This document shows positions 1 to 64,000 of a stretch of DNA of 64,000 nt, in pieces. Made by a program: the position numbers and the translations under genes. Numbering within the stretch: position 1 is the stretch's first letter; each line of letters opens with the position of its first letter. The notes beneath the pieces were generated by a model. That model had not been told where the DNA came from. It saw only the letters and a list, made by a program, of their open reading frames with translations, and did no database searches. The stretch lies in contig JAUVNS010000015.1 of the NCBI GenBank assembly GCA_030599585.1, positions 41,310 to 105,309 on the forward strand, read 5' to 3'. The DNA comes from Promethearchaeota archaeon (GTDB lineage: Archaea > Asgardarchaeota > Lokiarchaeia > Sigyniarchaeales > SOKP01).

Positions 1-1
1 T

Positions 2-358
2 TTAGTTGATAAAAAAAAAATAGCTCGATGCTATAGGCTAATTTTAACAGAATTGAAGATAAATATTCAGGTTTCTTCACCGATTAATTTCATTCCTCGC
101 TTTTGTGCTGAATTAAATCTTTCGGGTAGAACTCAAAACCGAGCTGCAGAATTATTAAAATTAGCTAAAAAATATCATTTAACCGCTGGAAAAGCACCAA
201 CCGGTCTAGCTGGGGCTGCGTTATATGTGGCAGCAATACAAGAAGGAGAAAGGAGGACTCAGAAAGAAATTTCTCTGGCCGCTGGTGTTACTGAAGCTAC
301 TATTAGGAATAGGTATAAGGAAATAGTAAATCATTTAAGATTTAATTTAAATCCCTAA
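2..358 (+). CDS. tfb: Transcription initiation factor IIB, C-terminal cyclin repeat (5' partial)
   Basis: GKAPTGLAGAALY...RTQKEIS..AGVTEATIRNRYKE is the TFIIB second cyclin repeat/HTH; frame is open to the window edge. Confidence 0.95.
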   Translation, partial: LVDKKKIARCYRLILTELKINIQVSSPINFIPRFCAELNLSGRTQNRAAELLKLAKKYHLTAGKAPTGLAGAALYVAAIQEGERRTQKEISLAAGVTEATIRNRYKEIVNHLRFNLNP

Positions 359-648
359 AGAGCATTGAAAACGAGATAACAATAAAATTGGTAGAGATTT
401 AAATAACTTTAATCCGTTTTATTACATCAGGGCGTTTTTTATATAATATACGAAAACCACAGTGAGAACATTTTATCCCTGGAAGTGCGTTTAATTCTTT
501 TTTAGAGACATCTTTTCCGCAACTTTTTCGAGCACAAACATATTTCATAATTTTTAAAATTAATTAAAGTTAAAAAATTTTTCGCACATAATTAAAAATG
601 CTGACAAAATTCCTTAAAATATAGAATTTGTTAAGAAAATAAATAGAA

Positions 649-1464
649 TTATATGTATAATGACTTTCTCTTATCCTCAGTATCAACAAACTGAAATGTA
701 TTAAGATCTTTCTCTAATTGGTCTCTTTTGTCTTGTAGATTTTTAGTTATATTCTCTATATTATCAAGTGAATATTTCTTTTTAATTGGTAAAGTGAACG
801 ATTTCTTTAACATCTCCAAAAGTGTTATTGACGCCTTTAAATCAGTTATATCTTCATTTACCATAGCGATGTTATCTGTTTCTGCTAAAAGAACTATTCC
901 GTCTAAATCAAACCGGGCTTTTGCTAGTGTAGGGATTAACCCATTAGCACCAATAATTACTCCTTTTTGAATCTTATCACAATTGGTTTTAGCAATAAAA
1001 TTTTCTAACAACTCTCGGTTTGTCGAACTTGCATATATTTTTGGAATTTTTGTATTGATTTTGCGACTATTTATTGGATATGCTCCTAAGGCTATTATCA
1101 ATTTAATTTTACATTGAAATATAATTTCCGCAAGGAAATTTGAAATTCTATAGATACCTTTAGGTGTTAAACTCTGAGCGTCCGCAGTAATTAAAAAAAT
1201 ATCTCTTTTTTGTTCAGGATCTTTCCAAAATAAAATCTCTGCTTTAGGAGCGGACAACATACTATCGTCCACTATAGCTCCTGCTGGATAATCATCAAAT
1301 ATAAAATCCATTAAGTTTTTAGCGTCTAATTGTCCTATTAAAGAATCAATCGCAAATTTTCCTACATCGGCTATTCCTGGCATACCTAAAATACATATTG
1401 GATCGTTAAAATCCTCCTCGTTAAAATCAAAATGTTTAATAATTCTTATCCCAGACTCTGTCAT
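649..1464 (-). CDS. PAC2 family proteasome assembly chaperone-like protein
   Basis: GMPGIADVGKFA, IIALGAY, GVIIGANGLI motifs. Confidence 0.8.
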   Translation of the reverse strand: MTESGIRIIKHFDFNEEDFNDPICILGMPGIADVGKFAIDSLIGQLDAKNLMDFIFDDYPAGAIVDDSMLSAPKAEILFWKDPEQKRDIFLITADAQSLTPKGIYRISNFLAEIIFQCKIKLIIALGAYPINSRKINTKIPKIYASSTNRELLENFIAKTNCDKIQKGVIIGANGLIPTLAKARFDLDGIVLLAETDNIAMVNEDITDLKASITLLEMLKKSFTLPIKKKYSLDNIENITKNLQDKRDQLEKDLNTFQFVDTEDKRKSLYI

Positions 1465-1664
1465 TTTTTTTAGCTTAACTATTATTTTATGATATAATAA
1501 GAGTCATAATTAAGTCTTTAAAATCAATGTGTTATCCTAATAGACACAAGATTTACCGTAATAGTAATACATTCATAATATCACAAAAATTTTATTTTCT
1601 GAAGTATCATTAGATATATCGGATTTTGTACCGACAATATTTAATTTTTTTTAATCATTTAGAA

Positions 1665-2258
1665 GTGACCGAGCTAAATTATGCATGTCTGAAATGCGGG
1701 GCATGTTGCCACGAAATTGAATACAAAAAAAGAATCCCCTTGTATCCTGAAGAGGCGAATATCTTAATCGAGATAGCAAAAAAACGAGGAATTGCTTTAA
1801 AGATTATAGAAGACTTAGTTTTTCCTGATATTTTAAATAAAAAAATTTTAATTGTAACATACAAAATATTATTTGACAAAAAAATAAATGGATGCCCTTT
1901 CTACGATAACAATTATGGTTGTACAGTTCACGATACAAAACCCTTAGCATGTAAAGCATATCCTTTAGCTTTAAAACAAGTAGATGCTTTTAATTTTCAA
2001 ATTAGCGTTGATCCCTTATGCCATTATGTAATTAAGCACTATGATCTAATAAAAAATGCTAGTTTCTCGACTATGAAAGAAATTTTTAAAAACGAATATC
2101 CAAATGCACAAAACCATTTAACAAAAAATAAAAATTTAATGCTGAAAATTAAGCAACTTGAATTTGAAAAAAAAATTAAGATTTCTAGACAAATAAGTTT
2201 AAAGGATTTCAATACATATTTGAAAGAATGGGAAAGGGAAGAATTAACTACGAATTAA
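1665..2258 (+). CDS. YkgJ family cysteine-cluster protein
   Basis: CLKCGACC, CPFY...CTVHDTKPLACKAYP; in-frame GTG at 1665 preferred to TTG at 1626. Confidence 0.85.
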   Translation: MTELNYACLKCGACCHEIEYKKRIPLYPEEANILIEIAKKRGIALKIIEDLVFPDILNKKILIVTYKILFDKKINGCPFYDNNYGCTVHDTKPLACKAYPLALKQVDAFNFQISVDPLCHYVIKHYDLIKNASFSTMKEIFKNEYPNAQNHLTKNKNLMLKIKQLEFEKKIKISRQISLKDFNTYLKEWEREELTTN

Positions 2259-2908
2259 TGATTGATTCTATTATGAAAAAATTTATATCTTTACTCTCAG
2301 GTGGTTTGGATAGCCCAATCGCAGCATACTTAATGATTAAAAAAGGATTTACTCCTACTTTTCTCTCGTTTTTAACTTCAGACGATTACGAAGGTTCTAT
2401 GAAAAATAAAGTTATTAAAATTGTAAGAATCTTATCAAAGTTTACAAACGATGAATTGAAAATATTATTCATTAACCACGACAATAACTTAGACGCTTTT
2501 AAAGAATTTTGTGACAGAAAATTAACATGTGTTTTATGTAAGCGATTAATGTTAAGAATAGCTAAGAAATTAGGAGAATTAAATCAAACAAATATCATAG
2601 TTACTGGTGACATTTTAGGAGAACAAGCAAGTCAAACTCTCGACAATTTATACGCCTATAACAATATTATCTCTGGTTGTGTAATGTTAAGGCCATTAAT
2701 AGGATGCGATAAACAAGAAGTAATAGATTTAAACAAGCAAATAGGGTCCTATAATGCCTCTTCAGAATCCTCAGCAGGATGCACTTTTAACCCTCAATAC
2801 CCTGAAACTCATGCGAAACTTGGCGAAGTCCTCAATTCAGAAAAAAAAGTAAATATTGAGGAGCTGATTATGAAATCGATTAAGAATGCAGAGATTTTAA
2901 AATTTTAA
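2258..2908 (+). CDS. thiI: ThiI-like tRNA sulfurtransferase, PP-loop domain only (no THUMP)
   Basis: LLSGGLDS PP-loop, CVLCKR, TGDILGEQASQTL, RPLIGCDKQE; ATG overlaps the upstream TAA. Confidence 0.8.
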   Translation: MIDSIMKKFISLLSGGLDSPIAAYLMIKKGFTPTFLSFLTSDDYEGSMKNKVIKIVRILSKFTNDELKILFINHDNNLDAFKEFCDRKLTCVLCKRLMLRIAKKLGELNQTNIIVTGDILGEQASQTLDNLYAYNNIISGCVMLRPLIGCDKQEVIDLNKQIGSYNASSESSAGCTFNPQYPETHAKLGEVLNSEKKVNIEELIMKSIKNAEILKF

Positions 2909-3289
2909 ATCTAAATCGTCAATAAATTCATTAAATTCATCATCTTTCAGCTCAGATTCTTTAAAATCAGGCAAAAATTCACAGATTACTTGAGCTAATA
3001 AATGTTTACAAAACGATCTTCTTCTTTGAATCACTACGGATTTATAAAAGTCTTGGCAAGAGCAGTACAATTTTGGATATAACAAATATTCATCATTTTC
3101 TCCCAAAGCTATCCAAACAACTCTCCTCGAAGGGTTAAAGGTATATTTTGTTATACCTCTTTTTATAACCTTTAAAACCTTGTCGACTTTGTCAGGAAAA
3201 TTTGTATCAATGAAATTCAACAATTCTTCATCAATAACGCCTTTCTTTTCAGCCATCAAAGATATATCAAATAATAAATCTTTTGACAT
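2897..3289 (-). CDS. SWIM zinc-finger protein
   Basis: YCSCQDF...FCKHLLA. Confidence 0.8.
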   Translation of the reverse strand: MSKDLLFDISLMAEKKGVIDEELLNFIDTNFPDKVDKVLKVIKRGITKYTFNPSRRVVWIALGENDEYLLYPKLYCSCQDFYKSVVIQRRRSFCKHLLAQVICEFLPDFKESELKDDEFNEFIDDLDLKF

Positions 3290-3338
3290 TTGATCATCAT
3301 ATATTATTTATAATTGATAAATAAAAAGGATCTTAAGA

Positions 3339-4643
3339 TTGAACCATATTTTATATTTTCCAACAAGATATTTCCCCGCTATTTCGGGCGCAGAATTTTA
3401 TATCCAAAGTATGGCAGAAATATTAAATTTGAAATACAACTATGATATTCAAGTCTATACTTCCACTGCAATTGACTTTAAAGCTTTAAGAGAATCAAGG
3501 GGGAGAATTATAAAACCAGGGGAAAAATATTACGAAAATGTAAACAAGTTAAAAATTACTCGCTTTCCTGTTAAGTATAACATTTCACAAGATGAAAAGC
3601 TAACACTCGTAAAAAAAGAAGCATCTTACGAGGGTTTAGAACTATCTGACGAGTGTCTGATTGAGTATTTAAGAAATGGACCCTTCTTGGAAAAACTCCT
3701 TAAAAACATGGTGCGCCCCACTGAGATTTCCTTCGATTTAGTTCATACAAGCTTCTTTCCCTATTTTAATACAATCTTAACTCTGATGTTAGGAAAACTT
3801 ACAAATAAACCAACTGTTTGTACTCCCTTTTTTCATTTCTCAAATCCCAGATATCTTAACAAAAACTATTTCGAAGCAATGCACAAGTTTGATAAGATAA
3901 TTGCTTGTACTCATCTTGAAAAGAAAGTATTAATTGAAACAATGGGCATTCCAGAAGAAAAAATAAAAGTTATTTCTATGGGAGTAGATTACAAGAAATT
4001 TATATTACCAAAGAAGCTAACTCCTAAGAGATTTAATTTTAAACAGAAGTATTTTAAACCAAATGAAAAGAATCACAGAATGGTATTATTCTGTGGATAT
4101 AAAAATTATGAGAAAGGAGCAATTTCAATTTTAAAAGCAATTCCTTACATCTTAAAAAAATTTAGAAAAGTGTATTTTGTCTTTATTGGGCCATCTACTA
4201 TTGCGTTTAATAGAGAGCTCTCTAAAATTCAGAAAGCTATCCATCCTCGAGTTATTAACTTAACTCCGGATAATTTAACGGGATATTACGATGTAAAGAA
4301 AATCGCAGCTTTCAACGAAACTGATGTTTTTTTGATGCCAAGCCGAAGTGATGCGTATGGTATTGCTTTTCTAGAAGCTTGGGCTTCTGGTAAACCCGTT
4401 ATAGGTGCAAATATTGGGGCGACGCCAGAAGTTATAAGAGATAAAGTTGATGGGTTACTTGTTGAGTTTGACGATTATATTGACATCGCCGACAAAGTTG
4501 TATTGTTATTAAAAAAGAAGCGATTAAGCAAAAATTTAGGATTAGAAGGTAGAAATAAAGTTCAAGAAAGTCTTTCTTGGGACATAATAGCTAAGAAAAC
4601 GCACGAAACATATCAAGAATTAATTTTAAAAGAAGGTGAATAA
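3339..4643 (+). CDS. Glycosyltransferase family 4
   Basis: PAISGAE; MPSRSDAYGIAFLEAWASGKPVIG; GATPEVI. Confidence 0.9.
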   Translation: MNHILYFPTRYFPAISGAEFYIQSMAEILNLKYNYDIQVYTSTAIDFKALRESRGRIIKPGEKYYENVNKLKITRFPVKYNISQDEKLTLVKKEASYEGLELSDECLIEYLRNGPFLEKLLKNMVRPTEISFDLVHTSFFPYFNTILTLMLGKLTNKPTVCTPFFHFSNPRYLNKNYFEAMHKFDKIIACTHLEKKVLIETMGIPEEKIKVISMGVDYKKFILPKKLTPKRFNFKQKYFKPNEKNHRMVLFCGYKNYEKGAISILKAIPYILKKFRKVYFVFIGPSTIAFNRELSKIQKAIHPRVINLTPDNLTGYYDVKKIAAFNETDVFLMPSRSDAYGIAFLEAWASGKPVIGANIGATPEVIRDKVDGLLVEFDDYIDIADKVVLLLKKKRLSKNLGLEGRNKVQESLSWDIIAKKTHETYQELILKEGE

Positions 4644-5865
4644 ATTGAAAAAAATATCTGGAAATCCCTATTTAAATAAAAAGGAGGGAGAATTATTAAT
4701 TGACGGCATCCTACTTAATGAAATTTTAAAAACTTATGCAACTCCCTTAATTATTTTTTTAGAAAATAGAGTTAGAAATAATATAAACACCTTTAATAAA
4801 GTCTTTAAATCTGTATTTAACAATTTCCAATGTTTTTATTCTTTCAAGGCTAATTTCCTTCCTGAAATATGCAACATTATTCAATCAGAAGGCTTAGGTG
4901 CTGAATTAATTGGACTACCTGAACTAAAGTTAGCGTTGAAATTACAATTTCCTCCAGATAAGATAATAGTAGGCGGTCCTTATTTGCCACAAGAGCTTAT
5001 CGAAAAATGCGTTCAAGAAAAAATCAAAGAAATTGTCGTATATAACATTAATGATTTAATTAAAATCAACGCTATGGCTGAAAGATATCAAATGGTTCAA
5101 GATATTTGTCTAAGGGTTAATACTCAAAAATATGGAACTAAATTAGGTATTTATTTGAACCAAATAAATGTAAATAAATTAAAAGTAATTATTAATGAAT
5201 GTGAAAACCTTAGAATTACAACCTTATTATCTCATTATTCTACTCAGATGAATAACTTTGATCTTTTTATAAAAAATGCAGAAAACGTTATGGATAGTAC
5301 TAAAATTTTGTTCGATGCTGGAATTAATATCGAAAACATAAATTTGGGAGGAGGATTTCCTGAAGCAGTAATAATGCCAGAAAATCAGTTGAAAGAGCTA
5401 GCTTCAAAAATACATTTCCTTGTAAGTAATTTTGAGATCAGTTTTAAAAACATCTATTTTGAGCCAGGACGTTATCTGGTTGGGGATGCAGGCTTACTCA
5501 TTGCTAAAATTATCAAAGTTACTGATGATAGATGGATTTTCTTAAACATAGGTAATCACATCTGTCCTAAATTTTCAAAATCCTCTATGAGATTTTATAA
5601 TGCCACAAGAATTGAGGAACCACATAAATTTAAAACATCAATAGCAGGAATTATTCCTACCGATCAAGATGTGTTAGCTAAAGATTATTTTTTTACCCAC
5701 GACCTAAAAGAAGGAGATATGGTGGTTATTACAAATGCAGGAGCCTATAATCTGACCTTTTCTAATCGATTTCCCTATATCCTTCCCAACATAATTCTCG
5801 TTACAGATACAAATGCTAAAAATATTTTTAATCCCTCAGTAAATCATGATTTTTCTATTAATTAA
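4636..5865 (+). CDS. PLP-dependent fold-type III decarboxylase (diaminopimelate decarboxylase-like)
   Basis: YSFKAN PLP lysine, NLGGGF, EPGRYLV, AGAY. Confidence 0.8.
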   Translation: MNKLKKISGNPYLNKKEGELLIDGILLNEILKTYATPLIIFLENRVRNNINTFNKVFKSVFNNFQCFYSFKANFLPEICNIIQSEGLGAELIGLPELKLALKLQFPPDKIIVGGPYLPQELIEKCVQEKIKEIVVYNINDLIKINAMAERYQMVQDICLRVNTQKYGTKLGIYLNQINVNKLKVIINECENLRITTLLSHYSTQMNNFDLFIKNAENVMDSTKILFDAGINIENINLGGGFPEAVIMPENQLKELASKIHFLVSNFEISFKNIYFEPGRYLVGDAGLLIAKIIKVTDDRWIFLNIGNHICPKFSKSSMRFYNATRIEEPHKFKTSIAGIIPTDQDVLAKDYFFTHDLKEGDMVVITNAGAYNLTFSNRFPYILPNIILVTDTNAKNIFNPSVNHDFSIN

Positions 5866-6051
5866 ACCTCCGAAAAGAACGTCTATAACTGTGTTACACG
5901 AGCTCGAGTCAGCAAAATTACGCATAACTCTAATCAGAGCAGTGGGTGATGCTACATTAAAATCAAAATCGTTAAATTCAGCAAAAACAAATATTAATCA
6001 AGAGTAATTTTCTTTAAGTTATTTTAGAAGTATTTTTGTGATCTGATACAA

Positions 6052-7266
6052 ATGGTAAAATTATCCAAGTTTGGAGAAGATTATTTACAATTAGCATTCC
6101 GGATTGATAAGCACATTAATGGATATATAGATTTTTATATTGGTCCGGAAAAACTTAGGCATGTTATAAGTAATGAATCCCTAACAGCCCCAAAAAAATT
6201 ATTGGATGATTACAAAGATTTGATAAAACAATTAGGATCTCAAGGGTTTAACAAGGAGCGCGAAATATATATAAAAAAAATGCTTATAGCAATGAAAACA
6301 TCTATCGAACTAATTATTGGTACAAAGATTCCTATAAAGGAACAGTTTTTAAAACTTTACGATGTTGCTCTTAAGCCCGTAGATGAGTCAGAATTTAAGA
6401 ATTTAAAAGATGAATTTGATAAAGCTTATCCCGGTTTTGGAAGTCTAGAAGAACGAATGAAAAAATATAGAATAAGGCGAAAAGTTCCTGAGAAAAAAGT
6501 ATTCGTATTTTTTAAGGAAGCACTTGATCTCGTTAGAAAGCGAACAAAAGAGTTATTTCTAGACATATTGCCAAAAGAAGAAAAAATAATTTTAGAGTTA
6601 GTTAATAACAACGAATCAGACGAAAAAATAAAATGGAATTGTTATAACTGGTATTTAGGCAATTGTACTAGCCGAATCGAGGTAAATCCAACTTTTGGTA
6701 TGTATTGGACGGCTTTTTTAATATATGCCTCTCATGAAGGTTATCCAGGGCATCATACTGAATTTGTCTTAAAGGAGCAAAAGTTATTTCGGGAACAAAA
6801 TCAATTCGAACATTCTTTATTAATACTTCATTCACCTAAATTGATAATAACTGAAGGTATTGGGAATATAGCAATTTCCGTACTCTATTCAAATAAAGAA
6901 TTAGCAGAAAAAGGCTTAAGTAATTTTTGTTCAGATCCCTCTAAAGATGATCCTCTTGAAGTATTGATAGCACAAAATAATATAAGAGGTAAAAATTCGC
7001 TTTTTTTGTATAATCTAGCTTATCGTGCTCTCATAGATAGATATAATAATGATGAGCTTCTTGATTATGGAACGAGCTTAGAAATTTTTAGTGAAGAGGA
7101 GATCAGAAATCAATTAAAAAGATTATCTAATCCAGTTTATTCTAAGAACGCTTTTATGTATGAACTTGGAAGCAATCTTATTAGGAATAAATATGGCGGT
7201 GTTCCAAGCATTAAAAATTTTAAAAATTTGCTTATTAATCCAGTTTTGCCTTCTGACTTAATCTAA
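6052..7266 (+). CDS. DUF885-like putative metallopeptidase
   Basis: HEGYPGHH and TEGIG motifs. Confidence 0.65.
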   Translation: MVKLSKFGEDYLQLAFRIDKHINGYIDFYIGPEKLRHVISNESLTAPKKLLDDYKDLIKQLGSQGFNKEREIYIKKMLIAMKTSIELIIGTKIPIKEQFLKLYDVALKPVDESEFKNLKDEFDKAYPGFGSLEERMKKYRIRRKVPEKKVFVFFKEALDLVRKRTKELFLDILPKEEKIILELVNNNESDEKIKWNCYNWYLGNCTSRIEVNPTFGMYWTAFLIYASHEGYPGHHTEFVLKEQKLFREQNQFEHSLLILHSPKLIITEGIGNIAISVLYSNKELAEKGLSNFCSDPSKDDPLEVLIAQNNIRGKNSLFLYNLAYRALIDRYNNDELLDYGTSLEIFSEEEIRNQLKRLSNPVYSKNAFMYELGSNLIRNKYGGVPSIKNFKNLLINPVLPSDLI

Positions 7267-8070
7267 TAGATATTTTAGTGTTAATGCAATTCTTTAATCC
7301 CAAAATTTGTCAAAATTAAAATTTTATTGAAGTTTAAATAGGTTTTTGAAACTAATTTAATGAAGGAAGGAAGTAATTTGATTCATTCTTCATATTTCAA
7401 AGTTTCGATTAAAAACATTTAAGTTCATATAAAGGTGGAAAAAATGCCTGGTAGAGATAATATTCAACCCTAATTTGGAGCTTTTCATAAAAATCATTCA
7501 ATATAATATTTTTATATAAGCCCATATATTTCTTCTTCTTTTTTAATTCGAAATTTATATAACTTTCTTAAATAGTATTATTGAAGGTTCATTTATGAAT
7601 CCACAAATGATAAAAAAACATAGAACTTAACTTGTGTGAAGATAAATGCCTGGTCAACCGGGAACATTTCCTAAATAAAATTTATTTACAAGTAATATTT
7701 TTATCTTTTCTCTTTTTTTTTAACTTTGTCGCCTGTTCGTTGTTTACCCTTAATTTAAATGTTTTGATTTCAAACGCTTCTTTTTCTTTTCTTTTTTACA
7801 GAACGCATAAATAGAGCGTCCTAATTGATTAAAACTCGTTTAAATAACATCTAATTTTGTTAAATCATCTAAGAAATCCTTAGTTTCATCAAATTTTAAA
7901 TTTCTCTAATCTGTGTATTTTTTATAAATTTTAATCTCTCAATAAATTATGATTCTTAAATTACGTAAAACCTTACTACATATCTTGTAAGTAATATGTG
8001 AATATCATATTCATTCTAATTTTTTATTTATATTATTTCTATAACGAAAATATAACAACAGTCGTTTTAA

Positions 8071-9183
8071 ATGGAATCTCTAATAAGGAATGCTAAAAAA
8101 AGAGAAGTAATAAGACCAACCCGAGAAAATTTTGGCTACGCGAATATAAAAATAGTTGGATGCGGGGGAGCCGGTAACAATACTGTCAATCGATTAATGA
8201 AAATAGGAATTCGAGGAGCAAAATGTGTGGCCGTAAATACAGATCTCCAACATTTAGAAAGTGTGGAATCTCATATAAAATTGTTAATTGGAAAAAATTT
8301 AACAAGAGGGTTGGGTGCTGGAGGTAATCCAGATGTAGGAAGAGCTGCTGCTGAAGAGTCTCGTGAAGATTTAACTAAAATACTTAGAGAGTCTAACTTA
8401 GTTTTTATAACATGCGGAGAAGGGGGTGGAACAGGGACTGGTAGTGCACCTATTGTTGCAGAAATAGCTAAACTTGAAGGAGCTATAGTTGTTGGAGTAG
8501 TTACTTTACCCTTTGAAACCGAAATTGGGCGCATTGATAAAGCACAAATCGGTCTTAACGAATTAAAAAAATATGCCGACACTTTAGTAGTTATAGATAA
8601 TAACCGTCTTTTAGACATAGCTCCAGACTTGCCCATTATCGAGGCGTTTAGCGTTGCAGACGAAGTATTAGCAACTATGGTCAAAGGAATAACTGAAACG
8701 ATTTCGCTACCATCACTGATTAACTTAGATTTTGCTGATGTTAGAACAATTTTAAGTACTGGAGGCGTAGCAATAGTCGGAGTAGGAGAATCTGGTGATA
8801 AGAATAACCGCGTAGAAGACGCTATTGAAGACGCTCTCAATTCACCGCTATTAGATGTATCTATTGATGGTGCAAAAGGAGCTCTGATTCATATATGTGG
8901 GGGAAACGATATGACTTTAGCTGAAGCAAATTCAGTTGCAAAGAAAATATCGGAAAAGATGGATGTAAACAATGCCATGGTTATTTGGGGCGCACGTGTA
9001 AACGATGAATTTGACGGCTACCTTAGAGTTATGCTCCTTATTACAGGCATAAAATCACCACAGATTTTTGGGAAGAAGGTCTCAAGTATTTCTTCTTTTA
9101 ATGAAAATATGTTACCTAAGAATCTTAATGAAAGCAAACTTTCTAACGATATCCTTAATATTAGAGAGCTTTCTATTGACTGA
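8071..9183 (+). CDS. ftsZ: Cell division protein FtsZ
   Basis: VGCGGAGNN, GLGAGGNP, GGGTGTG tubulin signature, INLDFADV. Confidence 0.97.
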   Translation: MESLIRNAKKREVIRPTRENFGYANIKIVGCGGAGNNTVNRLMKIGIRGAKCVAVNTDLQHLESVESHIKLLIGKNLTRGLGAGGNPDVGRAAAEESREDLTKILRESNLVFITCGEGGGTGTGSAPIVAEIAKLEGAIVVGVVTLPFETEIGRIDKAQIGLNELKKYADTLVVIDNNRLLDIAPDLPIIEAFSVADEVLATMVKGITETISLPSLINLDFADVRTILSTGGVAIVGVGESGDKNNRVEDAIEDALNSPLLDVSIDGAKGALIHICGGNDMTLAEANSVAKKISEKMDVNNAMVIWGARVNDEFDGYLRVMLLITGIKSPQIFGKKVSSISSFNENMLPKNLNESKLSNDILNIRELSID

Positions 9184-9229
9184 AAAACTTTTTCTCCTCC
9201 TTTTTAAATCTTCTTCTCTAAACATTTAT

Positions 9230-9589
9230 ATGAACGATAAATACAGTCTAAAAACTCAAAATGAAGTTAATTCAATTTTAGAAAGATTAAGCCAGTGGAA
9301 AAACGTGTTTATTTTTGAAGTGAGGTATTTTTATGAAGGATGGGCGATCTATATGAGAGAGAAGAACATGTATCCAAGACATCTGGTGATATTTAAATCG
9401 TATTCTAACGATTATTACTCTATTAAAAGTTTTGAAATTCATTTCAGTAAAAAGAAGGAAACTTATCAAGAGCTTTATATTAATGAGAAGATTGACACGG
9501 TCCAACAGGTGCAATCTGAAATTAAAGAAATTATTTATGGGAAGTATATTTTAGATTCAATTACAAAATTGAATAATGAATCCATTTGA
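9230..9589 (+). CDS. Hypothetical protein
   Basis: ORF; ATG at 9230 avoids overlap with ftsZ. Confidence 0.6.
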   Translation: MNDKYSLKTQNEVNSILERLSQWKNVFIFEVRYFYEGWAIYMREKNMYPRHLVIFKSYSNDYYSIKSFEIHFSKKKETYQELYINEKIDTVQQVQSEIKEIIYGKYILDSITKLNNESI

Positions 9590-9629
9590 AACTTCATCGC
9601 TCAAATACTTAAATTTGGACGAATTAACT

Positions 9630-10187
9630 TTAAAATTGAGGTTTGTACATTTTTCGAAATTCTTCTCTCTTTTTCTCGTTATATTTGTTTTCTAAAAATT
9701 TCAGTACAGAGTGGTGAGGCATTCCGCTTAACAACATATTTACTGCTTTTCTTGATATTTGTAGATTGTCATAATCAGATATAATCGAAACAGTTTTTCC
9801 ATAAACAGAAACGTAACTCTCAGCAAATCTTTCTATCGCCCTTCTCATCTCTCCATTTCTACCAATAATTCTACCCTTTAATCTTTTTATTTTCTTCTCA
9901 GATTTGCCTAATAAATTGTAAAGATTAAAAACTTCCATGTCAAAAGTCTCATCTAATAATTTCATAGCCTTTACCGGATTAAATCCTCTATTGATAGCGT
10001 TCAGAATTTTTTCAGCAATAAAAGTATTAAGGGGGCCGTATTTCGGGTGATCAATTAAAGGTCTTACTTCGCAATCTCCAGTTTTGCTGTCTAAATTAAT
10101 TTGAATTCCCAATGCGTCTTCAATATCTTTTTTTGTTTCACCGTTTTTTCCGATTAATACAGCAATTCGATTTTGTCCTATTCTCAT
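9630..10187 (-). CDS. KH-domain pre-rRNA processing protein (Dim2/Pno1/Krr1 family)
   Basis: IGKNGETK and GRIIGRNG KH loops; next to Rio1 as in the conserved archaeal cluster. Confidence 0.9.
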   Translation of the reverse strand: MRIGQNRIAVLIGKNGETKKDIEDALGIQINLDSKTGDCEVRPLIDHPKYGPLNTFIAEKILNAINRGFNPVKAMKLLDETFDMEVFNLYNLLGKSEKKIKRLKGRIIGRNGEMRRAIERFAESYVSVYGKTVSIISDYDNLQISRKAVNMLLSGMPHHSVLKFLENKYNEKKREEFRKMYKPQF

Positions 10188-10237
10188 ATTTCTAATTTAA
10201 ATCATATGTTTTTAACAACATATATTTTTTCATTTAT

Positions 10238-11101
10238 CTATTCTAAGTTTATTACTTCGTAGTAAAAATCTTCTCGATTTGGTACTTCTACTCCTATTGT
10301 CTCAAAATAATTAAAAATATTTTTGATGTCCCTTACTAATAATATTTCTGCTTTTGGGTGATGTATTGTTACTGCTTGCGATATGTCAATTATTACTGGT
10401 TTTTGATTGTGGTATAAAATATTAAATTCAGATAAATCTCCATGCACTAAAGCTGCTTTTTGATATAAATTTTTAATAAAATAGAGGACTTCGCTTAATA
10501 AATTAATAGGGTCCTTCGGAAATTTAATATCTTTGAGCTTGGGTGCTGGAATTGAACCAAAACCGATGTAATCCATTATTAAAATATTATTTTTTATAAA
10601 AAGAGGTTCAGGTACATTTAAACCCACTTTGTAAGCTCTTTTTAGATTTTTAAATTCTTTACTCGCCCATAAATATATTATTTTAGAAACATTATGCGGT
10701 ATTCTTTTAAACCTAGGATCTCCGATAATGTAATTTCTCATCCATTTTGAAGTATTTGTATCAATCTTATATATTTTTACTGCGTATTCCTTATTATTTT
10801 GACCGTAAGCAAGATACACATTTGCTTCTTTACCCGCGGAAATTATTCCTTCGATACGGCTTAAAATTCCAGATTTTAATATTTTGCTAACTTGTAAATA
10901 CATTCTTTCATCAAATACCGAATCTACAGTAGCCCTCTTCTTAGTTTGATCTATTTTTTTAACTCGTTTTGAATCAATCTGCTTTTTGACTAAATTATCT
11001 ATATTTTTTTCGAAGTCGTCCCCCATAAGGTCGTTATTATCACTATTATCGAGTTCTTCTTCTTCTTCGTTCCACTCCTCTTCGGGTTGATTTTTTCCCA
11101 A
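10238..11101 (-). CDS. rio1: RIO1 family serine kinase
   Basis: ISAGKEANVY, AVKIY, LVHGDLSEFNIL, IDISQAV. Confidence 0.93.
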   Translation of the reverse strand: MGKNQPEEEWNEEEEELDNSDNNDLMGDDFEKNIDNLVKKQIDSKRVKKIDQTKKRATVDSVFDERMYLQVSKILKSGILSRIEGIISAGKEANVYLAYGQNNKEYAVKIYKIDTNTSKWMRNYIIGDPRFKRIPHNVSKIIYLWASKEFKNLKRAYKVGLNVPEPLFIKNNILIMDYIGFGSIPAPKLKDIKFPKDPINLLSEVLYFIKNLYQKAALVHGDLSEFNILYHNQKPVIIDISQAVTIHHPKAEILLVRDIKNIFNYFETIGVEVPNREDFYYEVINLE

Positions 11102-12022
11102 TTAATCCACCCCCTTAATGGGATTTAAAGATATTTTATTCTTAAAAAAAAAAGAAAAGTTCTTAACATGTTTAGAACTGTTTTCATCTCTTAGTACGAC
11201 TTTATTCTTAGTAATATTTTCAACTAAATATGTGACCTTATTGATTACAACAATGTCATTTTTCTTAACTGGTAAGAATTTTATAAGGGCTTTTAATCTA
11301 TAAAGACCTCTTCCTTTTTGAGAATCTCTACCTACCAACTTTTTTGTCCGATTTAAAATAAAGGTAAAATTCGCTTTCATATGTGAAATAATTCGGTTCA
11401 TCAACTCGTTTGTGCTTAAGTAGAGATCCACACCAAGATTTTGATCTTCTATTTTTGAAATATACTGAGTTTGATTTTTAGCAAATAGATTTTCTACGAA
11501 AATCGAGATATGGCCTAAAGCTTCTTCAATAACTCCAAATTGAGACCTATCAGTCACCCTCAATTGGATAATCGAAATGTAATACATTCCTGCTCTTAAA
11601 TTAGTGCAATTTTTACATAAATCATAATTAATGTTCAGTTTTAGGGTATGTTGATGTGATATCTTTTGATCATCCCTTAATTTCCCCAATACAGTAACAT
11701 CCATAGAAGTTAATAAATCTCGCGAAGAGTATACAAGTCTATCGAATGAGAACGAGAATATTATCATATCTTGTTTTACGTATTTTTTTAATAAAAAACG
11801 AATTAACGCTGCTTCAATGATTTTGAACAAATCTTTACTTTCAGATGCTGTCCAAACCTCTTTTTTAGCATAATTTTGGCAATCAATACATAACTTAAAG
11901 TTATAATTATTAGGCAACTCAAACAATGGATTTTCGGTTAAATAACAATTAAGGCACATACCAAAATGAGGTGCAAATTCATCAATTACTGTACCACATA
12001 TCGCACAAAATCTGTGAGGCAT
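11102..12022 (-). CDS. nmd3: NMD3 family large-subunit maturation protein
   Basis: Repeated CxxC pairs, YYISIIQLR, KKLVGRD..KGR.LYR. Confidence 0.85.
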   Translation of the reverse strand: MPHRFCAICGTVIDEFAPHFGMCLNCYLTENPLFELPNNYNFKLCIDCQNYAKKEVWTASESKDLFKIIEAALIRFLLKKYVKQDMIIFSFSFDRLVYSSRDLLTSMDVTVLGKLRDDQKISHQHTLKLNINYDLCKNCTNLRAGMYYISIIQLRVTDRSQFGVIEEALGHISIFVENLFAKNQTQYISKIEDQNLGVDLYLSTNELMNRIISHMKANFTFILNRTKKLVGRDSQKGRGLYRLKALIKFLPVKKNDIVVINKVTYLVENITKNKVVLRDENSSKHVKNFSFFFKNKISLNPIKGVD

Positions 12023-12318
12023 TAAAACATCATTTTCATAGCCATTGGAATTTTATTAATTTTTCTAACTCCTTCTTTGGGAAGTATTTTCTGAGCTATA
12101 GCCATGTTTGTTATATTTTCTCCAACTATATTAAAGTATGACGCTCCTCTTAATATTTCAATTGCTTTGTCGATAGCTAGAAGATCCCCCCCAAAAAAGG
12201 CGGAACCAATCTCAAGTCTTAAATTGCCTTCAGTAAAAATTTTATTTAATAATTCTTCGTCGCAACAAGCAATTGTCTCCATGTCGCTGCGTCTATGGAT
12301 TTTAAGATATACTTTCAT
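12022..12318 (-). CDS. DUF424 family protein
   Basis: IACCDEELL, FFGG, NIVG; conserved archaeal context. Confidence 0.85.
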   Translation of the reverse strand: MKVYLKIHRRSDMETIACCDEELLNKIFTEGNLRLEIGSAFFGGDLLAIDKAIEILRGASYFNIVGENITNMAIAQKILPKEGVRKINKIPMAMKMMF

Positions 12319-12339
12319 TTCGCACTCATTAACATATGG

Positions 12340-12762
12340 TTATTTCTCTTTAATTTCTTCTCTCGCTCCGCAAGCTGTGCATTTAAGAAAAATCTTTTTA
12401 CCTTCTTTTTGAATGTCCGTATCTGGTTTATTGCAGATTTTACATCGTACGTAAGTTTTCGAGTAAACCTCAATGAGTCTATTTAATACTTGTTCCTTGT
12501 AAATACCCTTTAAAAACAATTGTTGCCCCCGTATTTCTCCCATGGTCCCTACTTTTTTGAGAAATATTCCTATAAAATGCTTCCGATCTCTATTTAAAAT
12601 ATTGATAATCCTGTTAAAGTTTGTAATGTAAGTGTTTTTTGCTTCAAATCTTATCTGAACTTTAGGTATCTCAAATCTAGATAACTTCTTTACATTCTCC
12701 GGAATGTTTTCATAAGCTTTATCAATTAATTCGTCATAATTATTTATATCCATTTCATTCAA
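12340..12762 (-). CDS. eif2b: Translation initiation factor 2 beta subunit
   Basis: RFEIP, TYITNF, YVRCKICNKPDT...CTACGA. Confidence 0.95.
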   Translation of the reverse strand: MNEMDINNYDELIDKAYENIPENVKKLSRFEIPKVQIRFEAKNTYITNFNRIINILNRDRKHFIGIFLKKVGTMGEIRGQQLFLKGIYKEQVLNRLIEVYSKTYVRCKICNKPDTDIQKEGKKIFLKCTACGAREEIKEK

Positions 12763-12870
12763 CCTGTTCTTAATATTTCTACATTGTTCTAGAATTTACC
12801 TTACAAAATTAATTTTACGATTTTGAGAATGAAATTAGCAATAAAGAGTAAATCTTGTGAATGATGCTGT

Positions 12871-13623
12871 TTAGTAACTTTGGTAGATATTTTCTTCAGT
12901 TGGATAAATCCTTGATTCCATAACTAAGTCGTTAATATAAGTTCTTAGTTTGTTTTCAGAAACTTTCGTTCTTCGCTGTAATTCTTCAAGACTTATTCCG
13001 TTCCCGTCTTGTGAATACTCATAAATTATGGTAAAAATATCTTCTTTAACTTTATCTACTTTAGGCGATTTCGTTTCACTAAACAGTTTTTCTACATCAA
13101 TATCGCTCGGTATGTCGTCAAAAAACGTATCTTCTTCTAACTCAGAGCCAGTATCTTCAGGGATCTCATGGAGATCTCCAGATTTGATTTTTTTAATTAC
13201 ATCAGCTTCTCTTAACAAAACATAGTTAGGGTCATTTATTTTCTTGATAAAGGCGATATTGTTAATTTGGACTTTCTCACCAAAAAAACCAATTCTTCCT
13301 AATACATCAACTAATACTCCTTTAGTTCTATCTCTATAATTTTCTACATCTACATCCCACTTTACAGCAGAAATGATACCTGTGCCGTCATCAAGTTCAA
13401 ATCTTAAATTGGTGCTAACTTCTTCCGTTGGAGAATTAATATCGGAACTTCTCTTACTCATAAATTCTTCTCGATTAGTGATTGTAGCAACAATTCTAAC
13501 TCTTTTAAGAGTTCCAAAAATGGTATATAGCGAATTCTTCGGAGTTATATACCTACCTTCTAACAGATGCTTTATCAAACAACGAATTGGAGGTGTGTAT
13601 TCGTAAGATCTTGCGGCATTCAT
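12871..13623 (-). CDS. RPA2/RPA32-like OB-fold protein with C-terminal winged helix
   Basis: RVRIVATI, ELDDGTG, VDVLG OB fold; acidic linker; GISLEEL...INDLVMESRIY winged helix. Confidence 0.75.
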   Translation of the reverse strand: MNAARSYEYTPPIRCLIKHLLEGRYITPKNSLYTIFGTLKRVRIVATITNREEFMSKRSSDINSPTEEVSTNLRFELDDGTGIISAVKWDVDVENYRDRTKGVLVDVLGRIGFFGEKVQINNIAFIKKINDPNYVLLREADVIKKIKSGDLHEIPEDTGSELEEDTFFDDIPSDIDVEKLFSETKSPKVDKVKEDIFTIIYEYSQDGNGISLEELQRRTKVSENKLRTYINDLVMESRIYPTEENIYQSY

Positions 13624-13872
13624 AATTAAAACATTTTTTCTTTTCTTTTATATTATTTTTAAACTATATCGCATAAAGAAATGATTATTAAATGCTAAAT
13701 ATAACCTAATTAATCTAAATTTTATTCTTTTATAAAATGATATTTTTGAAAATGAATAATTCCTTATTGATTTATTATTATTGAAGTTAAAGAGGTATTA
13801 AGTTTTCAAAATACTATAGAAAATTTCAAGAGAACTGTAAAAAAGAGACTGAGACTACCAACAATAAAAGAA

Positions 13873-14000
13873 TGGTAGCGGGGGTTCGATTTGAACGAAC
13901 GATCTCAGGGTTTCTCATCCAAAAGCGTGAAAAATTTATTTTTTCCACACATTATTAAGATATGAGCCCTGCGGCATAAACCAGGCTAGCCCACCCCGCT
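13873..14000 (-). tRNA. Initiator tRNA-Met (CAT) with 49-nt intron at 37/38 (13912-13960) and encoded CCA
   Basis: Reverse complement folds as a cloverleaf AGCGGGG...CCCCGCT-ACCA; A1:U72 and GGG/CCC anticodon stem are initiator identity elements; BHB helix CUCA/UGAG with 3-nt bulges. Confidence 0.93.
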
Positions 14001-14157
14001 TAGGTTTTTTTTATGAGCATCACTCTTAAAATATAGATCATATAATTATTTTTTCTATTAATTTCTTTTCATTTTTGAAGTAGATATTAGTGGTGTTTTT
14101 TTAGTACAATCTATATTATCATGTAATTATTTAAAATAAACTCACAAATTTATTGAA

Positions 14158-14853
14158 ATGGCTGATTCTCATTCAAAAAGCTTTTTTGGGCAGAATACAG
14201 GGATAATTGTTAGCAGTTCTTCAAGTTCAGATCCATTTATGTTTATCCATTGTTTTAAAAAAAAACCAAATGGAGTTTGGGAAAAACCATCATATAGTGA
14301 GGGCAAAGCGGTTAAGTTTTCATTAGAAGAGATCGTAATGATATTAAGAGTTTTGAACCATAAAACTCAAAAATGGCAATGTCAACACGTCTTTAAAGAT
14401 AAAGAAACCTCCGTATTTTTTAATTGGGAAGATATTAATCATGAAGTTCTTTGGATCAATGTAGGTAATTACTCAAAAAGGCTCCATTTAGCTCAAACTG
14501 AAATTTTGCGTCTTCTTTTAACCCATTTCCTTAATGAAAAAATAGTATATTCTACCTTACAAAAGAAACGCAATCAAAAAAATCAGTTCCAATCAAACAA
14601 CCATAACATCCAGTTAGATGATAAAATCCTTTCGCATAAACCTAAAAATACGAAAAAACCCCCAAATGACACCAGTGATCTTTATGGATCTATCGTAGGA
14701 GAAACGGAAAAAGCAGTTTTAATTGACTTTAAAAACAAAGAAGAGTGGATACCAAAATCTGCCATAAGTAACCAATATCTTCCAAAGAAAAATGTTAAAC
14801 AAAAATTTCTGATTAATAATTGGATTTTAAAGAAATTAGAATTAATTATATAG
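14158..14853 (+). CDS. Hypothetical protein
   Basis: 231-aa ORF; C-terminal ETEKAVLI...WIPKS module. Confidence 0.7.
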   Translation: MADSHSKSFFGQNTGIIVSSSSSSDPFMFIHCFKKKPNGVWEKPSYSEGKAVKFSLEEIVMILRVLNHKTQKWQCQHVFKDKETSVFFNWEDINHEVLWINVGNYSKRLHLAQTEILRLLLTHFLNEKIVYSTLQKKRNQKNQFQSNNHNIQLDDKILSHKPKNTKKPPNDTSDLYGSIVGETEKAVLIDFKNKEEWIPKSAISNQYLPKKNVKQKFLINNWILKKLELII

Positions 14854-14946
14854 CTAGCAAATACATTTTTAAAATAAAAAGAATAACCTTAATTTTTACT
14901 CTAAATTAACCTTTCTATCACAATAATTAGCATTTACTAGCGTTTT

Positions 14947-16740
14947 ATGACCTTACTCGATCTTATTGTAGATTTCTTATTAAACCCTTGGTTTATCATC
15001 TCTTTAGTTTTTTGGGTTATTGTGTTTATTTTTGTCTTTTTACTCAGAAACAAAAAAGAGGCTTACACTTTATTTTTCCCTTTACTCGCTATGTTTAAGA
15101 CCAAAAAACTCAATAACCTCATTCAAAGAATATCGAAAAAAGGCCCTCGATTTTGGAGAATATTTTGGAATATTGGCATATTTGTATCTTTTGGATTTAC
15201 AATTTATGGTTTTTACTTTTTCTATAGTAACATTTTAAACCTTTTGTTCCAACCTAGCATAGAAAACGCTTTTGTTCTCCTTATCCCCGGGGTTACAATC
15301 GACCTACCAGTCTTCATGTACCTGTTATTGCCGCTATTATTTATAGTGACGACACACGAATTTGCTCATGGTATTTCTGCTAGTATTGATGGGGTAGAAA
15401 TTAAATCAACAGGTGTACTCGGAGCTGGTTTGTTTTTTTTAGTTGGGTTTGGCGCTTTTGTAGAAGTTGATGAGAGAACATTAAGATCGTCGAAATTTAA
15501 AAGAAACACTCGGTTAAGAATAGCTGCTGCAGGAACATATGTGAATGCTATAACTGCAGGTGTAGCGTTCCTATTAATATTAAGTTTTCCAGCTATAGTT
15601 TCTCCTTTCTATGTACAAACAGTTCAAATTAATAACGTGTTAACGCCTCAAGAGGGAGGTTTTAATTACGGAAACCTTGAGAGTGGAGATGCTATAGTTG
15701 CAATCAAACGTCAAAACGATCCTGATAGCCAATTTTTAAACCTTGATTTATCTCAGGACATTAGTCTTACTTCAATACTGAGTAATTCTACTAGCGTTAA
15801 ATTCGCAATAGGAGATAATCTAACTTTTAGTACTTACAATCCATCTAGCGATTCCTACTCTAAGAAAAATGTTACTGTGGGTCCTCGATATGATATAGGA
15901 ATCCGTTATGCGTATATTCCAAATGGTACAGGATTAATTATTACTTATAATTATTCGAGTAGTACTGCAACAAACATACTCATATCCAAAGTGAATGGTA
16001 CGGCTATAAATGTCTCAAATGACGATACTTTAGCATTGTTGCTAACTGACTTTAATCTAAAAGCTATAAACCTGACAACTGTCTCAGGAAAAGATTATAT
16101 TTTAGATGTAGAAATTGTTGGCGTTTATATTGGTGTTCAAAGTAATTCTTATTGGATGCATAAAAATGACTTTGCAAAATTTTTTACGAGTAATTGGCCA
16201 GATTTCCTAATCAGAGAGCTTATATGGCTTTTTATAATATCTTTTAGCATAACCCTGTTTAATATGATGCCCCTACCCATTTTTGACGGGGATAGATTCC
16301 TAAAAGAATTAATTGATTGGATATTTGGCGAAGACTATAAATCTAAAAAGAAAAAGATTGATAGATTAATCTATAAAGGAACTGATACGGAGTGCAAATT
16401 AACAGAATACCGAGTTGAAAATATAGAATACGTTAAAATTCTTCTGAAGGAGGATAATAAGGGTATACAAAATGGTGAAGTCCTCTTGGGAAAAGATAAT
16501 TATGAATTAGTAGACTCAATAGGAGACGGATATAAAGATACTGTATCCGTGAAACTTCCTGAAACTACGAAACTAAAAAAAAATTCAGTCTTTGAAGTTT
16601 CTTTCGAATACTTGTACGATGATAAACGAAAAATTAAAAAGATTGTTTTAAATACGGTAAGATTTGTAGCGCTAGGGCTTATTCTTGGGAACTTCGTGCT
16701 ATCATTTTCGCTATTTGGATTTAATCTTCTTGGTTTTTAA
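14947..16740 (+). CDS. Site-2 protease (peptidase M50) with PDZ-like insert
   Basis: HEFAH, GAFVE, AAAGTYVN, FNMMPLPIFDG; multiple TM segments. Confidence 0.92.
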   Translation: MTLLDLIVDFLLNPWFIISLVFWVIVFIFVFLLRNKKEAYTLFFPLLAMFKTKKLNNLIQRISKKGPRFWRIFWNIGIFVSFGFTIYGFYFFYSNILNLLFQPSIENAFVLLIPGVTIDLPVFMYLLLPLLFIVTTHEFAHGISASIDGVEIKSTGVLGAGLFFLVGFGAFVEVDERTLRSSKFKRNTRLRIAAAGTYVNAITAGVAFLLILSFPAIVSPFYVQTVQINNVLTPQEGGFNYGNLESGDAIVAIKRQNDPDSQFLNLDLSQDISLTSILSNSTSVKFAIGDNLTFSTYNPSSDSYSKKNVTVGPRYDIGIRYAYIPNGTGLIITYNYSSSTATNILISKVNGTAINVSNDDTLALLLTDFNLKAINLTTVSGKDYILDVEIVGVYIGVQSNSYWMHKNDFAKFFTSNWPDFLIRELIWLFIISFSITLFNMMPLPIFDGDRFLKELIDWIFGEDYKSKKKKIDRLIYKGTDTECKLTEYRVENIEYVKILLKEDNKGIQNGEVLLGKDNYELVDSIGDGYKDTVSVKLPETTKLKKNSVFEVSFEYLYDDKRKIKKIVLNTVRFVALGLILGNFVLSFSLFGFNLLGF

Positions 16741-16753
16741 TTATATTGCTGAT

Positions 16754-17755
16754 GTGATTTTCATAAACAATATTGATAGCTCCTATAATATTTTTCTAAA
16801 AACTGGTACATGCGACTATTGCAGTAAAAATTCGCTGGTAGTTCACAGAAAATATTCTGGCGAATTAATATGCACTAATTGTTTTACGAAAAGAATTGAG
16901 AAAAATATTTACCAGACAATATCTAAATATAAAATGTTAAAACCAAAAGATAAAATCGTAGTGGGTATCTCTGGTGGAAAAGACTCTCTTTCTTTACTAT
17001 ATAACCTTAAGCAAATTCAAGCAAATAGTTATCATTCGAATCCATTAATAGCAGTAACTATCGATGAAGGGATTAGAGATTATAGAAGTAATAGTACAAA
17101 GAACGCAATTGAATTCTGTAAACAGCATAAAATAAAACATGAAATAGTTTCGTTTAAAGAGAAAACCGGTAAAACATTAGATGAGATAGTAGAATTGAAA
17201 AAGAGAGCTACTAAAAATACATATGCTTGCAATTTTTGTGCTACTCTTAGAAGAAGAATCTTAAACGAAACCGCAAAAAACTTAGGCGCTGATGTCCTCG
17301 CAATGGGTCATAATTTAACAGATATAGCAGAAACTTATTTAATGAATATTCTTTTTAAAAGATTCAAGCTTATTGCTAATCAGTATCTTTTCAAAGAAGA
17401 AAGTAAAGAAATTAAGAAGTATTTCGTTAGACGAATCACTCCGCTAATGAAAATTCCAGAAGAAGAAATATATCTCTACGCAAACCTAAAAAAAATCAAT
17501 TATTACCCTTCTCATTGCCCCTACAGAGAAGAAGATCCAATTTTAAGGAAACGTGTTCTAGATTTCATTCAAGAATGCAAAAAATTTAGCCCTGAAATAG
17601 AATTCAATTTACTGAACGGATTTTTGGAGAGTTCTGAAATTTTTTCTAAACATTACATACATAAATCATATAATACTTGTAAAAAATGTGGGTATCCGTG
17701 CGGTAAAACAAATATCTGTTTATACTGCAAATATCTAAGTGAGTTTAGAAACTAG
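16754..17755 (+). CDS. tRNA 2-thiolation protein TtuA/Ncs6 (CTU1) family
   Basis: N- and C-terminal Zn fingers, SGGKDS, CNFC..LRR, GHNLTD, CPY; in-frame GTG at 16754. Confidence 0.9.
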   Translation: MIFINNIDSSYNIFLKTGTCDYCSKNSLVVHRKYSGELICTNCFTKRIEKNIYQTISKYKMLKPKDKIVVGISGGKDSLSLLYNLKQIQANSYHSNPLIAVTIDEGIRDYRSNSTKNAIEFCKQHKIKHEIVSFKEKTGKTLDEIVELKKRATKNTYACNFCATLRRRILNETAKNLGADVLAMGHNLTDIAETYLMNILFKRFKLIANQYLFKEESKEIKKYFVRRITPLMKIPEEEIYLYANLKKINYYPSHCPYREEDPILRKRVLDFIQECKKFSPEIEFNLLNGFLESSEIFSKHYIHKSYNTCKKCGYPCGKTNICLYCKYLSEFRN

Positions 17756-17757
17756 TT

Positions 17758-18753
17758 TCATTTGACGAGTTGCTCTCCGAATATTTTCAAATCATCATAT
17801 TCTCTGATTTCCCCTCTAAAAAGCGGAATTTCGATAAGTTTTTTGCCAAGTTCATCTCTAAAAACTTTCTGAATTTTAAACAAATTACTAGCTTGCATCT
17901 TTCTTCTCGATCGGCAAAAATCACATAAATCTTCTTCATCTTGATATAATTGGTTTACCACAATATTTGAAACAGGGATGTTATATTTTAGTAGTTCACT
18001 TAAAAGGCGTCCCGTCTCTGAAATAGCCATTTCTTCCGGTATCATTACTACAACAAACGAGTTTATCGTGGGGTTAGTAAGATCATCTCGTGCTCTAACG
18101 ATTGAATCTTTTAATCTCTCTAAAACTTCCAATGAATTATCTTTTTTTTTTTCTCCGCTTGTAAAAAGACTCTTCATCATTCCCATAAGATTTCCTAATT
18201 TTAATCTCATCTTCAATAATTTACCTATCCAGCCTGATAACGTTTCTGGAAGGCTTAAAAATCTCAATGTATGACCCGTTGGGGCCGTGTCAAATATCAC
18301 TAAATCGTAATCGTGATCAGTTTCTATAAATTCTAAAACCTTTAATAATGCGAAAGCTTCGTCTATCCCAGGAGGACTCATTGAGGTGATATCTTGTAAA
18401 TCTTCCATCATTGGTAATCCGCCCATTATATCTGGCATTTCCATTCCTTCTCCCGGGCTCATACCAGTTAAACTTTTATATTCTGACATATCCGCTTTAG
18501 GGTCTATTTCTAAAGCAGTTAAGTGTTTTACACCAGGTATTTTTGTTGGTTCTCCGGGGGGAAGTGCTATCCCAAAACTGTCTCCTAAAGAATGAGCGGG
18601 ATCAGTACTGATAATTAAAGTGTTTCTTCCGTGTTCTGCTGCCCAGATCGCAGAACTTGAAGCGCAGGTTGTTTTTCCGACGCCTCCTTTCCCACCAAAC
18701 ATTATTATCTTTAAACTTAATAACATTTCAGATAAGTTCATATTATTCCACAC
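17758..18753 (-). CDS. ArsA/Get3 (TRC40) family ATPase
   Basis: GGKGGVGKTT, STDPAHSL, PGIDE, DTAPTGHTLRFL, CDFC; Met-rich insert. Confidence 0.92.
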   Translation of the reverse strand: MWNNMNLSEMLLSLKIIMFGGKGGVGKTTCASSSAIWAAEHGRNTLIISTDPAHSLGDSFGIALPPGEPTKIPGVKHLTALEIDPKADMSEYKSLTGMSPGEGMEMPDIMGGLPMMEDLQDITSMSPPGIDEAFALLKVLEFIETDHDYDLVIFDTAPTGHTLRFLSLPETLSGWIGKLLKMRLKLGNLMGMMKSLFTSGEKKKDNSLEVLERLKDSIVRARDDLTNPTINSFVVVMIPEEMAISETGRLLSELLKYNIPVSNIVVNQLYQDEEDLCDFCRSRRKMQASNLFKIQKVFRDELGKKLIEIPLFRGEIREYDDLKIFGEQLVK

Positions 18754-18831
18754 TAATCCTTCTAATTAATTTCTGTAATACTCTTACATTTTATTAATGA
18801 AGCTCATAAAATAAAAACTATAAAACTTACT

Positions 18832-20118
18832 CTAATAAGTTAATTTGAATCGAAGAATTGCGACTATTCCCCCGAAAGTGCTATATAACATTTCTCCTTC
18901 TTCAGTATCCGGAGAAATTATAATTACATCAGTTCCCATGGTTTCTGCTATGGAACCAAGCTCTTCAATTATTAGGACAGCATTGCTTACATTAAAGGTG
19001 TTAGAACCGCAATCAGGACAATTTTCATCTTGAATAGACAATTTTAATTTATTCACTTCCCGCTCCCGTGCTGTTCGAGATTCTTCGTATTTACAATTGG
19101 AACAAGTGATATTTACTTGATAAGTATCTAATTTTTCAGAAAGAATTAATTTGGCTACAGCACCCATATTTAAAGCTTTTTGCACTTCCTCAAGACCGTA
19201 TGCAACTAAACCAGTCTCTTTTGAAACCGCATTTAAAAATGATTGCATTACTTGTTTTTCTTTAATATACTTTACGTTAGCTATTTGATCTTTAATTTTA
19301 TGAATCAACGCACGGATTCCCTCAATTCCACCATAACCAAGATCAACAACATCCAAAATTTTCTCTCGTAATCGATAATCTAAACTTTCATCGTTTACAA
19401 ATTTTTCTTTAGAAGGTCCTGGTCCTCCTATGAAAATTCCTTGTAATTCTTCCATGCCTAAAAATAATTTGTTGACTTCATCAGAGATTCTTCTGTAAAA
19501 TCTCGTTTCTGCTTCTTCCATTTGCCGTTCGAATCTTTTCTGAGACTGCCCTCCAGCTTTATGCTTACCATGGACCCCGGAAGTAAAATCTCTCACTATT
19601 TCTACGTGGTTTCCTCTTAAATATCCTACAGCAGACTCCTTTCTACCTATACTAAGTAATCCATAAGTTTCCTTTGTTTCGAGCATATCCTCTAACGGCC
19701 ATAATAGAAACTCGCTTGCACAATGATATCTAAAGGTTAAAACTTTTTCAGGGGGATGGACAATATACATCTCATTCTTCTCTGTTCCAGGAGTATTGTT
19801 TTGCGGGATCGCACCAGAAAACATAACTAACCCATTTTCAGGAACTATTGTAATGTTTTTCAACTGACCTAAAAGACTTGATATGCTTTCTAAAACGTTT
19901 TTCCGAGTTAATTTTGACTTAATATTCTGACTTTCACTTACTTCATTCTTAAGGTGATTTGTAACATCAGAGATCTTACGATCGTGAGGAATATACAGCG
20001 AAACTAACTCCGTGTGAAAACCCTTCTTCTCCTTTAGCTGTTTAAGTAACCTCTTTGTTTGATATATTTGTAAATCATTACTTTTACGCTCTTCAGTTAA
20101 AGCCATAAGAATCAACAA
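18832..20118 (-). CDS. prf1: Peptide chain release factor aRF1
   Basis: NIKS, YHC (YxCxxxF), GGQS motifs. Confidence 0.97.
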   Translation of the reverse strand: MLILMALTEERKSNDLQIYQTKRLLKQLKEKKGFHTELVSLYIPHDRKISDVTNHLKNEVSESQNIKSKLTRKNVLESISSLLGQLKNITIVPENGLVMFSGAIPQNNTPGTEKNEMYIVHPPEKVLTFRYHCASEFLLWPLEDMLETKETYGLLSIGRKESAVGYLRGNHVEIVRDFTSGVHGKHKAGGQSQKRFERQMEEAETRFYRRISDEVNKLFLGMEELQGIFIGGPGPSKEKFVNDESLDYRLREKILDVVDLGYGGIEGIRALIHKIKDQIANVKYIKEKQVMQSFLNAVSKETGLVAYGLEEVQKALNMGAVAKLILSEKLDTYQVNITCSNCKYEESRTAREREVNKLKLSIQDENCPDCGSNTFNVSNAVLIIEELGSIAETMGTDVIIISPDTEEGEMLYSTFGGIVAILRFKLTY

Positions 20119-20199
20119 AAATTAAAAAGATCCAAAAGATTAATAGTTTTTCTTTATTTCAAACTATAAAAACAACGATATATGTGAAACCTTTAAATT

Positions 20200-20988
20200 A
20201 TGACACCTATTAATGACCAAAATCCCATAATCCCCATAGATCATCCCCGTTATGAAAGTTTAAAATATAGGCACAAGATAATTGAGGGAATGAAAAATTT
20301 AATTGTTGCTGAGGCCGGTTTAATTGCTCATGGGCGAGGAGAATGTTTTGATTACATGCTAGGGGAAACAACCAACGAGACAGCAAAAGAAGCTATAATT
20401 GCTGCAGTTGCATTGCTTCTTACAGCATCAAATGCCGTTATTAGCGTTAATGGAAACACTGCAGCTTTATGTCCAAATGAATTAGTAGAACTATCAGAGA
20501 TTATAAATGCACCACTTGAAATTAACCTATTTTATAGAAAAAAAGGAAGAATTGAAGCAATTAAGAATGTATTACAAGGTGCGGGAGCTAAAAAGATTCT
20601 GGGGCTCGACGAACGTATTATGGTCGAAATAGAAGAATTGTCTAGCAATAGAAGAAATGTGGATCCGAATGGTATAAAAATCGCTGATGTCGTATTCGTC
20701 CCCCTTGAGGACGGAGATAGAACAGAAGCTTTGAAAAAAATTGGGAAAATAGTAGTCGCAGTCGATTTAAATCCAATAAGTAGAACTTCTCTATGGGCTG
20801 ACATTACAATAGTAGACAATTTTATAAGAGTAATGCCGGAAATGATTAAGATTGCTAAGAAATTAAAAGACGCCGATGAAAAAGAACTAATAAATATTAT
20901 TAAAAGATTTGATAATAAAAAAAATATTCAAGCGTCTTTAAACACAATAATTAAATACACAAAAAAACAAAAAAAAAAGCTTTTATGA
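20200..20988 (+). CDS. 4-phosphopantoate--beta-alanine ligase (archaeal PPS)
   Basis: HPRYESL, GLIAHGRGECFDY, SVNGN, VPLEDGDR, DLNPISRT. Confidence 0.92.
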   Translation: MTPINDQNPIIPIDHPRYESLKYRHKIIEGMKNLIVAEAGLIAHGRGECFDYMLGETTNETAKEAIIAAVALLLTASNAVISVNGNTAALCPNELVELSEIINAPLEINLFYRKKGRIEAIKNVLQGAGAKKILGLDERIMVEIEELSSNRRNVDPNGIKIADVVFVPLEDGDRTEALKKIGKIVVAVDLNPISRTSLWADITIVDNFIRVMPEMIKIAKKLKDADEKELINIIKRFDNKKNIQASLNTIIKYTKKQKKKLL

Positions 20989-21114
20989 ATTTATGAAATT
21001 AAGGAACAGCATTTAAAGCTTTTAGTTAATTAAAAAAGCTTAAAAAGTTCTAAAATAATACTTATTTAGCAACTATTTAATATATAAAGAACAAGTTCTA
21101 GGGCTCATATAATA

Positions 21115-21639
21115 ATGGGTACAGAAAAAGATACGCAGATCAATTCCTCCAGCAATTTCCGCGACACCAACCCTATTGTGGTAAGAAGATGTACCCTAGA
21201 GGATCTAGAAGGCGTTATCAAAGTAAACGAACAAGAATTACCAGAAGATTACCCCTATTTCTTTTATAAAAGTATCCTAGATAATTATCCTGAGTCATTC
21301 CTCGTAGCGTGTAACAGTAATAAGGAAATTATCGGATACATAATGTGGAGAGTTGAAAGAACCCCCGCAATTACAAGCCTGAAATTAAAAAATAATGGAC
21401 ATCTCGTCTCTATTGCCGTCTTAAAAAACTATAGAAGATTAGGAATTGCTACCACGCTCCTATCTCACTCCATGAAAAAAATTAAAAAATACAAAATTGA
21501 CGAATACGTGTTAGAAGTAAGGATTAGCAACTTTGAAGCTACTAACTTATACAAGAGATTTAAGTTCATTACTCACAGCATAAAAGAAAAGTATTATAGA
21601 GACGGAGAAAATGCCTATTACATGGTCTTCAAAGCGTAA
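21115..21639 (+). CDS. N-terminal acetyltransferase (Ard1/RimI, GNAT)
   Basis: LPEDY, GHLVSIAV..YRRLGIA, LEVRISN, YYRDGENAY. Confidence 0.9.
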   Translation: MGTEKDTQINSSSNFRDTNPIVVRRCTLEDLEGVIKVNEQELPEDYPYFFYKSILDNYPESFLVACNSNKEIIGYIMWRVERTPAITSLKLKNNGHLVSIAVLKNYRRLGIATTLLSHSMKKIKKYKIDEYVLEVRISNFEATNLYKRFKFITHSIKEKYYRDGENAYYMVFKA

Positions 21640-21647
21640 ACATCAAA

Positions 21648-22652
21648 TTAAAAAGAACGCTCTAATCCCTTAATTAAAGTAGTTAATAACTCATTTGTGA
21701 CTACTTCTATCCTCAACTTTTTACCAAATTCTACAATTCTGCCGTTAATAAAGTCAATTTCGGTAGGCTTTCCCTTCAAAACGTCCTGCAACATTGAGTT
21801 TTTGTTGTCATACGTTTTCTTCGCTACAGAATACATTAACTCGACGTAATCTCTATTCGATAGATTTACTTGCTTCTCATGCGCTATTTCTAAAGCCTCC
21901 TTAACCGCCTTTCCCATTAATTTTCTTAAAGAGTTTTTCTCTAATAGCTGCCCATTTTTTAAACCCGTAAGAGCACCTATGGCATTAATACCAATATTTA
22001 CAAAAACTTTTTCCCAAGAGCATTTTATAATATCCTCAACAAACTCCGTCGGCAGACCCCCGGTGCTCATCAGATTTTTTAAAAACAGTAAACTCTCCTC
22101 CGCTCTATCGTAATCATCAATATTCGAATTATCTGGTTTCAAATAAGCAAATCCAATTTTTGTAAATCCTATACCAGTGTGACGCACATGCCCATAATCC
22201 TCTAATTGAGCCCCATGAGACGTAATTATTCGTAGAATCTTATTCTTATTGCAATATTCTTTTACTATAGCCTCGTTACCAATACCATTTTGTAGGATTA
22301 TAAACCAATTACTTGACTCAATTAAACTCTTAAACTGAATCATCGTTCTCTCGGTATCGTACGCCTTTGTCGTAAGAAAAAGAAAATCAAACTTATAGGA
22401 TTCACTTATTTCAGAGGATCCCGTAAAATCATTAACGCTTTCGTAAGCTTTAATGTTTTTCAAAAATATATCTTTATCGGAAGCAGTCAAGCGTAATCCT
22501 TCCTTGTTTATCGCAACGACGTGATTTCTCCTTCCAAAAAAAATTATCTCTAAAGGATTCTCGTCAGAGTGAATAGAGGCAAGATATCCTCCAAACAAAC
22601 TACCTATTGACCCTGCTCCAATAAATCCAATTTTTACTACTTTTTGACTCAA
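21648..22652 (-). CDS. panE: Ketopantoate reductase
   Basis: GAGSIG, TTKAY, LQNGIG, WEK..VN..IN, SMLQD...TEIDFING. Confidence 0.92.
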   Translation of the reverse strand: MSQKVVKIGFIGAGSIGSLFGGYLASIHSDENPLEIIFFGRRNHVVAINKEGLRLTASDKDIFLKNIKAYESVNDFTGSSEISESYKFDFLFLTTKAYDTERTMIQFKSLIESSNWFIILQNGIGNEAIVKEYCNKNKILRIITSHGAQLEDYGHVRHTGIGFTKIGFAYLKPDNSNIDDYDRAEESLLFLKNLMSTGGLPTEFVEDIIKCSWEKVFVNIGINAIGALTGLKNGQLLEKNSLRKLMGKAVKEALEIAHEKQVNLSNRDYVELMYSVAKKTYDNKNSMLQDVLKGKPTEIDFINGRIVEFGKKLRIEVVTNELLTTLIKGLERSF

Positions 22653-22716
22653 AGTTTAACTAACTCTTCTTAGCAATAAAAATCCTACTTCAATTCTTTA
22701 ATGGTACTCACATATA

Positions 22717-23595
22717 TTAGTTTAAAAACTTATCCAACCCCGTTTGACCCGAAGAAAGCGTACCAGATTTTTTCTTTATGTCTAATATGTTAACTCGCTC
22801 AGGGTCGTTTCTTGGTTCTAAATCCAGTTCGCGCAGCATCATCAAAGAATTTTTTGTCGCATAACCCGAAAAGTGATTGTTAAAATAAATGCCGACGGTA
22901 TCAGCTTGATCTATCACATCCCTAATAGATACCGCCCATTTCCTTATTTCTTCGTCTTTAAAGTAATAATCGAACCAAGGTTTTTTACCATAACCGTGAA
23001 ATCTAATATAAGCAAAGCTAGTATCCGTAACATCCATCCTAGGAGGTAATAAAGGCTCTATCACAGCACAATATGTAACCTTCCGCTTTTTCAAATATTC
23101 AAATACTTCCTCATTCATCCACGATAAATGCCGGAACTCTACAATTAAATGATACCCATCGCGTTTTAGGTCACCCGGCCAAGATCTAACGAATTCTTTA
23201 AGCGCTCCGAAGTGATCTACCCTATTGAACGAAGGAGGTAGCTGTATCAAGAACCCCAATAATTTTTTCGAATCAATTAAAGGCTGCATCGCAGTTAAAT
23301 AATACTTCAAATCAGCCGAACACAAATCTACATCCAACTTATGCTCGTGAGTTATACTCTGGTGTAGTTTTGCCGTAAATAAAAAATTTGAAGGTGTCTT
23401 ATCCACCCAGTTCTTAACTATCCAAGGCTTAGGAACGTTATAAAACGTCGTGTTGATCTCCGTAGTGTAAAATATCTCCGAATAATACGAAAGATAATCC
23501 CCCTTTTTTATCCCCTTCGGATAAAAAGTCCCTAACCACTCATCATAACCCCATCCCGAGGTCCCTATTAATACTCGCTTTACTCTCTTTTCCAT
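22717..23595 (-). CDS. DUF72 family protein
   Basis: IGTSGW, EINTTFY, LIQLPPSF, VEFRH.SW, YIRFHG, YFNNH. Confidence 0.92.
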   Translation of the reverse strand: MEKRVKRVLIGTSGWGYDEWLGTFYPKGIKKGDYLSYYSEIFYTTEINTTFYNVPKPWIVKNWVDKTPSNFLFTAKLHQSITHEHKLDVDLCSADLKYYLTAMQPLIDSKKLLGFLIQLPPSFNRVDHFGALKEFVRSWPGDLKRDGYHLIVEFRHLSWMNEEVFEYLKKRKVTYCAVIEPLLPPRMDVTDTSFAYIRFHGYGKKPWFDYYFKDEEIRKWAVSIRDVIDQADTVGIYFNNHFSGYATKNSLMMLRELDLEPRNDPERVNILDIKKKSGTLSSGQTGLDKFLN

Positions 23596-23640
23596 GATTA
23601 AACGATTAAAACTTTTAACCTGTAAAAACCCTTTAATTGC

Positions 23641-23752
23641 TAATTTTCTGTAATATAATTAATAATTTTCTGTAATATAACTAGTAATTTTCTGTAATAT
23701 AACTAGTAATTTTCTGTAATATAACTAGTAATTTTTTTTTAATATAATTGGT
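23641..23752. repeat. 22-bp tandem repeat (TAATTTTCTGTAATATAACTAG) x~5
   Basis: Three exact and two degenerate head-to-tail units. Confidence 0.9.
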
Positions 23753-23872
23753 AAAAAATGCAAAATATACTCCTATTTGAACCAAAGAACATAGTATCCA
23801 GTGAAATAAATCATACCCCTCTTAGCGAATTTCTTAATTTTTTATTTTTCCCACTTAGTAGTCCTTAGTCAT

Positions 23873-23904
23873 TAATCCTTAATCCTTAATCCTTAATCCT
23901 TAAT
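23873..23904. repeat. 7-bp microsatellite (TAATCCT) x4
   Basis: taatccttaatccttaatccttaatccttaat read directly. Confidence 0.9.
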
Positions 23905-24448
23905 ACAATAATACAATATACTCTATAAATAAACTATATGTAAAATTTTATCAGCTCTTCATATTTACCAAATACAATATTCATCACAGAGCTCCAACCT
24001 CCCTTTTAAAGTTTACCAATATCGACCATAAAATTTTTAATTAACAAATTACTCTAATATTTCGTCGATGAGTTTTTAATTTGTGATCTATCGTTATCCC
24101 TATTACCATCGATAAGTTATTGGATGTGGAAAAATATCTCATCTAACCCTGATGACATACCGCCAATAGCGGACACCGGCCTTATAGAAGTGGATCAGAA
24201 GAGACTAACGTCAAAATGCATGATACCACAGGAAATAAGTGCCTAAAACGACCAATTCCTCGGTTGTTTCAGGAAACCGGTCCAAGCACGAGCAAAAAAA
24301 CATAAAAAAATATTTACCTTACTACAAAACAACGAAAAAAACAACGATTCGTGCTCAAAGGAACACAACTCCCCATAAAAATATGAAAATATACATTATT
24401 TTCGTCTCAATTTTTAATTTCAATCTCTAAATAAGTATTGTCTCCGAA

Positions 24449-24487
24449 TACACAAGCCTTTTCACAGGCAATCTGAATCTTTCCTCA
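24449..24487 (+). other. 5' strand of the pre-23S processing stem (pairs with ~27868-27911)
   Basis: CACAAGCCTTTTCAC...CTGAATCTTTCCTC is complementary to GAGGAAATAAGGGTTCAG...GTGAATCAGGTTTGTG. Confidence 0.75.
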
Positions 24488-26344
24488 AGTAGACGCCAAT
24501 TACGCCATCGCTATTTGGTGGATATCTTGGCTTGGGCACCGATGAAGAGCGTGACAAGCTGCGATAAGCTCGGGTTAGTCGCATGTAGACGCTGACCCCG
24601 AGATTCTTCAATCGGACATCCGCTTGCGGCCCAATAATCCGCAAGATTCCCGTTAGGGAAGGGGAACCCTGGGAAGTAAAACATTTTAGTACCAGGAGGA
24701 AAAGAAAACAATCGTGATTCCGTTAGTAACGGCGAGCGAAAGCGGAACAGATCAAACCGAATCCCTTGGGGAAAACCCAAGGGAGATGTGGAGTGTGGAC
24801 CTCGTACGGCCTAATCAACTAAGGTGAATACCCCTGAAATGTTGAGCCATAGAGCGTGACAGCCGCGTAACCGTAAATTGGAAGGCTGCTGCGAGGTATC
24901 CCGAGTAGTGCGGGATGGTTTTCTCGTACGAACGTGCCAGATACACGCTGGCAAATCTAAATATGTCCCAAGACCGATAGTGAAATAGTAGCGTGAGCAA
25001 AAGATGAAAAGAAACCCGGAAGGGTCGTGAAAAGCGCTTGAAACCAAATAGTTTAGTAAGGATGCAGCCCGAAAGGATAGATTCTGCGCGAATGCGTTCT
25101 GGCGACAGAACATCAGAGTGCAGAGGACTAGGGTTGCATCATCAGTCTGGAATCATTGGCCAGGGAGTTTATAGTAGTGGCGAGCTTAAGTGCCTTACGG
25201 CATGTAGGCGTAGGGAAACCAATATTCTTGCAATCTAATTATCACATTAGAATGAATAGCGTACCAAGGAGTAGTTTTGCTATTCCAACGGGACGTTCTG
25301 ATTTCTCCTAAGGGATTAGACCAGAAGAATGGTCTTAAAGGGCCTAAAGTCACTGCTGTAAAACCCGAAGCCGGTCGATCTATTCCTGGTCAAGATGAAG
25401 TCGCTCGAAAGGGTGATGGAGGTCTGCACCAGTGCTGACGTGCAATTCGCTTGGATGAACTGGGAATAGGAGCAAAAGGCTAATCTAGATCGGTGATAGC
25501 TGGTTCTCCCCGAAGTTGGTGTCAGCCAATCCTCAGGCGAGGTAGCTAGTGGCGTAGAGCACTAATTGCGGAACAGGGAGAAGAAATTCTTCACTCCGCT
25601 CTTAAACTCCGAAACTGCTAGCACTGTAGACCCTGGGAGACGGGTTAGTGGGCGTAAAGTCCATTGCCGAGAAGGGAACAACCTAGACTTGGGTTAAGGT
25701 CCCTAAATGCAGGTTAAGTGTTAAACGAAAGGGCGTTATATTTCTAAAACAGCAAAAGGATAGGTATAGAAGTAACCACTCCCTAACGAGTGTGTAACAA
25801 CTCATTTGCCGAGAAATATAGCCCCGAAAATGGACGGGGCTTAAATCTGCTACCGAGACCCAAGAGCACGGGCGGAAGAACCCCGTGATCTGGTAGGGGA
25901 GCGTCCAGGTTGGGCAGAAGCAGGTGCGTGAGTTCCTGTGGACCGACCTGGAGCGCAGATCCTGGTAATAGTAAAAGCATAGATGGGTTAGAATCCCATC
26001 CGCCGAAAGGGCAAGGGTTTCTTCGCAATGCGTCGTCAGCGAAGAGTTAGTCGATCCTAAGCGCAATCTTAACTGAACTGCGCGAAAGGGAAACAGGTTT
26101 ATATTCCTGTACCATGGCGCTACAAATAGCGGTAACGCATGACTGTATGCTAACAAATCCGGGTAAGTGGAATAGGGTCGTCGTACATCTCCCTATTTAA
26201 ATGTAATAAAGCTGGTAAATAGTGTAAAACTTAGACCCAGCTCAAAGCATGAATAGCCATCCAATTGTGGAAGGTTCCGCTGAGCCCAGGTTTTAATAAA
26301 AAGGCATCAGTAAGAAACGCCGTGATCGTACCCAGAACCGACAC

Positions 26345-26375
26345 AGGTTTCGACAGCACCGTCGAGAACGTCGAC
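26345..26375 (+). other. 31-nt bulge-helix-bulge intron in 23S rRNA
   Basis: Central helix CGAC/GTCG with two ACA bulges; excision restores conserved CCGACACAGGTG. Confidence 0.85.
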
Positions 26376-27275
26376 AGGTGCCCCTAGGTGAGTAGCCTAA
26401 GGCGTATTCGTGTAAAGGAGGCTAGGGAAATCGACAAATTAGAGCCGTAACTTTGGGATAAGGCTTGCTTGGGAACTTCTTCACGCAGCTTCGGCAGTGT
26501 GCGGGGGTACCCAAGTCGCAGTAACTAGGGGGGGACGACTGTTTAATAAAAACATAGGTCACTGATAGAGCGAAAGCTTGTTTACAGTGGCTGAAACCTG
26601 GCCAGTGGCAGTTTGATCAATCCGGGTTACAACCCGAGTAAGTCCTGCTAAACGCCGGGAGTAACTATAACTCTCTTAAGGTAGCCAAATGCCTTGTCTG
26701 GTAAGTTCAGACGTGCATGAATGGTCCAACGTTCTCCCTATTGTCCCAGCCTTCTGACGATTGAAATTACACTCCGGCGAACGGTCCGGAGATACCTGGT
26801 GGGACGAGAAGACCCCGTGGAGTTTTACTGCAGCCTGTTGTTGTGGTTTTGAACTGAATACAGAGTGTAGTCGGGAGCGTAGATGCCGTAATTTCGGTTA
26901 CGGTGGAGCAACCTTGGAATACCGGCTTTCCTTTTTGAAATCACTAACGGTGCACTAGCATCGGACATCCGCAGGTGGGCAGTTTGGCTGGGGCGGCTCA
27001 CTCTAGAAAAAATATCTAGAGTAACCAATGGTCAGCTCAGGCGGGTCAGGAATCCGCTGAAGAGTTTAAGAGCAAAAGCTGGCCTGACTGGATTCTGATT
27101 ACCAAGGAATCCTGAGGCTAACGCCTGGTCTAGCGATCCTTAACTGTGCTCGTGTGGCTGGTTGAGGTGATAGAAAAATTACCCCGGGGGTAACAGAGTT
27201 GTCACGAGTAAGAGTTCCTATCGACCTCGTGGCTTGCTTCCTCGATGTCGGCTCTTCCTATCCTGGGAGCGCACA

Positions 27276-27305
27276 TTACACAAATCGACTCGATTTGCGT
27301 GCGCA
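27276..27305 (+). other. ~30-nt insertion (probable intron) in 23S helix 91; boundaries approximate
   Basis: 49 nt between CCT and AAGG where about 18 are usual; internal hairpin CAAATCGA/TCGATTTG. Confidence 0.6.
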
Positions 27306-27879
27306 TAACTCCCAAGGGTGGGGCTGTACGCCCATTAAAAGGGAACGTGAGCTGGGTTTAGACCGACGTGAGTCAGGTCGGATTCTATCTACCAGGTATG
27401 TGGGATGACTGAGGGTAAGGGAAAATCAGTACGAGAGGAACATTTTGCCGGCGCCTCTGGTGTACCGGTTGTCTGACAAGGCATCGCCGGGCAGCTACGC
27501 GCTAACTGATAAGTGCTGAAAGCATCTAAGCACGAAGCAGGCCCCGAAATTAGTCATCCAATCTTACTTCATATTGTATAATGTATATGCTATGTATTTA
27601 GCTTAGCTGAGTTAGGAAGGACCCCCTGTGAGGACCGGAAACTAGCTCGAAGTGTGCGTGCGTGAAAGCGTGCGTGTGTAGAAAAGGTTATAAGTGAAAT
27701 GGATGGTGTGTTAATTGTCGAGAGCGGGGCGCGGTGACGCGAACCGTGGGAGCGAGACGAGCGCACCCGTATAAGACGGGATTGGTGAGATGGGGGTGTA
27801 CGTGCCGAGCTTTCGGGCGAGGTATTCAGCCCGCCATTCTCAATAGCGCGAGTGTGTGGCATTCGAAAGAGGAAATAAG

Positions 27880-28024
27880 GGTTCAGGCTTAGAGTGAATC
27901 AGGTTTGTGTGAATGGCAGACAATGCGTTTGTTTAGTAGTTTAGTTTGTTTCGAAGTTAAGAAGTGAGATGGAGGTATTTTGTATTTGGTTGGGTATGGG
28001 TTGTGTTCCGGAGTTTTTACTCCA
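27880..28024 (+). repeat. 23S trailer / first copy of the array repeat (core 28003-28012)
   Basis: 27880-28012 is near-identical to 59559-59693; ends in GGGTTGTGTTCCGGAGTTTTTACTCCA. Confidence 0.9.
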
Positions 28025-28285
28025 TTTTTTATTTTCTTTCTTTTAGTTTTTATGTTCTTTGTAGCGTTTGTGTTTCGTTGTGTTCCTTTGTTATTTTTTC
28101 TATTTTCTTATCCTGAAGTCCGTTGGGGTTGTGTTCCGGAGTTTTCACTCCAAATTATTTTTTTTGTAATTTAACTCAATTTACACTCAGCTCGATTATT
28201 TTCCTAGAAATAAAACCCCTAGTGTATCTAAAATCTTTTTCTAAAAAGAAAAAGAGATTTAATAAAAAGGCAATTAGATGTAAAT

Positions 28286-28447
28286 ATGCCGAAATGTGGA
28301 TTTTGTAAGCGCGAAATTTCTATAAAAGATTTTGTAAAGGGAATGGGTAAGGGCTATAATGTTGAGAAAACAATGCATTGGAGAAAGAAGGTCTGTATGT
28401 TCAGCTGTCCCCACTGTGATACAATCTTAGGCTTCGGGTTTGATTAA
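28286..28447 (+). CDS. 53-aa zinc-finger microprotein (not in the ORF track)
   Basis: MPKCGFCKREISIKDF...MFSCPHCDTILGFGFD; two CxxC; fills exactly one repeat-to-repeat unit. Confidence 0.75.
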   Translation: MPKCGFCKREISIKDFVKGMGKGYNVEKTMHWRKKVCMFSCPHCDTILGFGFD

Positions 28448-28657
28448 GAAAATAAGGAGTGTGATAGAATGTTTGTATTGCGTAGGGTTGTGTTCCGGAG
28501 TTTTCAATTCCATAACTTTTTATTTATTTTTATTTAAAATATTATTTATTGTTTAATCAAAACCTAGCATATTTTAATACAAAAAAAATATAATATTGAT
28601 ATAGTCATTATTAGATATAACAACCGAAATTCATTTTAAAAAAGGTAAAATATCGAT

Positions 28658-28822
28658 ATGTTAGTCTGTAAAATCTTAAAAGGGCAAATGGATCGTGTAA
28701 AAGCAGAAAAAGACATCAACAGTTTTCTCTCATCAATGCCGTTAGAGTTAGAAGATTTTATCATTTCTCAAGTTGCACGGAATAGTAAAATCGTTACAAC
28801 AATAATTTACAAAGCGAAGTAA
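28658..28822 (+). CDS. 54-aa small protein (not in the ORF track)
   Basis: MLVCKILKGQMDRVKAEKDINSFL...VTTIIYKAK; AAGGT SD-like motif upstream. Confidence 0.6.
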   Translation: MLVCKILKGQMDRVKAEKDINSFLSSMPLELEDFIISQVARNSKIVTTIIYKAK

Positions 28823-28908
28823 AAACGGTCTAAAGAATATAAATTTTAAATATTTTTTATTTTTCGATTTCTTTAATATTTAAATCCAATAAATCTAAAT
28901 TTTATATA

Positions 28909-29553
28909 ATGACAAATATTTATGAAGGTTGGGCACGCTTTTATCAAGAACCGAGATCGACTTTTTCCATTAAAAAAACTGGTTTTATATTTATTTCAGA
29001 AAATTTGCTAACGTTCAAGTCTTATGAAAAAGGAGTATTCTATGAAATTCCCTTTTCCCAAATGAAAGATATTAGTATGGATAAGTATTGTATAAAGATT
29101 TTTACTGAAAATGGTAATGAATATAGCCTCTTTCCTTTAAAAAATAAAACAACTCAAGATAAGAAAAGAATTCCTTACATATTTAACATGCTAACTGAAT
29201 TGAGAAAAGGACAACCTATTGAAGAGCTTAGAATTATTGAAAAACTTAAGCAGATAATGAAAGTTTCATCAAAAATAAGCGTTAAAATGTTAAAGGAATT
29301 ATTTAAATTGGAAATAGGAAAAACGTACGAGATTGTTTATAACTGGGCAAGTAAATTTGGTTTTACAGTCGAAGGAGATTATTTAATTGTAAATGAATCA
29401 GCAGTTTTAGAATTTATTAAATTGCTAGATGACAGACCTGAAGTAGATACTAAAATCGAGGGAGGAAAAACAAACTGTTCTTATTGTGGAAATTCTATTG
29501 AGGTTAGTTTAAAGATTTGTCCATATTGTGGGAATGAAAATGTTAAGTTTTAA
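28909..29553 (+). CDS. Hypothetical protein, PH-like N-terminus, winged-helix-like middle, C-terminal zinc ribbon
   Basis: CSYCG...CPYCG; domain guesses for the rest are pattern-based. Confidence 0.65.
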   Translation: MTNIYEGWARFYQEPRSTFSIKKTGFIFISENLLTFKSYEKGVFYEIPFSQMKDISMDKYCIKIFTENGNEYSLFPLKNKTTQDKKRIPYIFNMLTELRKGQPIEELRIIEKLKQIMKVSSKISVKMLKELFKLEIGKTYEIVYNWASKFGFTVEGDYLIVNESAVLEFIKLLDDRPEVDTKIEGGKTNCSYCGNSIEVSLKICPYCGNENVKF

Positions 29554-29751
29554 ACTTATTAACTTTTTTATTTTCTTTCTTTTTATTTTTGTAGTATTTG
29601 TAGCGTTTGTGTTTTGTTGTGTTCCTTTGTAATTTTTTCTATTTTTTCTGTTATTTTCTAGTTTCTTTTAGGTTTAAACCTTAAATACTTACAAACATGT
29701 TATAATCTATTAAATCCAGCCTTCAAACAAATTATTTTATATAAGAAAATT

Positions 29752-31230
29752 ATGAAAACTTCAAAAATTACTTCTATATTCTTACCCTTATTCTTTTTCC
29801 AAATTATTATTGGTGTAAATTTATTTCCCCTTGTAAATAATGATTTGACAAATCTACCAGTTATAAGTGGCAACTGGGAATCTCCTGTTGAGTTAGGATC
29901 TTTTACGTACTCTGATAATGTCCGAAATACATTTATTTTAAATGATACTGCTTTTATTTTGGTTGATGTTTATGGAATGGTTATAGTCGATATTAGTAAT
30001 CCGTTGAACCCACAATATTTAGGAAGATATGCAGAATATTCCAAAAATGTTCAAGTTATAGATGATATTGCCTATCTTACAAGTGGTAATGGTTTTTTCA
30101 TTGTTAATGTCTCGGTTCCTAGTTCCCCTTCTTTACTGGGAGAAAATAACACTTTTGATTGTGATGGGTTATATGTTGACGGAGATCTTGCTTTTGTTGG
30201 TTGTCGATATTATGGAATGGTTATTTTCAATATATCCAATCCCACTATGCCTGACTTTGTAGGAGAATACGTAAATGGTTCAAATCAGGATTATGACGAT
30301 ATTTTTGTTGCAAATAATACTGCTTATATTGCTGACTACCAAGGGGGAAATCTTAAAATAATCAATGTAACGGATCCTTATAATCCTGAAATTCATGGAA
30401 TCTACGATTATGATACAGTTGAGGGTGGTCCAAATGATGTATTTGTGGTAGATGATATCTGTTATCTCTCTGATTACGATGGTGGATTAAAAATAATTAA
30501 TGTAAGCGATCCCGAGTCTGTAGTTACGTTAACAACATACAATTCTGGAGGTTGGGTATCAGGGGTGTTTGTTTCAGATAATATAGCTTATGTCTCAGAT
30601 TATCTAACAGGAATAAGAATTTTAAATGTATCCAGTCCTTCCAGTCCAGTCTTATTAGGATCATTTTATGATCCCAGTGAAAATGCTTATAGTATATTTT
30701 TTGCTAATTCAATTCTGTATGTTGGTTGGGGTATGGAAGGCTTGAAAATTATTGACCCGGGTTATGATTCTGATGAAGACGGATGGTCTGACCAAGTCGA
30801 GATCTATTTACATCAAACCGATCCAGACGATCCAAACAGTTTTCCAGACGTAATAGCTCCAGTTATTACGATTATTTCACCACAACCTTCTACTAGTTAT
30901 GGAATAGATGCTCCTGATTTTAATATATCTATCATTGAATCAGATTTAGATGCTACTTGGTATACAATACAAGGTGGTTTATTTGAATATCAATTTACTG
31001 GATTAAATGGCACGATAGATCAAGAAGGATGGGATGTGACTCCTGAGGGAGAGATTTCTATTACATTTTATGCTGAAGATGGAGCGGGAAATATAGGGAG
31101 TGAGAGCGTCGTTGTTATAAAAAGCATTCCTACTCAACCAGAAATCCCCGGATATAATATTTATCTCTTTCTGCTAGGAATTCTTTCAGTTGCAATAATA
31201 CTGCTTGTTAAAAAAATGAAAAAATTCTAG
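29752..31230 (+). CDS. Surface protein with LVIVD repeats and Loki-CTERM-like anchor
   Basis: Signal peptide; repeated GLKIINVSDP units; DSDEDGWSD Ca motif; IPGYN + TM + KKMKK tail. Confidence 0.85.
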   Translation: MKTSKITSIFLPLFFFQIIIGVNLFPLVNNDLTNLPVISGNWESPVELGSFTYSDNVRNTFILNDTAFILVDVYGMVIVDISNPLNPQYLGRYAEYSKNVQVIDDIAYLTSGNGFFIVNVSVPSSPSLLGENNTFDCDGLYVDGDLAFVGCRYYGMVIFNISNPTMPDFVGEYVNGSNQDYDDIFVANNTAYIADYQGGNLKIINVTDPYNPEIHGIYDYDTVEGGPNDVFVVDDICYLSDYDGGLKIINVSDPESVVTLTTYNSGGWVSGVFVSDNIAYVSDYLTGIRILNVSSPSSPVLLGSFYDPSENAYSIFFANSILYVGWGMEGLKIIDPGYDSDEDGWSDQVEIYLHQTDPDDPNSFPDVIAPVITIISPQPSTSYGIDAPDFNISIIESDLDATWYTIQGGLFEYQFTGLNGTIDQEGWDVTPEGEISITFYAEDGAGNIGSESVVVIKSIPTQPEIPGYNIYLFLLGILSVAIILLVKKMKKF

Positions 31231-31521
31231 GGATTAAACCAAATAAGCGATAAAAATGTTTTGATATGAGAGATGATAAGTAAGTAGGTTAAGGTTGTGT
31301 TCCGGAGTTTTTACTCCAACTTTTTTATTTTCTTTCTTTTTGTTTTTGTAGTATTTGTAGCGTTTGTGTTTTGATGTGTTCCTTACGTTAATTTTTTCAA
31401 TTTTCTTATCCTGAAGTGCGTTGGGGTTGTGTTCCGGAGTTTTCACTCCAAACTTTTTTATTTTAGATAAATTAAACAATTAATTCTCTTTTTATATCGC
31501 TTCATTTTGTGTCTATCATTC

Positions 31522-33702
31522 TCAATAGAATAATGTGATAAAAATTGGAGCAGTAAAGATAATTCCAGTAAGAACAGAAATGATTATTAATATTATACCA
31601 ATTTTATGAAGATCTTTTGTGGGATCAGATAAAATTTCTCTTCCGAAAAATCCAATTAATAATGTTAAAAATGTTAGAACAAATCTTAGAGTAGATAGAT
31701 CAAATGAATTCACAAAAATTAATGGATTTATAATTGAAATTATATATATTATACCAGAAGTAATCATCAATATTAACATAAAAAAGATTCCTATTATCCA
31801 ACACCAAATCCTACCCGCTATAGGAATCTCTAAGTCAATATCGAATTCTATGATTTTTTTTAATTTTTTCCTTCTTGGTATATTGAAAGATATGATATCA
31901 GAAGATAAATCTGTAGGTAATTTAGTATATAACCCTCTGAGGATATCCTTCATCTCTTTAGCAAATCTTATTCTATGAAATCTAGGAGCATACGCTAAAA
32001 AGTAATAAGAGCAATCCTCCCGTAAGTCTATCGTTAAAGGATAAACATTTTTTTTTTGGTTGAAAAAATTAACTATAGATAATTTATTATAAATGAATTC
32101 TCTATTTATTTCACTCATTAGTGATGAATAATAGATGTATTGAGTTCTAAAAAGTAAAAAAGGATTATTAAATAGAACTATCCATAATATTGCACTTATT
32201 AGGACTGGTGCTAGTAAGATTTCAAAAAATAATGAAGAAATGAGAAAAACTGCCATAATAACATTAAAAAAAAATCTCACTCCTCTAAATTTCTTAGATA
32301 ACGATGTTTTCCTATTTATCATTCTCGAATATTTCTTATTCTTTCGAATTGTTTTTTTAGTTATGATTTTCAAATTGAATTCTTCATTATTTATTGCACT
32401 ATCTAAATATATAGGGATGGATGTTTTATGGAAAAAACCTTCATAACTTGTTCCTAAAGGAAATACTTGGTTCCCATCTAAGAAAATTTCAATTGAGACT
32501 GGATTAAATGATTTATAATCTCGTATACATTTATCTAAATCTCTAAAAACAAATTTGTAAATTTCATTGTATAAGATTTCAGATAAGCTATCTAGAAATA
32601 GCTTCCTTTTTATATTATCTTCTGGTTCTTTATTCTCACTATTTGTTTTAATCAAGAAACTTGTTATTTTTTCTTCGAATTTTTCTTTTAATTTCCCGTG
32701 TTTCATCAATTTATTATGAGCTTTTGTAAATAGCATTAAAACTTGTGTAGTAAGGAGTGAAGTTACTGCTAAAATTATGAATGGAGATACAAACAATATT
32801 AGATAAATTATCCAAATAATTATATCCCCTACTATTAGATACCTTGATAAAAGAAAAAATGAAACCAAAAAGTAATAAGGAATTAAAATACCGTAAAGAA
32901 TCCATAACCATTTAAATGAAGTGTTATGATGAAGATAGACTTTTTTTTTTGAAAATGGATAACGTATTATATCTTCAAAATTCCCAGATTTCTCAATATG
33001 TTCTCTAATCTTTACTTTACTAATTTCTTCTTTAATCTCTTCTGAAATTTTAATTTTTTTTAACTTCGTTTCTCGTTCTTTATTATTTATCTCTTTTTCT
33101 ATGAATTCTTCAATATTTTTAAAATTCGAATCTGATGGATTTAATATTTTTTCAAAAATAAAATGCCATATAATTTTTTCAAATAAGGTTTCTGATTCAG
33201 TTTCTAATAATATAGCATTTAAATTTTTTATTGGGTGTTTAATTAAACCATGTTGTTGAACTATTTCTTGATATCTAGGTGTTTTTTCTATTTCTTGAAT
33301 CTCTATAGTTAGTTTTTCATGAATTTTTATTGTTTCACTAACATATTCCTTATCCTTTACTTTTGCTAATAATCTATCAATTTTATTTAACTTTTCTTTT
33401 ATATCTTCAAAATTTTCAATATATTTCTTAATTTCTTTATTTCTCTTAAAAAACGCTTTATTATCAAGATAATTTTGATATTCCTCAACTGTTTTCTCAG
33501 GGATCCTAAAATAAGTGAGAGGTAATTCTAGTTTATAGTTAGAGTCTTTTGATCTTTCACTTTCCTCAAATCTTATTAAATATGAAGTCTCTTCCTCCAC
33601 TTCATTTATATCATTAAATTTTAATATTTTTGATTCTCTCTTTATATGATACGGTATTAGTTTCCATTGTTCACTTCCAGAGGTATTATTTGAATCTTCC
33701 AT
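31522..33702 (-). CDS. Hypothetical multi-pass membrane protein with N-terminal coiled coil
   Basis: 726-aa ORF with about 7 hydrophobic segments. Confidence 0.7.
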   Translation of the reverse strand: MEDSNNTSGSEQWKLIPYHIKRESKILKFNDINEVEEETSYLIRFEESERSKDSNYKLELPLTYFRIPEKTVEEYQNYLDNKAFFKRNKEIKKYIENFEDIKEKLNKIDRLLAKVKDKEYVSETIKIHEKLTIEIQEIEKTPRYQEIVQQHGLIKHPIKNLNAILLETESETLFEKIIWHFIFEKILNPSDSNFKNIEEFIEKEINNKERETKLKKIKISEEIKEEISKVKIREHIEKSGNFEDIIRYPFSKKKVYLHHNTSFKWLWILYGILIPYYFLVSFFLLSRYLIVGDIIIWIIYLILFVSPFIILAVTSLLTTQVLMLFTKAHNKLMKHGKLKEKFEEKITSFLIKTNSENKEPEDNIKRKLFLDSLSEILYNEIYKFVFRDLDKCIRDYKSFNPVSIEIFLDGNQVFPLGTSYEGFFHKTSIPIYLDSAINNEEFNLKIITKKTIRKNKKYSRMINRKTSLSKKFRGVRFFFNVIMAVFLISSLFFEILLAPVLISAILWIVLFNNPFLLFRTQYIYYSSLMSEINREFIYNKLSIVNFFNQKKNVYPLTIDLREDCSYYFLAYAPRFHRIRFAKEMKDILRGLYTKLPTDLSSDIISFNIPRRKKLKKIIEFDIDLEIPIAGRIWCWIIGIFFMLILMITSGIIYIISIINPLIFVNSFDLSTLRFVLTFLTLLIGFFGREILSDPTKDLHKIGIILIIISVLTGIIFTAPIFITLFY

Positions 33703-34074
33703 AATCCATCCTTTTTAATATTAATGAATTGTTCATCTATTTTTGAAAATATATTAGACTTTTGACAAAATTGACTTTTTTAATATAATCCTTAATAATA
33801 TTTAAATGATCATGTATACTAACTTATACATTTAAAGAATAATGAAAGCATTTTTAAAAAACATTGTTAAAAATTATGGAAAGTCAAAAGAAATATGACG
33901 CGAAGCTTGGGTTGAAGGGAAACCTGAAAGTGGTTATGTATTTGACTTTTTTGATTCTGATTGCATAGTACATAGAGAAGGGTTTTTTTCATATTAACTT
34001 TTTATGCTATTAATTTATATCTTAAGATTTCTTCTGGAAATTAAGTCTTTTTGAAATTTTTTTGGGGATATCAA

Positions 34075-35121
34075 ATGAGCGAGGATGATTATATAGATAT
34101 TTATGATGAGAATGACCAAAATTGGAAAAAGTTGAAAAAAATTTATACTTTTGACGAGTTTGATCCAAATTTTTGGATAGGAACTGGATTGGAATTTGAT
34201 GATAGCTATACTACTCTTTATGGTAGCATACCTGAAACTATAATACCTGTAGCAACATGGGGAACTGACTTTTATGTTGAAGAAAATCATATTCTCTCCC
34301 CAGATGTTACTAACTTCATCGATTTAGTTAAAGATTTAAGTTCTAATAAAAATTTAATTGAAAGCTTTGAAAAAATAAATGAGGTTCAAGATGATATAAT
34401 AACTGGTAATTTAGCTAACGCTAAAATATTAGCCATACAATTATTAAAAGAATTCCAAAGAGAAAAATCCGATTTCGGTATAAAAAGAGCAAGAGAATTG
34501 ATTAAACTTACTGAATTCGATCTTTCAAATGTTGTTCAGAAGAAGAAGATTATTCACGAATCAATTTATAATAATAAAATATCCAGATGCTTATTACACA
34601 AAGAAATTGATGCTAAATGTGTAAAGTTGAACGATATTAAGGAGACTATAGAGACTCCTGAAATCTTTGGATTTATCATGTATCAATTTCTTGGAAAGAA
34701 GTTTAAATTTAAAAATTTATTCCATTTCATAAAAATTAGAAGATATAGAAAAGAACAAGAAAAATTGAAAGAGTTAATAACAGAAATTAATAATAATCGG
34801 TTAATAAATATTAAATACCCAAAAGATTCTACTAGTTTAGAAGTAAAAACTTGCGATTTTTGCAAAATCGCCCGCAGTTATGATTTCGGGATTCTATTAT
34901 TATCCCCACTTAATCCAAATGCTTTCTTAGAAGCCGGAATGTTTATGAGTTTGGGCAAAAGAGTTATTCTAATAAATAATGAAAAAGTTGTGAAATCAGC
35001 CCCATTCGATTTAACTCCATTTTTTTATATAAAATATCGTAATGTTAACGAATTGGAAGCAAATTGGAATAGGAAAATTCCGAACTTTATAGAAGATATG
35101 ATAAAACAATATATACTATAG
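34075..35121 (+). CDS. Protein with C-terminal nucleoside 2-deoxyribosyltransferase/TIR-like domain
   Basis: NPNAFLEAGMFMSLGKRVILI...APFDL resembles the NPNVxxElG...PFD motif of that superfamily. Confidence 0.6.
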   Translation: MSEDDYIDIYDENDQNWKKLKKIYTFDEFDPNFWIGTGLEFDDSYTTLYGSIPETIIPVATWGTDFYVEENHILSPDVTNFIDLVKDLSSNKNLIESFEKINEVQDDIITGNLANAKILAIQLLKEFQREKSDFGIKRARELIKLTEFDLSNVVQKKKIIHESIYNNKISRCLLHKEIDAKCVKLNDIKETIETPEIFGFIMYQFLGKKFKFKNLFHFIKIRRYRKEQEKLKELITEINNNRLINIKYPKDSTSLEVKTCDFCKIARSYDFGILLLSPLNPNAFLEAGMFMSLGKRVILINNEKVVKSAPFDLTPFFYIKYRNVNELEANWNRKIPNFIEDMIKQYIL

Positions 35122-35228
35122 ATTATCATTTCTTGGATTTTTAAATCTAGAATCTCTAAGTAAGATTTGGGGAGAATTATTTGATAGCTCCATTAAAATT
35201 GGGTTTATACCATTCAAAGTATTATTTA

Positions 35229-36296
35229 TTATACCTTTTCAAAAACCCATTTGTCTAATTGGTGATAAATTAGTTCAAGTAAATTTTGAGAACAATCTAG
35301 ACCATAATCCTCTTTAATTTGAAGGAAAACTTTAGTGATATGTTTGCAAAATCGCTTACTCCATTTTCTATCTGTTAAGAAATCAGTACAATCATGCTTT
35401 AATATATTATTTTCAAAATCTATTATAAGTTGATAATCTGTTTTGGTTCCTTCTATAAGACTATAAGCTTGCCTATTTTTATCAATGGATAAGTTTTTTA
35501 TAACGACTTTGTCTATTTTTTTTCTGTCCCGATGCAGGTCCAAATATGAAAAATATAATAGTAAGTCATCAAAATTGAATTCTGTAAAAACTGGCCAATT
35601 TTCATGTGGATAATGTCTTCCCGCAACTATGATATTGATTTCACCAGCATTTTTTTCCTTAAAAGCTCTTGCTAAATCCCATGTTGTTGATCCTGTAGTA
35701 AAAATATCGTCTAAAATTAAAACCTTATTCTTTTCCAAATTAGTAATGTCGACTCTATGGATACCTTTAATCTCATCGTATCTCTCTAAGAATTTTTTAT
35801 GTTTATGCTCTCCAATTTCCATTAATCTTACAACTTTATTTGATATATCTTGAATTTTAAAACCTGCTGTTTTAAACTTTTTAATTAAAGGAGCTAAAAT
35901 AAAATCGCATTGGTTCACTTCAGTAGTATTAAATTTTGGGACAATAGTTATATAATTTGTGTCTTCTATTAACTTAGGATATGTTTTGGTTAACTGGAAT
36001 AGACCATCAGCAATTAAATCGCCAGCATACTTTTTAAATGTCTTCTGCTTCCTAAATTTTAGAATATTGACGACTTCTGTTAAATTATTAATTGGTATTT
36101 TTTCATAATTATGATATATTCCAAGGGCTTTTACTTCATTAAAATACCAACCATCATCTTCAAATGGAGGATTCGCACAAGTATAACATAAATGTTGGTC
36201 TTCACTATAAGGGTTCATACATTTTTGACAATAAGGTTCATTGATAATCCTTACCGGTATTTTTCCTTTAAGATAAATAAAGTTAGTTTTTGTCAT
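35229..36296 (-). CDS. ComF-like phosphoribosyltransferase with N-terminal Zn ribbon and C-terminal SWIM-like finger
   Basis: CQKC..CYTC; VLILDDIFTTGST PRPP loop; HDCTDF...FCKH. Confidence 0.8.
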   Translation of the reverse strand: MTKTNFIYLKGKIPVRIINEPYCQKCMNPYSEDQHLCYTCANPPFEDDGWYFNEVKALGIYHNYEKIPINNLTEVVNILKFRKQKTFKKYAGDLIADGLFQLTKTYPKLIEDTNYITIVPKFNTTEVNQCDFILAPLIKKFKTAGFKIQDISNKVVRLMEIGEHKHKKFLERYDEIKGIHRVDITNLEKNKVLILDDIFTTGSTTWDLARAFKEKNAGEINIIVAGRHYPHENWPVFTEFNFDDLLLYFSYLDLHRDRKKIDKVVIKNLSIDKNRQAYSLIEGTKTDYQLIIDFENNILKHDCTDFLTDRKWSKRFCKHITKVFLQIKEDYGLDCSQNLLELIYHQLDKWVFEKV

Positions 36297-36317
36297 TCAA
36301 TACAACGAGAAGATTTG

Positions 36318-37328
36318 TCAGTATTTCGTCAAACTTGTCTGCTTAGATAGAATGTTACTTTTACCGAGATTTAATCTTTTCCTTTCTTCATATTCATTCA
36401 GTAGTACTTCTACCACAAAATCGACATCATCTACAGAAGTAATTTTCCCCCCTCCTTTTTCGTTAAGTATCCAATTAGGAATAAATGCTTGTTCAACCTC
36501 ATCATCGATGGGTTCAACTGCAAAAGCGGGCTTTCTTTGTTCTAATCCGTATTTAAATTGCCACCTTGTTCCGCTGTGTTCAGTCCCTTCAATAAAAATG
36601 TTTCCTAATCCTAACCCACTAGTAATGCGATTTCTAATTTGCAATGCTCTTTTTATAACATTTTCTAACGGAAATCTTTCTGATAAGATTGCTCCATTTT
36701 CTATTAACTTTTTTACTAAATATTGATTTTCTTTAGGGTAAAGATTTAATATTCCGGAAGCAATCACCCCTATCGCCCTACCGCCCTCATTTAATGCAGT
36801 TTCTATCGCAATAGTATCAATTCCTCTTGCCAATCCACTCACAATTGTGAATCCTTTTTCTACTAACCTTTTAGATATCAACTTTGTCATTTTTGTTCCA
36901 TATTTCGTTGGATTTCTTGTTCCTATTATAGCAACTGCTCTCTCATCTTTTGGTTTGATATCACCTTTGATAAATATCAGTTTAGGTGGTCTTTTTAGGG
37001 TTTTTAATAAAGTAGGATACACTTTATCAAAATAACTTAGACATTTAATGTTATTATCTTGACAAATTTGCAAATCTTCTTTTATTCTCTCAAACGTCTT
37101 TCCTCTGTTCTTATTGGCAAACTTACTAACTTTCTCATCTAAACCTCTAATCGGGACCTCATCAACAGATTTAAGATTTGTTAACAATTTCCTAAAATCA
37201 TTTTCTGTATAATTTACGACCTCACTAAATGAAACTCTATCTTTAATTATTTTAAGTGCTTGCAGAGACAAAGGAACTTCTCTGCTTAAAAAAATGTAAT
37301 CCACTAGATGAATTTTCTGCACCAACAC
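36318..37328 (-). CDS. dprA: DNA-processing protein DprA/Smf
   Basis: YPTLLK, VAIIGTR, IVSGLARGIDT, RNRITSGL. Confidence 0.92.
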   Translation of the reverse strand: MLVQKIHLVDYIFLSREVPLSLQALKIIKDRVSFSEVVNYTENDFRKLLTNLKSVDEVPIRGLDEKVSKFANKNRGKTFERIKEDLQICQDNNIKCLSYFDKVYPTLLKTLKRPPKLIFIKGDIKPKDERAVAIIGTRNPTKYGTKMTKLISKRLVEKGFTIVSGLARGIDTIAIETALNEGGRAIGVIASGILNLYPKENQYLVKKLIENGAILSERFPLENVIKRALQIRNRITSGLGLGNIFIEGTEHSGTRWQFKYGLEQRKPAFAVEPIDDEVEQAFIPNWILNEKGGGKITSVDDVDFVVEVLLNEYEERKRLNLGKSNILSKQTSLTKY

Positions 37329-37585
37329 ATGAACCTTAAGTACTATTACCTATAAATTTAACAACAGTAATAGGGATTAATAATTTTTGTGTTTTATTTT
37401 ATTCCGATTTTCTTCAATAAACAGTAGTCTTAAGATAAAAATAGAATATTTTAACTATATTAAAACTACAGATCACATTAATGAAATGACAAAATAATCA
37501 AATTTATTTGTTAGAGCGATTTTGGGATATTAAACGGGTTTGACATTCTAAGTTAATTTAATTTTTATTTTAAGGAATTTCGATT

Positions 37586-38587
37586 ATGGAGGAATTAAAA
37601 AAAGATTTAGAAAGAATATGTGGGCCATTATTTAAGGACTTACAAAAAGAGGTTGATTTATTTATGCTAATGATGGATAGCTTAGAGGATGATAAAAAAT
37701 CATCAATAACGCATGTCTTTGAGAGAAATTTAAGGTGGAATAATCTCACAATAGAAAAAATAAATGATCCTTTTTATTTAGAACAAACTCTCCAATTTTT
37801 TAAAGAGATTAAGCAATCAAACTTTGATCATTTTGATGATGGGGATAGGACAGGAAATTATAATCATTATTCTCATGGTTATTCTATGAACCATATCATA
37901 AATCCATTGAAGGAAAAGCTAAATGAAATTGTAGCTTTTAAGGAGCAATACTTTGATGAGATTTATTTATATGGGATAAAGACAAAACTTGAAGAAACCC
38001 CCGAAGAATATATTAAAATTGATTTCAACGAGTTTGGACTTCCATATTACGCTAATTTCTTTAAAAGAATTAATAGAGCTGCGGCAGATGATGTATTATT
38101 TACAATTATTCCCGTTCTATTACGGTGTGTTGTTGAAGATATCCTACACTTAATACTTCTTAAAAGCTTACACAAAAAACATATTGAATTATACTACGAT
38201 GTCTTTAATAATAGAATTCGAAATCTTTCACAATTAATTGCTTTATTCGATTTGTTGAGGAAGAAAGAATTTAAGAGAGTCGTCAGCATTACCGATGATA
38301 TTATAAAGGCATTAAATGAAATTCGAAGTCGAGGAAATTATAGTATTCATGATGTGGATGAAAATATAACTCGAAGTTTTGTAGATCAATGGAATGAACG
38401 AATAGAAATTACTTTACGATCTCTTTTAAAATCATACTTAGTCCTAAAAGATGAAACAATCGAAATCTCACCTGAAAGAGAACAATTTATAATAGAAAAA
38501 TTAAGTATAAAGAAAAAACCCATTAAATTAAAGGAAAGTAATACAAAATCAAGAATAAAAACCCGCCGAAAATCTAGCAAAAAATAA
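37586..38587 (+). CDS. DUF4145/HEPN-like domain protein
   Basis: LLRCVVE...LSQLI...IRSRGNYSIH matches the DUF4145 pattern. Confidence 0.55.
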   Translation: MEELKKDLERICGPLFKDLQKEVDLFMLMMDSLEDDKKSSITHVFERNLRWNNLTIEKINDPFYLEQTLQFFKEIKQSNFDHFDDGDRTGNYNHYSHGYSMNHIINPLKEKLNEIVAFKEQYFDEIYLYGIKTKLEETPEEYIKIDFNEFGLPYYANFFKRINRAAADDVLFTIIPVLLRCVVEDILHLILLKSLHKKHIELYYDVFNNRIRNLSQLIALFDLLRKKEFKRVVSITDDIIKALNEIRSRGNYSIHDVDENITRSFVDQWNERIEITLRSLLKSYLVLKDETIEISPEREQFIIEKLSIKKKPIKLKESNTKSRIKTRRKSSKK

Positions 38588-38612
38588 CTTCTACCAAAAT
38601 TAAATTTAGATC

Positions 38613-41480
38613 CTAATACAAAATATCAATAGTTTTATTCAAATGAGGAATTATTTTTTTTCGATATTTTTTAACTTGCTCTATTGTCAAAACCTCACGA
38701 TGGGTAATTCTGTTTCTTATATTAACAATCGATTCACTTGCTTTCTGAATTATGTCTAATTCTTCATTAGTAAATTTATCTTTTAAACATAATCGAAATT
38801 CTTCAAGATCTGGATCTTTTTGTTTGTTATGAAAATCTTTAATGATTCTAATCCACTTGCCGAGAGTGATATTCTTATTTTCTATTAACCATCCAAATTT
38901 CTGATTCAAATCATGTGAAGTGTCTCCTCTCATATATTTGTTCTTAAACTTTTTAACTAATACTGAAAAGTGGCCAGCTATCTTCTCATTAAACATATTC
39001 TCTAAAGCTTTTGAATATCCTAAAATGATATCAGAAGCGTCAAAACTATCATCTTTGTTTCTATAGTCGAGAATTTTTCTTTCTGAGGTTTTTAATATAT
39101 TTTTAATCTCAACATTTTCAATATTAAAAATATTGATTATAGATTTCGAAGAAGCGTCAATTATAAGTAATTCATTCTTGTAATTCTGTATTTGAGCTTC
39201 TTTTCTCCCGAGTTTTTCTGCAATCAAAATTGCTTTTTCTAATGTTTTTTTGGCATTCTCATAATCTTGCTTTCTAGCGTAAATTTGAGCTAGATTTCGA
39301 TAAGCAAAATCAAAATTATTATCTAATTCGATTGCTTTATAGAAGTATGAAATAGCACTATCATGATCACCTAAATCGGAGTAGACTCCCGCGATATCAT
39401 TAAAAATTGTTGCTTGAATTTTTTCATCTTTTATATATTCCAGTTCTTTGTTGAAAAATTTAATTGCTAACTCTGAAAATCCATTTTCTGCTAGTACATA
39501 ACCAAAATTAAGTAAAAAAAAATTGCATATTTGTTCCTCTAATTCATTCAGCATTGGTAGTAACATAATGAATTTAGCTTTTTTTAATGAATTCATTAAA
39601 TTCTTAAACCAAAAGTCAAAAAAAGGAAGAGCGTTGGGATTTTCTTTAAACAAGCGATAAATTTCTTCTAATTTGCTTTTAGATTTTTCTTTATTATTTG
39701 CTATAAAGAGAAATATGAAATAGTACAATTCCGATTGAAAATCCTTCTGTAATAACAGTAATTTTTCAAAATAAGCCTGAGACTGCTCCCAATCGCTAAC
39801 ATAAAAATAAGATAGGGCTATTCCCAGATAAATTTTATCATTATAATTTTTGATAGCGTATTTCTCTGACAACTGATGCGCCATGTTAAGAAATTCGATA
39901 GAGAGATTAAAACTGAAGGTTTTTTGAAGAAATATACCATTCTTGATTAAAACCTCAATATCTTTTCTATATTCAAGAGAAGATAATTTTTTTTGAGACA
40001 TGCCAGTCTCTTCAAAAGTTTTAATCCTATCTTCTAAATCGTCGATTTCATAATTGCTTATTGTTTCATCAATAAATTTTAGTGCTTTCTTTAAATAATC
40101 TCTTTCTAATTCAAAATTATGCATTCTCTTTGAAGCGATTGTTAAATTTTTATAAAGGGCAAACTTTTTACCAATGCTTTTCAAACTGCCGATTACTTCT
40201 TCGGCTTGTAAAAAGATTTCATTCATTTTAACCGTATTTCCGAATTGACCGTAACATTCACCAATATTTTTTAAACATACTCCTTTTTGGTAATCTAAGT
40301 TAAATTCTGGTTTATCCTGTGTAGATCCCTTAATATCCCTAAAAAAAGAACTAAGACTAGCTTGTTTAATCCATTTATAAGCTTTTTCATAGTAAAAGAT
40401 TGCTTTTTCGTAATTTTTCAAATTCCTATACACGGTGGCTAAGCTCTCAAAAAAAGAATACTTTTCTGAATCGTTTACTTGGTCCATGTAGGAATCTAGT
40501 ATGATTAAATATATATCAAGTGCTAGATCATAGAACCCATTTTTGTTCAGATAACTAGTAGCGAGTTTCCATATCCAAAAATCCCATTTATATTCATATT
40601 TTTGAAGTAGGGATATTAAATCGTCAAACTCAAATTTCGTATTTAAAAGGTTTAGTTTTTCTTCAAGACTTAAATCTGTAAAATATAACATAGAAGCAAC
40701 AGACAATAGATTATTGAAGAACATTGGATATTGAGATACTGTATCCACAGATTCTTCTACATCTAATACTTGAAATACATTCATCCTCAATTTTTCTTTT
40801 AAAGGGTAAGCGAATAAATTTTCTAAATCAACTGGATGATAAATAAACGGGTTCTCCACATCGTAAAGAACGCTGTTATCTAAATTTTCTAACAAGAATG
40901 ACTTAAGAATAAATTCATACAAGACTGGGTGAGAATCTTCTTCATATGGAAACACAGTCCTAAAAAGTTCGCTGACATAAAATCTTGATGTTTTGTATTC
41001 TTTTAAATATGATTGTACATTTGCAGCATTTTCTAAATCTTCCTTGTTCAAATAATATTTAAGTAGTTGCTGCAAATAATTTATTGCATAAGAATTTGTA
41101 CCAGATAGTTTTTTCAAAATTTCTGATGGCGTATCTATGGGTGATATCATATTTGCTTTTGGAACTTTAGCTTCTAATGATGTGATAATATCTTCCTCGT
41201 ACATAATACTTTGAGCAAGTATCTCGGATATTTTAGGCATAACTTTCTTATAGATTTCTTTATCACTTAGAATTCTATAAAAAATTAAATTCTTGAAGGC
41301 AACATCCCTATTTCTCCTTATCAAGAAAGAATTATCCAAGCCAAGATGTTTTGCTATTTCAATTCTCTCTTCCTCTGAAGTTTTTAAAATTTTATTCCTA
41401 AAAGTCTTTTGATATTCAAGACTCCAATTTATCCATGTGAAATGAATTCGCATGAAATTAAGATTAGATGAACTAGTCAT
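38613..41480 (-). CDS. TPR-repeat protein with C-terminal HEPN-like domain
   Basis: Several TPR motifs (AISYFYKAIELD, AYRNLAQIY); C-terminal YSKALE...TLG.W...IRNRITH (RxxxxH). Confidence 0.75.
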   Translation of the reverse strand: MTSSSNLNFMRIHFTWINWSLEYQKTFRNKILKTSEEERIEIAKHLGLDNSFLIRRNRDVAFKNLIFYRILSDKEIYKKVMPKISEILAQSIMYEEDIITSLEAKVPKANMISPIDTPSEILKKLSGTNSYAINYLQQLLKYYLNKEDLENAANVQSYLKEYKTSRFYVSELFRTVFPYEEDSHPVLYEFILKSFLLENLDNSVLYDVENPFIYHPVDLENLFAYPLKEKLRMNVFQVLDVEESVDTVSQYPMFFNNLLSVASMLYFTDLSLEEKLNLLNTKFEFDDLISLLQKYEYKWDFWIWKLATSYLNKNGFYDLALDIYLIILDSYMDQVNDSEKYSFFESLATVYRNLKNYEKAIFYYEKAYKWIKQASLSSFFRDIKGSTQDKPEFNLDYQKGVCLKNIGECYGQFGNTVKMNEIFLQAEEVIGSLKSIGKKFALYKNLTIASKRMHNFELERDYLKKALKFIDETISNYEIDDLEDRIKTFEETGMSQKKLSSLEYRKDIEVLIKNGIFLQKTFSFNLSIEFLNMAHQLSEKYAIKNYNDKIYLGIALSYFYVSDWEQSQAYFEKLLLLQKDFQSELYYFIFLFIANNKEKSKSKLEEIYRLFKENPNALPFFDFWFKNLMNSLKKAKFIMLLPMLNELEEQICNFFLLNFGYVLAENGFSELAIKFFNKELEYIKDEKIQATIFNDIAGVYSDLGDHDSAISYFYKAIELDNNFDFAYRNLAQIYARKQDYENAKKTLEKAILIAEKLGRKEAQIQNYKNELLIIDASSKSIINIFNIENVEIKNILKTSERKILDYRNKDDSFDASDIILGYSKALENMFNEKIAGHFSVLVKKFKNKYMRGDTSHDLNQKFGWLIENKNITLGKWIRIIKDFHNKQKDPDLEEFRLCLKDKFTNEELDIIQKASESIVNIRNRITHREVLTIEQVKKYRKKIIPHLNKTIDILY

Positions 41481-41775
41481 GATAAAATATATGCATCATT
41501 CATTTTTGTTTTGCTTCAAAATTATAATCAGTTAAACCTACAGAGCCTTTTAAAAAGAATTTATTCAATTTTCAAAAAATCTTAAAAATTTCACTAAATT
41601 AAAGGATTTGCGTCTAAATGATGATTTAATTATATTAAAATAAAGAATATTCTCATATTAAAATTTAAGTGGCTTTTTTTCTATTTATATAAACGAAGAA
41701 ATATTATATTATGATAAATTTGTGTTAGGCTTGCCTCTTTTGTTTTATTATTATAAATCGCTAATACTTTTTAGG

Positions 41776-42213
41776 TTATGAGATGTCCGAGAATCTTCTT
41801 TCTAAGATAATAATTAATTTCTGTGCATCTTCTGTTTTTTTCTTACTTAATTCAGCGTACATCGCACATAGGACTCTAAACTTAGTTTCATTCATAACCG
41901 AAAATTTTAATGAGTTTTTACATCTATCAAAATGATCTCGTATTTTGATTTTGTAGGCTTTTTCTTTGATGTATTCGTTTTTATCCTGTTCAGTCAAGAA
42001 ACTTAATAGATAATAATGCTGTTCTGGATTCAAATCAAATAACTCAAGCAGATCAAAAATTCTTTCAAAATCTTCAATTTTTCTACTATTGATTATCTTT
42101 TCTCTAAGTAAAGCAATAGCAACAGACTTTTTGATTTCTTTATTCTGATACTTCTGATAAACTTCGTCCGGTGTCAAATATGATAAATCAGGCATCTCAA
42201 ATATAATATCCAT
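41776..42213 (-). CDS. Hypothetical helical protein
   Basis: 145-aa ORF with ATG start. Confidence 0.6.
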   Translation of the reverse strand: MDIIFEMPDLSYLTPDEVYQKYQNKEIKKSVAIALLREKIINSRKIEDFERIFDLLELFDLNPEQHYYLLSFLTEQDKNEYIKEKAYKIKIRDHFDRCKNSLKFSVMNETKFRVLCAMYAELSKKKTEDAQKLIIILERRFSDIS

Positions 42214-42362
42214 TTATAATTATTTAAATTTCGATTAAATTAAATCAACTTCTATATTGTTGTCTTTTTCCTTGATGATTATTTGTCGTATTTAATATAC
42301 TGGTAGAATAATTTATTTACTTTGGGCCTCTCTCGATTTTTCGTAATTTAAAATAAAAAGGA

Positions 42363-43886
42363 TCATCGAATTTGCATCAATTTTCTTATATTATCTGGTA
42401 TTCCGTAAATGGCTATAGACGCTAATAGTTTACTGAAATTTTTGAAATTTCTAATTAGTCTGTTATCCTCTATAGTATCAGCAGTCAAATTACTGAGATC
42501 GTCTCTGCTACTTTGAATGTCTTCTTCCTTAGTTGGAATAGTTTTTGTATCTGTTCTGATCGGATTCTCAACAAAATAATTTGAATTAGGAGATTCATTA
42601 TCATTCTTTTCTCTTCCCTTGTTATAACAGTATTGCATAGCACATGCGGTGTAATAAACTGACCAAGCTAATAACTTTTCAACTTTATCATAGAATAACC
42701 GATGGATACTATTCTCTCTTCCATTATTTTCGATATCTTCCTTCCAATCCCAATAAATATCAGATGAATATGGTGTATTATTTAAATATAACCCACTCTT
42801 CTCAGCTTCAAATAAATTACTACCTGTAAAAGGTATGTGTTGATGATTTCCATCAGTTCTAAAAGCGGTATTAATTGTTTCGAGAGCCATGAAGGTTGCA
42901 GCAAGACTTGGCGGAATCGGAATAATTGGACCAAGAATTGCTTTGTGTGTGTTCCATGAGAAGAAAACTGATTCAGGACCTCCATTAGATCCATATGATT
43001 TATCCCATTTTGTTAAACTTGCTAATTGATTTTCAAACCATGTGTGATACATAGTTTCAAGATAAACATGCTTGTGTGTTGATGATTTTAAGACATGTGC
43101 AGGTACCATTAGGTCCGCAATATAATGAGTCATTGCACCTAACCAACCTGCTGCTGCTTCAGGTTGCATTGCTGAAACTCTGTTTCCATCTTCGTCTATT
43201 TTTGTATTTCCAATAGACTTTATAGCTTCTTCTCCAAGCAATGTAATTTTACTTATACAGGCTGGATCTTCAAGACCAAAAACATACAAGTTATTACCAA
43301 TATTTTCTTCTTTAAAATGAAAAAGATCTGTTCCACCTTGTCCAACCCATTTTCCCCCCCATCTCTCTAAATCTTTAACTCGTGTATCTTCATTTTGGAT
43401 GTAGATTTCTTGAATATCTGGATAGTCAGTTTTTTTCATATCTGGCATCTGTGTTGCAAAAAGAAAAGTGAAATAACCTCTAATTATTTCATGTCGATTT
43501 GAGGAAGTAAAATAATTAGCTTTCCATGCTGGCCATTTGTTTCTAGCGATATCTGAGTTTATTAACCAAGTCCAATCACTGAAAAACAATGGATTCTTAA
43601 TTACATCTCTTAATGTTCGCAATGCAGCATCTGCTATCCAATCGTGAGTTCCATAATGTGAACCATCATAGCCTTGTGCTCCAGGAACACTACTTTTTCC
43701 AAAAACATATTCAGTTGGATTTTTAGGATGTCTATATCTATCATCTGTCATTACTGTGCCAGGAAATCCCATACCCCAATAATTAGGACCATTATTACAA
43801 GCGATTGTATCCGAAATTAATACTCCAAAGACTATTACAAAAACTATAGCAGATAAAAATATTATGCTAATTTTCTTTTTATTTAT
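42363..43886 (-). CDS. Secreted Zn-dependent phospholipase C / S1-P1 nuclease-like protein (probable ATA start)
   Basis: GTHDWIAD, PD, GAMTHYIADLMVPAH, HTWFE; frame extends 38 codons upstream of the ATG at 43772 and encodes a signal peptide. Confidence 0.75.
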   Translation of the reverse strand: MNKKKISIIFLSAIVFVIVFGVLISDTIACNNGPNYWGMGFPGTVMTDDRYRHPKNPTEYVFGKSSVPGAQGYDGSHYGTHDWIADAALRTLRDVIKNPLFFSDWTWLINSDIARNKWPAWKANYFTSSNRHEIIRGYFTFLFATQMPDMKKTDYPDIQEIYIQNEDTRVKDLERWGGKWVGQGGTDLFHFKEENIGNNLYVFGLEDPACISKITLLGEEAIKSIGNTKIDEDGNRVSAMQPEAAAGWLGAMTHYIADLMVPAHVLKSSTHKHVYLETMYHTWFENQLASLTKWDKSYGSNGGPESVFFSWNTHKAILGPIIPIPPSLAATFMALETINTAFRTDGNHQHIPFTGSNLFEAEKSGLYLNNTPYSSDIYWDWKEDIENNGRENSIHRLFYDKVEKLLAWSVYYTACAMQYCYNKGREKNDNESPNSNYFVENPIRTDTKTIPTKEEDIQSSRDDLSNLTADTIEDNRLIRNFKNFSKLLASIAIYGIPDNIRKLMQIR

Positions 43887-43931
43887 CTCTTTTCACCTCT
43901 TATTTTATTTTTAGAATGTATATATTCGATT

Positions 43932-46900
43932 TTAGAAACCTCCCATGGTTATTAATTCATTAGCGAGGATAGAAAACCCTGAGTTAGTAAAATAAGTAAA
44001 AAAACAGAAAACCATGATAAGTGTTGAAATGACGGTGTGTACAATCATAACTGTTTTGATATTTTTCGTCCCTACACTCGACCTCGCAGCTCCACTTGTT
44101 AGAACAAGAGTAGATGTTAACCCTACAACCGAGCTAAGAAACGAGACAATCATCATCGGATATCCTCCAAGTAAATCATTCCAAGTTGGCGGATTATTTT
44201 CTTGGGATGGTACAAAAATTCCGTCCTCATTTTCTTCCCAATTGGTTCCAGCTACATCGGAGTTTAAATCTACTATTAATAATGCCATTAGAAATCCTGA
44301 AAATTTAGTTATTAAATTAAAATTAAAACCACCTCCATCTTTGTTTGAGAAAATTAGTGCAGTAAGAAAACCTAGGCTTTTAACAAACATGTGGAACCCC
44401 AGGCCTATAAGAGAACCCATATCGGAAGTAGTGAAGGCAAAGTTAATATAAGCTAAGAAATCAAAAACAATGTTTACAGCTGCCATTGTAGCGGCGATAA
44501 TTTGTGCAGCAATCTGGATTTTTGGTGACTTACAGACTGCTAAAAATGTTGTTGTTATATAGCTGACCGTCATGATTACTGCCCCCACTATCCCCTCCAT
44601 CCCTAAACCATTCGGGTGGCCATAGAAGAATGTATTTTTCATGTTCTCAAAGCTTCCCATATGCCATATCCGTTTATCCGTGTTGACTTTTGTGTTATGT
44701 GCTTGATTATCTTCTACTTCGAAGCTAAAACCCCACGCTCCGGATGTAAAGTTATAGGTGTTCAAATCAGAACTCTGTTCGTATTTATAGGCATAGTGTC
44801 CGTCTCCAAACACATCGATGAAATATTCATCGTATCCTTCGGGACCAGGACCGTAATGTCCTCCGGTCCACTTCATATTTATAGGGTTTAGTGGATCGTT
44901 TGGATGATCGAGGTTAAATAGCGTGAGTTTAGGGAGGAATTCAAATCCATTGTTCCAGTGTTGTTCATGAGTTCCGTCGGGATCTTCAATGTAAACCCAA
45001 AATCTTAATATAAATTCGTCAGAAACTGGTGATAGCACAGGTGATTCCGAGTCCTCGCTGAGTAATCGGTTCCAGGTTAAATCTTCGACGTACCATTTCC
45101 AGATGATTGGTGGAAGGTTAGTTCCAATAATTCTCGGCTTAAGGAGTGGTCCTTCAAACCAGCATGGAATGTATTCAAACTCGATCCCCTCATCAATATA
45201 TTCGTCTTCTGGCTCTAGATTCTCTTCATCTTCGATAGTTTGGTAATCCCATAGGACGGACACCGAACCATCCGAAAAAACGGCTTCGTAGTAATAGTTA
45301 AGAGTTGTCGGTTCATCGATGGAAATGTAGTTGGAAAAATTGAGTGTTCTACTATAGGTATTAAAACTCATTTCTTCGTAATTGTAAGTAGACGCTAGAC
45401 TCATTGGGAAGGTAGTTATCGTTTCGTTTGGCCATTTCAATTTGAGATATACTTGTTCTGGTGTGAGTCTGTCGAGAAAGTCGCATCCGGTTGCGGTGAA
45501 CTCGAACTCACTATCGATATATCCGGAGAAAGGATCTAAATATGAGCTTAAGAAATAGCTCCTGTTATCGTGGAATAGAGGACCGATTGCGTATCCACAC
45601 CAGGGCCACCTCGTTGTTCTGTTCACGACGCTCGCTTTAGTAATAAAGCAATAGTGCCACTGTCCGTTTCGCTGATCGAAGTCGAAATCTTGCCCAAAGT
45701 CGACAGTGCGATTAAACCTTACCCAATTGTAATAGGTGTCAAACGACTGTCCCGGAGTTTCGTCCATCGAATAATTATAAACAATCCCAGATGGACTTAC
45801 GAGCACGAGAGTGACGTAGTCGGGAGCGTATCCTTGCGGTTGATGTCGGTATAAAGCGTGAAAGTCGTATCTTAGCCCTCCTAGGTGATCGTATCCGCAA
45901 CCGAGCTCAGGTGGAGTAGTTACGTTGCTGTCAGCCCCCATGAAATCCTCGAGGATCGATCCGAGTTTCGTGTCCATAGTAAGAAGGGGGAAATAAATAT
46001 CAAAGTATTCCCAGTAGGTCCATGTTATATACGCTTCGACTCGCACATCGTAGTCGGCCATTTCAAGTTCGATAAATGCTATGCGAGTATCGACTCCGTA
46101 TGGTATAGCCCAGTTAATTCCCCAGTCGCACTCGAATTCGCTGAATATGCTTGTTAAATCGAGCGTAACTCCGATGCCCAAGAATATTATTGAAATAGTT
46201 AATACTTCGAGGGCAAGACAGATGTATGCAACCACGATTAAAGCAGCTCGAATGAGACACCAGAGGAGGTTTGCGAGGAAGGTAAGAAGAATTAGTCCTA
46301 CTCCGTTTGCATTGTTGTCGTTGAGTTGAGTTATACTTATAATAGTTAGCGAGAAGATCATAATGAGTCCGATGGTTGGTAGAATAAATGGTAGTAAGAA
46401 TAACCAAAAGAACACGGGATTGTAAGGATTTGGAGCGTTTCCGTAAGAAGAATCTTCGTAGCCACCAGCCCACAGAATAAATTTCGAGACGGTGTTGGGC
46501 ACATTGAGCAACACAGCGCTCGTCCCGTTAAATTTTGTAGAAACACAAGTATACGCAATACTAAGATCTGTTAATGTTTGGTTGTTTTCGTCAAGTGTTT
46601 GATTGATTGCGCAGGTGAGGAGGAGATCGAGCAGTTCCATGGCTTCTTGGGACGTCATTTGATATCTAACGAACACGAAATCTGCGTCTCCGCACTCCTC
46701 GTCAACAATGTTCCCATCCCTATCGATGGAGTAAAACTCAAACTCACCTTCAATATTGCTATAGAGTATTGTTTGGTCCAATAATCCGTTTTCTATGAAC
46801 GCGTTGATTTTAGTTTTCGTGAACAAGCTGGTCGGGATTACGATGGCGTTTGCTCCTTGAACGAACGGGGTGCCTACTCCGGAATCGATTATGTGTAATT

Positions 46901-49900
46901 GGAAGACGTTCATTCGTTCTTGTTGTTGGTAATGTCCGTTGAATAACGTATTGTTTTCCGAATAGATTGCTACGGTGTTAACTTTGTCTACTGTAATTTT
47001 TTTTATGTTTACCATAATTTCGTCTGTTCTCCCGAATTGTCCGGTGTGTTGGGCAACAAGCGCTTGCGTTTCTAGAGAGGAATCAAGGTCATAAAAATCA
47101 GAATACCACACTCCATCAAAGCGGTTTAAGTCTCCAAATACGATGATTTCCCATAGGGTGAAGAAAAATTGGACTTGGTTACTTTGTAGGGTCACATCGT
47201 CGCTAATATCTATGTAGTAGCGATATCCTTCTCCTTCGTTCCACCAAGCGGTGTGATGGGTGATGTAAGCACCTGCTCCGTAAGCTTCGGTCGTTGCTCT
47301 TTTACTAGTAGTGAAAAAGCCTACTTTATTGTTCTCGTCTACTCCATTAGGATCGATAATATCGTTGATCTGTAGGTAAATTCCAATTTTAAGCAATGGA
47401 TCTGTAGTAGGCCATGCTTGATTTCGATAGCTCGCAAAGACGGGAGAAATTTCGAGAATGATATTTCTGAGGGGGTCTCTATCCTTCGTATCAAATGCAC
47501 CATCTCCATCGGTATCTTTATTGAGGGGGTTAGTGTTTGTAGTGAAAATTTCGTAGCTATCGCTCCACCCATCGGAATCCGTATCATGTAGTGCTGGATC
47601 TGTGATCCAGGCGTGAGTGTCAAGCGGTCCTGCTTCGATATAGGTATCTGTTTCAATGTAAAACTCGAGGAGGGCGAGCTGGTCTTGGTTCGCTTCCGAA
47701 GATTCTAGTCTCACAGTAAAGGAATATTCCCCATACACATCCAATATGGACTTATCTTGGAACAATTCAAACAGGTCAATTGTATTAGAGTACCATTCGT
47801 AATTATCGTAGTTGTTCTGCTGGGTTATATCGATAAGAATGGATTTTTCCAACCTATTGTCTACATATTTTTTGGCGAGTTCAACTTCTACGATCGTACC
47901 TGTATGGATTACCCCGATCGATTCAAACGCGAGATGAAGTTCAGCACTAAATATTCTCCCGATTTGTGGAATGTCTAATTGATAAGTCGTAGTTGTATTG
48001 GAGTTAAATTCTGTAGAATTAATAATTCGCTGAGTGGTGTCATATGTATCTTTTACGTCGATTTTCTGCGTTCCTTCCACGAGCAGATTCATTTCCACTC
48101 CATCGAGTATTCCATCGTTGTCAAAATCCTCGTCGTGCGGGTCTAGATATCTACAAAATTCGAGTTCGAATTGTTCTACAAGACAACCGGCGGTAGGATC
48201 GTTCACTTCTAAAATGTAATTTCCGTAATAGTTAAAACTAAGAGAAATGTTATTCATGATTTCGCTGACATCAATCACGTGTGAGAAATATCTCGTTCTA
48301 TTTGTAGTGGTTTCGAATAAAATAGCGTTGTATCCTTCGTGTCGAATAGTTACGGTTAGGTTCTTCACGTTCTCGTCTTTAATACCGTATTCTTCATTTT
48401 GACTTGCTCCATATTCTCCAAAGGAGAGAGCTACTGATATTTGGGCGGTTGTTGCTTTTTGAAACATGTATGGAAAATGTAGCGAAACGGGATTTGACAC
48501 GTTTACTCTAATCTCGTGATTATTAGGATTTTCTAGTGTTACCGTATAGAACTTCATTTCGGAGCCATCTGACGCAAAATCTCGGTCGCAATCTGCCTCT
48601 AAAGGGTTTGTTCTAAACCCTAAAAGCCCCCACCCGTAAAATTCTTCTCCGTCTTTAATTCCATCCATATCAGAATCCGAATTATTAAGGCTGGTGCCAA
48701 TGTCTATCTCTATTTTATCTGATAGAAAATCGGCGTCTTGATCGTAATTAATAGGAAATGGGTCTATCGAGTCTTCTAATAAATCTCCATCCGAATCTTT
48801 TAGCCTAGGATTACTCCCGGTTTGATATTCTTCGTAGTCAGAGAGACCATCTCTATCGGTATCGAAAATTAAAGGCTCGCTAGAGACAAATAAAGTTTTA
48901 GACCCTTCAAAGAAATTAATCGACACATTCCAGCCATAAAACTCAATCGAATCTTTCAGTAGGTCGTAGTCGCTGTCCTCGTTCAACGGGTTTGTGCCAA
49001 TGGAAAGCTCTCCAATTCCAGAAGAGTCCAGTCCATCGCAAAGTCCGTCGCCATCTGTGTCGGGATTGACAAAATTAGTGCCGAGTATCCATTGCTCGTA
49101 CTCATCAGAAATGAGATCGTTATCTGCATCAGAAAAAGTTTCCAGAGATTCACCTGTGTGTCCTAATAATTGTTCAATATTATCTGGAACGCTATTTTTG
49201 TTATTATCGATAATGACATTTACGATAAAAATTGCCACGCTTTCTTTTCCGGAGGGATCTACGACTTTCACTTGCCCTCTATATATTGCAGTATCAGTAC
49301 ATGTAAATGTCATCGTGCTAGTTGCTTTCCCGATGTTGTCGCTATAGGTGTAGTTGTTGTCTCCATCGGTAATCTCCCAATAAAACTTCAATTTATCAAT
49401 GTCGAAAACGCTGTCATACCCGTAAGCATTGAGTTCCAATTTTTCTCCAATGTTGGGTCCGTTATACACATAGTTTGAAACGAAAACTTCAGGTGCGATA
49501 TTATTTACCATTAATGTTATATTTTCCGAAGCTACTTGACCGTTTTGATTAGAAACATTTAAAGTAAAGCTGTAATCTCCATCGTCTAACAAGATTGAAG
49601 GGCGTTTATTGTTTGAGATATGAACACCGTTTTGATCGTACCACGAATAGGATAACGTAGGTTCGTTCTCTAACGAGTCGTACGCTTCCACATCTAGATT
49701 AACCATTTGACCTTCGATATTTTGAGGGAGCGTAAAGGGACCTAGAACCTCTAAATCGATCATTCCTTCAGTTTCATTCTTTTCAATACGATAATTTTGA
49801 TCATTATGGATATATATTGTTTTTGAAGTTCGATCCAATGCTCCATTATCGTCTTTAACGCATAGTTCGACGGTATATTGTCCGGAAGTATCGTAAGCGT

Positions 49901-50840
49901 GGTTGACGTATTTTCCAAAGGCCGTGTGATTATCGCCAAAATCCCATATATACATTAGCGAATTATAATCGCTTTCAGTGTCAACACTTAGTTCTGCGTT
50001 AAATTCTATGCCGTCCTCTGATATTACTTGATCAAAGTAAGCTTCAGGATGTGTGTTAACAATTTCTATATATTCTGTTTTTTGAGATAAAGCGCCTTGA
50101 TCGTCGAAAATGGTAATTGTAACTGGATATATACCTGCGTTTTCCCATTTATGAACTATTGAATTTTGAAGAGATGTTGTTTGGTTATTATCTGCGAAAT
50201 TGTAAGCATATTTTAGAGCTCCAAATTCTAAATCTACTCCGGATTCAATTAAGTCTACGACGCTTACCCTAGCAAGTTCGTCTTCGTGCGCGGAATTTGG
50301 TACCGAAACTTCAAATTGTGGAGCATTATTCTTGATTTCAATAAATAGTGCCTTACTGATAGAAAATCCATTTTGATTCCACACGTGAATTAAAGGCGTG
50401 TATTTTCCTTGTACATCATAGGAATGTCTAATGTTATTGGAACTGTGGTTTAACTCTACGCTCGTTCCATCCCCGAACACTATGGCTCCTTTCGAAAAAC
50501 TTCCTATAACAGTCCAACTAAAGGTGATGTCTTCATTTACGTCTACTTCACGTTTATTGCCTTTGAACACAACATCAATGTTAGTTTGTATTAGTATGAA
50601 ATACAATCCAGAAAACATCGCGAAAAGCAGGACACCAATCAGTAACGAAGCCTTCGCTTTTCTGGACTTGAATTTTTTTACCAAGTTATTCCGCTTTTCT
50701 TGTTGGTACCCTGGCAAGCGAAGATTCTTCCGACTTTTCTTACCAAAAATTGTAGGTTGGAATGCTTGTTGCCAAAAAATTTGCCTTCTTTTTTCTCTTC
50801 TTCTTATCTTTTTAGCTGAATTTTCAGTTTTATTGGGCAT
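43932..50840 (-). CDS. Giant (2302 aa) membrane-anchored surface protein with PKD domains, DxDxDG Ca-binding repeats and internal plus C-terminal TM bundles
   Basis: YIWDFGD/HAYDTSGQYTV PKD motifs; repeated DTDGDGL.D..E; hydrophobic clusters. Confidence 0.85.
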   Translation of the reverse strand: MPNKTENSAKKIRRREKRRQIFWQQAFQPTIFGKKSRKNLRLPGYQQEKRNNLVKKFKSRKAKASLLIGVLLFAMFSGLYFILIQTNIDVVFKGNKREVDVNEDITFSWTVIGSFSKGAIVFGDGTSVELNHSSNNIRHSYDVQGKYTPLIHVWNQNGFSISKALFIEIKNNAPQFEVSVPNSAHEDELARVSVVDLIESGVDLEFGALKYAYNFADNNQTTSLQNSIVHKWENAGIYPVTITIFDDQGALSQKTEYIEIVNTHPEAYFDQVISEDGIEFNAELSVDTESDYNSLMYIWDFGDNHTAFGKYVNHAYDTSGQYTVELCVKDDNGALDRTSKTIYIHNDQNYRIEKNETEGMIDLEVLGPFTLPQNIEGQMVNLDVEAYDSLENEPTLSYSWYDQNGVHISNNKRPSILLDDGDYSFTLNVSNQNGQVASENITLMVNNIAPEVFVSNYVYNGPNIGEKLELNAYGYDSVFDIDKLKFYWEITDGDNNYTYSDNIGKATSTMTFTCTDTAIYRGQVKVVDPSGKESVAIFIVNVIIDNNKNSVPDNIEQLLGHTGESLETFSDADNDLISDEYEQWILGTNFVNPDTDGDGLCDGLDSSGIGELSIGTNPLNEDSDYDLLKDSIEFYGWNVSINFFEGSKTLFVSSEPLIFDTDRDGLSDYEEYQTGSNPRLKDSDGDLLEDSIDPFPINYDQDADFLSDKIEIDIGTSLNNSDSDMDGIKDGEEFYGWGLLGFRTNPLEADCDRDFASDGSEMKFYTVTLENPNNHEIRVNVSNPVSLHFPYMFQKATTAQISVALSFGEYGASQNEEYGIKDENVKNLTVTIRHEGYNAILFETTTNRTRYFSHVIDVSEIMNNISLSFNYYGNYILEVNDPTAGCLVEQFELEFCRYLDPHDEDFDNDGILDGVEMNLLVEGTQKIDVKDTYDTTQRIINSTEFNSNTTTTYQLDIPQIGRIFSAELHLAFESIGVIHTGTIVEVELAKKYVDNRLEKSILIDITQQNNYDNYEWYSNTIDLFELFQDKSILDVYGEYSFTVRLESSEANQDQLALLEFYIETDTYIEAGPLDTHAWITDPALHDTDSDGWSDSYEIFTTNTNPLNKDTDGDGAFDTKDRDPLRNIILEISPVFASYRNQAWPTTDPLLKIGIYLQINDIIDPNGVDENNKVGFFTTSKRATTEAYGAGAYITHHTAWWNEGEGYRYYIDISDDVTLQSNQVQFFFTLWEIIVFGDLNRFDGVWYSDFYDLDSSLETQALVAQHTGQFGRTDEIMVNIKKITVDKVNTVAIYSENNTLFNGHYQQQERMNVFQLHIIDSGVGTPFVQGANAIVIPTSLFTKTKINAFIENGLLDQTILYSNIEGEFEFYSIDRDGNIVDEECGDADFVFVRYQMTSQEAMELLDLLLTCAINQTLDENNQTLTDLSIAYTCVSTKFNGTSAVLLNVPNTVSKFILWAGGYEDSSYGNAPNPYNPVFFWLFLLPFILPTIGLIMIFSLTIISITQLNDNNANGVGLILLTFLANLLWCLIRAALIVVAYICLALEVLTISIIFLGIGVTLDLTSIFSEFECDWGINWAIPYGVDTRIAFIELEMADYDVRVEAYITWTYWEYFDIYFPLLTMDTKLGSILEDFMGADSNVTTPPELGCGYDHLGGLRYDFHALYRHQPQGYAPDYVTLVLVSPSGIVYNYSMDETPGQSFDTYYNWVRFNRTVDFGQDFDFDQRNGQWHYCFITKASVVNRTTRWPWCGYAIGPLFHDNRSYFLSSYLDPFSGYIDSEFEFTATGCDFLDRLTPEQVYLKLKWPNETITTFPMSLASTYNYEEMSFNTYSRTLNFSNYISIDEPTTLNYYYEAVFSDGSVSVLWDYQTIEDEENLEPEDEYIDEGIEFEYIPCWFEGPLLKPRIIGTNLPPIIWKWYVEDLTWNRLLSEDSESPVLSPVSDEFILRFWVYIEDPDGTHEQHWNNGFEFLPKLTLFNLDHPNDPLNPINMKWTGGHYGPGPEGYDEYFIDVFGDGHYAYKYEQSSDLNTYNFTSGAWGFSFEVEDNQAHNTKVNTDKRIWHMGSFENMKNTFFYGHPNGLGMEGIVGAVIMTVSYITTTFLAVCKSPKIQIAAQIIAATMAAVNIVFDFLAYINFAFTTSDMGSLIGLGFHMFVKSLGFLTALIFSNKDGGGFNFNLITKFSGFLMALLIVDLNSDVAGTNWEENEDGIFVPSQENNPPTWNDLLGGYPMMIVSFLSSVVGLTSTLVLTSGAARSSVGTKNIKTVMIVHTVISTLIMVFCFFTYFTNSGFSILANELITMGGF

Positions 50841-50914
50841 ATAAGCAATAAAAAGTGAATGTATATAAAAGAAAAATAGCTAAAAAAAAAAAATTTAATT
50901 TAGGAATATATCTC

Positions 50915-51103
50915 CTAATATTTTACTTGTTGTTCTAATCCACAACTTGCGCATACATACCTATTAGCCCTTAGTTGGACCGTGTTTCCTCCACATTCCA
51001 TACATTTCTTTTTGGAAGAAACCCATTTAGGGCGTCCAGCAATTTTATCCATTCTTCTTGAAGATTTAGTCATAATTACATGAAGACCTCTTTTGCAATT
51101 CAT
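50915..51103 (-). CDS. Small zinc-ribbon protein
   Basis: CMECGG...YVCASCG. Confidence 0.7.
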   Translation of the reverse strand: MNCKRGLHVIMTKSSRRMDKIAGRPKWVSSKKKCMECGGNTVQLRANRYVCASCGLEQQVKY

Positions 51104-51439
51104 TACTCAAGATATGATTTGAGTATTCACTTTCCAAATTGCTAAGACCTCAATTCAATGAATTGGTAAAATTCTTCGCAGAAGAATCTCTAATAAGCGC
51201 TCTTGCTTGTTAGGGGGAGTCTTATTATATAGGGATGCTCTATTATCGCTTTTAGTCCTATATTATTACTTACTAGGTAATTTCACTATTTATGTTTTCA
51301 TGTTCATTCTGGAGTTTTAACTTAAAGTGAGCTGTTAGGTGTAGGGGTTGTGTTCCGGAGTTTTACTCCAAATTAAATTTTCTACCATCGTTTTTCTACA
51401 ATAAAGTTAAATTTTTTTTTGGTTTATCTTATTATAGTT

Positions 51440-51685
51440 ATGAGGAGAAAGAACCAAGGGACCCTTTTGATAGTTGTTGGTGTAATGTTGATAATTTTTT
51501 TTCCTGTTTCTTCGGTGTCTAATGGTATAGGTTCGATTGGGCTTTTTTTTCCGTACGATCCGTTATCTTATTGGATGATTTGGTTGATACAGTATGGCGT
51601 GTTATCTATTATTATGGGTATAATTGGCGTGTATTTTATTGTTACTGGGTATCGGTATAGAAAATGGTATCGGGAAGTTGAGTAA
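51440..51685 (+). CDS. Small 2-TM membrane protein (cassette)
   Basis: Hydrophobic ORF between cores 51350 and 51716. Confidence 0.65.
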   Translation: MRRKNQGTLLIVVGVMLIIFFPVSSVSNGIGSIGLFFPYDPLSYWMIWLIQYGVLSIIMGIIGVYFIVTGYRYRKWYREVE

Positions 51686-51769
51686 CGATTTTATCGAGAT
51701 CGAAGTTGAGAAGTTGTGTTCCGATTATTATCTTTTTAATACCTATTCTCTATCTTAATGAGTCAATTC

Positions 51770-54142
51770 TTATTTAGATCTTCCTTTCTTTTTTTTATCA
51801 GGAATCTCACTCTGGAGAGATTTTTTGAATTTCATTATGTTTTCGTAGAGTTCATTACAGAAATTTTCGAATTGCATTGGCTCAAATTGGGTACCGAATT
51901 CTCTGTGGAGCTCTAATTCCTTTAAATCGTCCCAAGCAAAAGCTACTCCCAAAATCGGTACGATTTGTAATTTGTTCGTTTTTGCAAGGTCTAATTCAGT
52001 CTTGCAATCTTGTGAGCTTATGGAGTCTTCAGTGGAAATGAACAATAATAGATGACAACGAGGCACAATTTTTTGCATCCATTCGTCAATATTTCCTGAA
52101 AGATCCACTTCACAATAGAATACACGCCCTATTTCTTTTTGAGACTCCAGATATTTGGCAATATCATCAATACGGTATTTTTTAAAATCGTCAACTGAAT
52201 GACTTATAAACACGCGCATTCCCTTTCTGAAATATCTCCCTAATTCGAAAAACCTCATCGACATTACTATTCCAACAACGCTAGGGATAATTATTACGAG
52301 CATTAATAAAATAACAAAGATATCAACTAGGAAGGTATATCTTAAAGTTTCGTAAATAAAATAGTACTGTAGGACGAGTCCTAATATGCTCCATACCATA
52401 AGATATCGATTTTTCATTCTTATACTAAAAAAAAGAAAGTACATTGAGTAGAGAGAGACCATAAACGGTGCGATCACACTATGTGAGATTACTATTGCTA
52501 GTGCCGTTATCACTTCATAAAGATCACTAAACATGCTACCAATTAACAAGGCAGAATCTTGTATTATAGGCCATAAAATTACTGATAAGACACTATAGAT
52601 TAAGTACATAATAGCACCAGAGATAAGGTAATTACCATAATTAGCTCGATTTTTTACACCAACCACTAAAAAAGAAATTGCAATAATGACTCGTAATCCT
52701 AGCTGGCTATATACGTAAATCAAAAATAGAGAAAATGCAAGCACTAAATCTATGAAAGGTAGCGCTAGTAGAGTCAAGGCAAAAAAGGGTAACTCTAAAA
52801 TATAAATAATACATGATATTAGACTAACTTTTTTTAATAATTGAACTTTTTTAAAACCTTTTACCTGTTTTCCCAACGCATAAGCTCCTAAAAAAACAAA
52901 AATAATATCAGAAAACCTGGTGATCTCAGCTATTACATCCATTAAATATAAGTCAGGATTTAGTGTAAATGATTCAATATCTTCTATTATAAAGTGTTGA
53001 ACTACTTTAAATATGAAAAGACCAGACATTAGTACAACAAAAATAAAAGTTCCATATCGACGTAAGAAAGGAAGAGTTTCTTTTGCTCCTTCATCATCTA
53101 AAATAGCTCCATCTCTGGAAGATCTTCGCCGTAAAAGAAGAATTCCGAATACGATTATAATGCTGACACTCCCTGTTATCATCCCAATTACAAGGAAGTA
53201 TGGGTTTAAATCGCTACAATCTCCTTGGATTTGAAAATCTTGAATATCTATTCCATTGCTACTAAAATTGTTATTTGAAACAGTATTGCATTTAGAATTT
53301 TCAGCTAAATAAATACCAATATCATTGTTATTTATTATATTGAATGTGATTCTATTCTTTTCACTATTTTCTACATGAAATCCCTCTACGTGAATTCCCT
53401 CTAGATTGTTGTATATAGTGTTTTCCGAAATGTAATTATTATTTCCACTTATTTCTATTCCATAATTATTATGATTACTTATGTTATTCTCTGTAATTTC
53501 ATTATAGTCACCTGACAATAAAATACCTTCTTCACCGAAATCAATAGTATTTTTTGTCACGGTGTTGTCTTCTGAAACAAAGAGACCTATATTATAATCA
53601 GAGTTATCAAAAAGCACATTATCGGAGACATTATTCTTATTGCTACCCCAAAGGTATATTCCATATTTGTTAGATTCAATAATATTCTTATAGATCAATG
53701 ATCTATCTGCGTAATCTAAGGTTATTCCATAATATTCATTGCTTGAAACAGAGTTATTTTTGATTATTCCATTGATGATATTACTTAAACTAATTCCGGT
53801 TCCCGAATTATAGACGGTACAGTTTTCAATCTTAAAATAAACATTAGAATTTTCAATCCAAATACCTCTTCCAGCACCACCGCCATTGATTACAAGATCT
53901 TCTATGATATATGGATCAGACTTTGTTCCCTCCCCCGTACATATTCCCGCAGTTTTCGCATCAGCCCAATTATTATCAATATGAATTCTCCCCGAAATTT
54001 TTGCGCTAAATAAATCTTCATTATCTAAATTAGCATCATTGCTATTTCCTGTGTAAAAACTATGATAATTATTGATTATTAAAACGAAGGCTACTCCTAT
54101 AATTAATAAAATTATTACTTTTAAATTAGAATTTAATTTGAT
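51770..54142 (-). CDS. Receptor-like protein: NosD/beta-helix ectodomain, multi-TM region, C-terminal TIR domain (probable ATC start)
   Basis: N/G-rich parallel beta-helix repeats; about 9 TM; VFISHS...SSQDCKTEL..A..IVPI TIR; frame open upstream of 53698 with signal peptide and GEGTKSDPYIIE. Confidence 0.85.
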   Translation of the reverse strand: MKLNSNLKVIILLIIGVAFVLIINNYHSFYTGNSNDANLDNEDLFSAKISGRIHIDNNWADAKTAGICTGEGTKSDPYIIEDLVINGGGAGRGIWIENSNVYFKIENCTVYNSGTGISLSNIINGIIKNNSVSSNEYYGITLDYADRSLIYKNIIESNKYGIYLWGSNKNNVSDNVLFDNSDYNIGLFVSEDNTVTKNTIDFGEEGILLSGDYNEITENNISNHNNYGIEISGNNNYISENTIYNNLEGIHVEGFHVENSEKNRITFNIINNNDIGIYLAENSKCNTVSNNNFSSNGIDIQDFQIQGDCSDLNPYFLVIGMITGSVSIIIVFGILLLRRRSSRDGAILDDEGAKETLPFLRRYGTFIFVVLMSGLFIFKVVQHFIIEDIESFTLNPDLYLMDVIAEITRFSDIIFVFLGAYALGKQVKGFKKVQLLKKVSLISCIIYILELPFFALTLLALPFIDLVLAFSLFLIYVYSQLGLRVIIAISFLVVGVKNRANYGNYLISGAIMYLIYSVLSVILWPIIQDSALLIGSMFSDLYEVITALAIVISHSVIAPFMVSLYSMYFLFFSIRMKNRYLMVWSILGLVLQYYFIYETLRYTFLVDIFVILLMLVIIIPSVVGIVMSMRFFELGRYFRKGMRVFISHSVDDFKKYRIDDIAKYLESQKEIGRVFYCEVDLSGNIDEWMQKIVPRCHLLLFISTEDSISSQDCKTELDLAKTNKLQIVPILGVAFAWDDLKELELHREFGTQFEPMQFENFCNELYENIMKFKKSLQSEIPDKKKKGRSK

Positions 54143-54491
54143 TCTAGTTTCACCAGAAGAAAATAGACAATTGTGTAATTAATTTATGATGATAAATATT
54201 TAAAATTAATGCATAGTTCATTCTTAAGATATAATCTCAATTTGTTCCGGAGTTTTCACTCCATTTTTTATTTTCTTATCCTGAAGTGCGTTGGGGTTGT
54301 GTTCCGGATTAGATTTTTTTTATGTGTGTTTTTTTTGAATTTCACAGAAATCTACCAGTAAAAACCTACGCTTACTACTAATTAATCAATGAAGGTTTAA
54401 ATAGGAGTTAACACAATTTTTATACATACCGTCTCAATACGCATGGCGATAAAAAAATGCTAAAAGAATATGGAAATTAGAAGGTGCTTAT

Positions 54492-54776
54492 ATGACAATT
54501 GCCAGAGGAGAGAAATTTAGGAGCAATTGTTGTAGAATTTCAATTGGACTTATCGTTTGTTTATTCGGCGTTACTTTTTTATCAATATATTTAGAAGGAT
54601 ATGGTTATATAAGCGGTGGATTCTCTGAGAGCCAATTCTTTTTGAGACAAAGTATCAGCTTGTTTTTATCTATAGTATTACTACCACTCAGTATGTTACT
54701 TATTTTTTGGGATAAAATAGTAATTTCCTTAAATAACATAATGAGAAAAAGGAGAGAAAAACATAAACCCCGGTAA
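54492..54776 (+). CDS. Small 2-TM membrane protein (cassette)
   Basis: Hydrophobic ORF with AGGTG SD, between cores 54299 and 54820. Confidence 0.65.
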   Translation: MTIARGEKFRSNCCRISIGLIVCLFGVTFLSIYLEGYGYISGGFSESQFFLRQSISLFLSIVLLPLSMLLIFWDKIVISLNNIMRKRREKHKPR

Positions 54777-55023
54777 AAAGCAGTTAAAAACAAAACCATT
54801 TAATTCAAGTTGAGAAGTTGTGTTCCGGAGTTTTTACTCCAACTATTTTTTATTTTTTGAATTTTCACAGAAATCTACCAGTAAAAACTAGCGATTACTA
54901 CTAATTAATCACTGAAGATTTAAATAGGGGGTAAATTAATTTTTATACATCTCTGTCTCTTGATAACAGTAATAAATTAGCAAAAAACAAGACAAAAAGA
55001 GCTAAAAAAAGGAGGAAAAAAAA

Positions 55024-56031
55024 ATGGTAAAACAAGTAAAACCTTTAGAATACGGAGAAAAAGAACCACCTAAAATAAATAAAAATAATAAAATGTCGGT
55101 AGAATTTAAAGGAAAAGAATATACGATTAAAAAAAAGGGGGGACTTTTAACGCTTAATCTTTCCATGAAAAAGATCAAGAGTATTTCAGAGATAAAAGGA
55201 CTCGAAAGTCTAAACAAGTTACAAGTATTAAACCTTAGTAATAATTCCATCTTTGAGATCGAAGGACTCGAAAGTCTAAACGAGTTACAAGTATTAAAGC
55301 TTAGTTATAACGCTATTTTTGAGATCGAAGGACTTGAAACCCTAAAAAATCTAAGGGAATTACACCTTGATTCGAATCGTATTGTAAAAATTAAAGGGCT
55401 CGAAGCTCTTAAAGACCTAAAATTTTTGAACCTTGCTGCCAATTCAATTTCTGAGATTGGAGGGCTTGATACCTTGACTAATTTAGAAAAATTGTACCTC
55501 GAAAGTAATAACATAGAAATTATTAAAGGACTTGATACTCTAGAAAACTTGCGCACATTAAGACTAGAGGGGAACATGATTGCTAAAGTAGAGAGTTTTC
55601 AAAACAAAGTAAAATTATACTCCCTCCTTTTCAGTGGAAATCCATTATATGAACAGGTTAAAGAGATGTTTGGGACGTCAAATGCCCAAAATCTGATGGA
55701 ATTTAGCCAAATGTCTGATAGTGAGATATTTACTAAAGCACAAATAATCGGTGAAAAAAATAGAGAGCAGAGACTTGCCCAGGAAATTCAAGAGAGAAAA
55801 AGAATAATAATAATGGCTAACAATAAAAGTGTAGTATGGATTATTTTGGGACTTATTGGGGGGATTATGTTTAGCATCAGCGTTTCCTATTTATTAGGAA
55901 CCCTTGTGTATGCTTTTGGTTTTGGTTGGTTAGGGGCGTCTGTATCCATCGCCGACATTCTGCGTTATCTTATACCCACGCTTATTGGAGCGGTGTTGTG
56001 TCTCATAAGCTATTTTTATTTGAGAAGTTAG
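55024..56031 (+). CDS. Leucine-rich repeat protein (SDS22-like) with C-terminal TM segments
   Basis: 22-aa LxxLxLxxNxIxxIxGLxxL repeats; GGAGG SD. Confidence 0.9.
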   Translation: MVKQVKPLEYGEKEPPKINKNNKMSVEFKGKEYTIKKKGGLLTLNLSMKKIKSISEIKGLESLNKLQVLNLSNNSIFEIEGLESLNELQVLKLSYNAIFEIEGLETLKNLRELHLDSNRIVKIKGLEALKDLKFLNLAANSISEIGGLDTLTNLEKLYLESNNIEIIKGLDTLENLRTLRLEGNMIAKVESFQNKVKLYSLLFSGNPLYEQVKEMFGTSNAQNLMEFSQMSDSEIFTKAQIIGEKNREQRLAQEIQERKRIIIMANNKSVVWIILGLIGGIMFSISVSYLLGTLVYAFGFGWLGASVSIADILRYLIPTLIGAVLCLISYFYLRS

Positions 56032-56198
56032 TTTGTTTTGCGAGATTTCAGTTGAGAAGTTGTGTTCCTGAATTATACTTTTTTTACCGATTAATGTTAT
56101 CTGATATCGCTACAGATTAATGTTGTGATGTAGAAGATTTTTATATGTTACCCGGGCTTATGATACTTATCGACTGACAAACCATGGTTTAAGAGTCA

Positions 56199-56408
56199 AT
56201 GGTAAAAAAGATAGGAATGCTTATATTCGGGACAATCTTCACTGTTTTTGGTGTAATACTCATTATTTATTGTCTTACTGCGATGCCTTACGAACGGGGT
56301 TCCTACTTGGTTTTCTTCTTGGTTCCTTTATTTATGGGATTTTTGTTAATTTTGGTTGGCTTAGGTGCATTATTAGCGAGGCGTAAAGATATTTTAATGG
56401 CTCAATGA
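56199..56408 (+). CDS. Small 2-TM membrane protein (cassette)
   Basis: Between cores 56062 and 56455. Confidence 0.65.
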   Translation: MVKKIGMLIFGTIFTVFGVILIIYCLTAMPYERGSYLVFFLVPLFMGFLLILVGLGALLARRKDILMAQ

Positions 56409-56642
56409 GAGCAAGCGTGGTTTGTTTCGAGATTGAATGTTAGGGTTGGGGTGTGTGTTCCGGACTATTTTTATTTTTTATTTCAGCACTTTTAAATTTA
56501 TTTACCAAAGGTTAATTTTAATTGAAAGGCATATGAAATCCATAGAAAGTGAAACCTGCAATCAGTATATTTATATATTTCTTTATCTTTTTCCTATATT
56601 ATATCACGATAGATAAAAATCTCGGTAATTTATGAAAGCATA

Positions 56643-57110
56643 ATGAATACAAAAGCAAGAATAATATCAATAGTAGTTATTTCATTTTTTATAGGATTAA
56701 TTATAATAGCTTTTCTTATACCTCTATTTATGTATTCATTCATATTTCATTCGTATAAAAATTTCCGCCATCTTTTTATGAGCTATAACTTTTATATATT
56801 TTTAGACCTTTTTGTCTTAGTTATTATCTTATTTTTATATTTGTATTACCTAATAAGACCAATAAAAACTTTAAATGGAAAAAAAACCCTCACTATAATT
56901 GAGATGATTTTAGGAGGAATTTTAGTTATTTTCCCATTAATTGGAATTGGTGTTCTATCCTCTTCATTTTTATCGATATATTTAGAGGGTTTTTTTTTAT
57001 TTTATTTGGTAGGATTGTTATTTTACTGTTTTTTACTCATACCTGGTACAATTTTATTTATTCATGGATGGCACCTACGAAAAAACCTCCGAATTGAGGG
57101 CTCCCTCTGA
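56643..57110 (+). CDS. 4-TM membrane protein (cassette)
   Basis: Between cores 56455 and 57162. Confidence 0.65.
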   Translation: MNTKARIISIVVISFFIGLIIIAFLIPLFMYSFIFHSYKNFRHLFMSYNFYIFLDLFVLVIILFLYLYYLIRPIKTLNGKKTLTIIEMILGGILVIFPLIGIGVLSSSFLSIYLEGFFLFYLVGLLFYCFLLIPGTILFIHGWHLRKNLRIEGSL

Positions 57111-57181
57111 GGGTTAGTGGTGAGCGAAATTTTGCGAGATATTTTGTATTGAGTAGGGGTTGTGTTCCTGATTATGTTTTT

Positions 57182-57604
57182 TTAGTTTTTTTTATAATTT
57201 TTCGTTCTGAACTTCTCTGCTTTTTGTAATAACTTTTTAGCATTATCAAAAGTTACCTTTTTAAGTGCTTCATGTAATGGCAACCAGACATAATCTTCAT
57301 GCTCATAACTAATTTTTACATCCTTAGTTTTGGACTTAATAAGATAACATCGTACATATTTATGAAATCTTTGACCTTTGAAAGTGAAATAATAGTTATA
57401 ATTCTCTCTATATCCTTTTATAACAATGGCGTCTATAATACTCGTTTCTTCCTCTAACTCCCTTAAAATTGTCTGTTCATCAGATTCATTTTCTTCTTTA
57501 TGACCCTTTACAAATTCCCAGTGACCTAATCCGTATTTAAGAAGTAGATATTCGTTTTTATGGTAAACAATTGCAGCGACTGAAAATTCCTCTTTTAAAC
57601 TCAT
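57182..57604 (-). CDS. Nudix hydrolase (Ap4A hydrolase-like)
   Basis: HWEFVKGH..ENES..QTILRELEEETS Nudix box; SYEH. Confidence 0.88.
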   Translation of the reverse strand: MSLKEEFSVAAIVYHKNEYLLLKYGLGHWEFVKGHKEENESDEQTILRELEEETSIIDAIVIKGYRENYNYYFTFKGQRFHKYVRCYLIKSKTKDVKISYEHEDYVWLPLHEALKKVTFDNAKKLLQKAEKFRTKNYKKN

Positions 57605-57872
57605 TTTTAAGTTAAGTTATTATGTTAGTATAATAGAATAAAAATCAGTTAAGCTCATAAATTTTGTCCAAATAATGTAAATCAGCTTAAGCTGTTTTAG
57701 CTTACTAGATATTTCGAGATTGAAGGGTGGGAGCGTGTTCCGGGATTCTTACTCCATTTTTTTACTATTTCAGATATTAACTTAAAATCTAATAATTCGT
57801 CCTGAAAGGTAAATTCAGAGGCTGATTTCAATGCAAATTTCATTAAAAAAGAAACATTAGGTTCTCAAACGA

Positions 57873-58652
57873 TTATATTTTCATCGCAACGGCTAAGATC
57901 CGCTTTGTATCGTCGATTGTAGGGAGGTATCTCTTTGCTTCCATGATGTATGCAAAAGCTCCGTCTCTACCCATATCTTTGATTAACTCTTTCTTTAATT
58001 CTAAAGTTTTTTGGTAAACTTTGCTCTGGCGTTTTTTCCAATCTGGAGTTTCACTATAACTTTTTATAATAAAACCTGTATCTTCAAGGTAAGAGCGATA
58101 ATCATTAATTATGTTCGAATTTTTATTTTCCCAAGTAGTAAATACGAAATAAGTTTTTGAGCGTAAAATTCTTGCTGTTTCTTTAATTACTGCAAGGGGA
58201 TCTGGGATAAATGAGATTACATCAATACTTATTGCTCCATCAAAGCTATTTTCAGAAAAATTTAGTGAATGCATATTTCCTACTTGAAATTTGGCTATAC
58301 CTTTAATTTTGAAATTCACTGAACGATGTTGAGCTTCTTTTATCGCATTTTCTGAAAGATCGATTCCTATATAATTTGCTCCCGTTTCACGTGCTATCCA
58401 CATTCCTGGCCCACCTCTGCCACATCCTAGATCAATAAAAGATTTCCCAGGGCTAATATTAAGGTTTTTAGCAATGGTTCTCAGGTCAGTCATTGTAACG
58501 AAGCTGTCTGGATTGAGTTCTTCAGGATAGTCATCTCCATATACTTCCCGGAAGATATCTCGATACGACTCGCTCCTTTCTTTTTTATAAATTTGTTCAA
58601 ATAGGATTTTTAGGTTGTCTATGACTTTCTCCTCATTCTTTTCATTCATCAA
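57873..58652 (-). CDS. Class I SAM-dependent methyltransferase
   Basis: IDLGCGRGG, GIDLS, SFDGAISID. Confidence 0.9.
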   Translation of the reverse strand: MMNEKNEEKVIDNLKILFEQIYKKERSESYRDIFREVYGDDYPEELNPDSFVTMTDLRTIAKNLNISPGKSFIDLGCGRGGPGMWIARETGANYIGIDLSENAIKEAQHRSVNFKIKGIAKFQVGNMHSLNFSENSFDGAISIDVISFIPDPLAVIKETARILRSKTYFVFTTWENKNSNIINDYRSYLEDTGFIIKSYSETPDWKKRQSKVYQKTLELKKELIKDMGRDGAFAYIMEAKRYLPTIDDTKRILAVAMKI

Positions 58653-58669
58653 ACAATTTACCTACGATA

Positions 58670-59428
58670 TTATGGTATAATCCTTTTATCAAATTCTGGT
58701 AGGTCATCTGGCGGCCATCCTCTGGGAGTTTTGTACTTTTTTACATATCTATGATCGCACATTGGAGCTCCGAATCCTATAGCTTGAGTACGAGAGAATC
58801 CAAATCCTAAAATATGTGCTTCTGAGAAGTCAGCTAAACAAAAGAAGGGAATATATTTTTCAGCATCTAATCTCTTAAAAACTTTATGAAACCCACATTC
58901 ATGAAAATTAAATCCCCACTCAAAAGTCTTCCCATCACCTTCAACATAATCTGCAACCCAATCGTCGGGATAGTTCCTTAATTTTGACGTCTCACATAAC
59001 CTTTTCGCATAATCAATATAAGCAGATTCAAATGGATATTGGGCAGGATCTTTTCCAATCTTTTCCAGACTATTTTTTCTGATAGTATTATGTAGATCTC
59101 TGAATTTATAATAAAATTCCCCTATCTCTCGATGTGTGTATCCTTCTTTTTCTAGGATTCGAAACATTGCGAGGCTAGACATACCACCAACAAGGAGACT
59201 GGTAAAAGAATTTTTTCCCCCGCCAATATAAGGTATTTCCAGAATTAATTTCTCATATTCTTCTTTCATTTGCTCGAACATTTCCTTGATTTTAGCCTCG
59301 TCATACTTTTTTTTAAGGATATCTAGTGCAATTTTAATGTGGTTAGAAAAGTTTTTCATCAACTTTGGTTTTCTCTTAATATAATAATCTTTTACAACTT
59401 TAACAGTCATAAGTAAATTTTTCACCAA
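58670..59428 (-). CDS. L-2-amino-thiazoline-4-carboxylic acid hydrolase family protein
   Basis: ECGF...FCLAD...RTQAIGFGAPMCDHRY cysteine pattern. Confidence 0.75.
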   Translation of the reverse strand: MVKNLLMTVKVVKDYYIKRKPKLMKNFSNHIKIALDILKKKYDEAKIKEMFEQMKEEYEKLILEIPYIGGGKNSFTSLLVGGMSSLAMFRILEKEGYTHREIGEFYYKFRDLHNTIRKNSLEKIGKDPAQYPFESAYIDYAKRLCETSKLRNYPDDWVADYVEGDGKTFEWGFNFHECGFHKVFKRLDAEKYIPFFCLADFSEAHILGFGFSRTQAIGFGAPMCDHRYVKKYKTPRGWPPDDLPEFDKRIIP

Positions 59429-59558
59429 ATTTAAGCTACTAAATGGATTAAGACTACCTCAAATATTGATTCTTTCGCTTTTAAAATTGTTTATTCTTGC
59501 TAAAAGAAGTGATCAAAAAATGGAAATCCATGCAATCAGTAATTCCGTTTGAACTCAA

Positions 59559-59693
59559 GGTTCAGGCTTAGAGTGAATTAGGTTTGTGTGAGTGGCAGAC
59601 AATATGCGATTGTTTAGTTAGTTTGTTTCGAAGTTAAGAAGTGAGATAGAGGTTTGTATTTTGTATTGTGTTGGGTATGGGTTGTGTTCCGGA
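59559..59693 (+). repeat. Orphan copy of the 23S 3' trailer ending in the repeat core
   Basis: Aligns along its length with 27880-28012. Confidence 0.92.
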
Positions 59694-59828
59694 TTATATT
59701 TTTTTTATAGTATTTTTCTATTTTAATAATTAGCTTAAATCACAAAATTTCATCCTGAAAGGTAAATTCAGAGTCTGATTTTCATGAAAATTCTACTATG
59801 AAATTGGAATTCTCTAAGGATTGAGATT

Positions 59829-60404
59829 CTAAGATTTTTTCAATATTTCAATAATTCGCTGTATTTGTTGATTTATAGTATTCAAAATTTTAATGATGCT
59901 TTCTTTACCATCTTCGGATAAATCACTTTTAGGGCTTCCTTTTACGATTTTAGCTTTAAGCGGTGGTATAGGCATTCTTTGTTGAATTTTCTTTATTTCT
60001 GATTTCAGAACCATTGCTTCAGGAGAAACAGAGCCCATTTTTTCACTATTTCTAGTATATCGCATGTCGTCTAAAACTTCTGTCACAGGCATTGATTTTA
60101 GTTCAAAAGCATCTAAGAATTCTTCAACTTCATCCCCTTGATCCACAGATACAATTTTAACACCACCTTTTACTTCTTCTCTGAGTTCTGTAGCAATTCG
60201 TGCACTTATGAATCTTTTTTTAACTGGAGATGCTGAGCCCTTCCAAATGAAAATTCTTCTTAAATCCCATCTTAATATAACAAGCACTTGTTTTGCGTGT
60301 AAAATAGATTGTAAAGTCTGAGGTGTAATATCTTCAACTTGTTTTCTTTCACCACTCTCCTCTAATTCAAAAACTAAAAAATCCTCTAATTCTCTAGCTG
60401 CCAT
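59829..60404 (-). CDS. Gelsolin-domain protein (single domain plus C-terminal extension)
   Basis: RIFIWKGSASP..KRF.SA..A.EL...VSVDQGDE.EEFL.AF. Confidence 0.75.
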   Translation of the reverse strand: MAARELEDFLVFELEESGERKQVEDITPQTLQSILHAKQVLVILRWDLRRIFIWKGSASPVKKRFISARIATELREEVKGGVKIVSVDQGDEVEEFLDAFELKSMPVTEVLDDMRYTRNSEKMGSVSPEAMVLKSEIKKIQQRMPIPPLKAKIVKGSPKSDLSEDGKESIIKILNTINQQIQRIIEILKKS

Positions 60405-60663
60405 TTTTATCTAACTAGTTTTTAAAAAAATTAGTCATTAACTATTTATTATAACAAATTTGTATAAAAATTTTAACTTAAATCTAATTGTATCATCTGT
60501 TCGTTGAAATTTTATAACAAATTATAAATTGATGAGATAATAAGTAAGTAGGTTGGGGTTGTGTTCCGGATTTTAATTTTTTGTTTTGTTTTGTCTGTAT
60601 TATTTTTACTATTGTATTTCTTCCATCCCAATCCATTTAAACGAACGTGGAGAATTATATTAT

Positions 60664-61461
60664 ATGTCTCATGCTAATGTTTGGACCGAGAACTTTTTTG
60701 GTACCCGAGGGGGTCATATCCGGTATTTTCGGACTGGTGGCGATAAACCTTCATTGCTCTTACTGCATGGTGCGATGAGTAATGGTTTGTGTTGGAGTCG
60801 AGTTGCAAAATCGTTAGAATTAGACTTTGACATTATCCTACCAGATGCCCGTGGCCATGGGAAATCGGTTTCTCATCAACAGGACTATTCTTTATTTGAA
60901 TTAGTTGAAGACACGGCAGAATTAATTACCCATCTACAAATTGCTCCCGTAATTGTAATGGGTCATTCAATGGGCGCACAAATGGCTACTGAACTGGGTG
61001 CTCGCTACCCTGCTTTAGTAAAAAAGCTCGTTTTAGAAGATCCCGGCTATTATTTTAAAAATCCTTCATTTTTCACGTTGCTTTCTTATAATTGGATTAT
61101 CCGCCGCAATAGGAGGTGGGATCTATCTCAAATTCGAAAATGTTGCGACAAACTAATCAAAGGGTGGCACGAGGAGGATAAACTTTCATGGGTGGTAGCT
61201 CAAAAGCAATTTGCCGAAAATGCTGGGAAATTTTCTAAATCTTTCGATCCAAAACGGGAATGGTATTCGATTTTTCCCAGGGTAAAGGTCCCCACTTTGC
61301 TTTTAGTTTCTGAAAATGGGATTATGACAAGATCAGAAGCATCCGAGTATGTTCTTGCGTTTGGCGCTGCGAGCTACGAATATATTGAAGCTGCGGGTCA
61401 TATTATCCATTTCGACAATTTCGAAGTATTTATGTCGACTGTCCGAGCATTTTTGGGATAA
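60664..61461 (+). CDS. Alpha/beta hydrolase
   Basis: LLLHG, DARGHG, GHSMG, AGHIIH; ATG at 60664. Confidence 0.9.
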   Translation: MSHANVWTENFFGTRGGHIRYFRTGGDKPSLLLLHGAMSNGLCWSRVAKSLELDFDIILPDARGHGKSVSHQQDYSLFELVEDTAELITHLQIAPVIVMGHSMGAQMATELGARYPALVKKLVLEDPGYYFKNPSFFTLLSYNWIIRRNRRWDLSQIRKCCDKLIKGWHEEDKLSWVVAQKQFAENAGKFSKSFDPKREWYSIFPRVKVPTLLLVSENGIMTRSEASEYVLAFGAASYEYIEAAGHIIHFDNFEVFMSTVRAFLG

Positions 61462-61646
61462 CGTTCTCAACTTAGTTTTTCGAGATTAAGAAGTGAGCTG
61501 GAGGTTTGTATTATGTATTGCGTAGGGTATGGGTTGTGTTCCGGAGTTTATCTTTAGTAATTTATTTTAAAAACGCTTTGAGTTTAAGTATTAATACTAA
61601 TGCGCCTTATATTTCTTTGAATAATTAATTTTTAACGTGTTTGTAA

Positions 61647-61958
61647 ATGGAAAAAAATAAATATGCGGATTTAGCTCTTATTTTGGCTCTAATAAGCTTG
61701 GTAAGTCCTATATTGGCGATTTTAACAAGTCAAGGAATAATTCCTAGAATACTTATTTTTGGTAGTTTAGCAGTAAGCGGTACTGGTTTAATGGGGTTAA
61801 TTCTGGGGATAATTGGATATAACGAGACAGACCACAAATGGAAATCTATTGCTGCGATAGTTATCTACGTAGTAGGAACAGTTGTGTATTTAATTTTAGC
61901 ATTTTCCGTAATGTATGATGTTATATGGGGTATGTATTCGGATTTACTACCCTATTAG
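61647..61958 (+). CDS. 3-TM membrane protein (cassette)
   Basis: Between cores 61536 and 62035. Confidence 0.65.
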   Translation: MEKNKYADLALILALISLVSPILAILTSQGIIPRILIFGSLAVSGTGLMGLILGIIGYNETDHKWKSIAAIVIYVVGTVVYLILAFSVMYDVIWGMYSDLLPY

Positions 61959-62304
61959 GGTATTAATGTAGTGGAAGTCTTGGATTTTGCAAGGATGACA
62001 CTGTGAGATGAGATGTATTGATTGCGTAGGGGTTGTGTTCCGGAGTTTAATTTTTTTATTTTATTTTTATTTTTCTTTAGCTTTGTTTTACCATTTCCAA
62101 CTTATTATCATTTTCTGACAAAAACGTACAAAATTTAAATTTTATAATTTTTTGTACAAGTATTTAAAGACTTACGAGTAAAAATTCTATTTTACAGTAG
62201 TTCCACCATTTTTACTAGTAAGTTTCGCTGAAAGGTTTATATACAATTTTGTCGATCTATAGTATAATCTTTGCACTTTTACGAATGAAAATTAGATAAA
62301 AGCC

Positions 62305-62637
62305 ATGTCAAATGCTATAGATCAGTCTAAAATTAAGACAAGAAGAGGTAAAATAGTAAATGGTTGTTTATGTTTTGGGATTTTATATGCTTTTCCAATG
62401 ATTTTGTTTTTGATTAGAGAACCCCAAACTGTAAATTTAAGCAGAAGAATTGGTGTAAGTATAGCTGGAATAGTTGGTATGCTATTGATTCTTGGTTCAA
62501 TTATTTTATTAGTTAAGACGAGGCGCGTATCCTACGGGTTGTGGTGTAATGAATGTAATAAGTTTGTAAATAGAAAATGGAACCGCTGTAGTATATGTAG
62601 AACTAAAAAGGTGTCATGGAAGCGTCTTCCGAGATAA
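62305..62637 (+). CDS. 2-TM membrane protein with C-terminal zinc ribbon (cassette)
   Basis: CNEC...CSIC; between cores 62035 and 62668. Confidence 0.7.
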   Translation: MSNAIDQSKIKTRRGKIVNGCLCFGILYAFPMILFLIREPQTVNLSRRIGVSIAGIVGMLLILGSIILLVKTRRVSYGLWCNECNKFVNRKWNRCSICRTKKVSWKRLPR

Positions 62638-62689
62638 ATTCTTGTTTCGAGCTTGAAGGGTGGGGGTGTGTTCCGGAGTTTTTACTCCA

Positions 62690-62798
62690 TTTTTTGTTTT
62701 ATTTCTTTGTTCTTTTTTACTTACCTTTTTCGCTAAATTTTCCGTCTTATTGAGCATATCCCAAAATTCAATTTAATGAATGTATATAAAAGAAAAAT
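62690..62798 (-). pseudogene. Promoter plus first ~19 codons of a paralogue of the giant PKD gene, cut off at the repeat
   Basis: MLNKTENLAKKVSKKEQR vs MPNKTENSAKKIRRREKR; 22-bp identical upstream segment (62777-62798 = 50856-50877). Confidence 0.75.
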
Positions 62799-62910
62799 GA
62801 CAAATAACAAGCTAATATGAATATAAAAGACTAAAACTTATATAATGGATTTACTCAATATTATAATAATTTATACAAATCTGGAAAAAATTTATCTCTT
62901 TTTTATATAA

Positions 62911-63321
62911 GTGAGAAAATTGTCAAAATTTGGTTTTTTTCTTAGTATGATTATGGGTTTTTGGTTTGCTGTTGTGTATATTATTTTATTTGTTATTGAG
63001 TTTCATAGGTTTGGAGATTCATACATAGATGCGTATGAGATAAAAATAGTAGTTAGCATAATAATCGGTTTAGTAGCGATAATTGGAGCCGGAGTTGGAT
63101 TTAAAAGAGTAGGTGTTGGAAGTATCATCTGTTTTGTTGTGGGATTATTCCTATTCATATTTGCCTGGGTATTATACGCTCCTTGGAACTCTAATTTTAT
63201 ATTTGCTCTATTGACTTTCTATGGTCTTGCTAGTGGTGCTCCCCCAGAATTACTTCTATTAATTGGTGGTATTATCTGTTTAATAGAGTGGCGAAAGGTA
63301 GATAAAGATATAAAAGCTTAG
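62911..63321 (+). CDS. 4-TM membrane protein
   Basis: Hydrophobic ORF, GTG start. Confidence 0.65.
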   Translation: MRKLSKFGFFLSMIMGFWFAVVYIILFVIEFHRFGDSYIDAYEIKIVVSIIIGLVAIIGAGVGFKRVGVGSIICFVVGLFLFIFAWVLYAPWNSNFIFALLTFYGLASGAPPELLLLIGGIICLIEWRKVDKDIKA

Positions 63322-63429
63322 ATGAATCACTAATACTTTTGCCAATTTAGTAAAGATAGTTTGCCCGTCTTCTTATTATTTTTACTCACTTCGCTTTTTT
63401 ATGCTTCACCTTAAAATATTTTCTCAACT

Positions 63430-63729
63430 TTATTGTTTCTTTCCAGCTTTTCTAAATTTTCGCATCTTGCTAATTGTATAAGAAAATATACCAATACATA
63501 TGCTACTGGCAAGAAAGTTAGAGATGGACAATAATAAAGTATAGGTATATGTTAGTTTATCGTCTGGATAAATGTTTGTTCTGGCATAAATTAAAACTGG
63601 AACTGCAAAGAATATTGCGAATGCGAAAAAGGAGGAAGCAAAACCACTAAGAACGGTTAAATAAATTGCGCGTTTTTTAGTTAAACTTAAACCTAACCAG
63701 CTTTTATTATCATTTTTGTTTTTTTGCAT
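63430..63729 (-). CDS. 2-TM membrane protein
   Basis: Hydrophobic ORF with GGGTGA SD. Confidence 0.65.
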   Translation of the reverse strand: MQKNKNDNKSWLGLSLTKKRAIYLTVLSGFASSFFAFAIFFAVPVLIYARTNIYPDDKLTYTYTLLLSISNFLASSICIGIFSYTISKMRKFRKAGKKQ

Positions 63730-63940
63730 ATCTTTAATTTCACCCTTGCGTGTTATTTTATTATTTCATTTTTTACTATTTAATTTTTTTGATACCGTTC
63801 TAAATTGATATAATAAACTGAGGTGGGAGTGTGTTCCGGAGTTTTTTGAATCATGATAAAGGTAATGACCATCTATTTTAAATAGGAACTTTGTGTATTA
63901 TAAGCTAGTCCAATACTAATAACTTAAGAAGATACACAAA

Positions 63941-64000
63941 ATGAGAGAAATTAGGTTTTCAAAACTTGGTATCCTAATAGCGATATTTGTGATAATAGCA
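63941..64000 (+). CDS. Start of a membrane/secreted protein (3' partial)
   Basis: MREIRFSKLGILIAIFVIIA following core 63831. Confidence 0.45.
   Translation, partial: MREIRFSKLGILIAIFVIIA

Follow-up and report, generated by a model that had tools for sequence, protein, structure and literature searches.

A cassette-like array of accessory genes behind the 23S rRNA gene of a Promethearchaeota archaeon and its relation to the 23S trailer

The window, a stretch of 64,000 nucleotides that forms the end of contig C3 in a Promethearchaeota genome assembly, carries to the right of its 23S rRNA gene an array of accessory genes that are separated by a repeated, co-oriented site. This site forms the far end of the 23S 3′ trailer and consists of the leader-pairing arm of the processing stem with a T-tract behind it, and the downstream repeats are, judging from their sequences, displaced, 5′-truncated copies of this trailer. 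The array is a real feature that combines an integron-like mode of working with the topology of the islands at tRNA gene ends and fails the defining tests of both; its parts are ordinary and the arrangement is unusual. The features of the window are listed below (BHB, bulge-helix-bulge).

24355..24495, + strand: 23S leader, 5′ strand of the processing stem, with the inverted core (24360-24374) and one BHB strand (24462-24479); identified by the duplex and covariation
24496..27863, + strand: 23S rRNA gene, the sole copy in the assembly and the left anchor of the island (Rfam RF02540, genome BLAST)
27864..28050, + strand: primary trailer, with BHB strand (27880-27897), stem arm up to the core (28000-28012), hairpin and T-tract
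28051..28170, + strand: second half of the double-site trailer (variant core near 28080, core 28128)
28170..31250, + strand: proximal cassettes (53 aa, 54 aa, 214 aa zinc-ribbon, 492 aa LVIVD-like) with site 28487 and variant site 29619; missing at the same position in locus L084
31255..31470, + strand: displaced copy of the double-site trailer (cores 31294 and 31426), 90% like 27999-28165
31522..51300, unstranded: accessory block without sites (726-aa gene, DprA-PRTase (ShosTA-like) pair, TPR protein, phospholipase-C-like protein, 2302-aa PKD protein); pieces in other contexts in L084, L173, L099 and L162
51320..51385, + strand: truncated trailer copy, core 51347
51695..51740, + strand: truncated trailer copy, core 51713, without hairpin
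51770..54100, - strand: cassette of a beta-helix/NosD + TIR protein; 98% identical stretch in L096, with different neighbours
54240..54335, + strand: double site (54243, 54296)
54492..57110, + strand: four single-gene cassettes (94 aa, 335 aa LRR, 69 aa, 155 aa), closing sites 54817, 56059, 56452 and 57159
57182..57604, - strand: NUDIX cassette, closing site 57735
57873..59428, - strand: two-gene cassette, methyltransferase and ATC-hydrolase family
59551..59715, + strand: nearly full-length trailer copy with BHB strand, core 59681
59829..63729, both strands: six cassette genes (191 aa, -; alpha/beta hydrolase, +; 103 aa, +; 110 aa, +; 124 aa, +; 99 aa, -) with sites 60558, 61533, 62032 and 62665
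63800..64000, + strand: site 63828 and the first part of a cassette gene extending onto contig C32 (exact 126-nt overlap)

The repeated site and its source

A 13-nt core matches the window at 18 positions with at most two mismatches (0.73 expected), all on the + strand, and a looser scan adds the sites at 54243 and 57735 as well as three variants (28080, 29619 and 31376). The initial annotation of this DNA, made from the letters alone, had counted about 20 co-oriented intergenic sites and no core among the housekeeping genes, and both statements hold: the 20 sites and three variants are all intergenic and located to the right of the 23S gene, and the 23.6-kb housekeeping part contains none, although the 23S leader harbors the core in an inverted copy (24360-24374). 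Of the two symmetries ascribed to the site, the 6-bp palindrome is present in 16 of the 20 copies, whereas the GGAGT hairpin is intact in 8 only. The short intervals of one or two genes from 51.3 kb onward represent accessory cassettes; the region between 31.5 and 51.3 kb is a single site-free stretch. A scan of the entire genome with a weight matrix trained exclusively on other metagenome loci produced 26 hits, 22 of them inside the island and all on the + strand (the four others are on C22, C23 (two) and C26), compared to 0 hits in the reversed genome. This concentration in a single island and on one strand, in place of an even, bidirectional spread, leads us to reject REP or MITE elements and a dispersed terminator. 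Site spacing ranges from 53 nt to 20 kb, with genes in between. The core is nearly invariant across 308 sites, the site score shows no significant decay with the distance from the 23S gene (rho -0.34, p 0.12), and the GC content of the island is not shifted (31.9 vs 31.3%).

The primary copy of the site belongs to what we take to be the archaeal pre-23S processing stem with its BHB motif. The trailer (27864-28012) and the leader (24355-24495) are predicted to form a duplex of about -120 kcal/mol; across four genomes such duplexes range from -92 to -120 kcal/mol, with covarying ends, and in G020, G016 and G008, where the core differs, the leader is changed to match. A canonical BHB, paired by hand, joins 24462-24479 with 27880-27897 (4-bp helix, 3-nt bulge on each side). 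The pairing, the BHB and the covariation jointly identify the primary site as the base of the pre-23S processing stem, after which the trailer continues into a small hairpin and a T-tract. Related cores are also found at the ends of the primary trailers of other species.

In contrast to an ordinary archaeal 23S processing stem, at least 20 downstream copies are present here that possess neither an rRNA gene nor a leader of their own. The repeat extends beyond the core, with a variable 5′ end: the window copy at 59551 is nearly full-length (59551-59693 is 87% like 27872-28012), that at 61478 spans about 70 nt, and the others 25-50 nt. In related genomes, some copies are cut at both ends and others begin up to 150 nt, and once 308 nt, inside the 23S gene, so that copy starts range from about -308 to just before the core. 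Several window copies are closer to the trailers of other species than to the window's own trailer. The sites follow the stop codons of + strand genes at a median distance of 76 nt and also lie upstream of - strand genes (median 163 nt); the T-tract of a copy is probably a terminator both for the cargo gene and for rRNA read-through. The trailer of the 16S gene, 49 kb upstream, has no repeated copies in this genome, and homology to an rRNA gene is therefore insufficient in itself to account for the choice of 23S.

Extent of the island and turnover of its cassettes

Contigs C3 and C32 share an exact 126-nt overlap inside a cassette gene, and C32 contains additional sites followed by conserved backbone from about 13 kb, which gives an island of approximately 50 kb; no tRNA genes were found in the window. 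The site is carried by 104 metagenome stretches, always co-oriented when present more than once, and the related records belong to Promethearchaeota/Promethearchaeia. Among 48 stretches behind 23S genes in 47 genomes, 18 contain co-oriented downstream copies of their own trailer and none contains inverted ones, with the caveat that the 23S anchor of a few stretches is located at the end of a contig and could itself be a copy. With the BLAST threshold that was applied, no self-copies were seen in 29 of the 47 genomes or in G032, which has two 23S copies. Several genera of this family are represented among the copy-bearing genomes, together with G038, a single-contig genome from a sister family, and with G316 and G364, which are both outside the order. 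Within the genus, the island ranges from none to about 50 kb.

The initial annotation described an rRNA-anchored array of cassettes, and comparison of the gene content downstream of 23S supports this description and a polar layout. When a gene shared between loci is followed by a site, its right neighbor is retained in 3 of 76 comparisons and replaced in the other 73; without an intervening site, it is retained in 146 of 255 comparisons and replaced in 109 (the neighbor pairs are not independent, and the loci were gathered by the motif). Thus, gene order is not conserved across the sites, and the breaks concentrate there. Family maps place window genes elsewhere in new orders, and a 990-nt contig from another study joins position 50878 directly to 56449 (other joints in the same search are mostly short-sided and may represent repeat cross-matches, so that only this contig was used). 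Some relatives are empty: in G017, G019, G012, G007 and G022, the 23S gene is followed directly by the backbone, and the inserts of G016 and G008 are short. The 23S trailer of L084 continues into the flank and the gene that are found in the window from 31430 onward, so that the window contains about 3.3 kb of extra DNA at its rRNA-proximal end, the one case of new genes between the 23S gene and a displaced trailer copy. Gene order is better conserved in the distal than in the proximal part of the array, a pattern that would fit accretion from the 23S side. Given that the gradient of site scores is not significant, the evidence for polarity consists of the L084 case together with the conserved order of the distal part.

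The copy start of a given cassette is often the same at different loci (family F100, -63; F31, -29; F52, -61/-62; F5, +8 to +14), and in L099 and L144 genes are severed mid-way and fused to a trailer copy. The cargo is oriented predominantly but not exclusively along the rRNA gene (97 + and 47 - genes), and the genes of the island mostly lack close paralogs in this genome. In the window it is mixed, comprising LRR, NUDIX, methyltransferase, hydrolase, beta-helix + TIR, PKD and TPR proteins and the ShosTA-like pair, and in related arrays it includes Ras-family GTPases, TPR, TIR, Schlafen and surface proteins.

Comparison with known systems

As stated in the initial annotation, the site fits neither an integron attC nor a CRISPR repeat. 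The RYYYAAC motif occurs within 170 nt upstream of only 3 of the 20 sites, at unrelated distances, and the folding energy of the DNA bottom strand (0 to -9 kcal/mol) is near that of shuffled sequences at nearly all sites; CRISPR arrays consist of equal repeats with spacers of 30-45 nt, which is incompatible with the spacing observed here. The best score against the IntI profile TIGR02249 is 48 bits, compared to a cut-off of 265; because CALINs may lack IntI, this absence is not decisive on its own. The array resembles integrons and CALINs, including the archaeal ones (PMC9668308), in that co-oriented repeats follow small unrelated genes that are reshuffled and enter near one end. It differs from them in the lack of attC structure and IntI, in the presence of promoter-bearing cassettes in both orientations, and in the derivation of the repeat from an rRNA trailer; the archaeal integron paper makes no mention of rRNA (PMC9668308).

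With the tandem or additive islands at the 3′ ends of tRNA and tmRNA genes (PMC9897764, PMC4033161), the array shares an RNA gene that remains intact at one border, inserts that alternate with displaced 3′ fragments in a common orientation, and a strain-variable number of cassettes. However, the target is the end of 23S together with its transcribed trailer, the fragments vary widely in length, and the inserts comprise one or two genes without an integrase or transposase. The nearest rRNA-anchored case is HVR2 of SAR11, a variable island between the genes for 23S and 5S rRNA, which have been proposed as homologous-recombination anchors; HVR2 is a replacement island that is swapped whole between two conserved flanks (PMC2217521, PMC4033161), whereas the array is additive, subdivided by trailer copies and sometimes empty, and its single cassettes appear in new orders. 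Homology-facilitated illegitimate recombination, which combines a homologous anchor with a joint at short microhomology, would yield junctions of the observed kind; it is described as a low-frequency event of transformable bacteria, not as a standing cassette platform (PMC6382021), and it is not known from Asgard archaea. A published account of 23S-trailer cassette arrays was not found in a literature search that covered few subscription papers, and the consulted passages of the paper on circular Asgard genomes (PMC8813620) contain no description of the array.

Origin of the array and its implications

The comparison of loci points to an additive island that probably enters at the 3′ end of the single 23S gene and is probably driven by general recombination. 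A cassette would be born when DNA from a relative, made up of the 23S end, the trailer and the genes that follow there, undergoes homologous recombination within 23S and is joined at its far end to the recipient's 23S end or trailer at short microhomology; alternatively, a circle of such a fragment might integrate via one crossover. In either case, the old trailer of the recipient would be displaced downstream, from the junction onward. Because each cassette has a trailer piece on its right, exchange between any two copies would then insert, delete or reorder cassettes without a dedicated enzyme, and long copies would pop out while short ones persist. Several points count against this scheme. 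Many short copies share only 15-25 nt, which is short for RadA-type exchange, natural transformation is not known from these archaea, the left alignment ends of shared cassettes accumulate at the core, and the 16S trailer is not repeated.

A doubtful but considerably more novel possibility is a dedicated, undescribed Asgard gene-capture mechanism that is aimed at the 23S trailer and makes mobile cassettes, in effect an integron equivalent built from an rRNA processing signal; its agent could be an unrecognized recombinase or breaks via the pre-rRNA stem, R-loops or rRNA-intron endonucleases. The initial annotation proposed a site-specific platform with a dedicated recombinase, located outside the window and either acting in trans or encoded further to the right. 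No integrase, resolvase or reverse transcriptase linked to the array was found, in agreement with its absence from the window, but the right end of the array on C32 also holds none, and a recombinase profile found no match in 1.7 Mb of array and downstream DNA. The genome encodes two tyrosine recombinases and two reverse transcriptases, all far from the array, and no resolvase; one XerA-sized tyrosine recombinase is encoded off the array in array-bearing and empty genomes alike.

Supply of such a recombinase in trans, by a virus, a plasmid or host XerA, with action at the core and later erosion or gene conversion of the 5′ arms, is unlikely. The near-invariance of the core and the resemblance to the attR fragments of tRNA genes (PMC9897764) speak for it, but leader pairing already accounts for core conservation. 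Where cassettes are shared between loci, the alignments tend to stop near the sites, at several points between -70 and +30 around the core. Left ends are most frequent at the core itself (33 of them within -10 to 0), as would also follow from a site-specific enzyme, whereas the right ends spread from -70 to +30, and the type of pre-core arm differs in 35 of 66 same-gene pairs (rRNA ORF F4 removed), each type being present at other sites. Since crossover strictly at the core would leave each arm attached to its left-hand gene, several exchange points are favored; the spread and the arm switches point against a fixed crossover, with erosion as a possible alternative cause. Copies cut at both ends, the small size of the cargo (0.3-3 kb), the absence of mobility genes among the 25 commonest Pfam families of 140 cargo proteins (a rare transposase could escape) and the lack of a match in IMG/VR contigs (a weak test with one exact 21-nt pattern) likewise argue against it. 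Given a site that is a processing-stem arm plus T-tract, with variable starts, switching arms and no linked recombinase, the proposal of a dedicated site-specific platform finds no support.

Quite improbable is a route through RNA or DNA breaks, that is, reverse-transcribed read-through or trailer RNA, or breaks near the 23S end that are caused by R-loops on its G-rich trailer or by intron-encoded homing endonucleases in 23S. The 5′ truncation with a common 3′ end at the T-tract is retrocopy-like, two reverse transcriptases are available, the 23S gene contains two small variable inserts, and 23S but not 16S is affected. Nevertheless, copy starts do not cluster at the predicted BHB cut, the cassettes contain promoters, one gene in three is antisense, the reverse transcriptases are unlinked, and the copies remain behind 23S instead of being dispersed. 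It is the short shared length and the choice of 23S only, for which general recombination does not account, that keep the trans recombinase and this route under consideration.

A passive origin, with local duplication and deletion spreading the rRNA terminator and the copies marking turnover without causing it, is very unlikely: it would explain the proximity of sites to + strand stop codons and the hairpin followed by a U-tract, but not the sites upstream of - strand genes, the 12 of 20 sites that keep the core without an intact hairpin, the absence of duplicated cargo inside the island or the concentration of breakpoints at sites. Misassembly is unlikely as well, and joining of strain mixtures at the repeat, conceivable for a metagenome-assembled genome with 8.9% contamination, is hardly credible, considering that separately assembled contigs of the probable source run (not independent data) span as many as five sites without a single mismatch, most copies do not reach the length of a read, and the single-contig genome G038 has the same layout.

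With this array, the gain of accessory genes can be mapped to a concrete site in Asgard archaea, in which gene flow is a central question for the origin of eukaryotes. Trailer copies account for genome breaks behind 23S genes and for stray 23S 3′ fragments, and, as a record of donors and of the order of events, they make the mechanism testable in sister genomes and with long reads. The array suggests that the end of an rRNA gene can serve as a self-renewing cassette platform without an integrase, and integron finders would miss such arrays.

Inserts in the 23S rRNA gene

Comparison with relatives shows that the 23S rRNA gene (window 24496-27863, + strand) carries a 31-nt insert at 26343-26373 that is missing from the genomes G020, G008, G256 and G261; this insert, which folds into a small stem, is probably a mini-intron. 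A second insert, of about 30 nt (27273-27303), differs in sequence in every relative and is missing from G261 and G038. Upstream of the 23S leader, a 22-nt unit is repeated five times in tandem (23634-23743).

Trailer and 23S pieces outside the island

In the window's own genome assembly, copies of the 23S 3' trailer also occur outside the cassette island, at C22:126982, C23:83846, C23:85950 and C26:55841, the first of these following a 77% paralogue of window 63430-63729. These off-island sites are either relocated cassettes or bin contamination. The same assembly contains an orphan 78-nt piece of a 23S 3' end (C26:126264-126341, equivalent to L068:8265-8340) that is 83% similar to the assembly's own 23S gene, lacks the trailer and is distant from the island. 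At the metagenome locus L144 (reverse strand, near 680 from the oriented start), manual reading places the start of a short-chain-dehydrogenase-like gene against 23S position -308; either the copy there is long and young, or the contig is chimeric.

Cargo genes and shared promoter-like segments

The island includes the following features (window coordinates):

35229-37328, gene pair encoding DprA and a PRTase-domain protein
43932-50840, PKD/TSP3-repeat surface protein (2302 aa)
51770-54100, beta-helix/NosD region fused to a TIR domain, in an open frame that spans 776 aa and exceeds the listed ORF in length
55189-55452, internal 66-nt repeats of an LRR gene
54321-54427 and 54844-54950, first pair of promoter-like segments
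57745-57850 and 59698-59803, second pair

The DprA/PRTase pair is a candidate cargo anti-phage system judging from its PADLOC matches, ShosA (E 7e-59) and, weakly, ShosT. Homologues of the surface protein in relatives are alignable in patches only. Each pair of promoter-like segments consists of 100 nt common to two cassettes and located after the T-tract. Sequences resembling these segments are abundant in other sequencing runs, and this sharing suggests additional exchange points beyond the core, the conserved site near the trailer end.

Follow-up and report, generated by a model that had tools for sequence, protein, structure and literature searches.

Gene capture at a fixed site is known for tRNA genes and for integron platforms. 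In tRNA-gene (Islander-type) islands the target is a stable-RNA gene whose 3' part is regenerated while a displaced fragment stays behind in direct orientation; repeated use of the site gives a polar array, relatives differ in content at the locus and an empty site is found (PMC4383910, PMC10872708). Integrons also hold polar arrays of mostly single-gene cassettes, each with a co-oriented repeat, reshuffled at one anchor site, and integrase-less clusters of attC sites (CALINs) have been described from Asgard MAGs (PMC9668308). Insertion with long target duplication has been described from varied sites as single events, mostly of restriction-modification genes (Furuta, Abe and Kobayashi 2010, PMC2853133). 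Large variable islands have also been described directly beside rRNA genes: SAR11 HVR2, in a 23S-island-5S layout, is a replacement-type surface-polysaccharide island for which rRNA genes are proposed as homology anchors for exchange, and HeimM2, a single element, carries a homing-endonuclease-like gene.

A full-text literature search found no published description of cassette arrays bounded by rRNA tails. Here, a locus of this form is described behind the 23S rRNA gene of an Asgard archaeon. The window, that is the whole stretch of 64,000 nt that was analysed, comprises positions 41310-105309 of contig C3 of a short-read metagenome-assembled genome (MAG; G000) of 4.85 Mb in 52 contigs with approximately 30% GC, rated 100% complete with 8.9% estimated contamination. 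A first-pass annotation, made from the sequence alone, had reported a copy of the 23S 3' trailer 31.7 kb from the rRNA gene and had offered two origins for it: an att-type duplication bracketing a 31.7-kb insertion, or a copy made from the processed trailer RNA. Coordinates below are those of the window unless a contig is named.

The 23S rRNA gene and its leader-trailer helix

The genome contains a single 23S rRNA gene, which was also the only Rfam match between 23.5 and 64 kb (gathering threshold and E<=1). The features at this gene are as follows.

24496-27863, plus strand: 23S rRNA gene, 3368 nt (Rfam RF02540, 2524.8 bits)
24355-24495, plus strand: 23S 5' leader, one strand of a long processing helix; single copy in the genome (RNAduplex, cofold, inverted repeat)
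27864-28035, plus strand: native 3' external transcribed spacer (3'ETS), with the 3' strand of the helix, a core (27998-28012), a hairpin (28010-28023) and a T-run

The contig also carries the 16S gene, 50 kb upstream. No 5S rRNA gene reached Rfam significance anywhere in the genome (91 candidates scored; MAG rated 100% complete), and 5S has likewise been a problem in Heimdallarchaeum (Wu et al., PMC8813620). The 23S gene is long for the 2987-position Rfam model, and so carries approximately 380 nt of insertions, as expansion segments or small introns. Upstream of it, a 22-nt unit, TAAnTnnTAATTTTCTGTAATA, occurs in five tandem copies (23634-23743), followed by a run of TCCTTAA repeats at about 23866-23900; these lie 750-860 nt 5' of the gene and might have a promoter or regulatory role for the rRNA unit.

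Approximately 150 nt 3' of the 23S gene are complementary throughout to approximately 140 nt 5' of it, forming a leader-trailer helix of about 140 bp. The duplex between the leader (24330-24500) and the native trailer was predicted at -118.6 kcal/mol, against -55 +/- 6 for shuffled partners (RNAduplex). At its far end the trailer carries a 15-nt core, GGGTTGTGTTCCGGA (27998-28012), followed by the hairpin GGAGT-TTTT-ACTCC (28010-28023) and the T-run, and this hairpin and T-run together score as terminator-like. The core pairs with GGAACACAACUCCCC (24359-24373) at the 5' end of the leader strand and thus forms the base of the processing helix. The combination of a processing-helix strand, the core and a terminator-like end identifies the unit that is copied along this locus as the 23S 3'ETS. 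No canonical bulge-helix-bulge motif was placed by eye in the minimum-free-energy leader-trailer duplex. The 3'ETS is conserved throughout the genus (alignment A4) and the leader/3'ETS duplex is retained in four species (-91 to -114 kcal/mol).

A near-complete second copy of the 3'ETS

Two further stretches of the window carry long 3'ETS copies.

59551-59693, plus strand: near-complete orphan 3'ETS, from the bulge to the core, followed by TTATATTTTTTTT (alignment, BLAST, RNAduplex)
61472-61568, plus strand: third 3'ETS copy, 5'-truncated, 83-84% identity, beginning 10 nt past the stop of the alpha/beta-hydrolase gene 60586-61461

The copy first described as 59559-59693, matching 27880-28012, is real and extends 8 nt farther in the 5' direction, to 59551 and 27872. 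Pairwise alignment and BLAST of 27872-28012 against 59551-59693 gave 87% identity over 147 columns (89% over 131 aligned bases; E 4e-44 to 8e-45), and a genome-wide BLAST search found these to be the only full-length 3'ETS copies in the 4.85-Mb genome. The proximal copy begins 9 nt 3' of the 23S gene end. The homology starts at a bulge of 4 nt in the trailer, with a 7-bp helix on either side as read by eye, and stops directly past the CCGGA of the core, in agreement with the earlier description of a match running from the stem bulge to the core. The earlier statement that the copy includes the strand pairing with the 23S leader was also borne out, with a predicted duplex of -101.4 kcal/mol between leader 24330-24500 and 59551-59693 (shuffles -55 +/- 6).

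No rRNA lies 5' of the distal copy, as had been noted from the sequence, the sole Rfam match being the gene at 24496-27863. A lost second 23S gene was considered as the source and rejected: there is one LSU gene, the distal copy adjoins no 23S body, and the genome has no second 23S leader that would hint at such a loss. The leader pairs with its own trailer (-114 kcal/mol) and with the distal copy (-101) more strongly than with foreign trailers (-77 to -91), which suggests covariation and an origin of the distal copy in this lineage; in keeping with this, the nearest relative of the distal copy is the trailer of the same genome (89%).

The distal copy sits between two minus-strand genes, one ATC-hydrolase-like (58670-59428) and one a 191-aa ORF (59829-60404) with no Pfam match. 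It most likely has no role in 23S maturation, and in this position no terminator would be needed.

The assembly around the copy was also considered. The longest exact run shared by the two full-length copies is approximately 30 nt (by eye from the alignment), and a 126-nt overlap between contigs C3 and C32 points to a final assembly k of about 127, which together make a mis-join inside the repeat unlikely. Two Logan contigs with the flanking genes end at either edge of 59551-59693, so the distal copy is bridged by no independent assembly; a look-up of the TTG-start protein for independent assemblies gave no match.

The 3'ETS copies form a polar array

A profile search (nhmmer) of the whole genome placed 23 of 27 family hits in an array behind the 23S gene, which upholds the proposed link between the repeat family and the rRNA locus. 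The window holds 19 core copies between 28003 and 63831, all on the plus strand, where 0.04 would be expected by chance, and every core copy inspected in the array had this orientation. Those considered below are listed here.

27999-28165, plus strand: double-core block (core, T-rich spacer, core), left copy of a 171-nt direct repeat; 90% identity to 31293-31463
31293-31463, plus strand: right copy of the 171-nt direct repeat; a 3.3-kb unit (28166-31292) lies between the two copies
51341-51383, plus strand: core copy between the giant PKD gene and a TIR gene
54243-54308, plus strand: two adjacent core copies (54243-54277 and 54294-54308)
54817-54856, plus strand: core copy past ORF 54492-54776
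56034-56085, plus strand: core copy, CCTGA variant, directly past the LRR gene 55024-56031
56450-56464, plus strand: core copy
57140-57171, plus strand: core copy past ORF 56643-57110
57712-57771, plus strand: core copy between NUDIX and methyltransferase genes, both on the minus strand
60534-60574, plus strand: core copy between the 191-aa ORF and an alpha/beta-hydrolase gene
62014-62066, plus strand: core copy, left joint of a one-cassette indel relative to G002
62663-62705, plus strand: core copy, right joint of the same indel; abuts a truncated gene start (62703-62798)
63826-63840, plus strand: last core copy of the window; the array goes on into C32

C3 ends with the same 126 nt with which C32 begins (window 63874-64000 = C32:1-126), and this overlap lies inside the array. 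C32 holds three further tail copies and then a remnant, TTCCGGA plus the hairpin, at C32:10393, after which a conserved flank begins. The array is therefore approximately 46.4 kb long, from the 23S end to C32:10393, with 22-23 co-oriented 3'ETS pieces, and continues 14.7 kb past the distal copy, which is the longest of these orphan pieces. The overlap at the C3/C32 break is of the k-1 type, which suggests a branch in the assembly graph, possibly from strain-level cassette variation there.

The orphan fragments are long and variable (7 to ~300 nt). Their 9-13-nt core is conserved far better than the remaining sequence, the core, hairpin and T-run together are much more conserved than what adjoins them, and several copies start exactly at (T)GTTCCGGA. 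In the plus-strand cassettes inspected, the ORF stop lay within about 5-60 nt of a tail, and several tails, with the distal copy among them, are placed between minus-strand genes.

Three or four family members occur away from the rRNA locus (two on C23, one on C22 and a weak hit on C26). Those on C23 are two co-oriented cores around a minus-strand subtilase gene (C23:83827-85980), beside an Mrr-type endonuclease gene and near a contig end, and constitute a small secondary site; the further copy is at C22:126955.

Two other repeats were seen among the cassettes. The stretch 62703-62798 matches 50786-50877 (98 nt, 77.5% identity) and repeats the first codons of the giant PKD gene together with the sequence ahead of them. 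The match breaks off exactly at the tail 62663-62702, leaving a gene stump truncated at the border with a tail. Another repeated module, approximately 100 nt long and containing TCCTGAAAGGTAAATTCAGAG, lies 3' of hairpin-less cores at 57760-57839, 59713-59792 and C32:6473-6570, and was also seen in metagenome contigs L032 and L035 and in genomes G048 and G056; for some cassettes it may represent a conserved left end, or else it may be a 3' element of the minus strand.

Gene content of the array and search for mobility genes

The array contains ordinary accessory genes on both strands (Pfam, ORFs >=80 aa). Their products include LVIVD, DprA, PRTase-like, TPR, 2302-aa PKD, NosD/TIR, LRR and NUDIX proteins, as well as a methyltransferase, an ATC-hydrolase-like protein, alpha/beta hydrolases, an XPD-like helicase, TrmO and a Gtr1/RagA-like GTPase. 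The interval between the two full-length 3'ETS copies (28013-59550) includes defence-like genes and the GC-richer giant gene. The eukaryote-signature gene for the Gtr1/RagA-like GTPase (C32:9426-10391) is a single tail-bounded unit, the last cassette before the flank; this cassette is present in three relatives (G002, G014 and G048) and absent from two (G016 and G056).

No integrase, transposase or other mobility gene was found in the array and both its flanks among the scanned ORFs (Pfam, >=80 aa; several had no match). Likewise, Pfam named no reverse transcriptase among the scanned array ORFs, several of which matched nothing in Pfam. The phage-integrase family PF00589 was not found near the array; its only two members in the genome are on C31 and at C32:210 kb, about 200 kb away. 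A Pfam search also found no recombinase in the arrays of G011, G020 and G038 or at the minor C23 and C22 sites. The repeats are G/T-rich and almost devoid of C. Three of them, scored on both strands as single-stranded DNA, formed no attC hairpin (minimum free energy 0 to -4.3 kcal/mol, z -1.4 to +1.4), and no known RNA family other than LSU was detected by Rfam at E<=1 over 23.5-64 kb.

The same locus in related genomes

The upstream order PanE, DUF72, 23S is kept in G008, G016 and G020. In G016 the site is empty: the hairpin and T-run of the native 3'ETS directly join the flank that follows C32:10393 in G000. Co-oriented tail arrays abut the same conserved flank in G002, G014, G048 and G056, with other genes inside. 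Content at this locus therefore ranges from about 0 kb (G016) to 46 kb (G000) between conserved flanks, DUF72/PanE on one side and C32:10.4 kb onward on the other, as in an additive flexible genomic island, where conserved flanks enclose content of variable kind and size at the same locus.

Differences between relatives follow the tails. G000 and G002 both have the methyltransferase/ATC-hydrolase unit and a pair of small-ORF units, which are arranged in another order in each, and the two genomes differ by exactly one cassette bounded by two cores. At this indel G002 has a single repeat, which is similar to the left G000 copy on the 5' side of the core and to the right copy on the 3' side, the similarity switching at the core itself. 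The nested 3.3-kb unit 28166-31292 is missing from metagenome contig L031, in which the 3'ETS joins a homologue of 31293 onward. This unit thus has the marks of an insertion with long target duplication, namely the 171-nt direct repeat around it and an empty site.

Orphan copies in relatives can reach into the rRNA gene. In G020 the last ~124 nt of 23S and the 3'ETS occur again 2 kb downstream, and a comparable orphan is present in G011, the 23S portion being about 124-130 nt in the two. Single-gene cassettes with an orphan 23S end and/or 3'ETS a few nucleotides past the stop codon were found on L032, L034 and G049 (L011), and the L034 cassette has AT-rich, TATA-like sequence upstream of its ORF. 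Over all loci the orphan-tail 5' starts range, in clusters, from the equivalent of G000 position 27733 (about 130 nt inside 23S) to about 28006, and the 3' ends fall at the core or terminator wherever BLAST could trace them; several matches break earlier, where the middle of the tail has diverged.

Beyond the relatives in this genus, repetition of the rRNA tail was seen in one genome of another family. This closed genome, G038, repeats its own unrelated 3'ETS at +4.7, +19.7 and +23.2 kb, always on the plus strand and nowhere else in the genome, among LRR, LVIVD and defence-type genes and with no integrase near the repeats. No repeat of its own 3'ETS was found in G032.

Two further observations concern single relatives. 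On G005:C91 (L019:3120-3319) an orphan 23S end plus 3'ETS of about 200 nt (74% identity) sits in another chromosomal context, where blocks syntenic to G000 contigs C34 and C50 meet; tails are therefore not strictly limited to the 23S locus in every species. On L011 (G049:C192) two paralogous small membrane ORFs (118-450 and 1624-1884; 110 and 86 aa) run into an orphan tail, their stop codon being the TAG inside CAGGCTTAG of the processing-stem strand.

Origin of the array

The target is intact, its co-oriented 3' fragments vary in length and end where the functional unit ends, one relative has the site empty, and content varies at the one locus; together these features form the tandem-accretion pattern of tRNA-gene islands (PMC4383910, PMC10872708). 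We consider it probable that 59551-59693 is a displaced spare 3'ETS, the most complete displaced or duplicated tail in this genome, at a unit border of a hypervariable array that grew by repeated DNA-level insertion at the 3'ETS. Each insertion would leave an intact tail beside the 23S gene and a partial tail in direct orientation beyond the inserted genes. The intact tail would preserve rRNA processing, and older tail copies would be displaced outward as the rRNA tail was regenerated. Later recombination between tails would then delete, move and swap units among genomes. In plus-strand cassettes the tail would probably double as 3'UTR and terminator.

Within this reading of repeated insertion, the most likely engine is host homologous recombination or gene conversion, with the tails serving as portable homology, either through a single crossover of a popped-out circle or through a double crossover between flanking tails. 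The main alternative engine, possible and clearly the less likely of the two, is a trans-acting site-specific recombinase that would cut at the palindrome-containing core. The near-invariant 9-13-nt core and the copies starting at (T)GTTCCGGA make such an enzyme a serious alternative. Conservation of the core beyond the rest of the copies does not follow obviously from plain homologous recombination, and fits a site-specific enzyme or a separate function. Junctions always inside TGTTCCGGA would point to a site-specific enzyme, and junctions spread along the shared tail to homologous recombination.

A bolder form of the argument gives the core at the helix base the part of a recognition site in an undescribed, integrase-free and dedicated gene-capture system. 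We regard this as rather unlikely. Such a system would work through a trans-acting enzyme, or by use of the leader-trailer helix or of the rRNA transcription stop, and would stack and exchange single-gene cassettes behind 23S across Asgard archaea, the Gtr1/RagA-like GTPase cassette among them.

The first-pass annotation had seen in the two copies a possible attL/attR pair around a single 31.7-kb island, which would have been brought in by an integrase whose attP carried the rRNA tail. They are indeed the sole full-length pair in the genome and in direct orientation, the interval between them holds defence-like genes and the GC-richer giant gene, and a regenerated target with a displaced fragment is the logic of tRNA-gene islands (PMC4383910). 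However, about 12 more tail copies lie inside 28013-59550, one unit in it (28166-31292) is nested with its own 171-nt repeat and its own empty site in L031, and the methyltransferase/ATC-hydrolase unit just inside the bracket is placed elsewhere in the G002 array. The two copies are also only 87% identical, with indels, there is no integrase, and an empty site for the 31.7-kb bracket itself was not found among the sequences compared. The array runs 14.7 kb farther to a real outer remnant, so that the true outer bracket is the native 3'ETS and C32:10393, about 46.4 kb apart. One island of this size is therefore improbable: the idea of a target-type duplication of the rRNA tail survives, as a direct tail copy, and that of one 31.7-kb insert does not.

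The conservation of the core, hairpin and T-run far above their neighbours could instead reflect a role as RNA, the orphan tails being kept as a shared 3'UTR/terminator module or as antisense partners of the 23S leader and spreading by selection; the antisense variant would couple the expression of cassettes, or rRNA processing, to each other. A terminator-like score for the core with its hairpin and T-run, the position of the ORF stops directly ahead of the tails in the inspected plus-strand cassettes, and the duplex that the distal copy can still form with the leader (-101 kcal/mol) are in keeping with this. Yet several tails lie between minus-strand genes, with no plus-strand gene that would need a terminator, and the fragments of 23S body and core remnants of as little as 7 nt make sense only as scars. 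Since a role as RNA leaves the empty site and the reshuffling unexplained, it can be at most an addition to repeated insertion, and as the whole explanation it is very unlikely.

Still less can be said for the other origin first proposed, in which the element would be processed trailer RNA copied into DNA, or cDNA that was primed at the pre-rRNA 3' end and is truncated at its 5' end. The variable 5' starts, together with ends at the core or terminator where traceable, do resemble 5'-truncated retro-copies, and the homology of the distal copy begins at the bulge of the processing stem. Against this, orphan copies in relatives contain up to about 130 nt of mature 23S, duplicated blocks pass the T-run (27999-28165 = 31293-31463), and the AT-rich, TATA-like sequence upstream of the L034 ORF argues that this cassette is not an mRNA copy. 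With no A-tail on the copies and no reverse transcriptase named by Pfam among the scanned array ORFs, an RNA origin is remote.

Chimeric joining of the rRNA trailer to an unrelated contig in assembly or binning has a negligible probability, in spite of the short-read origin of the MAG with its 8.9% estimated contamination, the contig end inside the array and the two Logan contigs that break at the distal copy, because the copies differ at 13% of positions and by indels, with no shared exact run above approximately 30 nt as read by eye, a final k near 127 is indicated by the 126-nt overlap of the contigs, the flanks on either side are unique and agree with the Logan contigs up to the repeat edges, and the same architecture recurs in independent MAGs, metagenome contigs and a closed genome.

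If repeated insertion at the 3'ETS is the right reading, the end of an rRNA transcription unit is a site of gene capture and exchange in these Asgard archaea, a role already held elsewhere by tRNA genes and integron platforms and played here by cassette-scale arrays with no visible integrase. The locus gathers LRR, TIR, defence-type and eukaryote-signature genes, and its content varies among species of one genus, which would make it a concrete and testable route of accessory gene flow in the archaeal lineage closest to eukaryotes. In practice, orphan 23S pieces can mislead rRNA annotation, and the repeats break short-read assemblies exactly at the 23S-tail locus.

Comparison with known systems

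An integron was ruled out as the nature of this locus by the absence of IntI (no PF00589 near the array) and of an attC-like single-stranded DNA hairpin in the three repeats folded. The likeness to integrons and CALINs lies in the polar array of mostly single-gene cassettes, each with a co-oriented repeat, at one anchor site and in reshuffled order. In contrast to them, the repeats here are C-depleted with no attC fold and derive from the neighbouring rRNA gene, there is no IntI, and upstream sequence of their own appears to be part of the cassettes.

Insertion with long target duplication (PMC2853133) shares with this locus direct duplications of more than 30 bp, the lack of a transposase or integrase and an empty site in a relative, but here one site has been reused, leaving about two dozen repeats. 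SAR11 HVR2 and HeimM2 resemble it as large variable islands directly beside an rRNA gene, whereas an array of rRNA-tail repeats and cassettes was seen only here, the available portions of the descriptions of those two islands mentioning none.

In layout the locus resembles tRNA-gene (Islander-type) islands. A stable-RNA target, a regenerated 3' part and displaced fragments in direct orientation (22-23 here) are common to both, as are a polar array from repeated use of one site, an empty site and content that differs among relatives at the locus. Unlike in those islands, the target is the 3' end of the 23S gene with its 3'ETS and not a tDNA or tmRNA gene, the array encodes no integrase, many units are single genes of 0.5-2 kb, and the fragments, 7 to ~300 nt long, carry a strand of the rRNA processing helix and a terminator.
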